This document shows positions 1 through 64,000 of a stretch of DNA of 64,000 nucleotides, one piece after another. The stretch comes from Cyanophora paradoxa CCMP329 (lineage: Eukaryota > Plantae > Glaucophyta). Below the pieces are notes generated by a model that searched no databases, was not told the DNA's origin, and saw nothing but the letters and a program-made list of their open reading frames with translations. The number at the start of each line of letters is the position of its first letter. Position 1 is the first letter of the stretch. Where the stretch lies: positions 186,001 through 250,000 of the forward strand of contig QPMI01000495.1 of assembly GCA_004431415.1 (NCBI GenBank). The letters run 5' to 3'. Both the position numbers and the translations under genes were made by a program.

Positions 1-423
1 TCATCATAGTATACCATTGATTAGTCTCCGTTCACACTCGCCAAACTCCCGCATGCGCAGAGCTAGATAGCCAGGTTTGTACTCATAAACTAGCTAGCCA
101 GGTCTGTACTAGCCAGTTTCCCGACTTGACTCGTTGACTACTTTCTTACCGATTGCAAGCGCGCAGTACTATGATAATGGTGCTGCATTTTTGTTTTCTC
201 ATGACTTGCAATTAGATCTGGAGGCAGTTTTCCATGCTTTTGGTTTATTGTTGTCAATTTATGGCGCCTTTAATTGTGAGTGTTATCGTGCTATTCGATG
301 ATCGCCGATCGTGCTGCATGTATATGTATATGTAATTTCTTTTGTGGTTTCTCGCATGAGTTCGAATCGAATTTGAAGGAGCCTGGCCTCGGAGACAGGA
401 TTCAATTGGCAGAGATCGGCGAG

Positions 424-3400
424 TCAGGCGCCGGCGCCGCTGGCGGCGGCGAGGCGGGCGAGGGCGGCGGCGACCTCGTCGGCGTACTTGGCGCCCTCGG
501 GCACGCCCCGCGCCAGCCGCTCCGCCGCCTCCCGCGCCCCCGCGCCGCGCGCTGCGCGTCTCGCTCCCGCCCCCGCCCCGGGCCCGCCGCCGCCTCCAGC
601 TCCCCCACCACTTTCCTGCGCGGCCCCTGCCCATCAGGACGCGATCGCTGGAGTGGGGCGGGGCGGGCGGGGCGGCGGGGCGCGCTTGAGCTGGCGGGCG
701 AGCTTCCCGAGGGCGGGGCGGGGACGAGGCCCTCGCAGAAGGCGACGGCGGCGAGGAGCGGCAGCAGCACCGCCCGAGCCGCTCCACCGCTGCGCCCGGC
801 CCGGGGCCCCTCGTCAGATCTAGATCGGAGCCGCGGCGATGGTGCACGCTGCGGGGCTGGAGGCCGGCCCGCGCGCACCGGCGGGGGCGCCCCCGGGACG
901 ACGGCCGGCCGCATGCCGCCCCGGCCGCCTCCGCCGCCGCCTGCGGGCGCGGGGCGCGGGGGCGCGTCAGAGGGCGCCGCTTCCGCCCCGGCGAGCGCGT
1001 GTGCGCTGCCCGCGCCCCCTTCAGAAGCTCCCCCGCCCCTGCTCTCCCCTCTGCTCCGGGGGCACCTGGGTGAGGCGGGGGAGGATGCGCTGCGCGACGT
1101 TCTCCTCGAGGGCCGCCGCCAGCGCCGACCCGCCCCGGCCCGCTGCGCCCCGAGGCTCGGCTCCTCGGGCGGGCGGCGCGGCGGCCGGGGCGGGGCGGGG
1201 GCGGGCGGGGCGGGCCTGGTGGAGGCGGCCGGCGGCGCGGAGATAGTTCCCCTCCATCTTCAGCTCCAGCAGCGCGTCCAGCAGCCGCTGCACCTGCCCC
1301 GCCCCGCCCCGCCCCAAGCGTGTCGGCGGGCGGGCAGGGGCGGGGGAGCCGGGGGCGAGCGTGGGGGGCGGGGGGGACCGTGGGGGCGTGGACGATCTCC
1401 CAGGGGGGCAGGTCCTTCTGCAGCCCCTGCGCGCGCCCGTGGGCCCCGGTCCCTCTCCCCAAAAAGAAAGGAAGGAACGGCACCTGGGAGGCGAAGATCT
1501 CGACGAGGGCGGAGGCTCCGGCGCCCGACGCCGCCGCCGCCGCCACCTCGCTGCGCCGTCCCGCGTGGGCGAGGGAAGCAGCTCGGGTGACCGGGAAGGA
1601 GGGCTGGAGCGGCGCTAGCGATACTCGCGCAAGGGCCGCTGGCCGCCGGGCGGGTCCCTGGGGCCGCCCGGGGGCGCGCGGGGGGCACCTCATGAGGGCG
1701 AGCTGGGACATGACGCCCGCCGGGTTCTTGACCGCCCTGCCCGCACCGCAACGCACCGCATCGGATCGGATCGGATCTGAGCGGGAGGGGGGGCGTGGGG
1801 CGGGCGCGCCTGGAGAGGGCGAGGCGGGCGGCCTTGCGCGCCTCCTCGGGGGCCCCCTGCATGCACACCCGCAGTCAGCGAGGACGTCGAATCCACCGGC
1901 AATGCAGCGCCGGCCGGGCCCGGCCGGATCCCGCCCGGCCCCTCCGGTCCCCCGAAGGAAGGAAGGGAGGAAGGAGGGACCTCGGGGGCCTCGAAGACGG
2001 AGGGGGAGAGGAGGCTCCTCGCGATCGGCGCGAACGCCTCGAAGCGCCCCTGCGCACGAAGCGGTCGGAGGCGGGCCAGGGGTCGGCGGCGGGGGGGGGG
2101 GCGGGCCTGGGCGGCGAAGATCTCCGCGAGGCGGGCGCCCAGGGCCAGCGCCCGCATCCCGTCCCGCCGCCCGATCCCCTGCCCTCGGGGTAGGGAGGGG
2201 AGGACGGGGCGGGGCGCCCGTGGGCCGCGGGCGAAGAAGAAGAAGAGGAGGGGGGGGGGCGGGGGGAAAGGGCGCACGTCGAGGACCTGGAGGAGGGCGG
2301 GGGCGTCGAAGGCCGCCGGGTCCGCCTCCACAGCCCCCGCCACCTCCCTGCGCGCGCGAGGCGCGGCGGTGGGCGGCCCGCGATCGACCCGCATCGACCT
2401 GGCGGGCGGGGAAGGACGGGGCACCGTGCGAGGGCCGAGAGGCCGGCGGCGGCGTCCTGGCCGGGGGCCCCCGCCGCCGCCACCAGCTTCACCTGCGCGC
2501 CCCGCGCGACCAGCCGGGCGGCTCAGGCGAGCGAGCCCGAGCGAGCGAGCGCGGGGCGGGGCGGGGCGGGGGCGCCTGGGTGCGGAGGGCGTCCAGCTCC
2601 TTCTTGACCTCGGGGTCGGGCTGCCGTCCCCGCCCCGGTCACGGTCATGGTGAGGCCGGCGGGGGCCCACGGGGGGCGCTTGGCGTCCTCGCTTCCCTTC
2701 CTATCGCCTCCTAGCCCCGGGCCTCGCACCGGGAGGACGCCGGCCATGCCCCAGGGGAAGTTCGGGGGCAGCAGGTACGCGTAGTCCCGCAGCTGCCGCT
2801 CGAAGGGCGCCGAAGCGTCGTACTGCGCCGGGCTGCACGGGGCGGGGCGTTAGAGAGTGAGCAAACGGGGAACTTGGAGGCGGCCGGGGCGGGGGCCGGG
2901 GGCGGGCCAGCAGAGGGCGAGCATGCCGGTGGCGGCCGCCGCCGCCGCCGTGTCCACCCGCTCCCGCTCCTGCCGCCCCGTGAGGAAGGTGTGGGAGGGC
3001 GAGGGCGCGGTCGGGGGGTACGCGCCTTGCCGATGTGCCGGCGGACGACGGCGAGGGCCTGCGGGGGGCGCGCGCGGGGCGGTCAGGCGGGGCGGGGCTG
3101 GATGGAGGGCGGGCGGGCGGGCGGGGGCCTGGGCGTAGGCGGCGGCGAGGTCGCGGGTGTAGAGGGAGGTCTCAGCGAGCCGCTCTTCCAGCGCCGAGGG
3201 CGGGAACCTGCGGGCAGGCCCCTCGGCTTCTCTCTCGCGCGGGGGCCTCTTTCTGTGAGGGGGGCGGACCCGGAGGGGGTGAGGGGGGCGAGGAAGCGGC
3301 GGGCGAGGGAGATGCCGACGAGCTCGCCCGCCGTCGACGCCGCCACCAGCTGCCCGCCAGCCTCAGCCGCCGGCCCGGGGCGGTGCGGGGCGGGGCGGGG

Positions 3401-5288
3401 CAGGAGACGCGCCTGGGAGACGGTGCAGCGGCTGAACTCGACTGCGGTGCAGAGGGGGCGCGGGCGCCTCACGAAGGCCGGCGGAGGGGGAAGGGAGAGG
3501 AGGGGGACCGGCGGCGAGGGAGGTGGAGAAGGACTCGGAGTGCTGGAGGAGCTGGTAGGTGGGCGCCAGCTGCAGGCTGTTCAGCCGCCACGTCCCTGCC
3601 CCGCCACCCGCCGTCAGGGGGGGGAAGGAGGGGGGGAAGGAGGGGGGGGAGGAGGGAAGGGGTAGACCGTCGAGGCCCCCCGTGGCGATGAACTCGCAGT
3701 GCACGCGGCTCCAGCTGCCGTCCGGCCGGCGCCCCTCAGACGGGGGCCGGGGAGCCCCGCAGGGGCGAGAGGGGCGCACCTGAGGCCCGTGGCGGGGCCC
3801 AGGTGGCTGTCCAGGCTCGCCGCCGGCTCCGACATCTTCCTGCTCGGGGGGTACAGCGAGATCGGGGCGGGAGGGATGAAGATCAGGGGAGGAAATGGGG
3901 AGTAGGCGGTTCGGCGGGCGACGGGCCGCACCTCGTGTCCCACACGCGGACCATCCCGCCATCGCCTGGGGATGGGTTTCGAGGGAGGGAGTGGGGAGAG
4001 GGAGGGGTGAAGGGGGGCGAGCGAGAGGGGGGGGGGGGTACCTGCGGACGCGAGCCAGTTCGGGACCAGGGGGCTCCACCTAAGTACGCGTACCCCGAGC
4101 TCGTGCGCCGCAGGGAGCTCGGCGACCTGCGGAGGGTACGGCAATGACGGGGCGCACGGCGGCCCCGGAGGGGAGGGGGGTACCACGGCCTTCTTCGGAT
4201 CGCTGGAGGCGAGGCGAGCGTCGAGAAGGCAGAGGCGCCCCCCGGCGCCCCCCGTCGCGAGCTGCGGGGGGGTAGGGGAAACGGGCGGCCCGCGGGTCGG
4301 ACTCGGATGCAGGGGTACCGAAATCCGGGGGCTGGCGGTGGGGTACGGTACCTGATTCACAGAGTGGGGAGACCAATCAATGCAGCGGACGGGCCCGGGA
4401 AGGAGCTGCGGCGGAGGGAGGAGTGAGATGGGGGTACAGCGGCGCGGGGGGGGGGGAGGGGGAGGGGACCTCGAAGGCGCTGAGGGGCGTCGAGCGCTCC
4501 GCGCTCCATCTGTGGGCAGGGAGGGGTACAAATGAGGCGGGATCGGATTACCAAGAACGGGGGGGGGGAGGGGGGAAGGGATCGCACAGGAAGCAGAAAG
4601 GGCCCACGCTCGTTGCGAAGCGGGCGTCATCGGTCGGGTGCAGCGCGGAGGCGCGCACGCGCGGCGAGGGCGCGAAGTTCTGCGGGGGTACGCGAGTCGG
4701 CCGGGGCGGGGGCGGAGCGGGGGGGGGTACGGGCGCGCCTGGGCGCCGTGGTGCGAGGCGGCGTGCTCGGGGTGCGCGAAGCTGGCGGCCGGCGTCGGGT
4801 CGAAGGGGCGCGCCGGGTCGAACCTGTAGACGTGCGCGAGCGAGTCGTCGCAGCCGAGCAGGAGCGACGGGCCCGAGAAGGCAACGCTCTGGGCGCGCCC
4901 GGACGGCGTCTTCGCGCTCGCCAGCTCCGAGAACGACACGGCCGTCGGCTTCTTCGACTCCTTGCCGCTGCCGGCGACCGAGAGGAGCGCGATGCGCTCG
5001 TATCCCGCCACCGCAACCGTGTCGCTGCCGCTGTGCACTGCGAGGCATGTGATCCGCGGGATGGGGCGGACCTGCGCGGGCAAACCGCGTTCACCGCCAG
5101 CGTACGAGCGCCGACAGTACTGCGGCCGGGGATGGCAGCGCGAGGTGCGGCGTACGCACCGGCTGCGAGACGGCCACGTGCGGCGAAAACTGCTTGGCGC
5201 GCAACGCAATGGGCGAGCGCCAGGCCGCGCAAGCATCGGCGTCGCCGGCTGCAGCTGCCGGCGCGGGCGGGCCAACAGCTGCAGCCAT
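424..5288 (-). CDS. WD40-repeat protein with helical C-terminal region (multi-exon)
   Basis: Exon fragments: ITCLAVHSGSDTVAVAG, VRCIDWSPHSVNQ/LATGGAGGRLCLLDAR, AHELGVRVLRWSPLVPNWLASAG/DGMVRVWD, SHLGPATGL/SWSRVHCEFIATGGLDG (WD40 repeats). ATG at 5288 (MAAAVGPP); likely stop at 424-426 (...AAASGAGA*). Many short CCCCG-rich introns. Confidence 0.8.
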
Positions 5289-5565
5289 CTTGACCGCCCT
5301 CGGTCGGCGTCTACAATTGCCGCGGACGCGACTGCACAGCTTGTAGACTCTCGCTAAGCTCGCAGCTGCCGCTCTCGCTTGTCTATTGGTGCGATGGACC
5401 GCCCTCGGCGCCCGCTCACTCTCGAGCCCGCGCACAGCTATTGTAAATAGCTCGCTGATCGCTTTCGCTCTCGCTCACGCTCTCTAGCTGATCGACGCGC
5501 ACCAGCCGTGCCCCGTACCCCCCCGCCCCCCCTCCCCCTCCAGTGATCGACAGCAGCAAGTCGAA

Positions 5566-8243
5566 ATGCGTTCGCTGCTGGCGCTTCTGGCGCTCTGCGC
5601 CGCGTGCGCATGCGCTCAGGAGCAGCAGTCGAAAGGCTCGGGGCACCAGCCTGTCATCTTGATTCCAGGTTCGCTTCGATCTTTTCCTATTAGCGCCGCC
5701 TTGAGGCTTCGCTCTCACAGAGTCCCGTGCCAGGCGTCGAGGGCAGGTCGGTTTCTCCATTTTCCGGCGGTGTTCGCTGAGCCTGGGCATGGCCAGCGCA
5801 CCGTGCGAGCTTCAACGCATGTGATCGAGCTCATTTCTCGTGCAGCGTCCTTGATCAAGTCAACGGAGACCGCGTGCAAGTGTGGCTCCCCTCCGCCGAG
5901 ATCCTGGATGTGCGATGCTGCTGCATCTGCTGCTGCTGCTGCTGCCGACACGCCGCGCATGCGCAGAATGGAACGGCGGGCACTTTCGCCGCCCTCCGGG
6001 ACCCGTGGCAGCGCATCTGTGCGCCGATCGATATCGCGAGCTCGAGCTCGCGCTCGAGACCGCCCAATCGATCACACGCGTACGCTCGCACAGCGGAGGC
6101 GTTGGTGAACTCACTGTATCTGCGATACGACCCGGCCTCGAACACCCTGAGCGAGGTCTCCGGCAAGCGCGTCGAGCCGCCCCAGGCGCGCCCCCGACGT
6201 CGGCGCCCTGCGTTCGCTTGCAATTGCGTCACTTGCGTTCGCGCAGGCGGACAGCGGCCTGTTCGCGATCGGCAACTTGGTGGGGAATTCGACGGCGCTG
6301 AAGGCGCTGGGCCTCGAGGCGAACCAGAAGTACTTCCAGGACCTGATCAAATTTCTGCGGGACGAGATGGGATACCGCCCGGGGGCCGACCTCTGGGGCT
6401 ACCCCGCGCGCCCCGGAGCTCGCGCGCGCGCGACGCCCTTCCGTGCGGCCGCTCACGCGCCTTTTCCGCGCGTGCGCAGTACGACTGGCGGACGAGCAAC
6501 GGGCTCCCGGCGAAGGTGGAGGGCCTGCACCGCCTCGTGCGGCAGGCGCGCGGCGCGGCGGGGCGCCCGGTCACCCTCCTCGTCCACTCCATGGGCGGCC
6601 TCCTCACCCTCAGCGTGCGCCCGCCCGCCCGCCGAGCCTTCGGACTCGAAGCGCGAGCTCGAGCTTGCGGGCAGTACTTCACGAGCCACCCGGAGGCTGT
6701 CGACGAGCTCGTCCGCCAGGTGCCGCCTGCAGCTGCCTGCGCCGCTCTCGCGCGCGCCCTCCGGGCCCGAGCCTCCTGCGGCCCGCCCCGCCGCTCCGCT
6801 CAGGTTATCTTCGTCGGCACACCCTTCCTCGGCGCCCCGTGCGGCCCCGCCCGCCCGCCCCGCCCCGCCCCCGCCCCCGCCCCCGCCCCCGCCGCCCCCG
6901 AGAGGCAGCGCAGCGGCCGCACCTTCGAGGCGATGACCTCGGGCGCGTCGCGGGGCCCCGCACCCGCCCCAGCCCCCAGCCCTCGGGCGGACGCCGGCTC
7001 ATTGTTCACGGGCCGGGGCCGGCGCCGCCGGCGGCAGGGACGGACATCACGGGCCAGGACCTCTTCCTCCAGAAGATCCTCCCCGTCGTCCGGTGCCTCC
7101 CCGCCCCGCCCCGCCCCGCCCCGCCCCGCCCAGCTCTCCCGCGCCCTGCCGCTGACCTGGAGGGGCCCGCAGGAACTTCGTGTACACGTCGCCGGCCTTC
7201 TACGAGCTGCTGCCGCGGCCGGGGCCCTGGCCGGGGGACGGCGGCCCGCCCTCCGTCGTCGTGAACGTCAACGGGCAGAACCAGACCTTCGCCGGCGCAG
7301 ACGCCGCCTTCGGGGCCCTCGCCCGGGTCCGAGCCCTCCCCCCCGTCCAGGATCCGGGAGCCGGGGAGCCCGAGCGCTCACGGACGCTCGCGCCCGCGCT
7401 CCCGCGCAGGCGGCGCAGGGCAACACGTTCACGATCCAGGGCCAGCAAGTCCCGTGGCCGCTGTACCCCCAGCTCCGCTCGCAGGCCGACGCCGACGTCG
7501 CGGTGCCCGCGCCCCCGCCCGAGCCGGCCCTCGCCGGCCCGTGCTCCGGCCGGCCGCCCGCGACGCCGGCCGCGCAGCGCTGGCTCCGCGCGCCCCTCCC
7601 CGCGGAGATCTACACCGTCGTCGGGACCGGCAAACGCACCAAGTAGCCGCCGGCCGCCGGCCGCCGGGCCCGGCCACCGCGCGCGCGCTCGCCGAGGCGG
7701 GCCGCACGCAGGTACAACGCGACGTGGGACAACGTGCAGAGGCTGAGCGACATCATCGGGAAGGCGGGGAACTTCGAGGAAGTGGACGGGGACGTGCGCA
7801 TGCGCCCCCGAGCTCGAGCTCGAGCCGCGGCCGCGCGCCCCGCCCGCTCCGGATCCGATGCGCCGTTCGCAGGAGACGGTGCCGCTGGTGTCCGCCGCGG
7901 CGCTCGACGGCCGCGCGCGGGAGAGCGTTCGCGTGAACGCGAACCACGACGGTGCGCGTGTGCATGCGCGTCCGGATCGCGGTCCGGCGTCGACGCCGAT
8001 CCCGCGCGCGGGGGCGCAGACCTCCTCGCGGCGCGGGACTCCTTCGACGCCTTCCGCAAATGGCTCACGACCCCGCCGCCGGCGCCGCCCGCGGCCGCCG
8101 GCATGCCGCCCGCAGCCCCGCCGCCCGCCCCGCCCTCGCCCCGGCCCCGGCCCCGGCCCCGGCCCCGGCCCGGCCTAGCTAGGTCTTTCGGTGGAGGAGT
8201 GCCGACGCGGGAGCGGGCGCCCCCGCCTGCGCCGGCCATTTGA
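5566..8243 (+). CDS. Lecithin:cholesterol acyltransferase / lysosomal phospholipase A2 family alpha/beta hydrolase, secreted
   Basis: Signal peptide MRSLLALLALCAACACAQ; PVILIPG; YDWR; nucleophile motif LVHSMGG; IFVGTPFLGA; DGDETVP-like Asp motif and NANHD His motif. 3' end approximate. Confidence 0.85.
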
Positions 8244-8702
8244 ATTTGCTCAGCGCTGCCGGCCATGCGCATGCGCGCATGGGGCGCGCGCGTACGTGCA
8301 CCCTTAAGCTTCTCAGCCGCTATGTGCACACGCGTACGGTCCCCGCCCCTGTCTATAGCTATCTCGTCTCTCTCTTTCTCGGTACATGTACATCTTCTCC
8401 TCGTCCGGATCCGGCTGGCGCTAGCGCTGTGGCCGGCGCCGCGGTCGCGGCGCCCCGGCCGCGCGCGGCCGCGCCGCCGGCGCCGCTAGCGCTGGATCCG
8501 GACTGCCCCGCAGCGCCGGCCCTTGTGTCGACTCGGCGCACTCTGTCACAGTGTAATATACTGTTAATCTCGAGCAATTGCAATCGATATGATCGATATC
8601 ACGAGCACGAACTCCGAAGGCCCTGCTGCAGGGCCATGCATGCACAATGCAGGCGTACCCCCGCGTAGTAAGCCCTCTCTTGCAGCGGGAGGAATTTCGA
8701 CG

Positions 8703-11167
8703 ATGCGGAGCAGCGGGGGTGCTGCTTTCCAGGTGCTGGGGTGGAGGCCGTCGCGCAGAGGTTCGCCGCCTCGCGCCTCGGCACGCGCGTCGGACGATCG
8801 CTTCCCGCAGGGCCCACTGCGGTCGTGTCGCTCGATGCGGCAGCACGAAACACGTGTGAGCTGGCCCGTACGCGGCGTGAGCGGCTTCCAATCTCGCTGG
8901 GATCGGCGTGGACCGGCGCGGGTCGCGGCGCGCTTCGAGCTTGCCGGTCGGCGTGCAGCGCGGCGGCGGAGACGAGCGCAACCGCACGTAACAGCAAAGT
9001 GCAGCCCACAACAGCGTCCGCGTTGCCGGGAGGCGGCGGGGAAGGCCGCAAGGTCGTCGTGGTAGGCGGCGGCGCGGCGGGCTTCTTCGCAGCCATACGG
9101 GCGGCGGAGCTGCGTGGCGACTACGGAGTGACGATCCTTGAGGCCGGGCCTGAGGTGCTGTGTGAGCGCTGCCCGCTTCCAGCGCGCCGCCCACCGCCCC
9201 CTATCTCTGCCCGCTGACGCCCTGCCCGACCGCAGGGAAAGTGCGGATCTCAGGCGCGCCCGCCCGCGGTGTTCCGGGCGCTGGCCGTTCCCCGCCCGAC
9301 GCTCCGCTTGCGCAGGCGGGGGCCGCTGCAACGTGACGCACGCGTGCTTCGAGCCGGCGCGGCTCGTGGAGGCGTACCCCCGCGGGGGCCGCGAGCTCCG
9401 CGGGCCCTTCTCCCGCTTCCAGCCGAGGTCCGTACCCCCCTCGACCTCTTCCCCCTCGCCCTCTCGCCCGCTCGAGCCGCCGGGCAGGGACACGGTCGAG
9501 TGGTTCGAATCCCGCGGGGTCAAGTTGAAGGCGGAGGCCGACGGGCGCATGTTCCCAACCACGGACGACTCGGTGCGCGCCGTCCCCCCCTCCGAGCCCC
9601 CCTCCCCGCCTAAGTCCCCCTCAGGGTACGATTGCGGGCTGCCTCGAGCGGGCCGCCTCCCGCGCCGGCGTGCGCGTCCTCACGCGTACCCCTGTATCAT
9701 CCGTCGCCCGCCGGTGCGGTAAACTCCGTCGCCTAGGGTCCTCCTCGTTATTCGTACCCCCGACGCGGGGCGCAGGGACGACGGAGGCTTTTCCGTGCGG
9801 CCGAAGCGCGGCGATCCGATCGATTGCGACCTCCTCATGCTCGCGACGGGCTCCAGCCCCCCCGTCCGCGCCCGCCCCCGCACCCCGCCCCTTCCCCGCC
9901 CTCCCCGACGCGATGGGCGCAGGGGTACCGGTTCGCCGAGTCGCTGGGGCACACGATCGTACCCCCCGTGCCCTCCCTCTTCACCTTCAAGGTCAGCCTC
10001 GCCATCCCCTCCGCCCCCGCCGGCGCGCTGGAGGAGGGCGCGGGGGCAGGTCAAGGACGCCCGCATCGAGGGGCTGGCCGGCCTCTCAGTCCCCGCGGCC
10101 CGCCTCTCCCTGGCCCCCGAGGGGGGCCCCTCCAAGCGCCCGCCCCCCGGCCTCTCCCAGGCCGGGCCCCTCCTCATCACCCACTGGGCGCGTACCCCCC
10201 GCCCGCCCGCCCCGTACCTGTCTCTGAGAGGGGCGGCAGGGGCTCTCGGGCCCCGCGGTCCTCCGCTGCAGCGCCTGGGGCGCCCGCGCGCTGGCGGAGT
10301 CGGGGTACCGCGCCAGGCGAGCCCCGGGCCTCCCTCCTCCCCCCTTCCCCCCCTCCCACCCACCTCCGGTCTGAGGGGGGTACAGGCTCACGGTAGACTG
10401 GGTGGGGGACCGCGCCGCCCTGGACGACGTCGCACGGTTCCTCGCGCAGGCGCGCGCCCTGTGCCCCCCTCGCGGCGCCGCTCACGTACCCCGCGGCAGG
10501 CGAGGCAGCTGTCGCCGAAGAAGGCGGTGCGGTCGTTCTGCCCGGGGCCGCTGGAGCTGCCGCAGCGCCTCTGGGCGCGGCTCTGCGACGCGGCGGGGGC
10601 GGCCGAGGGCGCAACGTGGGCCCAGCTGCCGGGGCCTGTGCAGGCGGCCCTCGCCTCGCAGGTCAAGGCGGTGCGCGCGCGCCCTCCGCCCGCGTTGTCC
10701 CCGCGCCCCTCACGGCCCCCGCGCGCCCCACGCGCAGAGCGTCTTCGAGGTGGCTGGGAAGGGCGAGTTCAAGGACGAGTGCGACCGTACCCCCGCCCGC
10801 CTCGCCCCGTACCCCCACCGACGCCCGCGCAGGTTCGTCACTGCGGGGGGTATCGCGCTGGGCGAGGTGGATCTGCGGAGGTGCACCGTGCACGTGTCCC
10901 AAAACCATACCCCTTCCCTCCCGCGCCGAAGGGGCCCGGGCGCAGGTTCGAGTCCAAGCGAAGCCCGGGCCTCTTTGCGGCCGGCGAGCTCCTCGACATC
11001 GACGGCGTGACGGCACGTACCCTCCCTCTGTTTTCATCCCCTTCCTCATCTTGAACCCGTACCCCCAGGGCGGCTTCAACTTCCAGAGCGCGTGGACGGG
11101 GGGCTTCCTGGCGGGTACGGCGATGGCCGAGTACGACTTCGCCGCTCGGGGGGCGGCGGGGGCGTAG
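8703..11167 (+). CDS. HI0933/BaiN (YhiN) family NAD(P)/FAD-dependent oxidoreductase with N-terminal extension (putative organelle targeting)
   Basis: [99 protein letters not shown]; stop at 11167. Start inferred ([10 protein letters not shown]). Confidence 0.92.
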
Positions 11168-11928
11168 CCGCCGGGGTTCGCGGCGCGCTGGGCCTCGCGG
11201 CCGGCTTGGCACAGCTACACCTAGCTTGGCACAAGATTGGCGCAGATGGTGGGACGAGTATAGTACGGCCGGTGGCGAAGAAGCGCTAGCGCTAGCGGGT
11301 ACGTAGCAGCTCTCTCTGGAGCCTCGAGGCCAAGCTTGAGGACGAGCTCGAGCTCGAGGGCGGGGTCGCGATCGGGATCCGGAGGAGCGGCTTCGAATTC
11401 GAGATCTGGGAACGTCGATAGCTCCGCCCGGGCCCTGCAGCTGAACTCTAGATCTGCATATGCATGCGCATGCCGCGAGAGCGCGCGGCGGACCGCGCCG
11501 TACGCATGCGCAGCGGCCGCGACGCGAGCGGCGGACCGTACGCGTACCGTACCTATAGCAGTGGTGGCATTGTGGCAAGCATGCGCATTGCAATTCTGTG
11601 GCAGCAGTTTGGCTGGCCACAGGCCTAGGGGTACGCCTCGCTATTGGGATACACGAGATCGCGGCTCCGTAGGAGCGACCTGCAGCTGCCGCGCTCAGCA
11701 GAGCTGTCCGGGATCCATGATCTGAGTAACATCGGGTCGCGGGGGAGCGCGCTCGCGTCGGCGCGGGGAAGCTCGCGGCGCGGATCGGCGCGGAGGACGC
11801 GCTTGGAAGATCAAAGGTGCACGTGCGCGAGCGGCGCCTTCGCATCGTTCCGTATTCGTAGCTTCGCGCCTCCGCCCGCCTCACCCGCCCATGTTGCAAT
11901 TGCGCAGGTGCAGGCTCGTGTGTCGACA

Positions 11929-14900
11929 ATGCGGCGCGCAGTGCGTCTGCGCGATGGTTCGGAAGTGCTGAACATGGCACTCGAGCTCATGGGAGTCGGT
12001 CAATTCGGTGGACGGGCGCTGGCTTCCCGCCGCGGCCGCGCGTTCAAATTCGCCGCAGTCGCGGCCGACCGCGGCCGCACGCGCAGCGCCGCAGCTGCGC
12101 AAGCAGCCGCAGCGCTCGATGCGCCGGTAGCTGCAGTCCGCCTCGAGCTCGCGGCTACGGCCGGCGCCGGCGTTGTTAACGTTGATGCTCTTCAGCTGCA
12201 GCTGCAGCGATCCGAGCCGCGCGCCCTAGCTGTAGGCCTGAACGTGCGCGCTTCAGCGAGCAAGCAGCCGGCGCCGCGCGGACGCGGCCTGCGTAGCGAA
12301 GTGAAGAATTGCGAGGTCCGATGCGGGGTCTCCAGGTCGAGCCTGCAGCTGTTCAGTGCATCGCCAGCTATCCCGCGGCCGCGGCCATCTGTGCACATGG
12401 CTTCGACCACGTTAACATTCAGTTTTCGGCGAGCTGCGTCGTCGATATCGACGCCAGCGGCCGCGGCCGGCGCGGCGTCGGCGGCCGGCGCGGCGTCGGA
12501 GCCTCGTTCACGACACCGATCTAGATCTCCTGCAGCGTCAGCGCCAGCGGAGAAACGAAGCGAGGGGCGGTACGCTCCTCGGCGGGCGTCAGCGGATGGC
12601 GCAGGGCGCAGCAGAGGCGGCCAGAGCGTGCGAAAGGAGCACGCAGGGGAGGATCCGGAGTCGCGCTCGCTGCGGCCGCGGGGGAGGAGCGCGCCGCCCG
12701 CGGGGCTGAGCGAGAGTGCTAGTAGGCGGCCGTCGCCTTTCACAGTCAAAGGACTCTTCCTTCTCAACCGGCCGGAGGAGGCCGTGCAGATGTTCGAGGA
12801 GGCGGTCAGGAGGGGGACGGCGGTGGCGACCCGGCTGACAGACCTGCTCAAGGGCCTGTGCGAGGCCCGGAAAGTGGACGTGGCGCGCAAGTACTTCGAC
12901 CGGGCCTCGTCGCGGGAGCCGGGGTACCCACCGATGGACGAGTTTCTCTACTCGGCAATGGGTATCTTTGACAGTGGGAGTCAACGCCGAAGTTGGGTCC
13001 GCCCCCGCTGAAACGCGCGCCCGCAGTTGATGGCTATCTGGGCGCCTCAAGGTCCGGAGACGCGTGGGAGTTGGTCCAGCGAATGCTGGCCGATTTTGAA
13101 GGGCGCATGAGCACGGCGATGTACAGCGTGGCGGTCTGCGCCTGTCGCGACCTCGCCTCCGACCGATACTGGCAAGTCTTCGTCGGCATCGTCCTCTACA
13201 TTAAATTTTTCCCTCTATCCGCTCGCTCCTAAACGTTTCCATCGATCCCAGCCAGGAGGCACTTCGGTCGAAATGCGTCGCCCTGGCGGAACGGCTCGTC
13301 AACGATGCCCTCCAGAGCAAACGGGCTGCCACCACAGTGATTCAGCCGCTGGTGAGTGCGCGAGTGATCTTGCCTTGCAGCGCTAGCGTTTTCTCAGCTC
13401 GGCGCACAGTTGCAACTATACGCCCACTTCGGCCGTTTCGAAGACGCGAGCACCCTGCTTCGGCGATGCGAAGAGGCCCACATTCCCCTGGATGTTTCTT
13501 GCTTCAGTGTCCTCATCAGCGAGTGCGCGGACCGCCGCGAATGGCATCGCGGAAAAGTCTTCTGGCAACTGCTGCAGCGGTCTAAGCTTCACGTCGGAAT
13601 CATCCCTTGGAGTGTGTCTCTGACGCCGTCGCAATATTTGTCCCGCAATATTCGTCCCGTAGGCGACTCTATATCTGACGCATCTGCCATCTGCAGACTC
13701 GTACCTCAAGCTGTGCCTGTCGTGCCCCAGGGAGTCGATGGACGAGCTCCGATCAAAGCTCATCGAAGCCGGACTGCCAGTCAGTGTGGACGGGGTAGTG
13801 CGGTTGCTGCAGCGGGGCATGCAGAGCGCAGGCATCGAGTTCGACTGCATCTCCTTTTCGACTGTCGTGCGTGAGATTAGTCCAACGGCCGTGGCTTGTC
13901 GTTTGTAACGGTTGGTCCGCTTCGTGGCTTAACTTCAGGTGCACCATTTCGCTGTCACGGGGCAGATGGATCAGGCCACGAAGTGGTTGCAGGCTACGCG
14001 GAAGGCGGGCCAGACGGATTTGGGTACGTACGGCGCGTTCCTGAAGCCAATCGGTTCGTGAGATGCCCAGAACTGTGAAGTGCATGTGAACGTTCACATG
14101 TTTTATAGCTAGTGACGCTTTTGCTGAACGCCTGCCGTAGCGAGAGCAGCCGCGCCGGACTTGGCTATTATACAGCACGCTCTGGACATGATGCGCGCGG
14201 ACGGCCTGGATCCGGAATCCGATCTGCCGTTCGTCTGTCTGCTTATACAGGTGGCCATCTATGTCTACGCGGACGAGTCGTCTAGGGACTCATGATCAGC
14301 ACTCTAACCTTGGCCGTGCGTGCAGGAGTACAGCAGAGCGCGCAGGCACGACAAGGCACAGGGGATTATCGACAGGCTTCTGGAGGCATCCTCGAATGGG
14401 GAGCGGCTGCTCAATCGTCAGACTCTCTCTTCAATCCTGGGTCCGTGTTCGGTACTATAGCTAGTACAGTACTCGGCTCTCCTTTGAGCTTGAAATAAGT
14501 GTCTAATATCGATAGAGCGACAGACTCGTTCGGGTGGCTGGGCGGCCAGGAGGGCGTCAACAAAATTCACGCGCTGCTGCGGGCACTGCGAGACGGAAAG
14601 CACGGCGGGCTGCGCAACCTGAACGCGAACGTCGTCTGCAGCACCGCCGAAGTGCGCCGAGCTCGACTTCGCATTAATGTTGGATCGTATCCACGTCGCG
14701 GCGTTTGACTTGTGCGGCACAGGCGCTCTCGCGGTGCAAAGAGGTCGACATGCCATTCGAGACAGCGCGGGCGCTGCTTGGGGAGCTGGGGCTGCGCGCC
14801 ACGTCCAAGGTGCCCCACATACAAATCGTCGATTCCGCGGCCAAGTTCCGTCTGCTGAAATTCGGTCCCGCTGCAGATTTTAACGACATTGGCGCACGGC

Positions 14901-15247
14901 TACTTCGCCAGCGGCCGCGTTGTTCAGGCCGTGCGTCGCGTGGAAGAGCTACTCGAAGACCCGAAGCTGCGCCCCTCCGAAACTCTTGACGAGAAGTTCT
15001 GGGTTCGCGATCGCCACTCCTTTTAATCCTAGAACTGCAGATTTCAGCAGCCTCTCTAACGCCCTCGATCCAGGATGTGATGTGTGGGCGCGTCGCGAGC
15101 TGGCAGGGGGAAGAAGGCAGCAGAGGCCACAGGGACAAGCTGGAGGCGGCGCGGGTGCTGGCGGCGCTGCTGGATCGACACCCGCACGCGGTCGTGAAGT
15201 ACACAGAGACGATTCGCGCGCTTGCGGCAACTGCAGAGGCGAACTAG
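11929..15247 (+). CDS. Pentatricopeptide repeat (PPR) protein
   Basis: PPR-like helical repeats: LLKGLCEARKVDVARKYFD, LYSAMVDGYLGASRSGDAWELVQRM, LQLYAHFGRFEDASTLLRRCEEAHIPLDVSCFSVLISECAD, MQSAGIEFDCISFSTVVHHFAVTGQMDQA. Start and end approximate. Confidence 0.8.
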
Positions 15248-15439
15248 AGCGCCTTGTATACGTCGTAGCCTAGTGCCTTGCGCCGCGAACCGTCAACAAA
15301 ATACGTAGTCCGTGGCCATCGTTTAAATTAATGCAGTGCCCAGGCTAATCCCTCGAATCCGCACGTACACCCGGGTCATGTGCATGATCATAGCGCAAAT
15401 CACAGCGGATTCACAGCTACTACTAATACTACCACCACG

Positions 15440-15743
15440 CTACGTGTACCCGGACGACCGGGGCCGATCGACGGCGGCCTCCGGGCCGCTGGCCATCGCC
15501 CCCCCGTCTGCGCCGCGCATGAGCGGGGACCGCGGCCGGCCCGCCCCGGGCCCCCGAGCGCGAAACCTGAGAGCGCACCCGAGTACCGGCGGGGGCCCCC
15601 GGCGGGCTCCTCTGGGACCAGGCCGCCCTTCCGCCTGCGCGAACGAAGTGAGAGCCGCCCCGCCCGGATTCGAGCCGGGGGCCTCAAACCTGTCGGGCGG
15701 CACGGAGGGCTGCGACGCGCGCCGGCCGGCGGGCGCCGACGGC

Positions 15744-15779
<36 letters not shown>

Positions 15780-18700
15780 AGGACGTCGCGCACGCCGCCG
15801 TCCTCGCCGGCGCTCGCGCGGGGTCCTCGGAGGGCCGGCGGGAGGCGGCGGCGGAGGGCGGCTCAGTCAGGCCCCCCGGGGGCCCCCGTCCTCGCTGGAG
15901 GGCCGCCGCTCCGCCCCGCCGTCGCCGGCGGCGTCGCCGCCGCTGCCACCGCCGCCGCCGCCGCGCCGGGGCCCGCCCCCGCCCCGCCCCCGACCTTCGC
16001 CCTCGCCTGCCCCGCCCCGCCCGGAGTCACATCTTCCGCGCGGAGGCGGAAGCGGAACCGCGGGGAGCCGAACCTGCGCCTGGATCTTCTGCGTCTGGCC
16101 GGCGACCTTCTTCTGCTCGTAGTAGACGCGGGGGTACCGCGCCGTCTGCTCCAGGAGACCGTTCTCCTTCAGGCAGCGCGTGAAGACCGCCAACGGCATC
16201 TGCGAGAACGTTCCCCTTCAGCGGGGCGTGTGAGCAAGTAAAGCGGCCTCCGCCGGATTCGAACCTGGGTCGTGGCGACGAAGGTCGTGACGAGGCCGCC
16301 GCCGGCCTCCCCCCCGCCGGCCTCGCCGCCCTGCGCGCCAGATCAGGGGGAGAGAAAGGGACGGGCGATCGATCAGTTAGCGCGTCCAGCGCGCGCTAGC
16401 TGTTTGGTCCGGGCGGGGCGGGGCGGGGCGGGGGCGCACGGGGCCGCCGGCGTAGGCGCCGGAGGCGATCATCGCCTCCTTGAACATCCGCACGATCTGA
16501 TCCGAAGGTCAGCCGCGGCGCCGGGGAGGGCGGGGGGGCGGGGCATTCGGGGGTGGGCGGGCCTGGAGGCGGGTGAGGGCGGGGTTGAGGCGGTAGAGGC
16601 AGCGGCCGAACTCGTTGAGGAAGAGGCCGCCGCGGCCCTCCGCGTCCGCCTCGAAGAAGAGCGCTTCCGCCTGCCTGCGCCCCCCGCTCGGCCCTGCCCG
16701 AAGAGGCCCCGCCCGGCGGGCCAGCCAGGATCTAGGACGGGGCGGGGAGGGGCGGGGCGGGGCGGACGCGTCGACGTCGCCGTCGGGGAGGCGGAGGTCG
16801 GCGAGGACCCACTCCACGAGCACCGCGTTCAGGTCCACCCGCTGCACCTCCCGCCTGCCGGGGGCGAGAGAGAACCTCAGCGGAGATCGGCGGGGATTAG
16901 GGGGGCGGGGCAGGGGCGGCGCGCCCGCCGTCGGTGGCCTTGACGGTCCTCGCGCGGACGGCCGCCGCGAGGTTCGCCAGCCACGCCTCCGCCGCGTGCT
17001 CGCCCCCGCCCGAGGCAGCCGCAGCGGCCGGCGCGACCGCCCCCACCGGGGCACCGCCGCCGGCGCCGGGGGGGCCGGAGAGGGCCGGCGGGAGCGGGGA
17101 GGGGGCCTGCGAGGCAGCGGCCCCGGGGCCCCCGGGGGGCGGGTCGAAGATCAGGTGCCGCGCCGCGTCCACGACCCGCGGGGCCGAGACCTGCCAAGGC
17201 GAGCTGAGGGGGGGAGATGCCGCGAGGGGGGGAGGGGTAGGGGCAGGGGGGTACCCAGTGCCGCCCGTCCTTCTCCGGGGCGCTGTCCTTCAGCGGCTGG
17301 CCCGCCGCGCTGCGGGGGGCAGAATTGAGGGAGGGAAGAAGATGGAAGAGGGGGGTACAGAGGGGAACGAATGAAGGAACCTCCGGGATACCGCATCGTA
17401 GAACGCGAGGTACACGTCGAGAGCCTCCGTCGAGAGGGACGCCGTGGGGTGAACCTGGAGAGGGGTACGGGTTCGGGGACCCGGGGCGAAGAGAGGAAGG
17501 GTGCCCACGCGCCTGCATGAATCGCGCCATCGTATCCCTGCGGACGGAGGGGGTAAGGATGGCTTCCGGGGGGTAACAGCGGGGAGGGGTACAGGAAAAG
17601 GAGCGCACGCGATGGTGGACTTGTCCTGGTGGTACACCACTGACGCGAAGAACGAGGAGAGGTGCTGGGGGGGGGAAGCTCGAGGGGGGTACGGTGATTC
17701 GGAACAGGGGTACGGGGCCGGACCTGCTCTGCGAGGGCGCGGAGGCCGAACTTGGCGAGGAAGTACTCCATCAGGAAGGCGGTCCTGGGGAGTACGGGAT
17801 CGGAAAGCGCAAGGGGTACGTGATCGAGGGGCGGACATGGGTAGGTGGGAGGAGCGGCCTTTCGCGTCCTCGTTGCGGTCCGCCTCGAGCTGAGGTGCGG
17901 GTGAGGATCTCAAGGGGGGTACGGCGAAAAGAAGGGGGTGGCGGACCTTCTCGAAATAGATGTCGCCGATGAGGGCCGCGAGCTTCTTCATTCGCATCGG
18001 CTTGCCCCGCACGACGGCAGCGTTCAAACCCGCCTGTACCCCCGAACGTCAGCTCGAACGAAGTGCGTGTGCGCGATTCTCGGGAGGGGTACGCGCCTTC
18101 TTCAGCCACCCGAGGAACGACATGTGCGCGCGCTGTCCGAGCTGGAGGAAAACTCAAGTCAGGCCCCTGGGGGGCTTGCGGCGGGGGGTACGCCCACCTG
18201 CGGGGCCTCGCCGGTGATGACGCGGGGCGGCTTGGGCCCCCGGTCCCTCCTCCTGGTCGTGCGCTTCCGGGCCCGCGGCCCCGCCTCCGCCTCCTCCTCC
18301 TCCTCCTCCTCCTCCACCGGCTCCACTGCGCGGTGGGGGTACATGGACACGTCGGCGGGAAGGAGGGGAGGGGGGTACGCGGGCGCACGCTCGTCCTCGT
18401 CGCCCTCGCCCTCGCCCTCCGCCTCCGGCTCGTGGTCGTCCTCCATCCCCGCCGCCGCCTGCGGCGAAAGCATTCGATCGCGGGGGTACACGTGCAGGGC
18501 GGAGGGGGGGGGGGGCGGACCTGGAGCTCCTCGGCGCTGGCGGCGATGACGTTGGCCTCCATCGTGCCCTCCCAGCTCCCGAAGCCCTGCCCCGCCTCAG
18601 AGATGAAGAGGAAGGGAAAAGATAGGAAGGGATGGGCGCACGGAGCCCTCGATGTGGACGGCGAAGACGGACCAGTCGGTCTGCGTGGTCGCGCAGGGGG

Positions 18701-21700
18701 CCCCCTCCGCCTCCCGCGCCCCCGCCCCCGCCCCGCCCGCCGTCTGCGTCCCCTTCGAGTACTCTGCGCCCCGCCCGCCCCGTCGGCCGCGCCGAGAACG
18801 GGGCGGCGGGGCCCGCTCGCACCGGCGGCGTGGGCGGCGGCGGCCTCGGCGCGGCGCTCGGGGTCGCGCTCCCACGCCAGCGCCGCCTCCAGCTCCGCCA
18901 CCCGCCCCTGCGGGGCGAGGGGTCGGCCGGGGCGGGGCGGGGACGGGGGCGGGGAGCCCGCTTCGCAGCCTCCGCTCTGTTTTGCTGGGCGGGCGGGCGG
19001 GGCGGGCGGGCACCTGGAGCTCGTCGGCCTCGGCGCGGGCGGCGACGGCGGCTTCCATCTCGGCGCCGCCCCACTCCGTCTGCGCCTCCCCGTCCTCCGC
19101 GTTCGCCCTGCCGCAGCCCTCGCTTGGCTCGGGGCGGGGCCGGGCGGCGGGGAGAGCGCGGACGGGCGCTTGGAGCCGCGGCGGGCGAGGGCGTCGCCGA
19201 TCTGCACGTGCACCTCCTCCAGCTTCTGCACCCGGTCCTCCAGCTGCGCCCCGGCGTGAGGGGCGGGGGCAGAGGAGGGGCGGGGCGGGGCGGGGCGGGG
19301 CGGGGCGCGGACGGAGGCGGCGATGCGGGGCACGCGCTCCTTGGGGACGTCCGGCCGCTCCGCCAGCTGCCCGCCCCCGCCCCGCCGCCCCCGTCAGCCG
19401 GGCCCCCGCGCGATCCCCGCGGGGCGCGCGGGGCCCCCGCACCTGCTGCACCGCCTCCATCTCGTCCTCCATGCCCAGCTGGGGGGGGGGGCGGAGGGTG
19501 AGGGGGGGTACACGGTCTGATGCGTGGGGAGGCGGGTGGGGGTACCAGCGTCTCGGAGACCTTCTCCATGAGCGTCGAGCGCCGCCGCTGCGGGGGCGGG
19601 GTACACTCAGCCCCCCGCTCCCCCACTCCACCCGAGCGTCCTCTACCCCCTGTACCCCCCCCCCTCCCCCCCCGCCGGGCGCGCCTGCCAGATGGCGGGG
19701 AGGGTGAGGCTGGCGTTCTCCGTCGGCTCCTCGTCCAGCTCCGCCGCCGCCTGCCGCCCCGCAAAGTAAGCCGGGGCCGTGGAGAGAAGGGGGCGGGGGG
19801 GCGGGCCTGGGAGCCTCGGCTGGTGGGGCGGCTCTCGCCGAGCGCCTGCTCGGCCTCCTCCTGGCTCTCGTAGACCCCCGTCGCCACCAGGCTCTGCAGG
19901 GGAGAGCCCGTCGCCGAGGGAGGGGGGGAGGAGAGGGGGGGTGGGGATCACCTGGGCGGAGGCCCACTTGCGGTACGCCGAGGTCGACCGCTGCAGCCGG
20001 ACGTACTTGTCCAGGCCCTGCGCGCCGCGCCGCGCCGCGTCAGGCGTCCCGCGCCGGGCGGAGGGAAGGGGGGGAGGGAGGGACGGGGGGTACCGGGATG
20101 AGCTCGAGGCCGGTCTGGGCCTCTGCGTCCCGGCGCCAGGCCGCCGCGAGGTCCGCTGCGGTGCGGCCGAAAGCAACCGGAGGAGGGGCGGGGTGAGCGC
20201 GTGGGCAGCGGCGGCGCCGACGCGCTTGGTCGTCGCGGGGTCGGGCCGGGGCGCACGCGTGACCTCGGTCTCGGTTTCGAGGGTCACGGCGGGGGCGCGG
20301 AAGCCGGCGAGGCGCTGGACGAGGCCCTGCGGGGAGACGGGGGCGTCAGGGAAGGGTCTTCAAGAGGTCTCTGATGGGGGCGGGGCGGGGCGCGCCTCGC
20401 GGTCCCCGCCGGCGTCCTTGAGCTGCGCCATCAGCTGCTCCATGTTCTTCTCCTGCGCCGCGGCATCAGCCCCCCCGCCCGCGTCGCCCTGGGGGGCACG
20501 GGGCCGGCCGCACGAGGTCGGCGATCTCGGCGAGGAGCTTCGCGATCTCCTCGTCGCGCTCCGCCAGCTGCGGGGTACGCGAATCAAATCGGGTTCAGGT
20601 GGGTCCGGGCCGCCGGGGCGCCGGGTCGGGTCGGGTCGCACCAGGTCCCTCTGCACGAAGGAGTCCAGGTCGGGCTCCGTGTCGGGGGCCCCGCCGGGGG
20701 GGCCCGCCGCCGGCGCCGGGGCGGGCGCCTCGCCCTCGGCGGGGGCGGCGGGGCCGGCGCCGAGGGGCCTTCCCCTGCGCGCCCCCTCAGACGAGCGCCA
20801 GCTCCGGTGCGAGCTCTAGACAGGCGGGGCGGGGCGGGGCGGGCCTGCTCGAGGGCGCGCTGGTCGGCGGCGGCGCGCTGGCGGGCGGCCCGGAGGCGCG
20901 CCTCCGCCGGCTGCTTCTCCTTCAGCCGCACCGCCATCTATCCAAGCGGTGAGGGGGCAGCAACAACAAGGGGCGGGGCGGGGGGCGTACCTCCCGCCGC
21001 AACACCTCGGCGCGCTCCTCGGCGACGGCGAGGCGCAGCATCTCCATCTCCTTCGCGTACTGCAGCGCCGCCGACGCCTTCTCCTCCACCTGCACGCGGC
21101 GTCGGCAGGGCGGGGCGCCCGGCCCCGGCGCGCGCGCGGGCCTGGAGGGCGAGCTTCTGGATGAGGAGCTTCCGGTCCTCCAGCTCGGCCTTCAGGCGCG
21201 TCCCCTCCGCCACCCGCAGCCGCACCTCCTGCGCCCCCGCCGTGAGCCCGGCCGGCCCCCGGAGGACGGGAAGGGAAGGGACGGGGGCGCGCGCGCCTGC
21301 TCGAGCTCGGCGGTGCGGGCCTGGAGCCGGGCGAGCTCGGCGTCCGCGTGCAGCGACGAGGGCGGCTTCGCCACCGCCAGCGACACGCTGCGGGGGGTAC
21401 GGGGTCAGCGGGGGTGGGGCAGGCGTCACGGCAGGGGGGGCGGCCCGCCTCCGCTTGCGGTTGGGTATGCTCCCGCGCTTGCCGGCGGCGCCGGCGGCGG
21501 ACGGGGGCGGGCCGGGGGAGGGCGGGGACCCCAGGGCCGGCCCGAAGCGCCCCAGCGCGGCCGCCAGCAGCGCCCGGTACCGCCGCGCGACCTGGGGGGT
21601 AGAGGATTGTCGGTACCCTTTTCAAACGACGAGGGGGGAGGGGTCGGCGCAGGGCGGCGGGGGGCGCACCCACTGAAGGAAGCGGCCCCTTTCGGCGCAG

Positions 21701-23153
21701 TGGACGGACTCCTGCCGCACGACCTCGTGCAGGGCGATCTGGGTCGAGTCCGGCCGGGGTCATTCATTCCCCGGTCGGGCTTCGAGGCGGGCTCGCGCCG
21801 GACCTCGAGCAGTCGGGCCTCCTCCGCCACTGACTCCGGATCCCGGGCGGGGGGTACCGCTCCGGGGGGCGGGGAGGCCGTGAGGAAGCCTGGCGCCGGT
21901 CGGAGGGCGATCAGGCGGGGCGGGGCGGAGGGGTACAGGGGTACAGGGGTACGGGCAGGGAGGGGGGGCACCATTCTCTCGGAGTACGCGCTCCGTCCAC
22001 TCGGCGAGCTGCAAAGGGGGGATGGCGGGGGGTGAGAGGGGGCGCGGGAATGATGGGGGGGGGGTACGGCGCGCAAGCTCGACGTCGCGGCGCGAGGCGG
22101 GTACGCGGGCGGGGAAGATGTTCGTGTGCTTCGGAAGGCACGTGAGGCGGGTCGGGTAGATGGGATAAGGCAGAGGGGGCGTACCCATTGGCCATCGGTC
22201 GGGTCGTATTCCGTGTTCGGGGCCAGCTCGGGGTCCGTGGGGGGTACGCTGCTTTTGACGACCACGTGGAAGTGCTCCGGGACCATTGTGGGGGGTACCG
22301 CGAATTCGGCAAACTCGGTGGGCTGGGGGGAGGGATCGGAGGCGAGGAGGGTAGCGAGGGCGCGGCCGCGGGGGGGAGAGACGGTGGTTGACTTTGCCGG
22401 AGCAGATTGGGGCATGTTGTGGGGGGCGGAGGGGGGCGGAGGGGAGTGGGAGGGTACAGGGCGATGGTTGCGGGAGGGTACGGCCGCCGATGCGGGGGCG
22501 GAGGCGGGGACGAGGGGGTCGAGGAGGGCCTGGACGTGGGGTAGGGGCTGCGCGAGGCGCGCGGGGGCGTTGAGGGTGGAGATGGGGCGCGGGAGGCGGC
22601 GGATTCCTGCGTGGGGGTCGGGCGAGGCCCGCCGCCTGGGGCCGTGCGCCGTCGAGGCGGGCGGCTGCTCGTCGCCCGCCCGCGGAGGGGGCGCCGCGGC
22701 CTGCGCGGGCGCGGGGGGCGGCCCGGCGGGGGGGAGGGTGCGGGCCCAGGGGTCGTCGGAGGCGGCGGTGCGGGGGATGGGGGGCACGACGGTCCAGCTG
22801 GAGGGCCACACGAAGTTCTCCGCCGTCGACACCTTCAGGAGCTTGGGCGGGAGCCGCTCGAAGGGCGAGGCCGCGCCCGCCGCGGGGCGAGCGTGCAGCG
22901 TCCCTTCCGAGCGCGTGCCGGCGAGGCCACGGCGGTCCTCGGCCGGCGGCGCGGGCGGCGGGTCGGGCACGTTCACGGGGAGGATCGCAAGCGAGTCCTC
23001 GCGGCCTGCCGCGGCCGTGCGCCTCATTCGCGCGAAGAGTATCAGATCTAGAGATAGCCTCGAGCACGCACCGTGCACTGGAGCGGCATTCTTCCAGCGG
23101 GACCCCGCCGCCGGCGCTGGGGCCGCGGCAGGACCGCCGTCGACGTGCACCAT
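15440..23153 (-). CDS. Large coiled-coil protein with axonemal dynein light chain (p28/AXDND1-like) domain and C-terminal TSNAXIP1-like region; likely flagellar
   Basis: PASRRDVELLAEWTERVLRE...IALHEVVRQESVHCAERGRFL resembles the Ax_dynein_light motif. Coiled-coil exons at 19-21.4 kb. KKLAALIGDIYFEK/LEADRNED...FLMEYFLAKFGLRALAEQ/HLSSFFASV region. The start may lie as far up as 23282. Confidence 0.65.
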
Positions 23154-23414
23154 CGCAGGGGCGCTCCCCGCTGAGGGAAGCTAGCTGATGTGCCTGTGCA
23201 GCTTGAATCAAGAGCGCCTCCCGACTCCGCAAGCTCAGAGTCCACGCGACGTCGATCCTCTCAACGCCGCGGGTCTACTCATAGGAGGTGTGCAGGATGC
23301 GCTGCAGTTTCTATGGAGCGTTCGCTGCAGCCGTGGCGTGCGACGGGGCCCGTAGCTAAGTAGCTAGGTTTGGCAAGTTTGGGGGGAGCGTTTCGAAACG
23401 GGGTACAGCAAAGA

Positions 23415-26400
23415 ATGTTGGGGGCTGCTCGCCGGGCGTTCGCGGCCGCGGCCCGCTCGGCGGGAGGGGCTTCGTTCGGAAGGCATGCGAACCCGCGCAG
23501 CAGCGCCCCAGGCGTGCCGCCGCGTCGGACTTTCCGGTCCAGCGGCTCCAGGCAGGAGAAGCAGCGCAGCGACGGCGGCAGCGGCAACCAGGAGGGCTGG
23601 CGGGAGGCCAGCGAGGAGGCCGCCGAGACGGGCAACAAGGCGAGCCGCCCGAACGCCGGAACGTAACGCCCGGTCGGCTGACGCCTCCGGAACGCCCCGC
23701 AGGCGATGAAAGTCATTGTACGTCGTCGTTCGGCGCCGGGCCATCCGCGTTTGCGCCAGGGCGGCGCCCGAGCCGCCCGCGCCGCCGCCGCTGAGGCGCC
23801 GTCGGCCGCAGACCGCCGGACTCCTGGCGCCGCTGGCACTTTACGTACCGTACGCTCTCGCCGCCGACATCTTCCAGGCACGCCGCGCCCAGAGTTTGCG
23901 GCCGGCCGGCCCGCCGAGTCCGAAGCGGGCGCTCGCAGGTGGACTTTTGCCTCGCGGAGCTCCTAAAGCAGAAGGAGCTCGACACTCCGGACGACTTCTA
24001 CGGCCGCGAAGGCGCGCCGGCCGCCCGGCTCGGGGGCGCGCCCGTCTCCGCGCGGGGCTCACGGCGGCCGCAGAGGAGATGCGCATGATGCGCGCGCTGT
24101 TCAACGAGCGGCCGGACCGCATCTGCATCCTCACCGGCCCCAGCGACTCCGGCAAGTCCTCCCTCATGAACCGCGTCCTCTCCGGCCGCCGCCTCCTCGT
24201 CAAGGTGCCGCCCCGTTCCCCCCGAACGCCTCACCCCCAAACCCATGGGTACTCAGATGGACCTCCGCGAGCACTCCGTGCACACCGTCAACGACGTGAG
24301 CGTACCGCCGCCCCGCCCCGCCCCCCTCCAGCCCGGGGTACCCGCGTCCGAGATCTCACGAGGGGTACAGTTCGTTCGCTACTTCGTGAACTGCATTCGC
24401 GCCGAGTTCATTCGCGTCCGCACGTGGCTCGTCGACCTGCTACCCGTCTACGGCGGTACGGCGCGCCCGTACCCCGCTCCGATTGCCACCGACGGGGTAC
24501 CGCACGAACTGGGGTACAGCCGAGAACTGGGAGATGAAGTACCGCCTGAAGGTCTACGACCTCGAGCAGGCCCTCAAGTGCCTCACCGGTATCCCCCACT
24601 CGACCCCCCCCCCCTTCCGAACGCTCCGCCCGCGCCCGTCTCCGACAATTCGGTACCCCGCAGCGGCGCTCGTGAAGGGCCGCAAGCAGCACCCGAACGA
24701 GGCGAGCCCTTCCCTCCGCCAGACACGTACCCCCCTGACCCCGCGGCGTACCCCAGGTGCCGGTGATCTTCATTGACGAGTTCGGCTCGCTGCTCGACCT
24801 CGCGGACAGCAGCGAGGGCAAGCAGCTCGTCCAGGTGCCCCCGGGGGGGTACGGCGTTCGCCCTCCTCTCCGGGGTACTGAGTTCGATCGCTCCGGGTGC
24901 AGGCCATCCTCACGTGGGCCGTCCACGTGACCAAGGAGCTCCAGGTACCCCCTATCCCGCTCTCCTCCCCCCGTTCCTTTCCTCACGTACCCCCCAACAG
25001 CTCACCCACGTAGTCCTCGGCTCATCTGACTCGTTCATTCTCGAGAAGCTCAACGACTGCGCGTACCCCGTCCCGTTCCCAACCCCGGCCTCTCTGAATC
25101 CTGTCCCCCCGCAGTCAAGGGCCTGAACGGCCGGCTCCGGTACCTGAAGGTAGACTCGCATCCCCCGTCGCCTTCCCCCCCTCTTTCCCCTCTCATTCTC
25201 TAATCCGGCACCCCCCCTCAGGTCGGCGACCTAACGGCCGACGCGGCGCGCGATTTCCTCGCGCGGAGCCTGTCGGGCGTTCCCGGTACCCCGCTCCATC
25301 TCCTCTCCCCCGCTCCCGTTTTCACATCCTCCTCCAGGCGTGACGGAGTCGCACGTGGACCGGATCGTGGGGACAGTCGGCGGGCGGCTCCTCGACCTGC
25401 GCTCCACCGTCGCCGAGGTGCGTACCCCGGCGCCCCTCCCTCCCCCCCCTCATCTGATCCGAGTTCTCCTCCTCGGGCCCCCAGGTGAAGGCGAAGGGCG
25501 CCGGGGCGCTGGACGGTGCGAGGCTCCCCCCCGCGCCGCGCGCGCCCTCCCGTAGCCCGCCATCTGCCCCGCGATCCCGCCGCCGCCCCCCGCTAAGGCG
25601 TGAGCTCGCTCGCCTTGTCCCTTCGTCCCGCAGAGATCCTGGACAGCATCTTCTGCGCGCAGCGCAACCGCATCCTCGTCGCCCTCGCCGCCAAGGCGCG
25701 TGCCCCCGCCCCCGCCCCCGCCCCCGCCCCGCCTGACCTCCGTTCGGCACACGCAGGCGGTCGGGCCCTCGCCCGTCGCCGCCCCGGAGGACGACGACGG
25801 CGACGACGGCGACGACGACGATGACGACGACGGTTCGCGCTCCGCACGCGAGAGAAAGCCGTCGTCGGAAGTCCGCCGCGCCCGACGCCCCAGCAGACGA
25901 CGGCGACGACGACGACGACGACGGGGAGGAGGCAGCAAAGGTCGCTTGGGGAGAGGGGGGGCCACGCTGGGTCGGTCGCCGGGGCGCTGAGCCGGGGGGC
26001 CGCGCGCGCAGCCGGCGGGGCGGGCGTGGACGCCGGCGCAGCTGTGGGACTCGATGAAGGCGAGCGCGCGAGCGCGCGAGCGAGCGCGAGGGCGGACGTC
26101 GGAAGCTGAAGCTGCCCGCCTCGCCCCGGGGCGCGCAGGCGGTGGCGGAGAGCGAGCACGGCTACGTGCAGTACCACACCCTCAAGATGGAGGTGCGCCC
26201 CTCGCCGGCCGCCCCTCCCCCACAGGCCCCCGCTTCCCTCCCTCCGGGGCGGAGGGGGGCGGGCCGCCCGCCCCCTCCGCCCTCTGAGGCCTCCCCCCCG
26301 CAGGTGTTCGAGGGGGACGACGCGGCGCTGAAGGCGCTGGTGGGGGCGGACATCCTCGGCTTCCGCGCCGGGCGCTCCCCGGACCTCGTCGCCGCCACCA

Positions 26401-27274
26401 AGGTCAGGACCCCGCAAGCGCGCGCCGCGAGCCCCGCCGCTTTGCTCCTCCCTTCCCCCCTGGAGGAGGGAGGGGGGCCTGGTGAGGGAGGGGCAGCGGC
26501 CGGGGCCCGCGGGGCCCGCGGGGGCGCGGGGGCCCCTCCTCCCCCCTTCCTCCCTCTTTTCCTTCTGCGGGCCGCGGGCGGCGCACAGCGCTCCCCCCCC
26601 CCCCCCCCCTCTCTCTAACCCGCACGGCTCTCGTTCTTCGTTCGCCTCCGCAGGACTCGTACTACATCACCGCCGACTCGCCGGTACCCCCTTAGAGCAG
26701 CCGCCCTGCTGCGCGCCGCCCTATCTGACGTACCCCCCTCCGCTTGCTTCGCTCGCAGCTCGTCCACAACGTCTTCAAGGAGCTCCTCGCCGACGAGGGG
26801 GTACAGGAGACCGTCAAGGCCTCCTCCCAGGAGGCGGTGCGCTCGCCCTCCTGTACCCCGGACGCGATGCGGGGTAGCGAGACGGGTTTCTCCCGGGGTA
26901 CGCAGAAGGAGAAGTCGGAGGGGCGGGAGCGGGAGCGCGGGGAGCGGGACGCGGCCGACGCTCTGGCCCTGATCGCGAAGGTACGAGCGTACCCCCTCCC
27001 CTTCTTCCCCCCCCCCGAACAATAAGAATTCCGATCCGCTTGGGGCGCAGGAGAAGCAGCGGCTCCTGACGCACTTCGACGTCCTCGAGAAGCTCGACGA
27101 CTTCGTGCGCCCGCGCCCGTACCCCCGCGCGCTCCTCCCCGGCCGCCGTCCCACGCGGCCCCGCTCCGCAAGATGACGCCGGAGGAGAAGGAGGAGCGGG
27201 TGCGGATGCTGCTCCGGAAGGAGGCCTCCATCTTCGCCCGCGAGGCCGCCCTCCGCCCCGCCGCCGCCTCCTGA
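23415..27274 (+). CDS. P-loop AAA/STAND-like ATPase (ATPase_2-type), probably mitochondrial
   Basis: Arg/Ala-rich presequence MLGAARRAFAAAARS; FYGREEE; Walker A ILTGPSDSGKSSL; Walker B VPVIFIDEFG; HVVLGSSDSF; VGDLT; VGGRLLDL; stop TGA at 27272-27274. Confidence 0.85.
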
Positions 27275-29049
27275 CCCCGCCGCCCCCGCCACCCCCGCCC
27301 CCGCCGGCGCCGGGCCGAACGCTCTGCGCCCGTTCTCTCTTTTGCCCTCCTCGCGCCCTCGCCCTCGCGGCGCGCGTGACCGGCCGCGATGCAGAGTGTG
27401 AGATATCGACGCATGTACGGAAGTGAAATGTAAAGCAGTGGGAGAAACTTCGCGGCCAGCTCGAGCGTCGTTGGTATTGCTACTGGCCACCGGAACAAGA
27501 GATCCGGAGCTCGGCCCCTATAAAGCTAGAGATTATCGTTAACGTTCCTTTCCCCCCCCCCCCCCCCCCCCCCATCCCCTCCGAATCCCCATCCACCCCC
27601 ATGCATGCGCCGCGGTGCCAATTTGATCCAGTCCAGTCCAGGGACTCTTCGAATATCAATTCGAATTGAGGCCCTGATAGAATGTTCAATTAATATTACG
27701 AATACTATCTTAGCTGACTCAGCGACATATAGAAATACAGATAGCCTAGTAGGCCATATATACATATATAGCTACATGAATTCGAAAGCTAAATATTAAT
27801 AGATATCGATGTTTCAGAATGTCGTAGCCTTTCAATGAAGAGAATTCGAATTTGAAGCACCGTACGCGTGGCACGCCTAGATCAGCGATTTCCGCTGGTC
27901 CCACTGAAGCTATCTGCAGCTTATCATCAGATGAGATGTAGAGCTCCAAAGCGACAGCCTGGAAACGAAAGTCTAGTGCTACGGTGGCCATATAGCTATG
28001 TGCATAAAGGCGAGATTAGGGGCTGCTGCCTAGCCTACTTAAACGACGCAACTCCTATATATCGTATTTTACGGATCACTCGGATTCGACCTCCATCCGA
28101 TGATCGAACTGGAACCATCGACTCCCATGGCCACGACAGCGACCTAGGGCCTATGAACAAAATCCAAAAGCCGCAAAATAGCACGAGTCCAGCGTCACGG
28201 CACGTGAACGGGGGCTCGGAGAGCGAAATTGAAAGCACTCGGATTTGAAACGCGCGATGCCCACGTGTCCTAGACTCCTAGCTGCACAATCCACGCAGGT
28301 GCTTGGTTCGGAAGGCCGGCATGTACACGCATGCGAAACGGAACAATGGACGTCAGAGTCCACCGAAAAAACTAGGAGAAGCAGGGCATAATAATGCCCG
28401 ATCCGGATGCAACCGAGAATAAAATAGGCACGCTATAATACACTGATTCAGTCGGCTGTAATACACTGTTGCGTTACTACTGGACTCCAGGAGGTGAAAA
28501 CAAAGCAGCGAACAACCAAGCAACTGGTTATAGTACTGCAGCGCATAAATATGCAAATGTGATTCTGGTGAGATCAAGAGGATCGAAAACACATAGACAA
28601 TGCCCGCGTTTTATCCCTCGGCTAAGTTTAATTATTATTTGTTTATATTTTACCTATATTTCTTGCATATTTAACAAGATCCGTGCTCCTGCGGAGCACT
28701 AAGTACGGCGAAGCCTCGCGGCCGCCCTCGCGCGCGCACGGCTGTCACAGTAGGCGTAGCGCACTGCAGCTGGCCAGCGGCCCGGCCGAACAGCTGGTTG
28801 GCTGGAAGCTGGCGGCCAGAGGCCTGGCTGGCCAGCTAGAGAGGAATGTAATTAATTAGGAGAAGGAATTAATAATTAGGGGAAGAGTTGGACTGGCTTG
28901 CTTTTAACAGGTAAAGCATATTGAGAGGAGAATAAATATATAATATTTGAGGCCCGGGAGGGGCGAGGTTCTCGCGATCGCAGCCAGGCGCATGCACAGA
29001 GCTTGCGAATCGCTTAAAAAGAAACTCGAATGCATATAGTATCAATGTG

Positions 29050-31350
29050 CAGGGTTGCGGAGGCGAGGGCGCGAGGAAAAACCTGCAGGTCCATGCAGGA
29101 TCGAATTTTCGGGGTCGGCTGGGTTCTCGCGCCCTGTCGCGCCCTTGGAGCTTGCGCTACGCTTTGAAAAGCTCTCAAATGAATATTGTAGCGATGCCCA
29201 TGCATGAGGATGCGAGGGCGCGCGGAAAGCTGTGCAGGTCCGTGAAGGATCGAATTTTCGGGGTCGGCTGGGTCCCCGCGGCCCGGCGCATCTGTAAAGC
29301 GTGCGGAATGCTTTGTCTACATCTCAAATGCGTATGCTATTGTTCCGCGCATGCGCCGCGGCGTGGGCGCGCGGAAAGATGTCCGGGTCCGTGCAGGATC
29401 GAATTTTTGCCGTCGGCTGGGTTCTCGTGCTCTTTCGTGTCTTCGAAGCTTGTGGAAGGCTTTGATAAAATCTCAAATGAATATTGTGGCGATGCGCATG
29501 CGCGAGAATGCGAGGGCGCGCGGAAAGATGTTCAGGTCCGTACAGGATCGAATTTTCGGGGTCGGCTGGGTCCTCGCGGCCTGGTGCATTTAGAGACCGT
29601 GCGGAAGTCTTCTTCTACATCTTAAATGCTTATGCTATTGTTCCGCGCATGCGCCGCAGCGTGGGCGCGCGGAAAGATGGCCGGGCCCGTGCAGGATCGA
29701 ATTTTTGCCGTCGGCTGGGTTCTCGTGCTCTTTCGCGTCTTCGAAGTCTGTGGAAGGCTTTGATAAAATCTCAACTGAATATTGTGGCGATGCGCATGCG
29801 CGAGGACGCGAGGGCGCGCGGAAAGATGTGCAGGTCCGTGAAGGATCGAATTTTCGGGGTCGGCTGGGTCCCCGCGGGGTCTGTAGAGGATCGAATTTTC
29901 GGGGTGGGCTGGGTCCCCGCGGCCCCGCGCATCGGCAAAGCGTGCGGAAGGCTTTGTCTACATCTCAGATGCTTATGCTATTGTTCCGCGCATGCGCCGC
30001 GCGTGGGCGCGCGGAAAGATGTCCGGGGCTGTGCAGGATCGAATTTTTGCCGTCGCGCGATCGGGTACCTTCCTGCGCTGTTCGGCATCCGAAAAGCGGA
30101 TTTCGGGGGTGCGCAGGCCCTGCTATGTCTATGCGCGCCAGTGCGCATCGATTGCGCGCGTCGCGGACCGGGCCGGACCGGCTGGATCAAATTTTCGGCG
30201 GAGTCTTCGCACTGGAGTGTCGAGGGCGCCCGAAATCGAGCTTGCGGCGATGCGCTCGCCCTCGCGCGGCATTCTGTATCGTTCTGGGGCGTCCCTGGCG
30301 CGATTTCGTCGCGGGACCGGGCGGGACCGGGTTCCACGTTCTGACTTGGACTGCATTTGTCGGAGGTTAAGTACCGGAATTGATTCAGAGGGAAATTCGA
30401 TTTTCGCGGGACGCCTACGGGAGAGCGGTCGTCTTAGGGGAGCCACGACGCTAAAAATGGATGTAGAGAGGTTTGTGGGGGTTCGGGTGGGTGTGTTACC
30501 AGCAGCAATCGCGTCCGTGTCGAGGCAGAATTAATAATTCTGGCTCGAGGGAGTGCGACCAAGAGCTATGCGATACAGGCGCGATGCGGAGGGCGGTCAA
30601 GACGTGCCGGAGATTCTCAAGTGCTGGTACATGCCTGCGGGGCCGCGCTTCTGCGAGGGCGCGCGGAAAGACGTGCAGGTCCGTCCAGGATCGAATTTTC
30701 GGGGTCGGCTGGGTCCTCGCGGCCCGGCACATCCGTAAACTGTGCGGAAGTCTTCTTCTACATCTTAAATGCTTATGCTATCGTTCCGCGCGTGCGCCGC
30801 GGCGTGGGCGCGCGGAAAGATGTCCGGGGCCGTGTGGGATCGAATTTTTGCCGTCGGGTACCTTCCTGCGCTGTTCCGGCTCCGAAAAGCGGATTTCGGG
30901 GGTGCGCAGGCCGTGCTATGTCTATACGCGCCAGTACGCATCGATTGCGCGCGTCGCGGGACCGGCCGGAACCGGGAGGATCAAATTTCGGCGTACTGTT
31001 CGGACTGCAGCGTCGAGGGCGCCCGAAATCGAGCTTGCGGCGATGCGCTCGCCCTCGCGCGGCATTCTGTATCGTTCTGGGGCGTCCCTGGCGCGATTTC
31101 GTCGCGGGACCGGGCGGGACCGGGTTCCACGTGCACGTTCTGACTTGGACTGCATTTGTCGGAGGTTAAGTAACGGAATTGATCCAGAGGGAAATTCGAA
31201 ATTCGCGCGACGTGCACGGGAGAGCGGTCGTCTTAGGGGAGCCAGGACGCTAAAAATGGATCTAGAGGGGTCTGTGGGGGTTCGGGCAGCTGTGTAATGT
31301 CCATCAATCGCGTCTGTGTCGAGGCAGAATTAATAATTCTGTCTCGAGGG
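29050..31350. repeat. Complex tandem repeat array (~150-bp subunits, ~300-bp dimers, plus a ~700-bp duplication)
   Basis: Recurrent GGATCGAATTTT(C/T)G(G/C)...GTCGGCTGGGT core at ~29095, 29245, 29395, 29545, 29690, 29840, 30030, 30685 and 30835. Block ~29820-30550 is repeated at ~30660-31350. Confidence 0.9.
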
Positions 31351-31525
31351 AATGTGACACGGAAATTATTTGGCACGGGGGATCTTGAGTGGAAAAAAAG
31401 GTTAAAAAAGGAATTTCGGTCGGCGGTTTTTGGGTTTGAGAAAGAGGCTTCGCCTGACGTTAATTTATGTGTAATTTATCCTTTATTCTTGTCTTTTATG
31501 TGCGTATTTTATATAAATTACTAAC

Positions 31526-31936
31526 TTTTTTTTTTGAGAGACTACGGTGGGGCGAACCCCCCGTAGGTAGTGATATTAGGGACAACAAAGCAATCACAAA
31601 TCAAAGATACAGTAAACTAGCACAAAATACAGAATCAAGAGGGATCACGAGAAGGGACACGATCAGAAGAACGCAAAAGATAAGGAGAACGAGCACGAGG
31701 AGAAGGAGTAGAAGAGCTCAGGGACGTCGACGCAGAAGTACTAGTCACACTAGAACGACGAGGAGCACGGGGACGCAGCGAATAAGAAGAACGAGCACGA
31801 GGAACTACAGTCGAAGACGAAGATCTAGACGAAGACGACAAGACAGAGCTAACAGCAGAACTAGGAGACGTAGTCGCAGGAGGCAGAGCGAGAGGTGGCA
31901 GAACAGTAGGAGAGGCGAAACGTAGGACACCATTAG
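31526..31936 (-). mobile_element. 5'-truncated non-LTR retrotransposon (LINE-like) 3' end
   Basis: Poly(A)10 on the minus strand (T run 31526-31535). 11-bp TSD AAATTACTAAC at 31515-31525 and 31937-31947. Ser/Arg-rich ORF tail ending ...RDPS*. 3' stem-loop CTACGG-TGGGG-CGAA-CCCC-CCGTAG. Confidence 0.8.
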
Positions 31937-32135
31937 AAATTACTAACGTATCCCTTACTGAAACTTAATTTATTCGTATCTCCGATGTAATTTACCTCTA
32001 TCTCTCGTAATCATTTGTATTTGAGGTGGATTTTAAACTAAGATAAATTATATCACGCCTCCTGATAAAACGCGGGCATTGTCTATGTGTGATATTACGC
32101 ATTATCGTGTATAATGATATGGAAATAATATGTGT

Positions 32136-32204
32136 ACAAGCAGGGGGGCAAGCCCCCCCGCACCCCCCCATTAACTGATGATCGATATCATGACCGTCGG
32201 ACAT
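32136..32204 (+). repeat. Dispersed repeat copy 1 (probable transposon terminus with G/C hairpin)
   Basis: ACAAGCAGGGGGGCAAGCCCCCCCGCACCCCCCCATT.ACTGATGA...TCGGACAT; a similar copy is at 34648-34718. Confidence 0.7.
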
Positions 32205-33448
32205 AGCTATAGCGATCGCACGCGAATTCGAAAGAAACTTATATATAATTACACGCAGAAATGAATTTTTTCGCGATCTGGAATTTGAAGCATGTATACG
32301 TAGATCTAGATCTGCAGCTGAACTTCAATCCAATCGAGAAACGCGCAGCGTTGACGTCAGCGCCATACGCGTCGCGTCGGCCGCGCCGACCTCGATCTAG
32401 ACTCTCAGATCTTGAGCTTCGGAAGCGGAGCTATACGATCTAGCGATAGATCGGAACTGTTACAATTAGCTATTATATATTTCGAATCTTGCGCAGTTTG
32501 CCAGAACGACGGACGTTTTCAGGACAACTAGAATTCGAATAATCTTCGCGGCCGCCGGGCACTTCACGATCCTTTTTTTGCAAAAGTGGACGTCTCATTA
32601 AGAACACCACGGCACATGTCCTAATGTCCTGAATCGACGCGCCCTTCCGACGCGGTCGGCTAGCTAAGAGTAGGCGATGGTCTAGCTAGGCGCCGGCCTT
32701 GGGTCGTCCAGTTCGAGAGGCTCGCTTGCCCAGGGGACACACGGCTTGCAGATGCGCTGCTGCACCGTGGCCAACGCGCCCGGGTTCGTGAGTGGTTCCA
32801 TCCCGTTGTGAACCCTGGTAGAGCTTGGCTCCGCACTTGCAAAAGTGTAAGTGTAGGCGGTGATGGGGGACGATCGCTGCCGCCTGTCGTACGAGATCGC
32901 CATCCCCAGCAGAGAGAGTAGTGGGGCACTCCGTGCTTGGCTCCGCCGCAGTCCGACATCATACCCGCCAAAGTACGACCCGTCGGGTTCCACGTGAAGA
33001 GGTCGCCCGGTCCACCCCCCTCCCCGCCCCCCCCCCCCCCCCCCCCCCCCGGATTTCCCTCAGCTTGGGTAGAGGATGGTTCATATAGGACAGGAAAGGT
33101 CGAGAGTATCTCAACGAGCGCCGAGAGAGAGGAGAAAGTTTTACTGGAAAAGCTAGGGGAGCCATTTACCTCTGGAATCCCCCGGGGAATGCAGGCCGGT
33201 TCCCTATGGGTCCCGGGCGACTGAACGTTTACGTGACTAAGCAACGAATAACCCACCCCACTCACATCGGGGATCATTGGTTACCAGAGAGCTACGCCTA
33301 GGGACCAGCGCCACTTGGCGTCGTGGAAACAAATTGGGAGAGGGAGAGGAAAAATTCGGACAGCAGCAGAAACCCATCGAAAAATGAAAATGAGTGAGAG
33401 AGTAAAGAGAGCGAAAACTGCCACTGCCGCGAGGAGAGGAAAAAGAAT

Positions 33449-34210
33449 CTAGCGCCGCTGCGCGCCCTTGCCGGGCGCGGGGCTCGAGCTCGAGCCCTGG
33501 CTCATTGCCATCGCAGCGGCGAGCGCGGCCGCAAGCACGTCGCGGTTGATCGGGGGCGGCAGCGGGGCGGCCGCGGCCTTTTGCTTGTTCTTCTTCTTGT
33601 TCTTGTTCTTCTTCTTCTTCTCCATGGCGCGCGCCGAGGAGATCTCCTCGGAGGAGGAAGAGGAGGAGGAAGAGGAGGGGGAGCGGCGGCGGCGGCGGCC
33701 GGAGCCGCTGTCGCTGCCGCCAGCCGCGGGCGCCGCGGCGAAGAGGTTGAGGTGGCGGCTGCGGTGGGAGCTGACGCTGACAGAGTCGTCGTCCCCGTTG
33801 ATCGCGCGCCGCAGCTGCGCAAGCTGGGCAGCGTTGATGCCATCGACGTCGCCGGCGCCGGCGGCAGGGGCGGCGGGGCCGGCGGCGGCTCCGGCGCCGG
33901 CAAGGTTTACCGCGTCGAGGGCGTCCGCAGCCGCGCCGGCCGCGTCCGCCGGGCAGTTGTAGGTCTCCGGGTGGCCGAGGGCATCCGACACGATGTGCTC
34001 GCGCTGCGCCACAGTTTACTTGAGCGTGGAGATCGCGGCGATGGAGAGGGGCAAGGAGAAAAAGAAATCAACGGACTTTCGAGCAGAAACAGCGCCTGCC
34101 GTTCGGCACCTCGTAAATGCTCCAGGTGATGGAGCCGAACTTGCCGGTGAGCGGTTCAATGGTCGGTTTATCTTCTCTGTTCTTGTTGCTGATCTTCCCT
34201 TTTCCATCGG
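33449..34210 (-). CDS. Hypothetical low-complexity protein fragment, probably spliced
   Basis: GC-rich ORF 33449-34012 (Ala/Ser/Lys-rich). A plausible GT-AG intron joins an upstream exon (PTIEPLTGKFGSITWSIYEVPNGRRCFCSK) in frame to REHIVSDALGH. No recognisable domain. Confidence 0.3.
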
Positions 34211-34214
34211 TGAA

Positions 34215-34650
34215 ATGCTGGAAATTATAAATGCTATCCATCATAATGGAAGATTAATTGGAAATTCACCCACTTATTCTGATATGCGGGGTGTCGGTTA
34301 TTTCAGGGATAAACCTCATCAAATAGTCGTTAGACATGTCGATGATCGGTTTTACATTGCGAAAGCCATCGAGCCTATGGGAAATATTGAATTCCTTGTT
34401 AGACAACTCCGTTATGAGGAAACAGAGGATGCTTATGTAGAAATTCTCGATTTCTGTCAACATGTTCGATGCACTCAATATAAGGTATCTGATGTCATGG
34501 ATGTAATTGTAAGAGATTACGGTAATCAGATGCAACCACGTTATTATTTTAAAGTAAATCGTGATCTCTCGGTTTATCATCGCAAGTTTGAAGGGCATAA
34601 CTTAAAGTTAACTACCCGTGCATCGGTTCGTAAATTCTTAAAAGCCAACA
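34215..34650 (+). pseudogene. AT-rich intronless virus-like hypothetical ORF, truncated by a repeat insertion
   Basis: MLEIINAIHHNG...RKFLKAN; abrupt shift to low GC; the frame runs directly into the 34648 repeat. Confidence 0.4.
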
Positions 34651-34718
34651 AGCAGGGGGGCAAGCCCCCCCGCACCCCCCCATTTACTGATGACCATGCC
34701 ATGATGACTGTCGGACAT
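34648..34718 (+). repeat. Dispersed repeat copy 2 (probable transposon terminus)
   Basis: Direct copy of 32136-32204. Confidence 0.7.
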
Positions 34719-35165
34719 GCAGGAAGAAAGCAATTTACATGCAGACGTTTTCAGGACAAATTATAAGAATAATCTTCCTCGGCTTCGTATACGTATTCGA
34801 ATATACAGTCGCGCTACTTAAGGAACGGGTGCTCAGCGGCTTCGAAATAATCACTGTTTTCGCTAGCGCTGCGTACGCGTACGCGTTGACTTCGAATTTA
34901 CCTGCTGGTCATGATGTGCTCCGTCTGCACAATTGCAAGGATGCGCAGCAGCGCTCAACGGCTAGCTGCATGCGCAGTAGCACTAGTATATACGTACTAC
35001 GGTATGTAAACGGTTGCTAAATAAGCGCAACCGCGGCCGGGTAACGACAGCTCAGCGGCTGCTGCTGCAGGCTGTAGCCTATAGCTACGTTTAAAGCCTA
35101 CAGTAGCTATAGCAGTAGAACGTTAACAGCGGCAGATTACCGTAGTACAGTGCACACCGTGGCAC

Positions 35166-35298
35166 GTGTTTCCGTTACTTTCCGTTACTTTTCGCTATCC
35201 GCCACTTAAGCTGTCCGTTACTTTCCGGAAACGTCCGTTATCCGCCACTTCAGTTTTCCGTTACTTCCGTTATCTACCACTTTCCATGCACGCCACTG
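35166..35298. repeat. Cluster of TTCCGTTA/TATCCGCCACTT short repeats ending in a hAT-like terminus
   Basis: About six CCGTTA copies; ends TGCACGCCACTG (reverse complement CAGTGGCGTGCA). No partner end seen. Confidence 0.4.
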
Positions 35299-36395
35299 GC
35301 CAGCTTAAACTGCTGGGGAAAACTCGACTCGCGCGGGACCGTGCACGTGACAGTGGTGACACACGTCAACCGATCGCCAAGTTACGACGCCAACTCGACG
35401 CCGAGTCGGATCGTATATATACGTACTGGTACCGGTGAAGGGGTGAAGGGTTTTTTTATTTTTTTAGAAGTTGCCCGACAGCCTGGCAGCTCACAGAGTC
35501 ACAGAGTCGAGCACAGTCATGACGTTGACTCAAGCGGACGAGTCGTCGTCGCGAGCGGCTGGCCGGCGGCTCGCGTCGCCCCGCGTCCGACGGTCACACG
35601 TGCATGCGCACGGTCCGACGGTCACGACGCGCGCCGTGGTCCGTGGCGGCGCACCGTGGCACGTACCGTAGTAACCGTCACGGCGTACGGGTCCGACCCG
35701 GTCCGTACCGGTACGTACGCCGTGACGCGCGCGCGCGCGCGGTACGCGCGTGGAACGCGCGTAGGCACTGCGACTGCGAACTTCATGCATGAAAATTTCT
35801 TTAAAACCTAAACTGATCTTCGATCGATCGATATCGATCCGCGGGGGGGGGCAAAATTAAAATTGCCGTTATTTATTAAATTAACGCGCTGACATTTTGA
35901 ATTTAGTTTCACTTGGGGGTAATTTTTAATGTATCTGGCGTTCTCGCAGTGGATTTCGAGAATAAGCGCGGTACCTAATATATATATTAATGCGGAAAGT
36001 CAAAATTTCAGTTCCTTCATCTGGTGTTATATACCGTATACCACACTGTGTTCTCATATGCGTTGACACAACCCTAAGGTAAGTTTTCTGACCTCAATCA
36101 AGTTACCGAAGATTTTTGGCTCGGCCGTTCCGTGAGAACTGAGTTTTTTTACGGGTGTCCGCATGCGTCATAAGTAATAAGTTATAACTTAGTATGGTGC
36201 CGCATGGAGTCGTGGACATCGCATGTGGTATATTGAAGAAAAGGACAAAGTGGGTATAGTGGGCGACATATTCAGTTTGATTGATCGCAATTAATCAGGC
36301 AAAAATTGAAAGTCCCGTGAGCAACACAAAATGATTTAAGGAAGAAGTGATACATAGGTTTAAGAAAGAGAAAACTTTTTCCGTGACGTATTACA

Positions 36396-36674
36396 ATGTC
36401 GTGCGCTGAAATGTTTAAGGATATCTCCGATATCATGGAAGCCGCGGAATACTTCTATAAACAAAACGACACCCTTTACCCTTCTCTGTCTCATATTGTA
36501 GCGATTGGTTTCTTAGCTGATAGACCCGACCGACTGTATGCAAAGAGTGATGAAAACCACTTTTTCCACTATCAAAAGCAACCTTTAAAAAGAGGAAAGG
36601 TGGAATACAACGTTAAAGCACTGTTTAACTTTGGCGGTGAGTTCATCCCTCTTATCGAATTCAAAAACCACTAA
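36396..36674 (+). CDS. AT-rich intronless virus-like hypothetical protein (92 aa)
   Basis: Low-GC ORF; its TAA overlaps the TAG of the convergent penton-like ORF, as in compact viral genomes. Confidence 0.5.
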   Translation: MSCAEMFKDISDIMEAAEYFYKQNDTLYPSLSHIVAIGFLADRPDRLYAKSDENHFFHYQKQPLKRGKVEYNVKALFNFGGEFIPLIEFKNH

Positions 36675-36794
36675 TCAATACCTAACGCTAAAAACTCCAA
36701 CTCAAATGAATTATCGATACCGTTCATATCAACAAGATCACCGTAATAATCGCAAAACTCTACGGTTAACTCATTAATCACTAAATTACGATCG

Positions 36795-37129
36795 ATCTGG
36801 TAGACCTTGATTGGTGGGTCGACCGTCCCAGATCAAACGAAGTTTGGAGCCAGTCTTCTTCGGGACCACGGACAAGGAGCACACAATGTTCACCTCGTGC
36901 TGTTGGACTTCACGAATGGCCCCGGTGCGCAAGAGTTTCTGAATTTCCGTCCGCACAAAATCCCTGTGATCCTCGGCTGCAGACTTGTGATTACGCCGAT
37001 GCTCCGGTGGCAGATTGCGGGCCCCAGTCAGCGGGAAACCGTCACGTATCCATGACAGCACCACATAGTTGGCACCAATCTCCTTCCACTGGGACCAGGC
37101 CTCACGGATGCAGGACGCCACAAAAGAAC
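36795..37129 (-). pseudogene. DIRS-type reverse transcriptase, N-terminal fragment
   Basis: WKEIGANYVVLSWIRDGFPL...FVRTEIQKLLRTGAIREV...CSLSVVPKKTGSKLRLIWDGRPTNQGL; clearly homologous to the RT at 63376-64000. Confidence 0.85.
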
Positions 37130-37313
37130 CTGGTGGCTAAAAGTCACAAGCGCACGGGAAGTGGGCTTGAGGCCTTAAATTGTCGCCACATCTTATCAAC
37201 GACACGAGCTGACAGGCTGAGCTGCAGTTGAGTCTGGCTCAAGCTGCAGCTGGAGCTGAGTTGGAGCTGGAGCTGGTACGCTGGAGGGCGGCTGTGACAC
37301 GCGAACGTGAGGA

Positions 37314-37442
37314 ATCTTCACTGCTTCGCGCGAAAGAAGACTGAAGGTTGTACCCCTAACAATCATTATATAGAATCAAGGCTGCTTACGGAGTGGCAGG
37401 CATACAAAGTCATATGCTACGCGTTCGCTCGCATATTCAGTA
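37314..37442 (-). repeat. Internal A repeat (A2) of element 1; with adjacent sequence forms a long hairpin at 37371-37472
   Basis: Identical to 39398-39526. Stems CAAGGCTGCTT/AAGCAGCCTTG, GTGGCAGGCATAC/GTATGCCTGCCAC and ATATGC/GCATAT. Confidence 0.9.
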
Positions 37443-38263
37443 GTATGCCTGCCACAAGCAGCCTTGCTTCTAAGCAATTCTAAGCCAAGTCTGATCATGA
37501 AGTTTTTAATAGTGAGCGTGTCACAGGTACGAATTTGTCACAACACCTGACGTTCACCTCCACGGTGGATGCGCGAAGTTCTTGAATGAAGGCACATCAC
37601 AGCATGCACAGCACACACATATGGACTCATGCAAGTACACAACTTGTTCTCTTGAATGCTTCAAAACTTGTCCAGCATGCACACCTCTGGATGAATGCGC
37701 CAACCTGCGGAACAGAATAGAAAATTGGGAGACACACCTGGATACCAAGAGATGATTTCCTCCACACCTGCGATACCAAATGATTAGATCTGAGCACCCA
37801 GCGCGCGATAGCGACACACGAGATGGCCGTTGCTGGCCAGGAACTCGGCAACTCGACCGCAGCCTGATGTGACCTGGGACGAGAAGAGGTCAGGCTGTTG
37901 GGGATTGGCTGGGGCTCGCACCAGGTTGGAGTCATCCAGGTGGCACTTATGGCCCACAAAGTTGTGATGCTCAAAGCTTATGCAAAATTCGTAGTTACAA
38001 GGCCTTGTAGACTATGGCAAATTTGAAACGATCACAAGGTCATGCACATTGCAATTGCCAAGCTAGTGTTTACCACAGACCCATCACCACAAATGCAATG
38101 CAAGCTCAAACACACATAAGAAAGCCCAGATTTATTCCTTCATGGCACACACACAGCACAGCACAGCTACGAGCACATGCACATGCCAAGTCTGGGGCCA
38201 CACGAAAACGAAAAAACCTAGCACTCTACAGCTGCGCCCGAAAGGCTGGGCACAGGAAGCCGC

Positions 38264-39399
38264 CTACTTCTTCTCGCGCCAATCCGGGCGCGGCGGGTTG
38301 GTGCAATCCTTCACATGGTGGCCGTGCTGGTTGCACCTAAAGCAAGCGCCGCCGTTCCGCTGGGCGGTGGGCGCCTGCTCGCGTTCGACGCGCTGCCGCT
38401 GCGGGGGCCGATAGCTAGACGGCTGGCGCTCAGCTGGTGCATACGAATTACCGGCGCCGACGCCAGCCACACGAAGCGCGTACGCCATCGACGCGGTCTG
38501 CGCGCGGTGCTCCTCCGGCACAGCTGCGAGCGCCTCGGCTGTCTTATCGCCGCCTTTGTCGCGGATATCTATCTTCTTCTTAAGCTCCTCGAGCTGCTTC
38601 AAAGACGCTTTGAGGGTTGCTGCACAGGCGACACACGAGAGGAGCCCCTTGAGCTGGAAACGCAGCTGTATCAGCTGGAACGCAAACTCCCGAAGCCAGG
38701 TATTCTTAAGCTGCATTGCTTCATGCTGTTCGCGCTGCTGCTCCTGAGCGATTTGATGCTGGTGCTCACGGATGGACTCTACCCCTCGGTCTATGCCTTG
38801 CTGAATCTGCTTCTTAATGTACTCATTAAGCTCACCGGCAGGGCTGTTGTGGCGTTGACGACGGGAACCGGGCCGCGGCGGTGCCGAGTGTGCCGGCTGG
38901 GTCCTGGCTGGTCGGGAACCGGCACCTCGAGATTCGGGAACATCTGTGCGGCAAGAGCTTCCTCTCGTGTGGCTGCACCGCCGAACTGCTCACGACGCTG
39001 CACGCCGGCAATCACATCCTCCTCGTCCTCGGAAAATGGCTCCGGATCCGGAACGCCGTCACTGGTGCGGTTTTCGACTGCTGGGGCGGCTGGCGCCTTG
39101 CGCTTGTTGCTGGTTGACTGACGGCCACTTGGCGTTGGAGTAGGCGCCGAACCGTTGTCCTCGCCGCCGGAGTCCGCCGCCTCGGTCACACGCGTGGAAC
39201 GGCGAGCTCGTGGCTGGGCGGATGCGGTCGGCCGCGGACGGGCTGTCTTGCGGGAGCCCGTTGCGGAAGACTTGCCCTTCTTGTTCGACCCCGCCTCCGC
39301 GCAGGCCGCCAAGAGGCTGAAAACGACGACGACGAGAACAAGTGTGACCACCAGAGGGGCCCAGCTAGGGCCCCTCCCACGACGAGCCACGCGACACAT
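38264..39399 (-). CDS. gag: Gag-like ORF1 of element 1 (N-terminal signal peptide, coiled coil, CCHC zinc knuckle; one frameshift at ~38835)
   Basis: MCRVARRGRGPSWAPLVVTLVLVVVVFSLLAACAEA; CFRCNQHGHHVKDC. Confidence 0.75.
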
Positions 39400-39526
39400 C
39401 TTCACTGCTTCGCGCGAAAGAAGACTGAAGGTTGTACCCCTAACAATCATTATATAGAATCAAGGCTGCTTACGGAGTGGCAGGCATACAAAGTCATATG
39501 CTACGCGTTCGCTCGCATATTCAGTA
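39398..39526 (-). repeat. Terminal A repeat (A1) of element 1
   Basis: Starts TACTGAATATGCGAG at the element boundary and ends inside the gag ATG. Confidence 0.9.
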
Positions 39527-40514
39527 TTATCGATACCGTTCATATCAACAAGATCACCGTAATAATCGCAAAACTCTACGGTTAACTCATTAATCACTAA
39601 ATTACGATCGTTTATTTTTATGTATTCTCCATGCTCTCCGCTATGGTATACATACTTTCCGATGTCCTGACTTAATTGTAAACGCAATATTGCGCCTTGA
39701 GTCAGTGTGACACACTAGTACTGCAGCTGACAGACTAGTGACACACTGACAGTACACATGCTCTGTACTTCTACTAAGTAGTAAGTACTAGTACGGTAGT
39801 AGTTGTACCGCCGCTACCGCGGTCCGCCGGCGCCACCGTCCGCGGGCCGGGGAGTCCGGCGGGGACCGGGCCGGGGTAACTCACTAAGTTAGCTAAGTTA
39901 GCTTCCGCCTAATATAAGCAGCCTAATTTTAAAGCACGGCCTTTTTAACTTCACATTACTAAGTTACCGTTAGTGCGCATTCTCTCGAGTTTTTTAGAAA
40001 TGGTTTTTCGGTTTTTCTGACTCTTTCGAGTTGGAGTTTGCTCTACAATTGCTTGGAGTCTTTGACAGCAATCCCGGAGCTAACTTGGAGTTTGATAGAC
40101 AAACCATTCGCAAGTAAGAATCGCAACAACTTGCAGTTGGATGAACTTGGATCGACCCCTTTCGAATTCCGAAGTTTGTAAGTTGATGCAATGATAGCTT
40201 ATAATCGTTGAACGTTTAAGGTGGAGCGCCAAGTTCTTTTTGGCAAGTTGCCAGTGGGAGGAACTTGGAGAAGTTGGAGGCAACTTCATCGATATCAGGC
40301 AAGTTGGACTCTCAGAGTCTGTTGCCAGACTGTTGGATGCTTCATGATCAGCTTTAAGGTTATAATTAACTTGGAGCACATCATGGCATGGGCCATGGCC
40401 AATATTGGAGCAAGCCTTGTCATGATCATTGATGCCTTGAACTTCCAAACTTGGAGGATATCGATGGAGGCCGAAATCCGGATCCCGAAGTCCGGATCAT
40501 CGACCGGATACCGT

Positions 40515-40745
40515 ATAGTTGTTATACGAGGAACGTAGTATAACGTACTTCGGACAGCGTGAATAATGTATATTGTTACATAAATTTCGCACTCTTTGTT
40601 GCTTCGCAACAAGTACTTCTTGGGTACTTGTTGCACCTGCAACAAGTCCTACGAGCTTCCTAAGAGCTGCAGCAGTGAGCTATCGCTGCAGCTGCTGCAG
40701 CTTCTCTTCAGAGTTGCTTGATAGCAGCTTCGCTTCTTGCTCCCA
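40515..40745 (+). repeat. Terminal A repeat (A1) of element 2
   Basis: Near-identical to 63026-63256 (two 1-nt indels); ends at the A of the gag ATG. Confidence 0.9.
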
Positions 40746-41806
40746 TGGCAGCCCTAGCGCGCCCCCGCGGGCGCCTCCAGCTCTCCCGTTTCGTCCTAAT
40801 TGTGTGTCTCCTTGCGCTCCTCGTTTGCCCGGTCGCAAATGGCGCCCGGGGTGCGAAGAGAGCCAAAACCGCGACTCCCTCTCCCAATCCGCCCGATCCG
40901 ACTGTGGCGCCCTCTGCTGGCCCCAGTAGCCCACCCCCTGTTCCTCCAACGCCCACCCCTGAGGCGCCGGCCCCGGAGCCCGGCCCGCCAGTTATCACTC
41001 CTTCAGGCTCGAATATTTGCATCGGAACGCATGGCCCAACAGTGCCAACCCCATCCCAGCAGATTGCAGACCAAACCGTAGAGGCGTTCAATCAGCGTTT
41101 CGCAGCCATTGAACATTACCTCGGCGAAGTGATTGCAGCTCGTACCATAGGTACTGCCACCGCCAATCCAGCCCCGATTCCAACTCCGCCCATTTCGTCG
41201 GTCCCACTTGTCGATTTGACATCGAACAATGGCGGTGAAGGATCATCTTCGGGCAACACTGCGCGTGAGCGTGCTGCACGTACACGTGAGCCCCTTACTG
41301 AGCGCGAACGCCAACGTTTCCACTATAATATTACCCGTTGGAATAACCCTCTAAACAAAGAATTTGCTTTGGACACTCTCGATAATATAGCGTTAGCCGA
41401 GGCCCGTGATTATTCTGCTCTTTATATCGCACTTAGAGACCAACTCAAAAAGATCCAACGCATCAATCAGCTAGGCCTTGATCGTGCTCTTAGACTGCAA
41501 AATGTAAACCAGGCTACTGATGATTTTCAGGAGCGCCAACTTTTGTTAACTGAACAAATGTATCAGCAGCAGTTGCAGCAGTTTACGCAGAATACTGTCA
41601 CAGGCATGCCGTATGGTCGCTCACAGAATTTCGCTGCTCGCCCTCCCGGCCCTCGTCTGGCGGCCTCTGGCCCTACTCGCCCACGGGCTTGCTATCATTG
41701 TCACGATCCATCCCATATGCGTAATGTCTGTCCTGCTTTCCGTGCAGCTTGCCAGAACTGCCCTCCTGGCACTCGCCCGACTCCTCTGCCGACTCCAAAC
41801 TCGTAA
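40745..41806 (+). CDS. gag: Gag-like ORF1 of element 2 (signal peptide, Pro-rich linker, CCHC zinc knuckle)
   Basis: MAALARPRGRLQLSRFVLIVCLLALLVCPVANGA; CYHCHDPSHMRNVC; intact reading frame. Confidence 0.8.
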   Translation: MAALARPRGRLQLSRFVLIVCLLALLVCPVANGARGAKRAKTATPSPNPPDPTVAPSAGPSSPPPVPPTPTPEAPAPEPGPPVITPSGSNICIGTHGPTVPTPSQQIADQTVEAFNQRFAAIEHYLGEVIAARTIGTATANPAPIPTPPISSVPLVDLTSNNGGEGSSSGNTARERAARTREPLTERERQRFHYNITRWNNPLNKEFALDTLDNIALAEARDYSALYIALRDQLKKIQRINQLGLDRALRLQNVNQATDDFQERQLLLTEQMYQQQLQQFTQNTVTGMPYGRSQNFAARPPGPRLAASGPTRPRACYHCHDPSHMRNVCPAFRAACQNCPPGTRPTPLPTPNS

Positions 41807-42054
41807 ATTTATTTCTTTTCACATCGATCCATCAGAATATCGATATTCATGAGTTTTTCGCTACTTATGTACGAGCAGTGTTTTGACGCATGAGGGCATA
41901 TCTTGATAGCAGAACCTGTGAACGTACTTGTGTTTTCTTGTGAGTAATTGATGATGGATTCGAAAATCGCTGCAATTTCTTGATGCCCCAAAATCGCCAC
42001 TGGCGTGCATATGCATGGATGCAATTCGCGAAATCGCCTTTTTATGGCGTACAT

Positions 42055-42352
42055 TGTTGCCACTGTAGTTTAGCTTGCATTCAGGCCTTCGAGCCACTCT
42101 GTAGTATAGTGCTAGTGCGCGGGCTGAGGCTGTAGCACTTCTCAATAGCTCATAGACTTGCCGGTACCTCCGCAGTACCTAGGACTCCTCCGGCGTTGCC
42201 GGTTCGTAGACAGATTCTGTACCCCCCCCTACGTTGTTCGATACCCCCTCAGTCCTGTAAGAAGCCCAGCTGCGACCCGTTCGTGCTACGCCTGCGCGCC
42301 TGCTGCCTAGGCATGGGGCTGGGATCACATTGGGACACTAACTAAGCCTATT
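42055..42352 (+). repeat. 5' LTR (lacks the last ~10 nt of the 3' LTR)
   Basis: TGTTGCCACTG...AAGCCTATT; matches 62275 onward apart from 1-nt indels. Confidence 0.95.
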
Positions 42353-42984
42353 TGACCCTCGCCGGGACGATCGCTGGCCTGACGGCGGTTCGACAACGAC
42401 CCGCCGCCACCTGGCGTGAACCCGCGGGAGGAGAGTGCGTCATCCTCGACGGACGTGCTAGACTACACGACCGCGTGCCCGCTGGACGCGCCGACCGGCC
42501 GGAGCACGACCTAACTGACGGAGCTGACTTCCTTGTCCCTTCGCCAAACTTGTCGCGCGGCGTGCCTTGCTCTACGCAGGACACGTGCGGGAACGAACAC
42601 TCGCTGCAGGCAGTGACCCGTGTCTTGCGGCTCGCTGCCCCAGTGCAGGAGAGAGTGAGGCGAAATCACTCGACCTTTACGTGTAGCGACCCGTGACTTG
42701 CGGCTCGTTACGCCTAAAGGGCAACGTGTATCGGTGCGCGATCTGCACTGCACGTTGCTGTCGCTGTCGTGTCGTACTCTCGTCGCGATCGTCGTGCTCG
42801 TGCACGCGCGCTGAGAGCTCCGCAGCTGTTGACAACACTGTCAGCAGCTCGGCCAACGACACGCAGTGACTGCTCGACTGCCCTCGCCCTCGTAGTCGGC
42901 CACACGGCGGCCGCGATCGCGACGCAGTACGTTACGGACACACCGGCATACGCCGCGTACGTGACACGCAGGACGTAAACGAGC

Positions 42985-43650
42985 AACCTGTACGGATCGC
43001 ACCCGCTCACGTAGCGGCTGAAATCTGTACGTCGATCTTCAGAGCACCCCGCTCAGAAGGTCACCGTCAACCCCGTCGTCAACTTGTACGGATCGCACCC
43101 GCTCACGTAGCGGCTGAAATCTGTACGTCGATCTTCAGAGCACCCCGCTCAGAAGATCACCGTCAACCCCGTCGTCAACTTGTACGGATCGCACCCGCTC
43201 ACGTAGCGGCTGAAATCTGTACGTCGATCTTCCGAGCACCCCGCTCAGAAGGCCACCGTCAACCCCCTCGTCAACTTGTACGGATCGCACCCGCTCACGT
43301 AGCGGCTGAGATCTGTGCGTCGTCGATCTTCAGAGCACCTCAGCTCAGAAGATCATCAACCCCGTCATCTATTTTTACAGATCACACCCGCTCACGTAGC
43401 GGCTGAGATCTGTGCGTCGTCGATCTTCAGAGCACCTCAGCTCAGAAGATCATCCACCCCGTCATCTATTTTTACAGATCACACCCGCTCACGTAGCGGC
43501 TGAGATCTGTGCGTCGTCGATCTTCAGAGCACCCCGCTCAGAAGATCATCCTCGACTTCGTCGCCGGTCTACGGAGCACCTCAGCTCTCAGGACCATCAC
43601 CACCGTACATCTTACTTCAGATCACACCCGCTCACGCAGCGGCTGCACTC
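42985..43650 (+). repeat. 96-bp tandem repeat (~6-7 copies) in the Gypsy 5' leader
   Basis: Units start at 42985, 43081, 43177 and 43273, then diverge; core GATCGCACCCGCTCACGTAGCGGCTGA. Confidence 0.92.
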
Positions 43651-43697
43651 CGTTCACCGACGGTCTTCGAAATCACTCAGAGACCATCAACGTCAAC

Positions 43698-45600
43698 ATG
43701 AACCGCGACGAGCACGGCGGCTCCCGCATCCGGAACCCGGTGCCGACGCACGCGTACGGCGACTCGGCTGAGATTGCGGCGACCAACCGTGCGGAGTCCT
43801 CGCAGCTACGCGGCGGAGTCGACGCAGAGCCCCCGACGCGCGTGAAGATTGCGGAGGGGCTCATCGCCACCAGCCCCGGCCAGCCCCTCAAACCTGAGGG
43901 CGTCATTACTCATATCAACGACGGCCGCGCCATTGCTGCATCGGACCCCAAGAAGTACTCGACCGAGAACGACGGCTCTCAGAAGAGCCTCGCCCTCCTC
44001 CTTGTTCTACTGCAAGCCCTGTCGGCAGGCCTCAGGTCCATCGTATCGACCCTTGTGCAAGGCACCGCTGTCAAGGTCAACGCCAAGGAGGCGGCCGACG
44101 AGAGATGCCAGGAGCTCGGCAAGCGCATCTTGGCCATGAGCAAGACGGAGAGGCAGAGCTTCAACGGGCAGCGGTTACTGGAACGCCTTAAGAAGGCCAA
44201 CGCCGAACTTGAGAGCGCTGAAGCCGCGCTCGATCAACCCGGCACGATCAAGGGCCTCCCCTCATACATGCGATTCCTCATCAGCAAGATTAGCCCCGAG
44301 GAGAGTGAGGCCTTGGACACGCGCCTCAAGTCACCTTACGACGGCAGTCCTTTACCCGACGCGCTGAAGGCCGTACACGACTTACTCCCATCCTCGACCC
44401 TCCTCCCAGACGGACAGAAGATGAAGCCCATCGACATTGTGAAGACGCTGGAGAGCCAGATCAACCGACGCGCTGGGCACAGTGGGGGATCTTACACCAA
44501 CATGAACACCCAGGAGGGTCACAACCGGTACCGTAACTTCCTGAACGCCCGCGACAAGATACCTGAATTGAAGCGGATCGCCCTCGAACACGAACCCGAG
44601 GACGACGCTTCAGCAGACTTCAGGGAAATGAAGCTTGCTTCTTTCATGACCGACGCCTTCGCCGCTATACCACCTGGCCTCTTCGTCGAGGTCCGCTCGG
44701 CATCGACTGGGGAGGCTAAGTCTTCCAAGAAGATCTCTCGAGTCGAGCGGGAACAGCGCCGGGAACAACGACGGGAGCAACGTGCACGACGGCAATCGCA
44801 GAGCTCAGACGACTCTGACGGCTCTGACTCCAGCTCGGGACATTCGAAGCGTAGGAAGAGTTCAAGCCGGGCACCCCTCGGGGCGTCCGCGGTTTACACT
44901 CATCCAAGCTCCGGACAACCGAACCCGAACTCGGCATACACGGCAGCTATACCTGCACCGGCCAACGACAAGAAGCAGACGGGGAAACCCAATTACAATT
45001 ACCGCGCGTTGAGAAGATTACTGCAATTAAACAACGGGAAGGTTACCACCGAGCAGAGAAGCCTAAACACCGCGGTACCAACCACGACTTCTACTGCTGG
45101 CGGTGCCCTGACAATTTACCGCCGGCCGAACGCCACCATTACGCTGACGATTACCTGGAATGCCCACGGCATGACTACCGGTATAAGCTACTGGAGATGA
45201 TCCAGAGCGGCGACAACAACCCAATTGTACGAATGGCGGCAGAAACCTGCAAGATTCCCACTGGCTCAAACGGACAGACGGCGCCGACGCAGCCCACGCA
45301 AAATGCAGCGGCTAACCCGACGTCGAACCTCCAATGCTTTAACTGTCAAGGTTACGGACATCGCCAATCGGAATGCACTCAACCCAAGAAGTGCCGACTT
45401 TGTAACTCAACTGAACACCTCCAAGCAAACTGCCCCCGGAACGGCAACCGTGACGGCGGTGGCGGCGCAGGAGGCGGTAATAAGGACACCTACCCCTGGG
45501 GTCGCGGTGACCGTGGTGGCCGCGGTGGACGAGGTGGCGGACGAGGCGGCGGACGAGGCGGCGGTCGCGGCGGTGGTGGAGGACCTTCATCGCGCCCCCC
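43698..45600 (+). CDS. gag: Gypsy Gag-like region with CCHC zinc knuckles and RGG repeats (frameshift at ~45005)
   Basis: MNRDEHGG...; CWRC..HH..C motif; CFNCQGYGHRQSEC and CRLCNSTEHLQANC; GRGGRGG tail. Confidence 0.8.
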
Positions 45601-48600
45601 CTCGGCATCACTGCCAATGACAATCCTACAACGACGACGGACGCACCAAAGACCCCGGCCACGACGCCGGCGCCTACGTGCCCGTCTGACACCACTACGC
45701 CCCTCACAACAGGTGTACCACAGACCCCGGCCACGACGCCGGCGCCCGTGGGCCCACCTGGAACTACGGCTTCATTACACACGCCGACAGTGCCAACCAC
45801 TGCAACGCAGGCCCCGGCCACGATGCCGGCGCCGACGAACCCAGTGGAGACACCAGTCTTGCAAACTGTGCCGGTACACGTCGCACAGCCAGTTCCAATG
45901 GGAGAAGTGCCAGCCCCGACCACGACGTCGGCGCCAGCACCTACCTCCACGCCTACGGAACAGCAAATCGCAGAACTGGTGCAAGAAGCTAGAACGCGGG
46001 CTACTAAACCACACTTCCAGCCCAGACCTGTTAACGTAACACAAGCTCTATACGACTTGCAGCGAGAAGAAGTACGAGTGTCGGCAGTGACATCGACCGT
46101 CCTCGACAAGGTCAACAGAGCACTGGCTAAAATGGCCAACCTTGGAGCGCGAGCTGCCACCCCAACCCGCCCCAAGAGCAACAAGTATACAACCAAATTT
46201 GGCTTCATTCGGGAACGTATCTCTGCAATTACACAAGCCGCGGCAATCCCAGTACGGCGGATCGAAGTCGACAAGAACGCGACAAAGACCTGCTGGAACA
46301 CGGACACGTGCGCTGAACACCTCCAAGGGCCTCTGGTAAAGACGCTGCAGGACGTTACGGCGCGGGCCGCCAACCTCGGTCTCGAGATCGCGGCAACGAA
46401 GGCGGCACTTACCAGCAAAGGGGGCAAGACCACAAACGTCTCGACGGCAAAGGCTCATGACGGCCAGCCACCCGTTGCCTCGACGGCGCAGAAGCCGGTA
46501 GTGGAGCACGCAACACCGGTCATCTCGCCTACGGTGAACCAGATCGTGGAGCCGGCCGAATGTATCGCTGAGTACGTAGGGCCGCTCACGACGTACCTAC
46601 GAGAAGTACTGGGCTACATGCACAGACGACGCCTCGCAAACCCCGTCTACTTTCGCGAAGTGCCCGGAAGTGCATGGTTCACACATGGCTTCCCTGGCTG
46701 CGACTTCCGACAGGCGTTCATCGACGCTGTCCTCTATTGCCCCCAACTGAAGCACATTACCATACTCTTCGGACACAAGGGTGCGGGACTGTGTGCGACA
46801 GCAGCGGGTGCAAGAGAGCAGGCACTGCAGAACGGCAGTACCGACGTCGATGACGTAACGATGCTTCATCGGTACCCTATCCCTCACGAACATGTACGGC
46901 CCATCTTTCACCACGCTCTTGACTACAACGTCAACAAATTAGCTGCACCTCAACGCCAACACCACCCGTTAGCGGAAACGGCTGGGGAGAGCGACCTTTC
47001 CACATTCCCAGACGTGGTTCAGTACGAGCCTCACGGTGACGTTGGCGGCGAGACAACTTTCATTCACGAGTGCTGTGACCGGTGCAAGCCGATAACAATC
47101 CAGCAGTCGGCAGCCGGAGCACTGGAACCGCGCGAGATTCACGGTCAGAGTCGGCAGCCTTCGAACGGACCGGCGGACCGTGCACTCCACTTGCATCTCA
47201 CGACGCTTGTGGATTCACTTCGCAGCTTGGGCCAGGCCCACCCAGCCAACGCAGCCGCGGGCCGACCTCAGTACATCACACTACTTAAACGCACGGCAGT
47301 GCAAGCATTCTGGAACGGCAACCCAGTTGCGGGAACTGACATGGATCGACCTTGCGTACCGGACGCTCGACCCCTCAGTGGTGACCGTGATCACGAACAC
47401 TGGGATACGTTAGCTGAACATCCAGTCCAGCAACCCCCAGACTTGACAGATCGACTTAATTTGACGACAGCTATCCGGGCTACAATCCTCAGGCGCACAA
47501 CCTCCGCTGACCTCATACTGCTCAATGAGTGGGCGAAGCGGACGGCCAATGCAATCAACACTGGTGCATGGCAGCAGGCCGTGAATTGGACACGGCGGGA
47601 CCGACCATCCGACAACTACAACTTGGAACGAACACTTGCCCCGGCCACGGCCGGCGCAGTACCAGTTCCTACGACACGAGATATTACACCCGCCCCGGCC
47701 ACGGCCGGCGCGATCACCGTCCCTACTGCGCGAGACTCAGTACCTGCCCCGACCACGGCCGGCGCAGTACATGTCCCGCCTCCACCACACTCGACACCCA
47801 CACCAGCAATAGCTGACGGGGTAGCCCAGCCTCCTCCGACATCACTTGAAATGCCATTGGACCGCGGTACCCAATGGACTTCAGAACAAGTATCACTGAT
47901 ACGAGGATGGGCCGAATCAGTACATAATCGCACACGGCGAGAAAACGTTGATCTTTGGGAACTCTACAACTGCAGCCCAACGGCGGCACTCACATGGATC
48001 GTCACCATGATGCCCCCACGACGTACCCCACGATAGCTCAAGCAGTTCTTGACGCTTATCTGGAAACGTACCCACGGAACTCGCTCGTGCCAGAGCCGAC
48101 GAACTCCTCTGTCAAATGGATGCTCGCAACTCGGAACCGGAGTCGCAACGCGAAACCTTCCATGAGCTACATGCGAAGCCAAGCTAAATGCCTGACCACG
48201 GACGCTGTCAGCATCCTGCGGCAGCGATTCCGGGCCGGAAGCAATGGTGACTATAACATGTTTGGAGGCGATAGCTTCTTTACCAAACAGACGGTGAACA
48301 GCGTCTTTGTGAGCCCTGGCGCCCAGCAAATCTACATCCGCTGCGAGGCGGTTGGCTTTCCCGGACCATGCCCGGCAACGCCAGTCGCCCGAACGGCGCC
48401 ATCACAAGGGCACGCAGCCACATGTCACCACCACTGCCAACAGCTGAACATGTTATTTTACCGACGGCACCTTTACAACCCCGACGGACAGTTCACCAGC
48501 ACTCGCGTCGAGATGACTATGAACTGTGGGACGTGTGGCAAGTACCCACTCGTGTCTTATTGCAACTACCCAGACGCCGAGGTGACAGGCTTGTACCCCC

Positions 48601-51600
48601 ATCCGACGCCTGTGGGCCCGGACGGCCCCTTGGACCGGAGAGTAACAACTCGAGCCGAGGAGACGTTCAATGCAATCATCATGGAAGCGCTCGCTTGGTG
48701 GCCCAAGAGCCAGCTCGCCTGCAAGCATGGCTATGCCAATGTTTACGACCGCTTCATCAACCTTAACATGGAGCCGTTCGACGTACGTGCGTACAGAGTC
48801 CACGCCAACACAGAATGGTCCAGCACGCGACCCAACCAGCGGTTCAACTACGGGACCCTACGCACGGCAACTCGAACTCCAACCAGGACCGGGACACGCG
48901 CAGCGCACCCCCGACACCGGCTCACGGCCCATTGGTCAGCCTCACGACGCAACCACAGCAGCACTGGCCTGAGGAAGCTCGCAATCCCCCGCGGCTGTTG
49001 AAGCCAACGACGGTCATCTCGTACCAGTCTCACGAGGCCGGAGTGGTAGACAGCCGTGGCTGCACCATTCCTTACTTCGGCATCGGCGAGCACGGATCCG
49101 CCTACGAGTATTTCAATCCAATCCGAGTCACAGCCATCTTGCGCCGAATTTACGACCCGGACGAGCAGCGGAAGTATAAGGAAGCCATGAAGATCATCCC
49201 TGAGTCATATGACTTCATTGCAGCCCAGCTGGAGACCAGTACAACCTGGCCCCCCTCATGGACATACCCGACTGACGACGACAAGCGTAACTTTATCGAT
49301 CTTATGTACGAGCGGGAACGACGCCCGAGCCGAGCGCCTCAACGACCAGCTGGAACCAAACCCCGAACGGCGCCTGGATCCGTGGATCTGACGGCGAGCG
49401 TGAACACGGCGTACGACGCCGATTACGCCTTGGGTGAGGGCAAAGGTCCTTACATGGCGGCGGCGCTTACTGGTTACGCTCGAGCACGGGGACGCGAAGC
49501 GAACAGGACCGCCTCGAGCGCTACGCGGAAATACAAGCCACGACAAGTCCGGGTACAGACCATCGCGAACAAGATGGAAGATACACCACCGACGTCGTCA
49601 TCTGAGACCCCGGAACGGACACCTTCACCCCCGTTCAGGGCGACCTCGGCCGACCCCCAAGCCCCAACTCTGGACGATCCCGGGAGTGGTGTCCTCAGCC
49701 CCAGCGACAGCGTGGCCCTTGGTTATGGCACTACGAATCCCTCCAGTCTCATTACCGTCGCCCCGGCCACGGCCGGCGCGCCGCAAACTGAGACGAATGC
49801 TACCAACGTAACAATCAACCCGAGCCCTGCATCTCCGACCCTTACGACGCCCCTGGAAGCCGCCCCGGCCACGGCTGGCGTGGCTCAACCCGGCGTTATA
49901 GCTTCAGAGCAAGCGACTCCGGACATGACCATAACTGTCAGGGAGCAGACTTTGACACTGCCAACTGACAACGAATCGACCACGACCCCCGCAACTACCG
50001 CCCCGGCCACGGCCGGCGAGGTAGACAGGTCGAACGTTGAGCCCACGGACACGCCCAGCATGACAAACCCCGCCGATCACAGCCCTACGGCAAGGCCGGA
50101 TGACTTCATCGTTGAGTCCGAAAGCCCTCCAGGACCCGACTGGATTGAATGCCCAGGGGATTGCCGTCCCCGACTGTGGGCTCGCCCACACTCGCGCGCG
50201 TGGATATATGCACGTGAATACTGGCGATCCTGGAACGAGGAGGAGCCAACGGCAGAGGAAGATGGCTCGGGACCAATTCACATTTCCCGGACTTACCCTA
50301 CTGTCACTGAGGATCCCCAGCGTTACATCCAAGTCGGCGACATTCCCGTCCCGATTCCGGAACCTGAACCGCCACTTCCAGTCCCGCCGGAGACCGGCGC
50401 AATCGTGAGAACCACACACTTGGGCGAGGTCACTGCTGCAGTTTCACAGCGCCTCGGAGACTGTGGGGTCATACCAAGCACAATGCCCGGCTACGCAGAG
50501 GCAGCGGCTGCGGTCGACAATCCCAACCTGTTTGCAACCTATCGCAAGTACACGCCATGGAATGCAAGTACGGACCCGTCCAAGACCGGCCTCTACCTCA
50601 CAAACATTTCCACGCTGCCTGACGGACTCACGGAGCTGAACCCGGCTAACCGGCACGTCCTCGACAGACTCGTCACGTACGTCGATGTCGAGGAGCAATC
50701 AGCGATTTTGCTCAAACATACCGCCCATCTCCGCGCTGTCGCTTATGCGATCATGAGAATTGCGGGCACAGCCGACACTACGGATAGCTTGGAAGAGACG
50801 CTGCGTCACGCATCTGTCCTCGAGCTGCTGGGCCTTGATGCACAACAAGCAATAACCCTGACGACTTCACGGCAAGGAATATTGCCTTGGCTCTTCGACG
50901 TCATGATCTCGTACGGCCGAAGCATGCGGGCACAATTCCCTACTTACTTCGAACCGCACGGGGACTACTATGCGCCTTTCCCCACTCTCGCCGACGCGCT
51001 GACGGTCCGCATGACGGCACTGGAACGCTTAATCCTCGAGTCGCACCTGCCGCCGCCCTTCGACGACGAATTCGCGCCTTACCCCACGGCGACACCTCCA
51101 GCGCTCGATCGAGACATCGCCCTCGAGATGCGGGTGACAGCCCTGGCCAACGCAATTCACATTGCAGCGGCTGGAGCACGCATCTACTTCCACTCGAAGC
51201 CTCGGGAGTTGGAACGGCATCACTCATGGCGCAGCCCTTGGCTTCGCTGTTCGGATCCGTTCTCGGCAAAGCCAAATAGGCTGCTGTGGCCGACAAGCCC
51301 AGACTTCTACTTCACAATGGGAGTCGAAATGGTGGAGTACATCACGCGCGTGCTCAACCTGCCCTTCGGAGGCCACTTCGCGAATAGCCCCAACAGCTGG
51401 CTGGCTACCGTCGACCGGTACCTTGACCGGACACAGACGCCCCCGGAACAGGGGACCTTGGACGTTCCACGGAAGCCCTTCGAGCTCCACGGTGTATTAC
51501 TCGACGAGTACAAACTAGCGGTGATTGAATGTAACGAGCGACGCCTCGACTACTCCGAAGACCCGCTTTCTCCACTCTGGAGAGGTCTTCAGGCGTTCCG

Positions 51601-54600
51601 GACCGGTGCCGAGAACTCCGGCAACGTGTTCGTGACCCATCTCTCCGCGAGGACAGCCTTAGGGCGTGCCCGCGAGCTCGGCGACGTAGCAGCATTCCGA
51701 CAGGCCCTGCGGCTCCATCTGGACCGTTACCCGGAGAGAGTACATGAGCGCGTCGGTGCTCGTAGCTACCCGAGCAGCTTCGAGCTCAGCCGCGTGGAAC
51801 CGGGACCTGACCTGCAACTGTCACTGGTTGAAGGCTACCCTGAGGGCCCGTACACCATCCGTATTCAACATCAGGAGGCGGTACTCCTCTCCAACCCCAC
51901 GTTGTGGCACGCCACTGTTCTCGACGCATTGTATTGGGCGTTGAAGCGTAAATACAACGGGGACAAATGGACGGATGCGGAGGATTGGCAGGCTCAGTGC
52001 CTGGCATACGGAATGACAAACCGCCTTCGACTGATCGACTCCCAGCCGAACACCCTAGTCCGGCTCTCCCTCGTCCGGGCGATCATGTTCGGGGCCGACA
52101 AGATTCTCGGAATTTTCCAGTACTGGAACAAGTCGAAGGAGAACCTACTTGCGGATCTTACACCCTGCGTACCGAACGATTACGTGAATCCAAGCACGGC
52201 AACCATCGACATTATGCAGGCGTACAACGTCCCATTTCCCCCGATACGTCAGAGGATCACGGAGTACGGCCTCAATTGGGACACCCGCTTCCTCCTGCGT
52301 TGGGCAGAACTGACCACGCTCCGAATCCACGATTCCATGTTCTTTACGGCCGACGACGAGACCACACTGCGGAGTCACCCCCTCATGTTCTCAGGACGGA
52401 AACGACCGCCCCCGGCACCGGTGCAGCAACCACGTAGCACAACTTCAGGCTCAACTGCTAAACGCGTGGGCCTGAAAAAGGGCCGCAAGACAGTAATATC
52501 GGAAGACGAGGCTGGTGACGATTGGTTTTACGAAACTGTCGACCTCAGCCGGAACGCCCGGGCCATATTCGGTACCCGATATTACTACAAGTTCTTCGGT
52601 GCCGACATCATCGAGAACGGCTACGTTACCGACAAGTTCGAACGCGTCGGATGGTGGGGCGACCCCAGGAACGCATCCACCGCAAGCAATCATACTCAAG
52701 TGCGGGGACTCGACGACAGCGTCGATACTCAGTGGGCATTTGAGGCGGGGCACTCGGGCCTCCAGCACGGGAGGGGACAACACAACGACTTCCGCTTGTT
52801 CACGCTGTCTTACCACAAGGATCTGCCGGCACTCGAACGTCTGGAGGACCCCACTATCCCCGAGGATAGTACGGTGCAACTCTACGACGTGACACGCTCA
52901 GACACGCGCAACGAAGTATACACGATCAACAAACAGCCGCTCGCATTCCGAGGCGTCGAATTCTTTCTCAGTACTCTCAGCTCCGCGATGGCCGAGAACA
53001 TGAGATACACTCCGTGGTCTGCCGTCCTCGTGGCAGAAATGTGCAGTGCCTCGCAACCTCGGTCCTCGTTCACGCGTGACTTGACGGCATTGGAGGAGTA
53101 CGTGAATACGAAGCCTGAATGGGAACACCCACTGGCAGAGAGCCAAATTCAGTACTTCATGCACGGCGACACGAACATGGACAAGTTCATGCGGAAGCTT
53201 CCAGAGTTCAGACCGATCCACGCGCTTAACCAGCTTCGTTGGCGCGGAGCACTACAGGCGCTCGACGGCGTGGTACGCCATCGGGCACGCAATCGTTCCA
53301 ACCCGTACCTGCACGGGGTGCAGACCGTGACAGATGACGGCAATACCCGCAAGAACCGTTGCGAGATCAAGTTTACCACCTTGACAATCGCTCCCGCCAA
53401 TGAGCACAACCCGTTGAATGAGCTCGGTAACTACCTCACAGCGTTCCGAAGCCCACTCGAGCGGCCTCAGGGACATGAAATGGCTCCCCCGCTTGGCAAC
53501 GGCGGACCCCATGCTGGCACGTTCCACGAGTTCAACTCCCCGACGATACTGAGCGACACCCTGGAAGTCTTCGCCAACGGCGGCCCGCGAATTTACACAA
53601 AGACGCGGACCAGGGACACCCAGGCTGTCGTTCACGTGTTCGATGCCAACAACCGTGACACTTGGCTCCAAATCGCCCGTTCGAACAGGCCACAACGGCC
53701 CGCGGACCAGCCTGCATACTTCGACTACAATCGCATACCAATTCTGCTTGAGGAGACGATCCTACCCGGCGGCGTCTGGAAGACCATCGAGAGGCCTACT
53801 AGGCCGACGGAGGGTGCATTCATCCACGTTATCCCCTTCAAGCCGGAAGTACATCACTGGGTCCACCACTTCGCACATCACGTAGCAGCTTCAATCCGTT
53901 TGTACACGGCGTTCCCGTCGAAACAGATGCCAATCCACGACGGCCTGCTGGAGATTCTCGACGAATACGTGACTTCGAATGCGAGCCTACTACACTTCCG
54001 TGTCGACGACGACGGCAACATGACCGTGTCTCAGGAACTGCAAGACTGGTACGCCCGGGATTTTGGCACGGCAACACCACCACCCGGCGCCATGTTTGCA
54101 ACGGCCTTCATGGCACTACTAGTCACGGCGATTACAACGCAACTCGCGGCAGTTGTCCGCCACGGGGCCCTCGGCAATGCCGGGCGCGCCTCCACAACAG
54201 CCAAGGAGACATGGCAACGCTACGAAGATCGCCAGTCGCAGCATGCACACTTTCCCGCTGCCTTCGACCTCCCTGTCAACGTCATCGAGATGTTTGGACA
54301 CGACGGAACCATGGTCGGCAACAGGGGCATGGACAACCTCGGCATGGGCGTGAGCCAATACACGTTCAACAGGAACGAGTTCGAACGGTCCTGGCGTCAT
54401 TACGAACAGCACGTGGGTCCGGAGGTACTCCTACAGTACAATGAGATCCACGCGTCCGAGGAAGATTCGATTCCCGAATTGTTTCTCCTTGACTACGGCG
54501 CAATACTGTTCTCCGACGACCTCGTGGAGCATCGTACGCGCTGGATAACGCTGGCTTACAACGCTTCCGGCACGTCACGGGACGACCGCATCACCATGAC

Positions 54601-56250
54601 AGCTGAACTGGCACCCCCCTTGCGGTACAGCGGAGGTCTCACAGAAGCCGACGGAGCAAATCCTAGCCGTTTCGGGCCCCACCTCTACATCGGTGACGAC
54701 GAGGACGGAGCTCCTCCCGGACCATTTGAGGGCGTCGGGTTGTCCATCAACCCGCTGCGCGGCGCTCTACAAGTCGACCCCCGATACCCGCGGACGTACC
54801 TGTACGACCAGGCGACGGGACGATGGAGCAGCCCAGGCTGGTACGACGGCAGAACGCGGCCGCCGCGAATCCAAGTCTAGCCGGTACGAAGCCGAGGCCG
54901 AAGCGCATGAAGGAGACAGACCTCCCGAACGACGGCGAGAAGGAGCACAAATGGGCCCTGTGGATCACACCGCGAACAATTGACGGTGCTCGGGTCGGCG
55001 GCAAGACGCCCGTCGTGATTGACAGGGGTGACACGGCTCGGGCACTTCGCCTTTGTCGCTTCGACGTCGCACCCGAGTTCAAGCCCCGTCTGCCCCAAAC
55101 AGGAGTTCACCGCGTTCGCTTCCGGCGCGTCGCCCGAACACCACCGGTAGCGGGCAGCGACAGCGACACCACAAGCACGACTTCTCGAACTTCGGCACTA
55201 GCTCCACGCGGAAGTAAAGGAGCCCTCCCGCCTACCTTCTACTTCCGTGCACACTACCGTGACCTCTCCCAAACGCCTGTGGACACCTCGTACACGGAGT
55301 ACAGCTGGGAACGCTTCGCGGCACACGGTCAGTCTCACGAGTCCATCCCCGTACTCTGGCCAGACCTCTGGGACGAAGACGGAACGAACTTCAGGACTGA
55401 ATACGATTTGTATGACTGGAGCGCATTCCGAACACCGCATCAGCTCAATGCTGACGCCCTCGTGTCATTGGCTGAGGATCTGCGAGCACGGCCGCCTGAC
55501 CTCTCCAACTCGGCGGGAGCCTCCTTGGACGTCGTGCGCACACGCGCCCTGTTCACTCGCATGGCGTTCATCATGAACACTTTGGGGTTCACCGCGTGGG
55601 ACGCGGTCAAACACGCCTCGCTCGTCTCCATCCATCGGGACCGCGCTCGATTTTACTTCAACTCGATCCTGCAGGGCGACACCCGCCTACCTCACCAGTG
55701 GAAGACGCTGGTCAGCTACTTGCGCGAGGGCCTCAGTCGCCACGGCCATCATTACGCGGAATACGACACGCTCGTCGACTTCGATCCCAACCCTGACTCG
55801 GATGAGAGCATCGCTTACATCTGGTTTGGCCGGAAGACCAGCGTACACGCCCAATACCTCACAACATCCCCGAGACGAGGACTCGGATTCAGCCGGCAGG
55901 ACCACAGCACTCGTCCTAGCAGCGGCCCGGTGCCGTCCAACAGCACCCGCCTGATTCCAAACCGACCTCGAACCTTCGCGGCGGTACATGTTTCAACAGA
56001 GCACATGAATCGGTCTCCAAGGTGGAGAAGACTGCCCGCATCCGGGTTGCCCGCCTCCCACCTGACGCCATCTCATCGTCACGACCTTTGACGACGCCAG
56101 TGGAACGGAGCTACCAGACAGCACTTCGTGTCCGCACGGCAAGAATGCTCGGTTGGCTGGGTGACATCGTGTCTCCTAACGACATACCTACAGCCGAGGA
56201 TACGGCAATTGGACGTCGAATCGCTCAGCTGACAAAACCCGACCGGACAA
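45600..56250 (+). CDS. ~3,500-aa uncharacterised polyprotein segment between Gag and protease
   Basis: Overlapping same-strand ORFs 45748-48036, 47955-49001, 48815-54880 (2021 aa), 54823-56091 and 56022-56807, linkable by single frameshifts; no introns; no domain recognised. Confidence 0.75.
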
Positions 56251-59200
56251 TGAAGCAACGGATTGCAGATGGTCGCATCTGCGTGTCGGTGCGACTCGGG
56301 TCCTATGCACCAGGACGGAAAGTCGGACCGTCCGTCAAAACTCTGGCGTTGGTGGATACGGGCGCCGCAGCTGACGTGATTGACGGAGACCTCGCTGCGC
56401 GCATCGAGGGCCTCCGTTACAGCCGCGCGCCGCCAGTACAACTGACCGGATTTGGCGACGACATGACGGCTTACGCTCGCATCGCCTACATGGCGGTCAT
56501 GATTGGTCCCGTACGGTCGGTGAGAGAGGTCCTAGTGGTGGACAAGGGCCTCATGGGGTCTACTCAAATGCTCCTTGGATTGGCGACGCTCATTGCCATG
56601 AACGCTCACATCTCGCTCGACCCGACTAACTGGGGAATGACGATCACGGCACCTGACGCCGACAATGGCGAACGATACCATGTCCCTTTTTGCTTGCGGA
56701 CCAGACCGACGGGGGCGTTCTGGTCCGCCTCGCCCAAGATGTCACCGTCGGCCAGGCGAAGCTCTCGTTCGCTGTTACGTCTCGACGGGCCCTCAAGACG
56801 CGACTGACGATGCGCCGGAGATGCTCCTCACGCCGCCGCCGCACATTGTTGGAGACGACGACGGAGCCGACGACCCCGGTGAAGGAGATGAACCGCGTCA
56901 TCTTGTCCCTCACCAAATACATCGACGTCCTCGAGGAGGAGCTTTCCTCGCTCAGGTCTGCAATCCACAACGCCGACCCGTCCGCTTGAAAGCGGGGACC
57001 GTCATCGCGGAGGCGGAATTCGGCAAGTGGCCCGAGAGCGAGTTCCGACCCCACGACGACGTCCATCGATACCCGACGGGTACTTACAAGACCTGGTCGA
57101 GTGACGAGAAGCGCAAGTTCCCCATCTCTTCCATTGCCGTCCAAATCCTCTCCAATGTGCAACCCGTGATTGTACCTGGGCGATCACAGCCTCGACGTTA
57201 CGTATCCCGAGTGCACGAACAGTACCCCTCTGTTTTTGCACGGCCACCACAACCCCAGACCGAGGACCAAGGCCTAGACCCCGCTCACAGAGCGGCGCCG
57301 ACGCCCCCAGTCCTCACTTCCGAAGCTCAAACCCAACTCTCACGCTTCGTGACTGCGTTCGTCACGCGATACACCCGAGAATCACGCGCGATTCTGACGC
57401 CATCGGAGATCAACGAGTTGTGCAAGATCTTCGAACCCCACTTTGCCGATACCTATCGGCAAGGCAGGCCCCTCCTCAGCCCTGTATGCATCACGTTTGC
57501 CCCGACCACGCCGTCGGCGCAACCGCGTTGCATCACCATCTCCTCCGCTTCACCCGCCGAACCCCACGCAATGGAACCTCCTTCGAGCGCCAACGCCACC
57601 CCCCCACCACAGACGGAGGAGGAGGTCCGACAACTCGTCGACGATCTCATGCAGCCGTCGAAAGACGACAACGATGTGACGGAGGAGGAGCGTGACCAAC
57701 TACGTAGCCTCTTCACACGGATGGCGCACTGCTTCGCGCAGCGCATCAACCCCAAAGAGCTACTGAAGTACCGTCACAGCATCCGACTCCTCCCCGGCGT
57801 ACCTACGAAGCATCTGCCTTTGTACAGCGTGCCCCGGCGCCTCTCTCCCCCTGCTGAGAAGGCGGCCAAAGCCGAAATCGAACGACTGCTGCAAGATGGT
57901 CTGATCGAACCCTCCCAAGCTGGATACGGTTCCCCAGTGGTACTGGCGCCCAAGAAGGACGGGACAATGAGATTTTGCGTCGATTACCGCAAGCTGAATT
58001 CGCTCACGGAGCGCGACGTCTTTCCTCTCCCGAGAATAGACGATCAACTCGAACGCCTGCAAGGCGCGACGTACTTCTCGACGTGTGACGCCACCTCCGG
58101 GTTCTGGCAGCTTGAACTCGACGAAGAATCCAGGCCTCTGACGACGTTTATCGTGCCCTGGGGCATGTACCAATGGCGAGTTACCCCGTTTGGTATTACG
58201 AACGGACCAGCGGCGTTCTGTCGAGCAGTGACATCGATCTTGGGCAATCTGCTGTCGACAAGCGTTGTCGCTTACGTTGATGACCTCACGGTCCACTCCC
58301 CGACGGCCTCACAACACCTTGTCGACCTTGAGGCTTTCTTCGCCGCGATCGAGCGAGGAAACCTCAAGCTCAAACCGTCCAAATGCCGTTTCATGGTGAA
58401 AGAGATCGACCTACTCGGACACCGTGTCAGCCGCAACGGCGTGAAGATGGACAAGACCAAGATGGCCCTCATCGAGAAGACCCAGGAAAAAGATCTCGGA
58501 ACTGTCGAGTCCATTCGCAGCTTCATCGGCATGACTGGATTCTACAGACGGTTCATTCGCAACTACGCGAAGCGGGAACTGCCCCTACGCGACCTAGTCA
58601 CGCGAGCAACACGAGCTGACTCGCTGACGGTCACCTGGGACGATGACGCTCGACGGGCGCTGGACGACCTCAAGGCCGCCATCATGGAGGATGTCGCACT
58701 ACTCTTACCCGACTTTGCCAAACCATTCGTCATCCACACGGACTGGAGCAAGCGCGCCATGGGGCGGTCCTCATGCAGGCTGACGACTGCGGACGAGAGC
58801 GTCCCATCGCTTTCATCAGCAGGACCCTGACTGCGACGGAGCGCAAGTTTCAAAGTCCGACGGAAGGGGAATGCATCGCGTACTCTGGGCGGTGAAAGTG
58901 TGGAGCCATTACTTCGAGTGCGGGCACCCATTTACAGTCCGGACCGATCACTCGGCACTCCAATGGTTGAAGTCACAGGACGTGACGAACAACAAGGCGC
59001 TCTGTCGAGCGGCGCTGGACTTCAGGGCTACAACTACACCATCGAGTACCGCGCGGGGCGCACCAACGTTGTTGCAGACTTCGAGTCGCGTCTGGAACCG
59101 TCACACGACCTCTTCCTCCCAGGAGCGGGTGACGGCTCAGACCTCACGACTGACATCCCCGACGGAGCTCGAGGATTCGGTGTACCCCGCCGAGGCGATC

Positions 59201-61880
59201 TCGACGACCCAACCCAGCTCTTCGCGGTAGCCCCCACGGACACGCTCGACGGGCCAGCATGGGCGTTGGCGCCGGGAGCGAAGCGGCGTCGCCAAGCGCC
59301 CCCTGTAGACGAGCATCGACCCGTTGGCCAACGGCTCGGTCCCTCCTCTACAGCACCCCAGCCGCCGACGTCACCCCCCAGTTCGCGACGGCGAATTCGG
59401 CCGACGGCGACAGTGACACCGGTGACGAGGACGAGAGTGCACAGCCCCTCCGCCCCGACGCACTCGCACTGAGCCTTCGCTACCACCCCACGCGGACGGA
59501 GCTCAGTCTCAGGGACAAGAGGGCTGCCCAGCCCCGTGCCCCCTTTCCCGAAGCGACCACGTGGACGCCCGCGGAAACTCCCCCCTCCTCCCCCTCTAAA
59601 CGACTCGTACTTGCGAGCTTTGGAATCCGAACGAGATCGGAAACGCCTCCAGGCGCAAGCTGGCCTTCTACCTCGTCCGTCGGCAACGGAATCCCGCTCC
59701 ACCTCCGCGCGACCCGCTCACCGAGCGGCTTGCACGTGGTGAGCGAGACAAGGCGAAGACGACAACCAAGCAGCAACGCCGCGAGTCAGAGGAGCAGTAC
59801 AAGCAGGCCCTCGATAACCGCCGCGAGCAGCTGTCAGACCAGGCCAAGAGTCGTCACGATGCCAACCGCCGCTCGTGCAACCGACCGGAACCGCCGACCA
59901 AGTCGACGCGACGCGAAGCGAGGAACGCCGACTGGAAGCGTGGAAGCAGTCAGCAGACACCCCTCAGCGGGCCGCAGACCTGCCCCCTCGCCTCCCAGGG
60001 AGGAGATCTCGATCCTCTCGCCACTCCATTGCGCCCCCCGCCGTTCTCGACGTCGCCGACGAAGCTGAGTACGAGGCGTACTTACAGCAGCAACGCGACT
60101 CTGGAATTCCTCAGCCTACTCCGATGAGCACCGACGCTGTCGCGCCGCTGGACAAGTCTCCTATTGGCCTGCCGGAGGAGACCGCAACAAGCCCGCAGTC
60201 ATCCATCTACCTGACGACGTGGTGGTGGAAGATACGTGGCTGCAGGGACCCCGACCACTGGTCGACGTCCCCGTACCACCGTCTGTCGCCAAACTCGCTG
60301 TCGACGGCGCCGCCGTCGTTGCAGCACAGGCGGAGGACCCGCTCTGTCAACTGCTGCGAGCCTTCATCTGCAAGGGCGAGAACAACGCCATGTGCCTTCG
60401 GCACCGGCGAGCGGCGACGGTAGAAACAGAGATTGTGCAGCAATGCATTCACTGCGAGTCTGCGAGACGACGGTTCGCTCGTGAAGCCGAGGGCTACACG
60501 ATCGATGAGGAGGGCACTGTCCTTCGGCTACCATTCCTGCCTACCATGCGAGCTCAAATCCTCGTTCCCCGTCGTGGCGACGCACCTTCCTCGAGGTGTA
60601 TCACGACGGGTGGCACACCGCGGCGCTCCCATTGTGGCGCGGCGTATCGCGTCTCGTTTCTGGTGGCCGGGGATGACGAACGCTGTTCACCGCTTCGTGA
60701 AAACGTGCCGACACTGCCAGTTCGCGAAGGCGCAACGCCGCCCGAGAGTCCAACACATGGTGCTGGAATCCGCGCATCCTGGGGACTTGAGGCAGGTCGA
60801 CCTGTTCCCCATGGAACCTCACAGGCGCGGGGTCCACCTCTTCACCGGCGTGATAGTCGACGTCGACGCCTTCACCAAGTTCCCGGAGATTATCATGTAC
60901 ACCGCGGCTGACGGCCAGGCCCTGGAGATGGCGGCACAGATCATCTTCGCGCTAACGGTGCTCCAAGCGTTACCTCTCTGACAACGGGACGGTCCTCGAC
61001 GAAGTCTCTTTGGGGAACCTTCTGGCGAGCCAAGGGTACGCGCATGATCTACACTGGGATCAACCACCAATCTACCAACGTGGCGCTGAGCGTCTGGGCG
61101 GCATCTACAAGCGATTGGTGTACGCGATGTGCGACGAGAACCACGAGCCTCGCGCTCACTGGCCCTTCATCATTACAAAGTTCTCTTTGCCTGAGGACAA
61201 CAATCCATGCGGCGACTGGGTTCTCGCCGGCAGTCTTACACTACGGGCGCGAACTGCTCTACCCGATGAGCTTCGACTCGATCTGGTACTGCGGGAACCA
61301 AACGAAGAGTCGATCTCTCTGTACGAGTACGCGCTGTCGCGGCGAGGGCCGCTAAGGATCGGATCACTGCGGTGGCCGAGCACCGGCGTCTTTACAACGA
61401 GAAGTTGCTCCGTTACGGGACTGGCCGCGAGCCTACCTATGTCTTCCAGCCTGGCGACAAGGTGTTGGTGTGGATTATCACTGCCAAGACTAGCGCGCGA
61501 ATCAAGGGGCCGAGGAATGGCTGGACGGGTCCCTACGTGGTGCAGGAGATCCATTCCCGAGGCCTTCTGTACACTGTACGCGGGAGCCATCGTCGAACAT
61601 GCATCGATCCCAGTCGATCCTTGTTCACGTTGACCTCATGATCCCCTTTACGATCGGCCGCCGACGTGGCAGAGCCTCGACGTCAGGGCCGACCGCCTCG
61701 AGCCGCTCCCCCTCCGCCGCGAGCGATCCCGACGCCATTGATGGAGCTGTACCCCTTGACGACGAGGTCGAAGAGGACGAGGTCGTGGTACCCCCGAACC
61801 TGTCGGCGAGGCCGTCGTTGTAGATGACTGTGATGTTGACTCTGAGGATGGAGATGCTGACGCCACCTCGGCGTGAGTCG
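56250..61880 (+). CDS. pol: Gypsy Pol: aspartic protease, RT, RNase H, integrase (several frameshifts)
   Basis: ALVDTGA (~56355); PKKDGTMRFCVDYRKLN, DATSGFWQ, PFGITNGPA, YVDD (~58273); FVIHTDWS, FTVRTDHSALQWL; WWPGM..CRHC, QVDL, LSDNG, GGAER, TGFSPA, WTGPY. Confidence 0.93.
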
Positions 61881-62260
61881 ATTGCCACACGTGACGCGGC
61901 ACGGCTGCCTCACGCTGATCAGTCGACGTTAACGTTGGATCCTTTCTGAGCGATGACAAATTGGATGGTGATTTGCCCCCGTCTCTGAGGCGGTGCACCC
62001 TGCACGCGCGCTCCCCTGGAATGTGTGGCCCCTGGGTTTCCCTGCTACCATTCTGAGACGAGGCGAGTACCGGATCATGCCGACCGATGTCGCGGGCCGA
62101 GGGCCATTGCTCGCGCTAAACTAAAACTTTTCCTTTGCGCAGCGAGCGGCTGGGTAGCGGCTGTACACCGCTGCTTGGTTTGCTCTGTCAAGGCTGCAGC
62201 GGGCCTCGGGCCCGTAAGTCTGTCGGACGGCCGCCTGGTGTGGCCGCGAGGACGCGACCT

Positions 62261-62274
62261 AGGGACAAGAGGGC
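62261..62274 (+). other. Polypurine tract
   Basis: AGGGACAAGAGGGC immediately before the 3' LTR. Confidence 0.8.
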
Positions 62275-62579
62275 TGTTGCCACTGTAGTTTAGCTTGCAT
62301 TCAGGCCTTCGAGCCACTCTGTAGTATAGTGCTAGTGCGCGGGCTGAGGCTGTAGCACTTCTCAATAGCTCATAGACTTGCCGGTACCTCCGCAGTACCT
62401 AGGACTCCTCCGCGTTGCCGGTTCGTAGACAGATTCTGTACCCCCCCTACGTTGTTCGATACCCCTCAGTCCTGTAAGAAGCCCAGCTGCGACCCGTTCG
62501 TGCTACGCCTGCGCGCCTGCTGCCTAGCATGGGGCTGGGATCACATTGGGACACTAACTAAGCCTATTGAACATATTCA
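62275..62579 (+). repeat. 3' LTR
   Basis: TGTTGCC...GAACATATTCA followed by the TSD TACAT. Confidence 0.95.
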
Positions 62580-63025
62580 TACATGTCGCAGCTCTGCCCT
62601 TGTGGCATCTGCATGTCTTGTTTTTTGCTTTGAAAATCGCTATGGCGTGCACTTACATCGACATTATTGATTGCAAATTGTCAGGACAGCTCTGCCTCGC
62701 GTGGCATTGTTGCTGTATTTCTTTCAGTGCACGGCACTAGTGCATACTCCTCGCCGGAGATGGAGATTCGGTCGCCATTTTCTTTCCCTTGCGCAGTTCA
62801 AGCATCTGGAGTTCAGGCACGCCTCCCCCATAAATCGCTCGTGCACTGACTGGCGACCGAACGCATCGATGGCATTATACATACGCATTTTACATATATG
62901 TGTGCTTCTGTGTGCCGTTAGAGCCTTGCACTCGTCTGCAGGCTCTCGGCCTTCGCTCTTTTGCTCTTCATGGCAATTGTACAAGTAGTACCTCAATTGC
63001 AATATACGAAATGAGCGCTGTCCGA

Positions 63026-63256
63026 ATAGTTGTTATACGAGGAACGTAGTATAACGTACTTCGGACAGCGTGAATAATGTATAATTGTTACATAAATTTC
63101 GCACTCTTTGTTGCTTCGCAACAAGTACTTCTTGGGTACTTGTTGCACCTGCAACAAGTCCTACGAGCTTCCTAAGAGCTGCAGCAGTGAGCTATCGCTG
63201 CAGCTGCTGCAGCTTCTCTTCAGATTGCTTGATAGCAGCTTCGCTTCTTGCTCCCA
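63026..63256 (+). repeat. Internal A repeat (A2) of element 2; with upstream sequence forms a hairpin at ~63000-63087
   Basis: Stems CGCTGTCCGAA/TTCGGACAGCG and GTTATAC/GTATAAC; apex GAGGAACGTA. Confidence 0.9.
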
Positions 63257-63375
63257 CCCAACCCTCCCTAATATATGGATGCTGTTCTGCTGTCTATATA
63301 ATTCCCTCCCTTGCGTGCGGCCTCGAGCTGCATTCTCGTGCACTATTAATTGCGTGCTGTTGTTTTTTCTGTCAG

Positions 63376-64000
63376 GTTTTACTGCTCGCTGTCTCGGAAG
63401 TGCGGATGCCTTGGCGGCATGGCGTGCAATCGGAACAAGTGATTACATCCTTTCATGGCTTCAGAACGGCTACCCTCTTGCTGGCGTCGAGCATCTGCTC
63501 CTAGTGTACATTACAATGCTGGTCAATCTCAGCGCCCTCGTGAGAGTACTTTCATTCGGGCAGAAATTCAGAAGCTGCTCGGTACCGGCGCTATTCGGGT
63601 GGCCCCCAAGCCCCCGAAAATTGTTTGCTCGCTATTTACGGTTCCAAAGAAGACTGGTGATAAGCTCAGACTGATTTGGGATGGCCGCCCAACAAATCGA
63701 GGTCTTCCTCCTGTCCCTTTTCGCTATGAAAATATGCGCGAGGTCATCGCCTTGCTGCGACCTGGCTGGTTTATGTTTACTATCGACCTCGAGTCGGGAT
63801 ATCATCATGTACCGGTAGACCCGCAATATTTCTCGTACCTGGGCTTCCAGTACGATAGTACTTTCTTCGAATACACCGTTTTACCCTTCGGGCTCTCACA
63901 TGCCCCATATGCATTCACCAAGATCATACGTCAGGTCATTAAATTTCTCCGCGCACACGGTATTACCGTGGTATCGTATGTAGATGATTTCTGGTTTGCG
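63376..64000 (+). CDS. DIRS-type reverse transcriptase (partial; frameshift at ~63500)
   Basis: VPKKTGDKLRLIWDGRPTN...TIDLESGYHHV...VLPFGLSHAPYAFTK...SYVDDF. Confidence 0.92.

Follow-up and report, generated by a model that had tools for sequence, protein, structure and literature searches.

Organization of the two elements

The window, the whole 64,000-nt stretch of DNA analysed, contains two DIRS-like retroelements in divergent orientation. Element 1 lies on the minus strand and element 2 extends from 40511 past 64000 on the plus strand; the features of both are collected in Table 1. A sequence-only reading of this DNA had proposed the order A repeat, gag, spacer, A repeat, reverse transcriptase (RT) for both elements, and repeat comparison and RT matches confirm it. 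The second A does lie between gag and RT, with the N-terminus of a DIRS-type RT found 100–190 nt after it in each case. The same reading had element 2 run from 40515 to past 64000. The repeat comparison puts its start at 40511, and 20.5 kb of the interior belongs to a nested LTR retrotransposon, with LTRs of 298 nt that are 98.7% identical and with CCHC gag, RVT_1/RT_RNaseH_2 and Integrase_H2C2 domains. This insertion occupies the gag–A2 spacer, so that the DIRS-like part of element 2 within the window is only ~3 kb.

Both copies are damaged and neither element is intact. Element 1 has a frameshift in gag and its RT ends after ~110 codons at 36795, and element 2 has a frameshift in RT. Reading frames broken by frameshifts were searched piecewise, using no repaired, joined or consensus sequence. 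The gag of each element carries a zinc finger (zf-CCHC, E = 2.4e-4, in element 1; CYHCHDPSHMRNVC in element 2). A homology search with gag found a single relative, P0001, on a 1.6-kb contig, which has the corresponding sequence CFHCHDPSHMRNVC.

Table 1. Coordinates of features of the two DIRS-like elements and of adjoining sequence within the window
Feature	Position	Strand	Description
85-nt host segment, copy 1	36710–36794	.	Perfect direct duplicate of 39526–39610
Element 1	36795–39525	−	Degenerate, 3'-truncated: A1-gag-spacer-B1-A2-first ~110 codons of pol
Element 1 pol fragment	36795–37129	−	RT N-terminus, 49% identical to L005; start ccaccag/GT; cut at 36795
Element 1 A2 (internal)	37314–37441	−	99% identical to A1
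Element 1 junction hairpin	37371–37472	−	Spans B1/A2; dG −36.5 kcal/mol, z −7.8; z +0.3 in flank/A1 context
Element 1 B1 (inferred)	37442–37502	−	61 nt; starts CTTCATG (by analogy with relatives); last ~31 nt pair with A nt ~37–75
Element 1 gag	38264–39399	−	Hydrophobic N-terminus, coiled-coil-like middle, C-terminal CCHC knuckle; one frameshift near 38860
Element 1 A1 (5' terminal)	39398–39525	−	128 nt; has TCTATATAA; last bases are AT of gag ATG
85-nt host segment, copy 2	39526–39610	.	Brackets element 1 with copy 1
Element 2 A1 (5' terminal)	40511–40745	+	235 nt; last base is A of gag ATG
Element 2 gag	40745–41806	+	353 aa, intact; hydrophobic N-terminus, CCHC; donor-like cggg/GTGCGA at 40851
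Element 2 spacer, part 1	41807–42054	+	
Nested LTR retrotransposon	42055–62568	+	Foreign to the DIRS-like element; LTRs 42055–42352 and 62275–62568; ACAT on either side
Element 2 spacer, part 2	62569–62965	+	Blocks 62724–62772 (84%) and 62923–62966 (93%) conserved with L001
Element 2 B1	62966–63021	+	56 nt; starts CTTCATGGCAATTGTA, identical to 3'-terminal segment of L006
Element 2 junction hairpin	63007–63101	+	Spans B1/A2; dG −22.6 kcal/mol, z −4.2; 64-nt core dG −17.2, z −6.2
Element 2 A2 (internal)	63022–63256	+	98.7% identical to A1
Non-coding block TGCGTGCGGCCTCGAGC	63312–63328	+	Between A2 and pol; identical in element 2, L004 and L008; 16/17 nt in L005
Element 2 pol	63376–64000	+	RT to YVDD at window edge; start tctgtcag/GT; frameshift near 63495; 76–82% identical to L005

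The A repeats and the start of gag

The A1/A2 direct pair is present in both elements. In element 1 the alignment of 37314–37446 with 39398–39530 is 99.2% identical over 133 nt (E = 4e-62), and the true repeat length is 128–129 nt (39525–39398 and 37441–37314, minus strand). In element 2, 40511–40745 and 63022–63256 are 98.7% identical over 236 nt (E = 4e-113). No alignment is obtained between the A repeats of element 1 and those of element 2, apart from a GAG(C)GAACG(CG)TA motif and a few short runs.

In each element the two copies diverge within the gag ATG. The sequence reads GAAGAT/G in A1 and GAAGAT/T in A2 of element 1 (ATG at 39399–39397), and CTCCCA/TGG and CTCCCA/CCC respectively in element 2 (ATG at 40745). 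Because of this divergence, the terminal A must end inside the gag start codon, as had been claimed. Each A includes a TATA-like motif, TCTATATAA in element 1 and TACATAAAT in element 2. A homologues are also found in relatives: the contigs L004, L005 and L008 start within the 3'-terminal part of an A homologue that immediately precedes pol, and the gag contig L001 (gag 44–51% identical) starts 30 nt inside an A-like sequence ending in CTGCTCCCA.

The B segment and the junction

The sequence CTTCATG is located 56–61 nt 5' of the internal A in both elements of the window. Three relatives, L005, L006 and L008, each end exactly 30 nt past CTTCATGGC, and similarity to the window starts at the same base (62966; 16/16 nt with L006). 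Taking a contig end as the start of a repeat assumes that Logan assemblies use k = 31. The 3' end of the relatives is then a short repeat, B, that begins CTTCATG. Since the B-like segment before the internal A is homologous to these 3' ends, the B–A junction probably lies between gag and pol, in agreement with the sequence-only reading. That reading had also proposed to test whether the 3' terminus repeats the sequence just upstream of A2. The 3' ends of the relatives do match that segment, but B1 and B2 were matched across elements only. The two are seen together in no single element: element 1 is truncated, element 2 exits the window and the contigs of the relatives break at the repeats. We therefore infer the split direct repeats from an A pair within each element and a B1/B2 pair drawn across elements.

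A hairpin is predicted over B1/A2 in both elements, 95–100 nt in extent, with a common apex and different arms. The earlier view that the A repeats are alike only at the hairpin apex is thus true but incomplete, as the structure extends across the junction. It forms only where B adjoins A; the same A sequence at the boundary of the flank with A1 gives no fold. The complementarity is between the end of B and a segment within A, over 30–50 nt. No inverted pairs of at least 40 nt were found in 35000–64000, and Rfam searches of both junction regions returned only sub-threshold miRNA-precursor-shaped matches that merely reflect the hairpins. We considered whether the palindrome could be a classical recombinase core site, and rejected this because the B–A boundary is displaced sideways from the apex by 15–27 nt and so falls outside the central spacer.

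pol, recombinase and relatives

In database searches the best 150 matches to the RT were all RT-RH(-Dam) proteins, placing it in the DIRS order. The best were RT-RNaseH-Dam-like proteins of 630–720 aa (RVT_1, RNase H and Dam) with 37–46% identity. A search against representatives gave thousands of DIRS-type RTs, none above 46% identity save a 125-aa Cyanophora fragment. Close relatives were drawn from public assemblies, with RT identity of 77–82% (77% for L004). Their gene order is RT, RNase H, a methyltransferase-like (MT-like) domain and tyrosine recombinase (YR). The RNase H was found in L004, L005, L006 and L008. The window itself stops at YVDD, and the last three of these domains are known from the relatives.

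It had been anticipated that a tyrosine recombinase or an HUH nuclease would lie downstream of 64000. In four close relatives, L004, L005, L006/L007 and L008, a YR comes directly after pol (Phage_integrase E = 1e-9 to 1.7e-9), and that of L005 has the motifs LLRRSE, HSLRRGG and GRWH...Y. No HUH nuclease was found, nor was a DDE integrase found in these YR-bearing relatives. For the MT-like region, the L005 pol aligns over 596 residues to P0006, including the Dam segment. Pfam Dam gave no match to pol of the DIRS-like family even at E ≤ 5, and the position of NPPF is PDPS in L005. In the more distant L002 and L003, gag and pol either abut or have unique sequence between them; no internal repeat is present, and these relatives are uninformative on the layout. 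A metagenome scan with the L005 pol gave only relatives of 31–32% identity, and a scan of viral contigs for a conserved 21-nt block gave no match.

Interpretation of the layout

Taken together, the repeats and coding regions make it likely that both elements belong to a single PAT-like lineage of YR retrotransposons within the DIRS order, with the layout A1-gag-spacer-B1-A2-pol(RT, RNase H, MT-like)-YR-3'UTR-B2. This is a known kind of mobile element with a new layout. We found no description in the literature consulted of a junction between gag and pol, layouts having been compared through the secondary description in PMC4157794.

By the model published for DIRS and split-repeat retrotransposons, transcription would proceed from A1 and be followed by reverse transcription. 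The ends would then be restored and closed into a circle with a B2–A1 junction equal to the internal B1–A2 copy, and the recombinase would insert this circle. What differs in the present lineage is the place of the junction copy, which would be between gag and pol and not close to the 3' end. In its 3' half, B is complementary in inverted orientation to a stretch of A, and the ends of a single-stranded copy could therefore pair.

Expression of pol and YR, and alternative explanations

The sequence-only reading held that each gene is preceded by the same leader or promoter. On this view A2 would be a functional second promoter and leader, with gag and pol each transcribed from its own A. The TATA-like motifs of A are consistent with such a role, as are the precise stop of A1 at the gag ATG and the AT-rich patch and 17-nt conserved block that follow A2 in all relatives. 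Yet no ATG is conserved downstream of A2. From the closest stop codon on the 5' side to the conserved N-terminus of pol, four of the five elements (L004, L005, L008 and element 1) have no in-frame ATG, and no ATG in any frame occurs in the leader portion of the element 2 A. An in-frame ATG at 63279 was considered as the start of pol in element 2, and discarded because none of the relatives has it. YR is not preceded by an A, and in three of four elements it also lacks an ATG. The open reading frames of both pol and YR begin at a conserved pyrimidine tract plus CAG, resembling a splice acceptor, in the same codon phase, and the intact pol frame of L005 is closed by TAA 21 nt before this CAG. 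The lack of start codons and the shared acceptor-like motif therefore argue against A2 as a second promoter or leader, and we regard that role as unlikely. The starts of pol and YR, as judged from their sequences, fit splicing from one upstream exon better. Real GT..AG introns are present in the RT of L004 and L008. The candidate donor is a sequence match only, in the right phase in two of three gags and off by one in element 1. With less confidence, we suggest that pol and YR might be made from spliced RNAs that borrow the gag start codon and about the first 35 codons; A2 would then be a replication signal rather than a second promoter. A fuller scheme would unite traits otherwise divided between DIRS-1 and PAT. 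It would combine direct split repeats, a gag–pol junction that serves as a 100-nt palindromic end-joining splint by pairing the 3' end of the element with part of its own 5' repeat, and alternative splicing from one 5' exon, like that of retroviral env, giving gag, pol and YR a common start codon and hydrophobic N-terminal peptide. We put this forward only tentatively.

The arrangement might instead be a head-to-tail co-integrate of two recombinase-mobilized units, A-gag-spacer-B and A-pol-YR-3'UTR-B. As B1–A2 is the circle junction, descriptions in terms of two units or one element are formally the same, and since the contigs of the relatives break at A and B, linkage of gag to pol cannot be read from them. 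However, a gag unit lies directly 5' of a pol unit in two elements whose A sequences are unrelated, and within each element the A copies match; a pol–YR unit devoid of gag and a gag unit devoid of pol would need each other; and the start-codon-less pol and YR fit dependence on an upstream exon. Two separate units thus seem improbable. Still less credible is a small LTR element carrying gag alone, with A1 and A2 as its LTRs, that landed upstream of an unrelated RT gene. The gag reading frame is indeed bracketed by direct repeats. But A flanks gag only, whereas an LTR retrotransposon has LTRs around its whole coding region, a DDE integrase and a 4–6 bp target duplication. The arrangement is found in both elements despite their divergence, A homologues adjoin pol in three further relatives, and B upstream of A2 matches the 3' ends of relatives. 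Moreover, there is no target duplication around A-gag-A, no short duplication at the A boundaries, and A lacks TG..CA ends.

Comparison with known YR retrotransposons

To our knowledge, YR retrotransposons are the least understood retrotransposon order, and DIRS-1 is the sole member to have been examined by experiment. What the internal repeat copy does in split-repeat elements is so far described by a model. In the literature consulted, internal repeats are reported only from between MT and YR, or from downstream of YR (PMC4157794). The lineage described here places the junction copy at a third position, between gag and pol, which suggests that the B–A junction is conserved but not tied to one position.

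Pat1-like elements, namely PAT of Panagrellus redivivus and its relatives, have split direct repeats, a gag zinc finger, an RT/RNase H/MT-like pol and a YR in the same orientation (PMC4157794); the present lineage shares the zinc finger, the RT and RNase H and the co-oriented YR, and probably the split repeats and the MT-like region. The internal repeats of Pat1-like elements lie in the MT–YR interval in the nematode form and immediately before the 3' terminal repeat in the echinoderm form (PMC4157794). Here they lie between gag and RT in both elements of the window, the junction forms a long predicted hairpin, the catalytic motif of MT has not been kept and the host appears to be a glaucophyte-like alga. 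The algal PAT elements kangaroo (Volvox carteri) and TOC3 have algal hosts, split direct repeats and an MT-bearing pol, to which the apparent host, the probable split repeats and the MT-like region of the present lineage correspond. Neither has a gag zinc finger, and in kangaroo the YR is inverted and the internal repeats lie in the MT–YR interval (PMC4157794); the present elements have a co-oriented YR, a gag CCHC and the junction between gag and pol. Ngaro and VIPER likewise have a tyrosine recombinase, and split direct repeats such as are probable here, but have no MT region and a B1–A2 downstream of YR (PMC4157794, PMC6681497). In the present lineage, the stretch following RNase H aligns with pols that carry Dam, and the junction precedes pol.

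DIRS-1 of Dictyostelium and the DIRS1-like elements have an RT-RNaseH-MT pol, to which the pol with its MT-like region corresponds here, and share the YR. In DIRS-1, an internal region complementary to the element ends has been shown to be essential and is proposed to restore the termini and join them (PMC7192593); the complementarity of the B end to a segment of A resembles this proposed role. The terminal repeats of DIRS-1 are long and inverted, and its 88-nt internal complementary region is a separate sequence close to the 3' end, whereas the long repeats in view here, short of the 3' terminus, are direct and the complementary segment is in A. In the covarying junction hairpin there is a concrete candidate, open to testing, for the structure by which the two ends would meet. 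The start-codon-less pol and YR point to expression based on splicing, which is unusual for retrotransposons. If the host is correctly assigned, a glaucophyte-like host would be added to the range of PAT-like elements, with the classification of retroelements unchanged.

Sequence flanking element 1

Pfam searches with the AT-rich host reading frames around element 1 gave no match. Elements of the DIRS order characteristically lack a target-site duplication. The 3' end of element 2 lies outside the window. At element 1 a perfect 85-nt direct duplication of host sequence, absent from the earlier reading, brackets the element. Together with its having no true 3' end, this is atypical for recombinase integration.

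Anatomy of the two elements

Self-comparison of the window returned a pair of direct repeats for each of elements 1 and 2, and reading of the sequence gave their exact limits (Table). The sequence-only reading had proposed that both DIRS-like retroelements share a layout with an outer (A1) and an internal (A2) copy of a repeat, that A1 ends inside the gag start codon, and that the two A sequences are dissimilar beyond a hairpin apex. All of this is borne out. A1 ends at GAAGAT/G in element 1 and CTCCCA/TGG in element 2, the two A repeats can be aligned at GAG(C)GAACG(CG)TA only, and in both elements a DIRS-type RT N-terminus (...VPKKTG.KLRLIWDGRPTN...) lies 100-190 nt past A2.

The layout proposed for element 2 also stands, but most of its supposed spacer belongs to another element. 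Nested inside the first, another pair of direct repeats (298-nt LTRs, 98.7% identical in the self-comparison) encloses a CCHC gag, an RVT_1/RT_RNaseH_2 pol, Integrase_H2C2 and several large unannotated ORFs, with ACAT at both flanks. These are the parts of an LTR retrotransposon, 20.5 kb long, that lies inserted in element 2's spacer. It is much larger than is usual among LTR elements, and it contains a tandem array and very large ORFs without Pfam match. With the insertion removed, element 2 consists of A1, an intact gag of 353 aa, a spacer of ~645 nt, a 56-nt B1, A2, and pol as far as YVDD at the window edge. One frameshift disrupts its pol (near 63495), another the gag of element 1 (near 38860); the pol of element 1 ends at 36795 after ~110 codons. 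Both copies are dead.

Features of elements 1 and 2, their relatives and the window
Feature	Position	Strand	Detail
Element 1 A1 and A2, exact limits	39525-39398 and 37441-37314	minus	128 nt, from sequence reading
Element 2 A1 and A2, exact limits	40511-40745 and 63022-63256	plus	235 nt, from sequence reading
Element 1 repeat pair	37314-37446 and 39398-39530		99.2% identical, self-comparison
Element 2 repeat pair	40511-40745 and 63022-63256		98.7% identical, self-comparison
Nested LTR retrotransposon	42055-62568		LTRs 42055-42352 and 62275-62568
Tandem array in nested element	42984-43668		97-nt unit
Large ORF in nested element	48815-54880		2021 aa
Junction hairpin, element 1	37472-37371		
Junction hairpin, element 2	63007-63101		
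44-nt block 5' of B1	62923-62966; L001:1535-1578		
TGCGTGCGGCCTCGAGC block	63312-63328; L004:212-228		17 nt, non-coding
Acceptor-like sites, pol and YR starts	63373-63376; 37132-37129; L005:127-130, 2148-2151	plus; minus; 	pyrimidine tract + CAG
Donor-like sites	40851 (element 2); 39289 (element 1)		GG/GT
RT introns	L004:691-743; L008: about 650-722		GT..AG
Gag N-termini	40745-40850; 39399-39290; P0001 residues 1-33	; minus; 	
Duplication flanking element 1	36710-36794, 39526-39610		85 nt
Long tandem repeats	28999-31358		units roughly 300 and 800 nt
Imperfect palindrome	15728-15977		250 nt, 68% self-complementary

On either side of element 1 stands one copy of an 85-nt AT-rich host segment, perfectly duplicated in direct orientation, and a host ORF reads through the reconstructed empty site. 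The 5' end of element 1 is exact, and nothing is present beyond RT codon ~110. Insertion by a recombinase is expected to give neither a 3' loss nor an 85-nt flanking duplication, and the usual target-site duplications are far shorter. We would guess, and it is a guess only, that element 1 originated as an incomplete DNA copy captured at a staggered break.

Relatives of pol and gag

The RT of element 2 was searched as a 168-aa piece alone, the frameshifted N-terminal piece being kept separate. More than 21,000 relatives came up, the top ones being proteins of 630-720 aa with 37-46% identity. RVT_1 occurs with a Dam-like methyltransferase (MT) region in six of the ten RT relatives scanned, several of which have an RNase H domain too, a combination that indicates pol of the DIRS/PAT type. 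The sole named close match is a Cyanophora paradoxa protein of 125 aa (66% identical across 83 residues). This match and the 72-78% G+C of the window's left half hint at a glaucophyte-like host.

A word-based search with the same piece led to the protein P0153 (77% identical) on L004, a 3.3-kb ENA metagenome contig. L004 starts within an A homologue and continues through a matching non-coding stretch and pol (RT, RNase H) to an ORF with Phage_integrase and SAM-like N-terminal domains. With this recombinase fragment as query we found three more relatives, on contigs L005 (88%), L006/L007 (73%) and L008 (88%), all with the same gene order. The tyrosine recombinase (YR) predicted to lie downstream thus follows pol in each of these relatives, and no HUH nuclease was seen. 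Together with the type of pol, this makes the assignment to the DIRS order right.

In L005, pol is uninterrupted (654 aa) and the recombinase (334 aa) has the motifs LLRRSE, HSLRRGG and GRWH...Y. The L005 pol aligns with the Dam-bearing relative P0006 over 596 residues, Dam segment included; the Pfam Dam profile gave no match to it, and PDPS (residues about 560-570) stands where P0006 has the NPPF catalytic motif of Dam-type enzymes. The altered motif suggests that the MT-like domain may be inactive in this retrotransposon family.

The gag search gave a single relative, P0001, encoded on a Logan contig of 1.6 kb (L001) and 44% identical by BLASTP, 51% by alignment. A C-terminal CCHC knuckle and a basic-then-hydrophobic N-terminus are common to the three gags. 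This N-terminus comprises basic residues, 17-20 hydrophobic residues and then a small-residue motif; it resembles a membrane anchor or signal peptide, unusual in Gag.

The probable B repeat and the predicted junction hairpin

L005, L006 and L008 have a conserved 3'-terminal block in common, the rest of the 3'UTR being divergent, and each ends exactly 30 nt past the start of CTTCATGGC. At the other end, the first base of the contig lies 30 nt (L001, L008) or 32 nt (L005) short of where the A homologue stops. Given the k = 31 of Logan assemblies, contigs would break off k-1 = 30 nt inside a repeat, and this reading would place the start of a repeat at CTTCATGGC. Independently of this, similarity of these 3' ends to the window starts at that same base, 62966, and earlier bases differ. 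L006 has the sequence of 62966-62981 (CTTCATGGCAATTGTA) unchanged, and L008 shares 13 identical nt. B1 of element 2 runs from here to the first base of A2, and element 1 has CTTCATG 61 nt upstream of A2. That the 3' terminus repeats the sequence before A2 is suggested by the 3' ends of relatives; both B copies were not found in one element. We infer the layout A1-gag-spacer-B1-A2-pol-YR-3'UTR-B2, pieced together across elements, and a B-A junction between gag and pol, as had been claimed, is supported.

Two other non-coding blocks are conserved nearby. The 44 nt just 5' of B1 are 93% identical to L001, where the gags are only 44-51% identical, and form a second, strongly conserved putative cis element. 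Element 2, L004 and L008 have exactly the same TGCGTGCGGCCTCGAGC block between A2 and pol, and L005 matches it at 16/17 nt; this conservation exceeds that of the flanking coding sequence.

The B1-A2 junctions were folded as single strands, with A in its flank-A1 context as control. Both gave strong hairpins, of -36.5 kcal/mol (z -7.8) for element 1 and of -22.6 kcal/mol (z -4.2) for element 2, the latter with a 64-nt core of -17.2 kcal/mol (z -6.2). In the control context, z for A was +0.3 and -1.6, respectively. The hairpin of element 1 is made by the final ~31 nt of B with nt ~37-75 of A. That of element 2 joins TCGGACAGCG, which lies within A, to a stretch made up of the last 6-7 nt of B and the first 4 nt of A, and additional pairs form outside this. 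The two elements have unrelated arms and a common apex motif, so the predicted hairpin has the pattern of a conserved structure, in two sequences, too few for statistics. Such a palindrome might be a classical recombinase core site, but this is less likely because the B-A boundary is displaced sideways from the apex. B thus terminates in an inverted copy of part of A, and a linear single strand could pair its own two ends. By analogy, this B/A pairing would take the role of the internal complementary region of DIRS-1, where sequence complementary to both ends is required to complete retrotransposition (PMC7192593).

Expression of pol and YR

A2 had been proposed to serve pol as a second leader and promoter. 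In L004, L005, L008 and element 1, no in-frame ATG separates the conserved N-terminus of pol from the closest stop upstream of it, and the single ATG of element 2 (63279) is unconserved. The recombinase ORF likewise lacks one in L004, L005 and L008. Instead, a pyrimidine tract and CAG stand at the start of pol (5/5) and YR (4/4), each time leaving two bases of a split codon. Donor-like GG/GT sites occur ~100 nt into gag, directly past the hydrophobic N-terminus; their phase matches in element 2 and L001, and in element 1, which is degenerate, it is off by one base. However pol and YR are expressed, these features argue that A2 is not simply a second gag leader or promoter for pol, and that role is not supported. 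It is possible, if somewhat doubtful, that splicing from a common 5' exon yields the RNAs for pol and YR, with the exon joined to one or the other at the predicted donor and acceptor sites.

Genuine GT..AG introns occur within RT at different positions in L004 (IDLE/SGYHH) and L008 (PFG/LSHAP), with none in L005 or element 2; judged by sequence, this is presence/absence variation inside one retrotransposon family.

Placement of the lineage

Elements that have split direct repeats together with an MT region are classified as PAT, and a zinc finger in Gag is a feature of Pat1-like forms (PMC4157794). The gene set and working mode of PAT elements resemble those of our lineage. The internal repeats, however, lie between MT and YR in nematode Pat1 and kangaroo, just upstream of the 3' repeat in echinoderm Pat1, and downstream of YR in Ngaro and VIPER (PMC4157794). 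Both described Pat1 forms therefore differ from the gag-pol position seen here. Another account states that 'other configurations exist', with none itemised (PMC8969392). Judged against the PMC4157794 descriptions, we file the lineage within the PAT-like group as a new variant by junction position, of moderate relevance to transposable-element researchers.

Composition of the window

Base composition shifts sharply, from 72-78% G+C in 1-28000 to 47-62% in about 28000-64000. All three retroelements sit in the lower-GC part, along with ORFs without Pfam match and long tandem repeats; this part might represent foreign DNA or an island of transposons. An imperfect palindrome lies in the GC-rich part.

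Follow-up and report, generated by a model that had tools for sequence, protein, structure and literature searches.

PAT-like retrotransposons (DIRS order) carry a conserved, covarying hairpin at the internal junction where the end of repeat B meets the start of repeat A. The fold is kept from a glaucophyte (Cyanophora) to a chordate (Branchiostoma), and it is close to certain that the hairpin is functional and tied to the crossover. From the comparative analysis described below, the hairpin is probably a folded single-stranded DNA which resembles the attC sites of integrons and acts as donor recombination site for the tyrosine recombinase (YR) of these elements.

Two PAT-like elements in Cyanophora paradoxa

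PAT-like DIRS elements are defined by split direct repeats together with reverse transcriptase, RNase H and methyltransferase (RT/RH/MT) and YR (PMC4157794). Self-comparison of the window, i.e. the whole 64-kb stretch of DNA analysed here, revealed two such elements arranged back to back. Their features are as follows.

Element 1 and its target:
39526-39610, target DNA adjoining element 1 on its 5' side (duplicate at 36710-36794)
39398-39526, minus strand, repeat A1 (5' end at 39526, 1-nt ambiguity)
38264-39399, minus strand, gag with CCHC knuckle (frameshift near 38840 in this copy)
37443-37503, minus strand, repeat B1 (start given by the loose contig end at 37503)
37314-37442, minus strand, repeat A2 (self-comparison)
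36795-37121, minus strand, start of pol (110 codons, truncated at 36793-36795)
36710-36794, exact 85-bp duplicate of the target DNA (self-comparison)

Element 2:
40516-40745, plus strand, repeat A1 (self-comparison and Logan unitig)
40718-41806, plus strand, gag-like ORF with a Cys/His knuckle-like motif
42055-62568, plus strand, Gypsy-like LTR retrotransposon inside element 2 (20.5 kb, outside the hairpin system)
63027-63256, plus strand, repeat A2 (self-comparison)
63413-64000, plus strand, DIRS-type RT (frameshift near 63500, runs off the window)

The order in element 2 is A1, gag-like ORF, Gypsy-like insertion, B1, A2 and RT. Repeat B could be demonstrated for the element 1 family, where a contig enters at 37503 from unrelated sequence; B2 is absent from the truncated element 1 and lies outside the window for element 2. 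In both elements the B/A junction sits between gag and pol. This position distinguishes them from known PAT-like DIRS elements (PAT, kangaroo, TOC3; PMC4157794), with which they share the A1..B1A2..B2 arrangement, the zinc-knuckle gag, RT/RH and, to judge from relatives, YR; MT and the lack of a target duplication may be further common features.

The presence of a DIRS-type RT in the window was confirmed by Pfam (RVT_1), and in a quick RT tree element 2 groups beside animal split-repeat elements. The gag-like ORF of element 2 (40718-41806) gave no match in Pfam. A EukProt entry that exactly matches the element 1 protein encoded at 38264-38716 (minus strand) belongs to a 90% cluster made up entirely of Cyanophora paradoxa sequences. 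At position 38840 most other copies have one more G, and 378-aa versions are present in EukProt; to judge from these sequences, either the frameshift is peculiar to this copy or the assembly is wrong here.

The gag ORFs of both elements open with a hydrophobic, signal-peptide-like stretch (39399-39320 and 40745-40830). Just 5' of pol, a conserved GC-rich block is followed by a pyrimidine run and CAG (63290-63380, and positions 1-130 of both L003 and L004), which suggests that pol is reached by splicing. The Gypsy-like element (42055-62568) has 298-bp LTRs that do not end in the usual CA, and it is flanked by an imperfect 6-bp duplication. It contains tandem repeats of 96-97 nt at 42984-43563 and a 2021-aa ORF (48815-54880) with no Pfam match. 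The window also contains a tandem array with a 149-nt unit (28978-31358) and two copies of a short G-run/C-run hairpin (32136-32204 and 34648-34718), which may be the ends of another element.

A hairpin at the B/A junction

The B/A junction lies between 37443 and 37442 in element 1 and between 63026 and 63027 in element 2. It is embedded in a hairpin with the following parts.

37371-37472, minus strand, junction hairpin of element 1 (outer stem of about 29 bp, 6x6 bubble, 6-bp inner stem, apex)
37443-37472, minus strand, outer 5' arm of element 1, the last 30 nt of B1
37437-37442, minus strand, cut-strand bubble of element 1, the first 6 nt of A2 (putative recombinase overlap region)
37431-37436 paired with 37412-37417, minus strand, inner stem of element 1
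37418-37430, minus strand, apex of element 1 (closing pair C-G, followed by G.A)
37371-37405, minus strand, outer 3' arm of element 1
about 63014-63071, plus strand, junction hairpin of element 2 (apex 63039-63048)

The letters quoted for the two hairpins in the initial annotation are present at their places, and both hairpins were confirmed by folding as DNA: element 1 reached -36.1 kcal/mol (z -9.8, 0/200 shuffles) and element 2 (63014-63071) -17.0 (z -5.8). The integrated 5' ends folded no better than shuffled sequences (z -0.3 and +0.1), in agreement with the earlier proposal that the full hairpin can form only at the B/A junction. The two-part apex pattern occurs only four times in the 64 kb, namely in the two A copies of each element. 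Between element 1 and element 2, both sides have changed in two of six inner and four of six outer pairs.

The start of L001, a third Cyanophora-like family, lies inside the apex, with CGTAG kept and a matching 3' arm. The Logan contigs of L003, L004 and L165 break inside the repeats and yielded no additional complete Cyanophora junction. A search of viral contigs with the Cyanophora apex DNA pattern gave 73 matches, which we read as chance because none had an inner stem longer than 4 bp. Protein-based scans of viral and GTDB contigs gave no relatives.

The same fold in animal elements

Relatives were fetched by RT similarity alone. Complete split-repeat elements were found on four long contigs: L002, L005 and L006 (ENA assemblies, apparently animal) and L087 (Branchiostoma). 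The junction is located at the pol/YR boundary in L005 and after YR in L002 and L006. Eighty metagenome loci were grouped in families; in eight families flank divergence among copies fixed the start of A and, except in F8, also the end of B. Families F7 and F10 and most singletons, having no independent junction, were left out of the statistics. The final set consists of 14 junctions fixed by repeats or flank divergence, two from the window and 12 from animal PAT-like elements; they come from related families, most animal loci from a few metagenome series, and counts over them are not independent.

A descriptor comprising two arms plus a bubble scored higher than nearly all of 250 decoy positions per locus in 13 of the 14 junctions (p <= 0.008 each; the descriptor was written after seeing the data, which makes its p values optimistic). 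The exception is F8 (p 0.23), where mismatches suggest a decayed copy. The same fold is present in 11 of the 12 animal PAT-like junctions. Applied to the minus strand, the descriptor fails.

Arm 1 of the fold is the end of B, in which pairing continues right up to the cut. The bubble (4x3) lies 3' of the cut, where about four bases at the start of A, with the consensus (A/T)TGT, face three to four bases; it is followed by arm 2 and the apex. The cut strand carries one extra base in 11 junctions of the 14.

Of 201 stem pairs, 188 are Watson-Crick. The inner 6 bp are paired to 96%, compared with 53% when arms are permuted among families, and the outer stem to 93% compared with 47% (0/5000 in either case); the permuted arms are swapped among related families, and relatedness remains in this control. 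Most columns, anchored on apex and cut, display three or four Watson-Crick types. The original observation that stem sequences differ while pairing is kept has thus become strong covariation. MAFFT with RNAalifold recovered the two stems in the animal rows and misaligned the Cyanophora rows, for which reason anchored columns were used. The broad alignment A1 was too divergent for a pattern search.

The inner stem ends in C-G followed by G.A in all 14 junctions, with TAG on the 3' side in 12. The wider apex is lineage-specific: GAG/CGTA in Cyanophora, G-N-TTGA/GAATTA in most animal families and G-N-TA/TTTA in others. The conservation initially claimed for the GAG/CGTA apex therefore applies to the Cyanophora families and not to the animal ones.

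Two topologies were found. In type I (nine junctions) the apex lies in A after the cut, at 12 nt in Cyanophora, 14 nt in six junctions and 16 nt in one. In type II (five junctions) it lies in B, 8-9 nt before the cut, and A pairs with the upstream part of B. The distance of 12 nt from element end to apex G, to which attention had been drawn in the window, is exact in both Cyanophora elements but is not a universal ruler. The conserved (A/T)TGT..TT motif at the start of A occurs in both topologies. In a quick tree, used descriptively only, four type II families form one subclade nested among type I, and L087 stands separately.

Types I and II have the same core and differ in the side that is capped. 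As the core is kept in both, we take it to be a duplex interrupted by a bubble, with the cut at the bubble's 5' edge. This pattern argues against the apex being a ribozyme core or a ruler and would fit a tyrosine-recombinase site. The dyad symmetry between the arms is greatest for a spacer of 5-6 nt, at a value within the permutation range (p 0.13).

Element ends and target sites

The identity of A1 and A2 stops at 39526 in element 1 and at 40515 in element 2, with a 1-nt ambiguity each. The end of element 2 was placed at 40516 because a Logan unitig of its repeat, with about 14x single-copy depth, spans exactly 40516-40745. In a second flank of the element 1 family, which ends in ATAA, the joint has the same position. 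These limits support the ends first assigned to the elements (39526 and 40516), at the TA which starts the internal loop.

Element 1 has one precise end. In the assembled sequence the other end meets, at 2 nt of microhomology, a second copy of the 85 bp that lie upstream of the insertion site, and the target is itself a multi-copy repeat. Such a pattern, from a single copy in a repetitive target, would be compatible with exchange of one strand finished by repair. For the animal families, flank comparison revealed no target-site duplication. In the target flanks (28 left, 27 right) the three bases before the cut match the junction to about 55%, and the three bases after the cut to 52, 41 and 37%. 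Several families insert precisely without any shared base; the target is degenerate and A-rich, and no fixed microhomology is needed. The Branchiostoma element (L087, 6799-13850) is inserted in a 206-bp tandem repeat and has AATT at both ends.

DNA or RNA, and choice of strand

Inspection of about 19 apices by eye revealed a GNA triloop in about 10, six of them closed by C-G (e.g. GC-GAA-GC in F8), 2-nt loops in four, and no GNRA or UUCG cap. GNA triloops closed by C-G are exceptionally stable in DNA (PMC3201870). G-T pairs are few, with 14/272 on the coding (plus) strand and 4/272 on the minus strand, compared with 16% in random windows. The GNA triloops and the low number of G-T pairs moderately favour a coding strand that is folded as DNA.

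On the coding strand, types I and II alike have the cut at the bubble's 5' edge and a fully paired arm 5' of it, while on the minus strand unpaired bases would fall 5' of the cut. Tyrosine-recombinase chemistry requires a paired arm 5' of the cut, and YRs cut at the 5' edge of the bubble.

The gag region of the element 1 family (37535-39431) has deep coverage in two RNA-type runs, with low coverage over the junction and pol, and element 2 has no RNA coverage in 40400-41000. Two joints that occur only in RNA-type runs, 39431-39483 and 37443-37526, are bounded by GT..AG on the plus strand, which is the antisense strand of the element 1 genes. One donor is exactly at the B/A junction and the other joint removes part of the 3' outer arm. 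The joints possibly represent spliced antisense transcripts.

The tyrosine recombinase and a model of integration

The YR gene is known from relatives, not from inside the window. Relatives carry gag, RT/RNase H, a putative MT and YR, and an intact YR is present in the close relatives L001, L003 and L004, which have 70-74% DNA identity to pol of element 2. In the YRs of close relatives the residues R, K, HxxR, W and Y are present; these proteins are weakly Cre-like, and the stretch aligned with Cre contains no IntI-like insertion. A methyltransferase-like region after RNase H aligns, with Pfam Dam matches at E 0.037 in P0024 and 8e-5 in the animal P0029 and none in P0021. Among the candidates listed in the initial annotation, a folded single-strand substrate of a tyrosine enzyme appears to fit best, given the intact YR of relatives and the conserved, covarying junction fold.

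In the model that we propose, reverse transcription would rebuild the B/A junction, and the coding-sense DNA strand would fold into a pseudo-duplex, either as single-stranded DNA or extruded from a circle. Two YR monomers would bind the arms, and one of them would cut at the 5' edge of the bubble. Only the cut strand would be swapped with a loosely specified, A-rich target, and the resulting junction would be resolved by replication or repair, in the way of integron attC x attI and CTX phage. With an open bubble, strand exchange would be possible without target homology: a recombinase acting on ordinary duplex would need homology in the overlap, and we infer that an open bubble as in attC (PMC5027507) would relax this need. 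The apex would be a stable cap (tandem G.A pairs, GNA triloops), which may nucleate folding and mark the strand and would not measure the cut. The reaction would be one-way because the integrated ends cannot refold.

The weak points of this model are the YR without an IntI insertion (although XerCD, too, use folded strands; PMC5027507), the arm symmetry (p 0.13) and the intermediate reported for DIRS-1, which is first-strand cDNA (PMC7192593). The latter counts against the model because the model needs the coding strand to be folded.

Comparison with known systems

Integron attC sites (PMC5027507, PMC2727003) have the same imperfect two-arm hairpin with unpaired central spacer and variable terminal structure, the same pairing kept with varying sequence and, as proposed for the junctions, a crossover at the spacer edge by a tyrosine recombinase. 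The junctions differ in having no RYYYAAC/GTTRRRY core, with its crossover in AAC, and no AAC/GTT triplet; in the columns for the end of B and the start of A, conserved bases are restricted to an A at position -2 and, 3' of the cut, (A/T)TGT. Where attC has two or three extrahelical bases near L'', they show the one extra base on the cut strand (11/14) and no spaced bulge pair. Further differences from attC are the Cre-like YR without IntI insertion, the lack of a cassette array, the location in a eukaryotic retroelement, the partly conserved apex at either end of the core, the existence of the site only at the junction and the degenerate target. On this comparison, the junction site seems to work like attC, yet it is not an attC, as it has no AAC core and no IntI.

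CTX phage integrates one-way by host recombinases into a fixed dif target. Its XerCD site, named as the other case in PMC5027507, is likewise a folded single strand used as YR substrate, whereas in the present elements the YR is element-encoded and the targets are dispersed.

DIRS-1-like elements (ITR and ICR; PMC7192593) have the same presumed crossover at the circle junction, and a 3'-terminal hairpin has been noted in them. They differ by their inverted repeats with ICR, by ATT/GATT bases shared at both ends and by a different bubble geometry. In the DIRS1-like loci L088 (9981-10354) and L091 (10116-10457), the circle junction is at the base of the 3'-terminal hairpin, in a type II-like topology. 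We regard this as a lead toward a shared site across the DIRS order, not as a result.

Alternative explanations

The hairpin might instead be an RNA structure for RT priming or strand transfer, in which the 3' end of B, held by the partner arm up to its final nucleotide, would prime cDNA synthesis. It would do so by fold-back in type II and by a panhandle with A in type I, and we consider either version unlikely. Arm 1 is indeed paired exactly to the end of B in both types, G-T pairs are commoner on the coding strand (14/272 versus 4/272), and the Cyanophora apex presumably resembles a loop-E/bulged-G RNA motif. A hairpin that stops at the right end is likewise present in the DIRS1-like outgroups L088 and L091, and a 3' hairpin has been proposed as DIRS-1 primer (PMC7192593, where it is quoted from Poulter and Goodwin). 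However, priming leaves arm 2, the fixed 4x3 bubble and the conserved first bases of A in both topologies unexplained. It also needs an RNA 3' end exactly at the end of B, while deep element 1 RNA contigs stop about 90 nt short (contigs cannot prove ends), and the loops are DNA-like and G-U pairs rare.

It is improbable that the partner strand serves as a splint for circle closure, i.e. as a miniature internal complementary region which holds the ends of linear single-stranded cDNA for ligation, with YR acting on the double-stranded circle. Like the ICR of DIRS-1 (PMC7192593), the partner strand can pair with the sequence on either side of the junction, and the almost pure Watson-Crick stems would fold on either strand. 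Yet the mismatch bubble begins at the junction itself, which is poor for ligation, a junction template is already supplied by the split direct repeats, and the apex motifs suit the coding strand only.

The initial annotation had also considered an RNA motif for self-cleavage or processing; that such a motif cuts at the junction we now think very improbable. The conserved apex is purine-rich and has G.A pairs, and in Cyanophora a cut at the junction would separate gag from pol. But the apex switches sides of the cut with the core kept (3' of the cut in nine families, 5' in five, at 8-16 nt), which leaves no fixed core-to-cut geometry. An Rfam search of the junctions gave nothing at gathering level, only sub-threshold miRNA-type matches, and the ends have no target duplication that would indicate RNA-primed insertion.

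Nicking by an HUH nuclease of the IS200/IS605, Helitron or Replitron kind, the remaining candidate, is hardly credible: hairpin-defined ends without target duplication do resemble those of HUH elements, but the full and near-full relatives have RT/RH/MT and YR with no HUH gene annotated (gene tables, Pfam), and no report linking split direct repeats to HUH was found in the searchable literature.

Significance

In the searchable literature, to which the older PAT, kangaroo and Goodwin/Poulter papers do not belong, we found no description of a junction fold in DIRS, PAT-like, Ngaro or YR retrotransposons. The closest prior statement there is the 3' hairpin proposed as DIRS-1 primer, in the form in which PMC7192593 cites it. 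The same 2020 study states that YR specificity had not been examined; where the textbook model has a double-stranded circle, it found single-stranded cDNA (PMC7192593).

A conserved fold at the presumed crossover provides a defined candidate substrate (an oligonucleotide of 60-100 nt) with predicted cut position and strand and with natural mirror-image variants. The junction fold would also serve as a structural landmark when element ends are annotated, and an integrase directed by structure may become available as a tool. Our analysis suggests that PAT-like elements in lineages as distant as glaucophytes and chordates, and perhaps all members of the DIRS order, may well integrate single strands in the manner of integrons, by an element-encoded, Cre-like YR acting on a folded DNA site defined by its shape and on nearly arbitrary targets without homology. 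If true, this would explain the precise insertion by YR into unrelated targets. It would extend the principle of integrons and CTX phage to eukaryotes, and the junction would be the first eukaryotic tyrosine-recombinase site made of folded single-stranded DNA.
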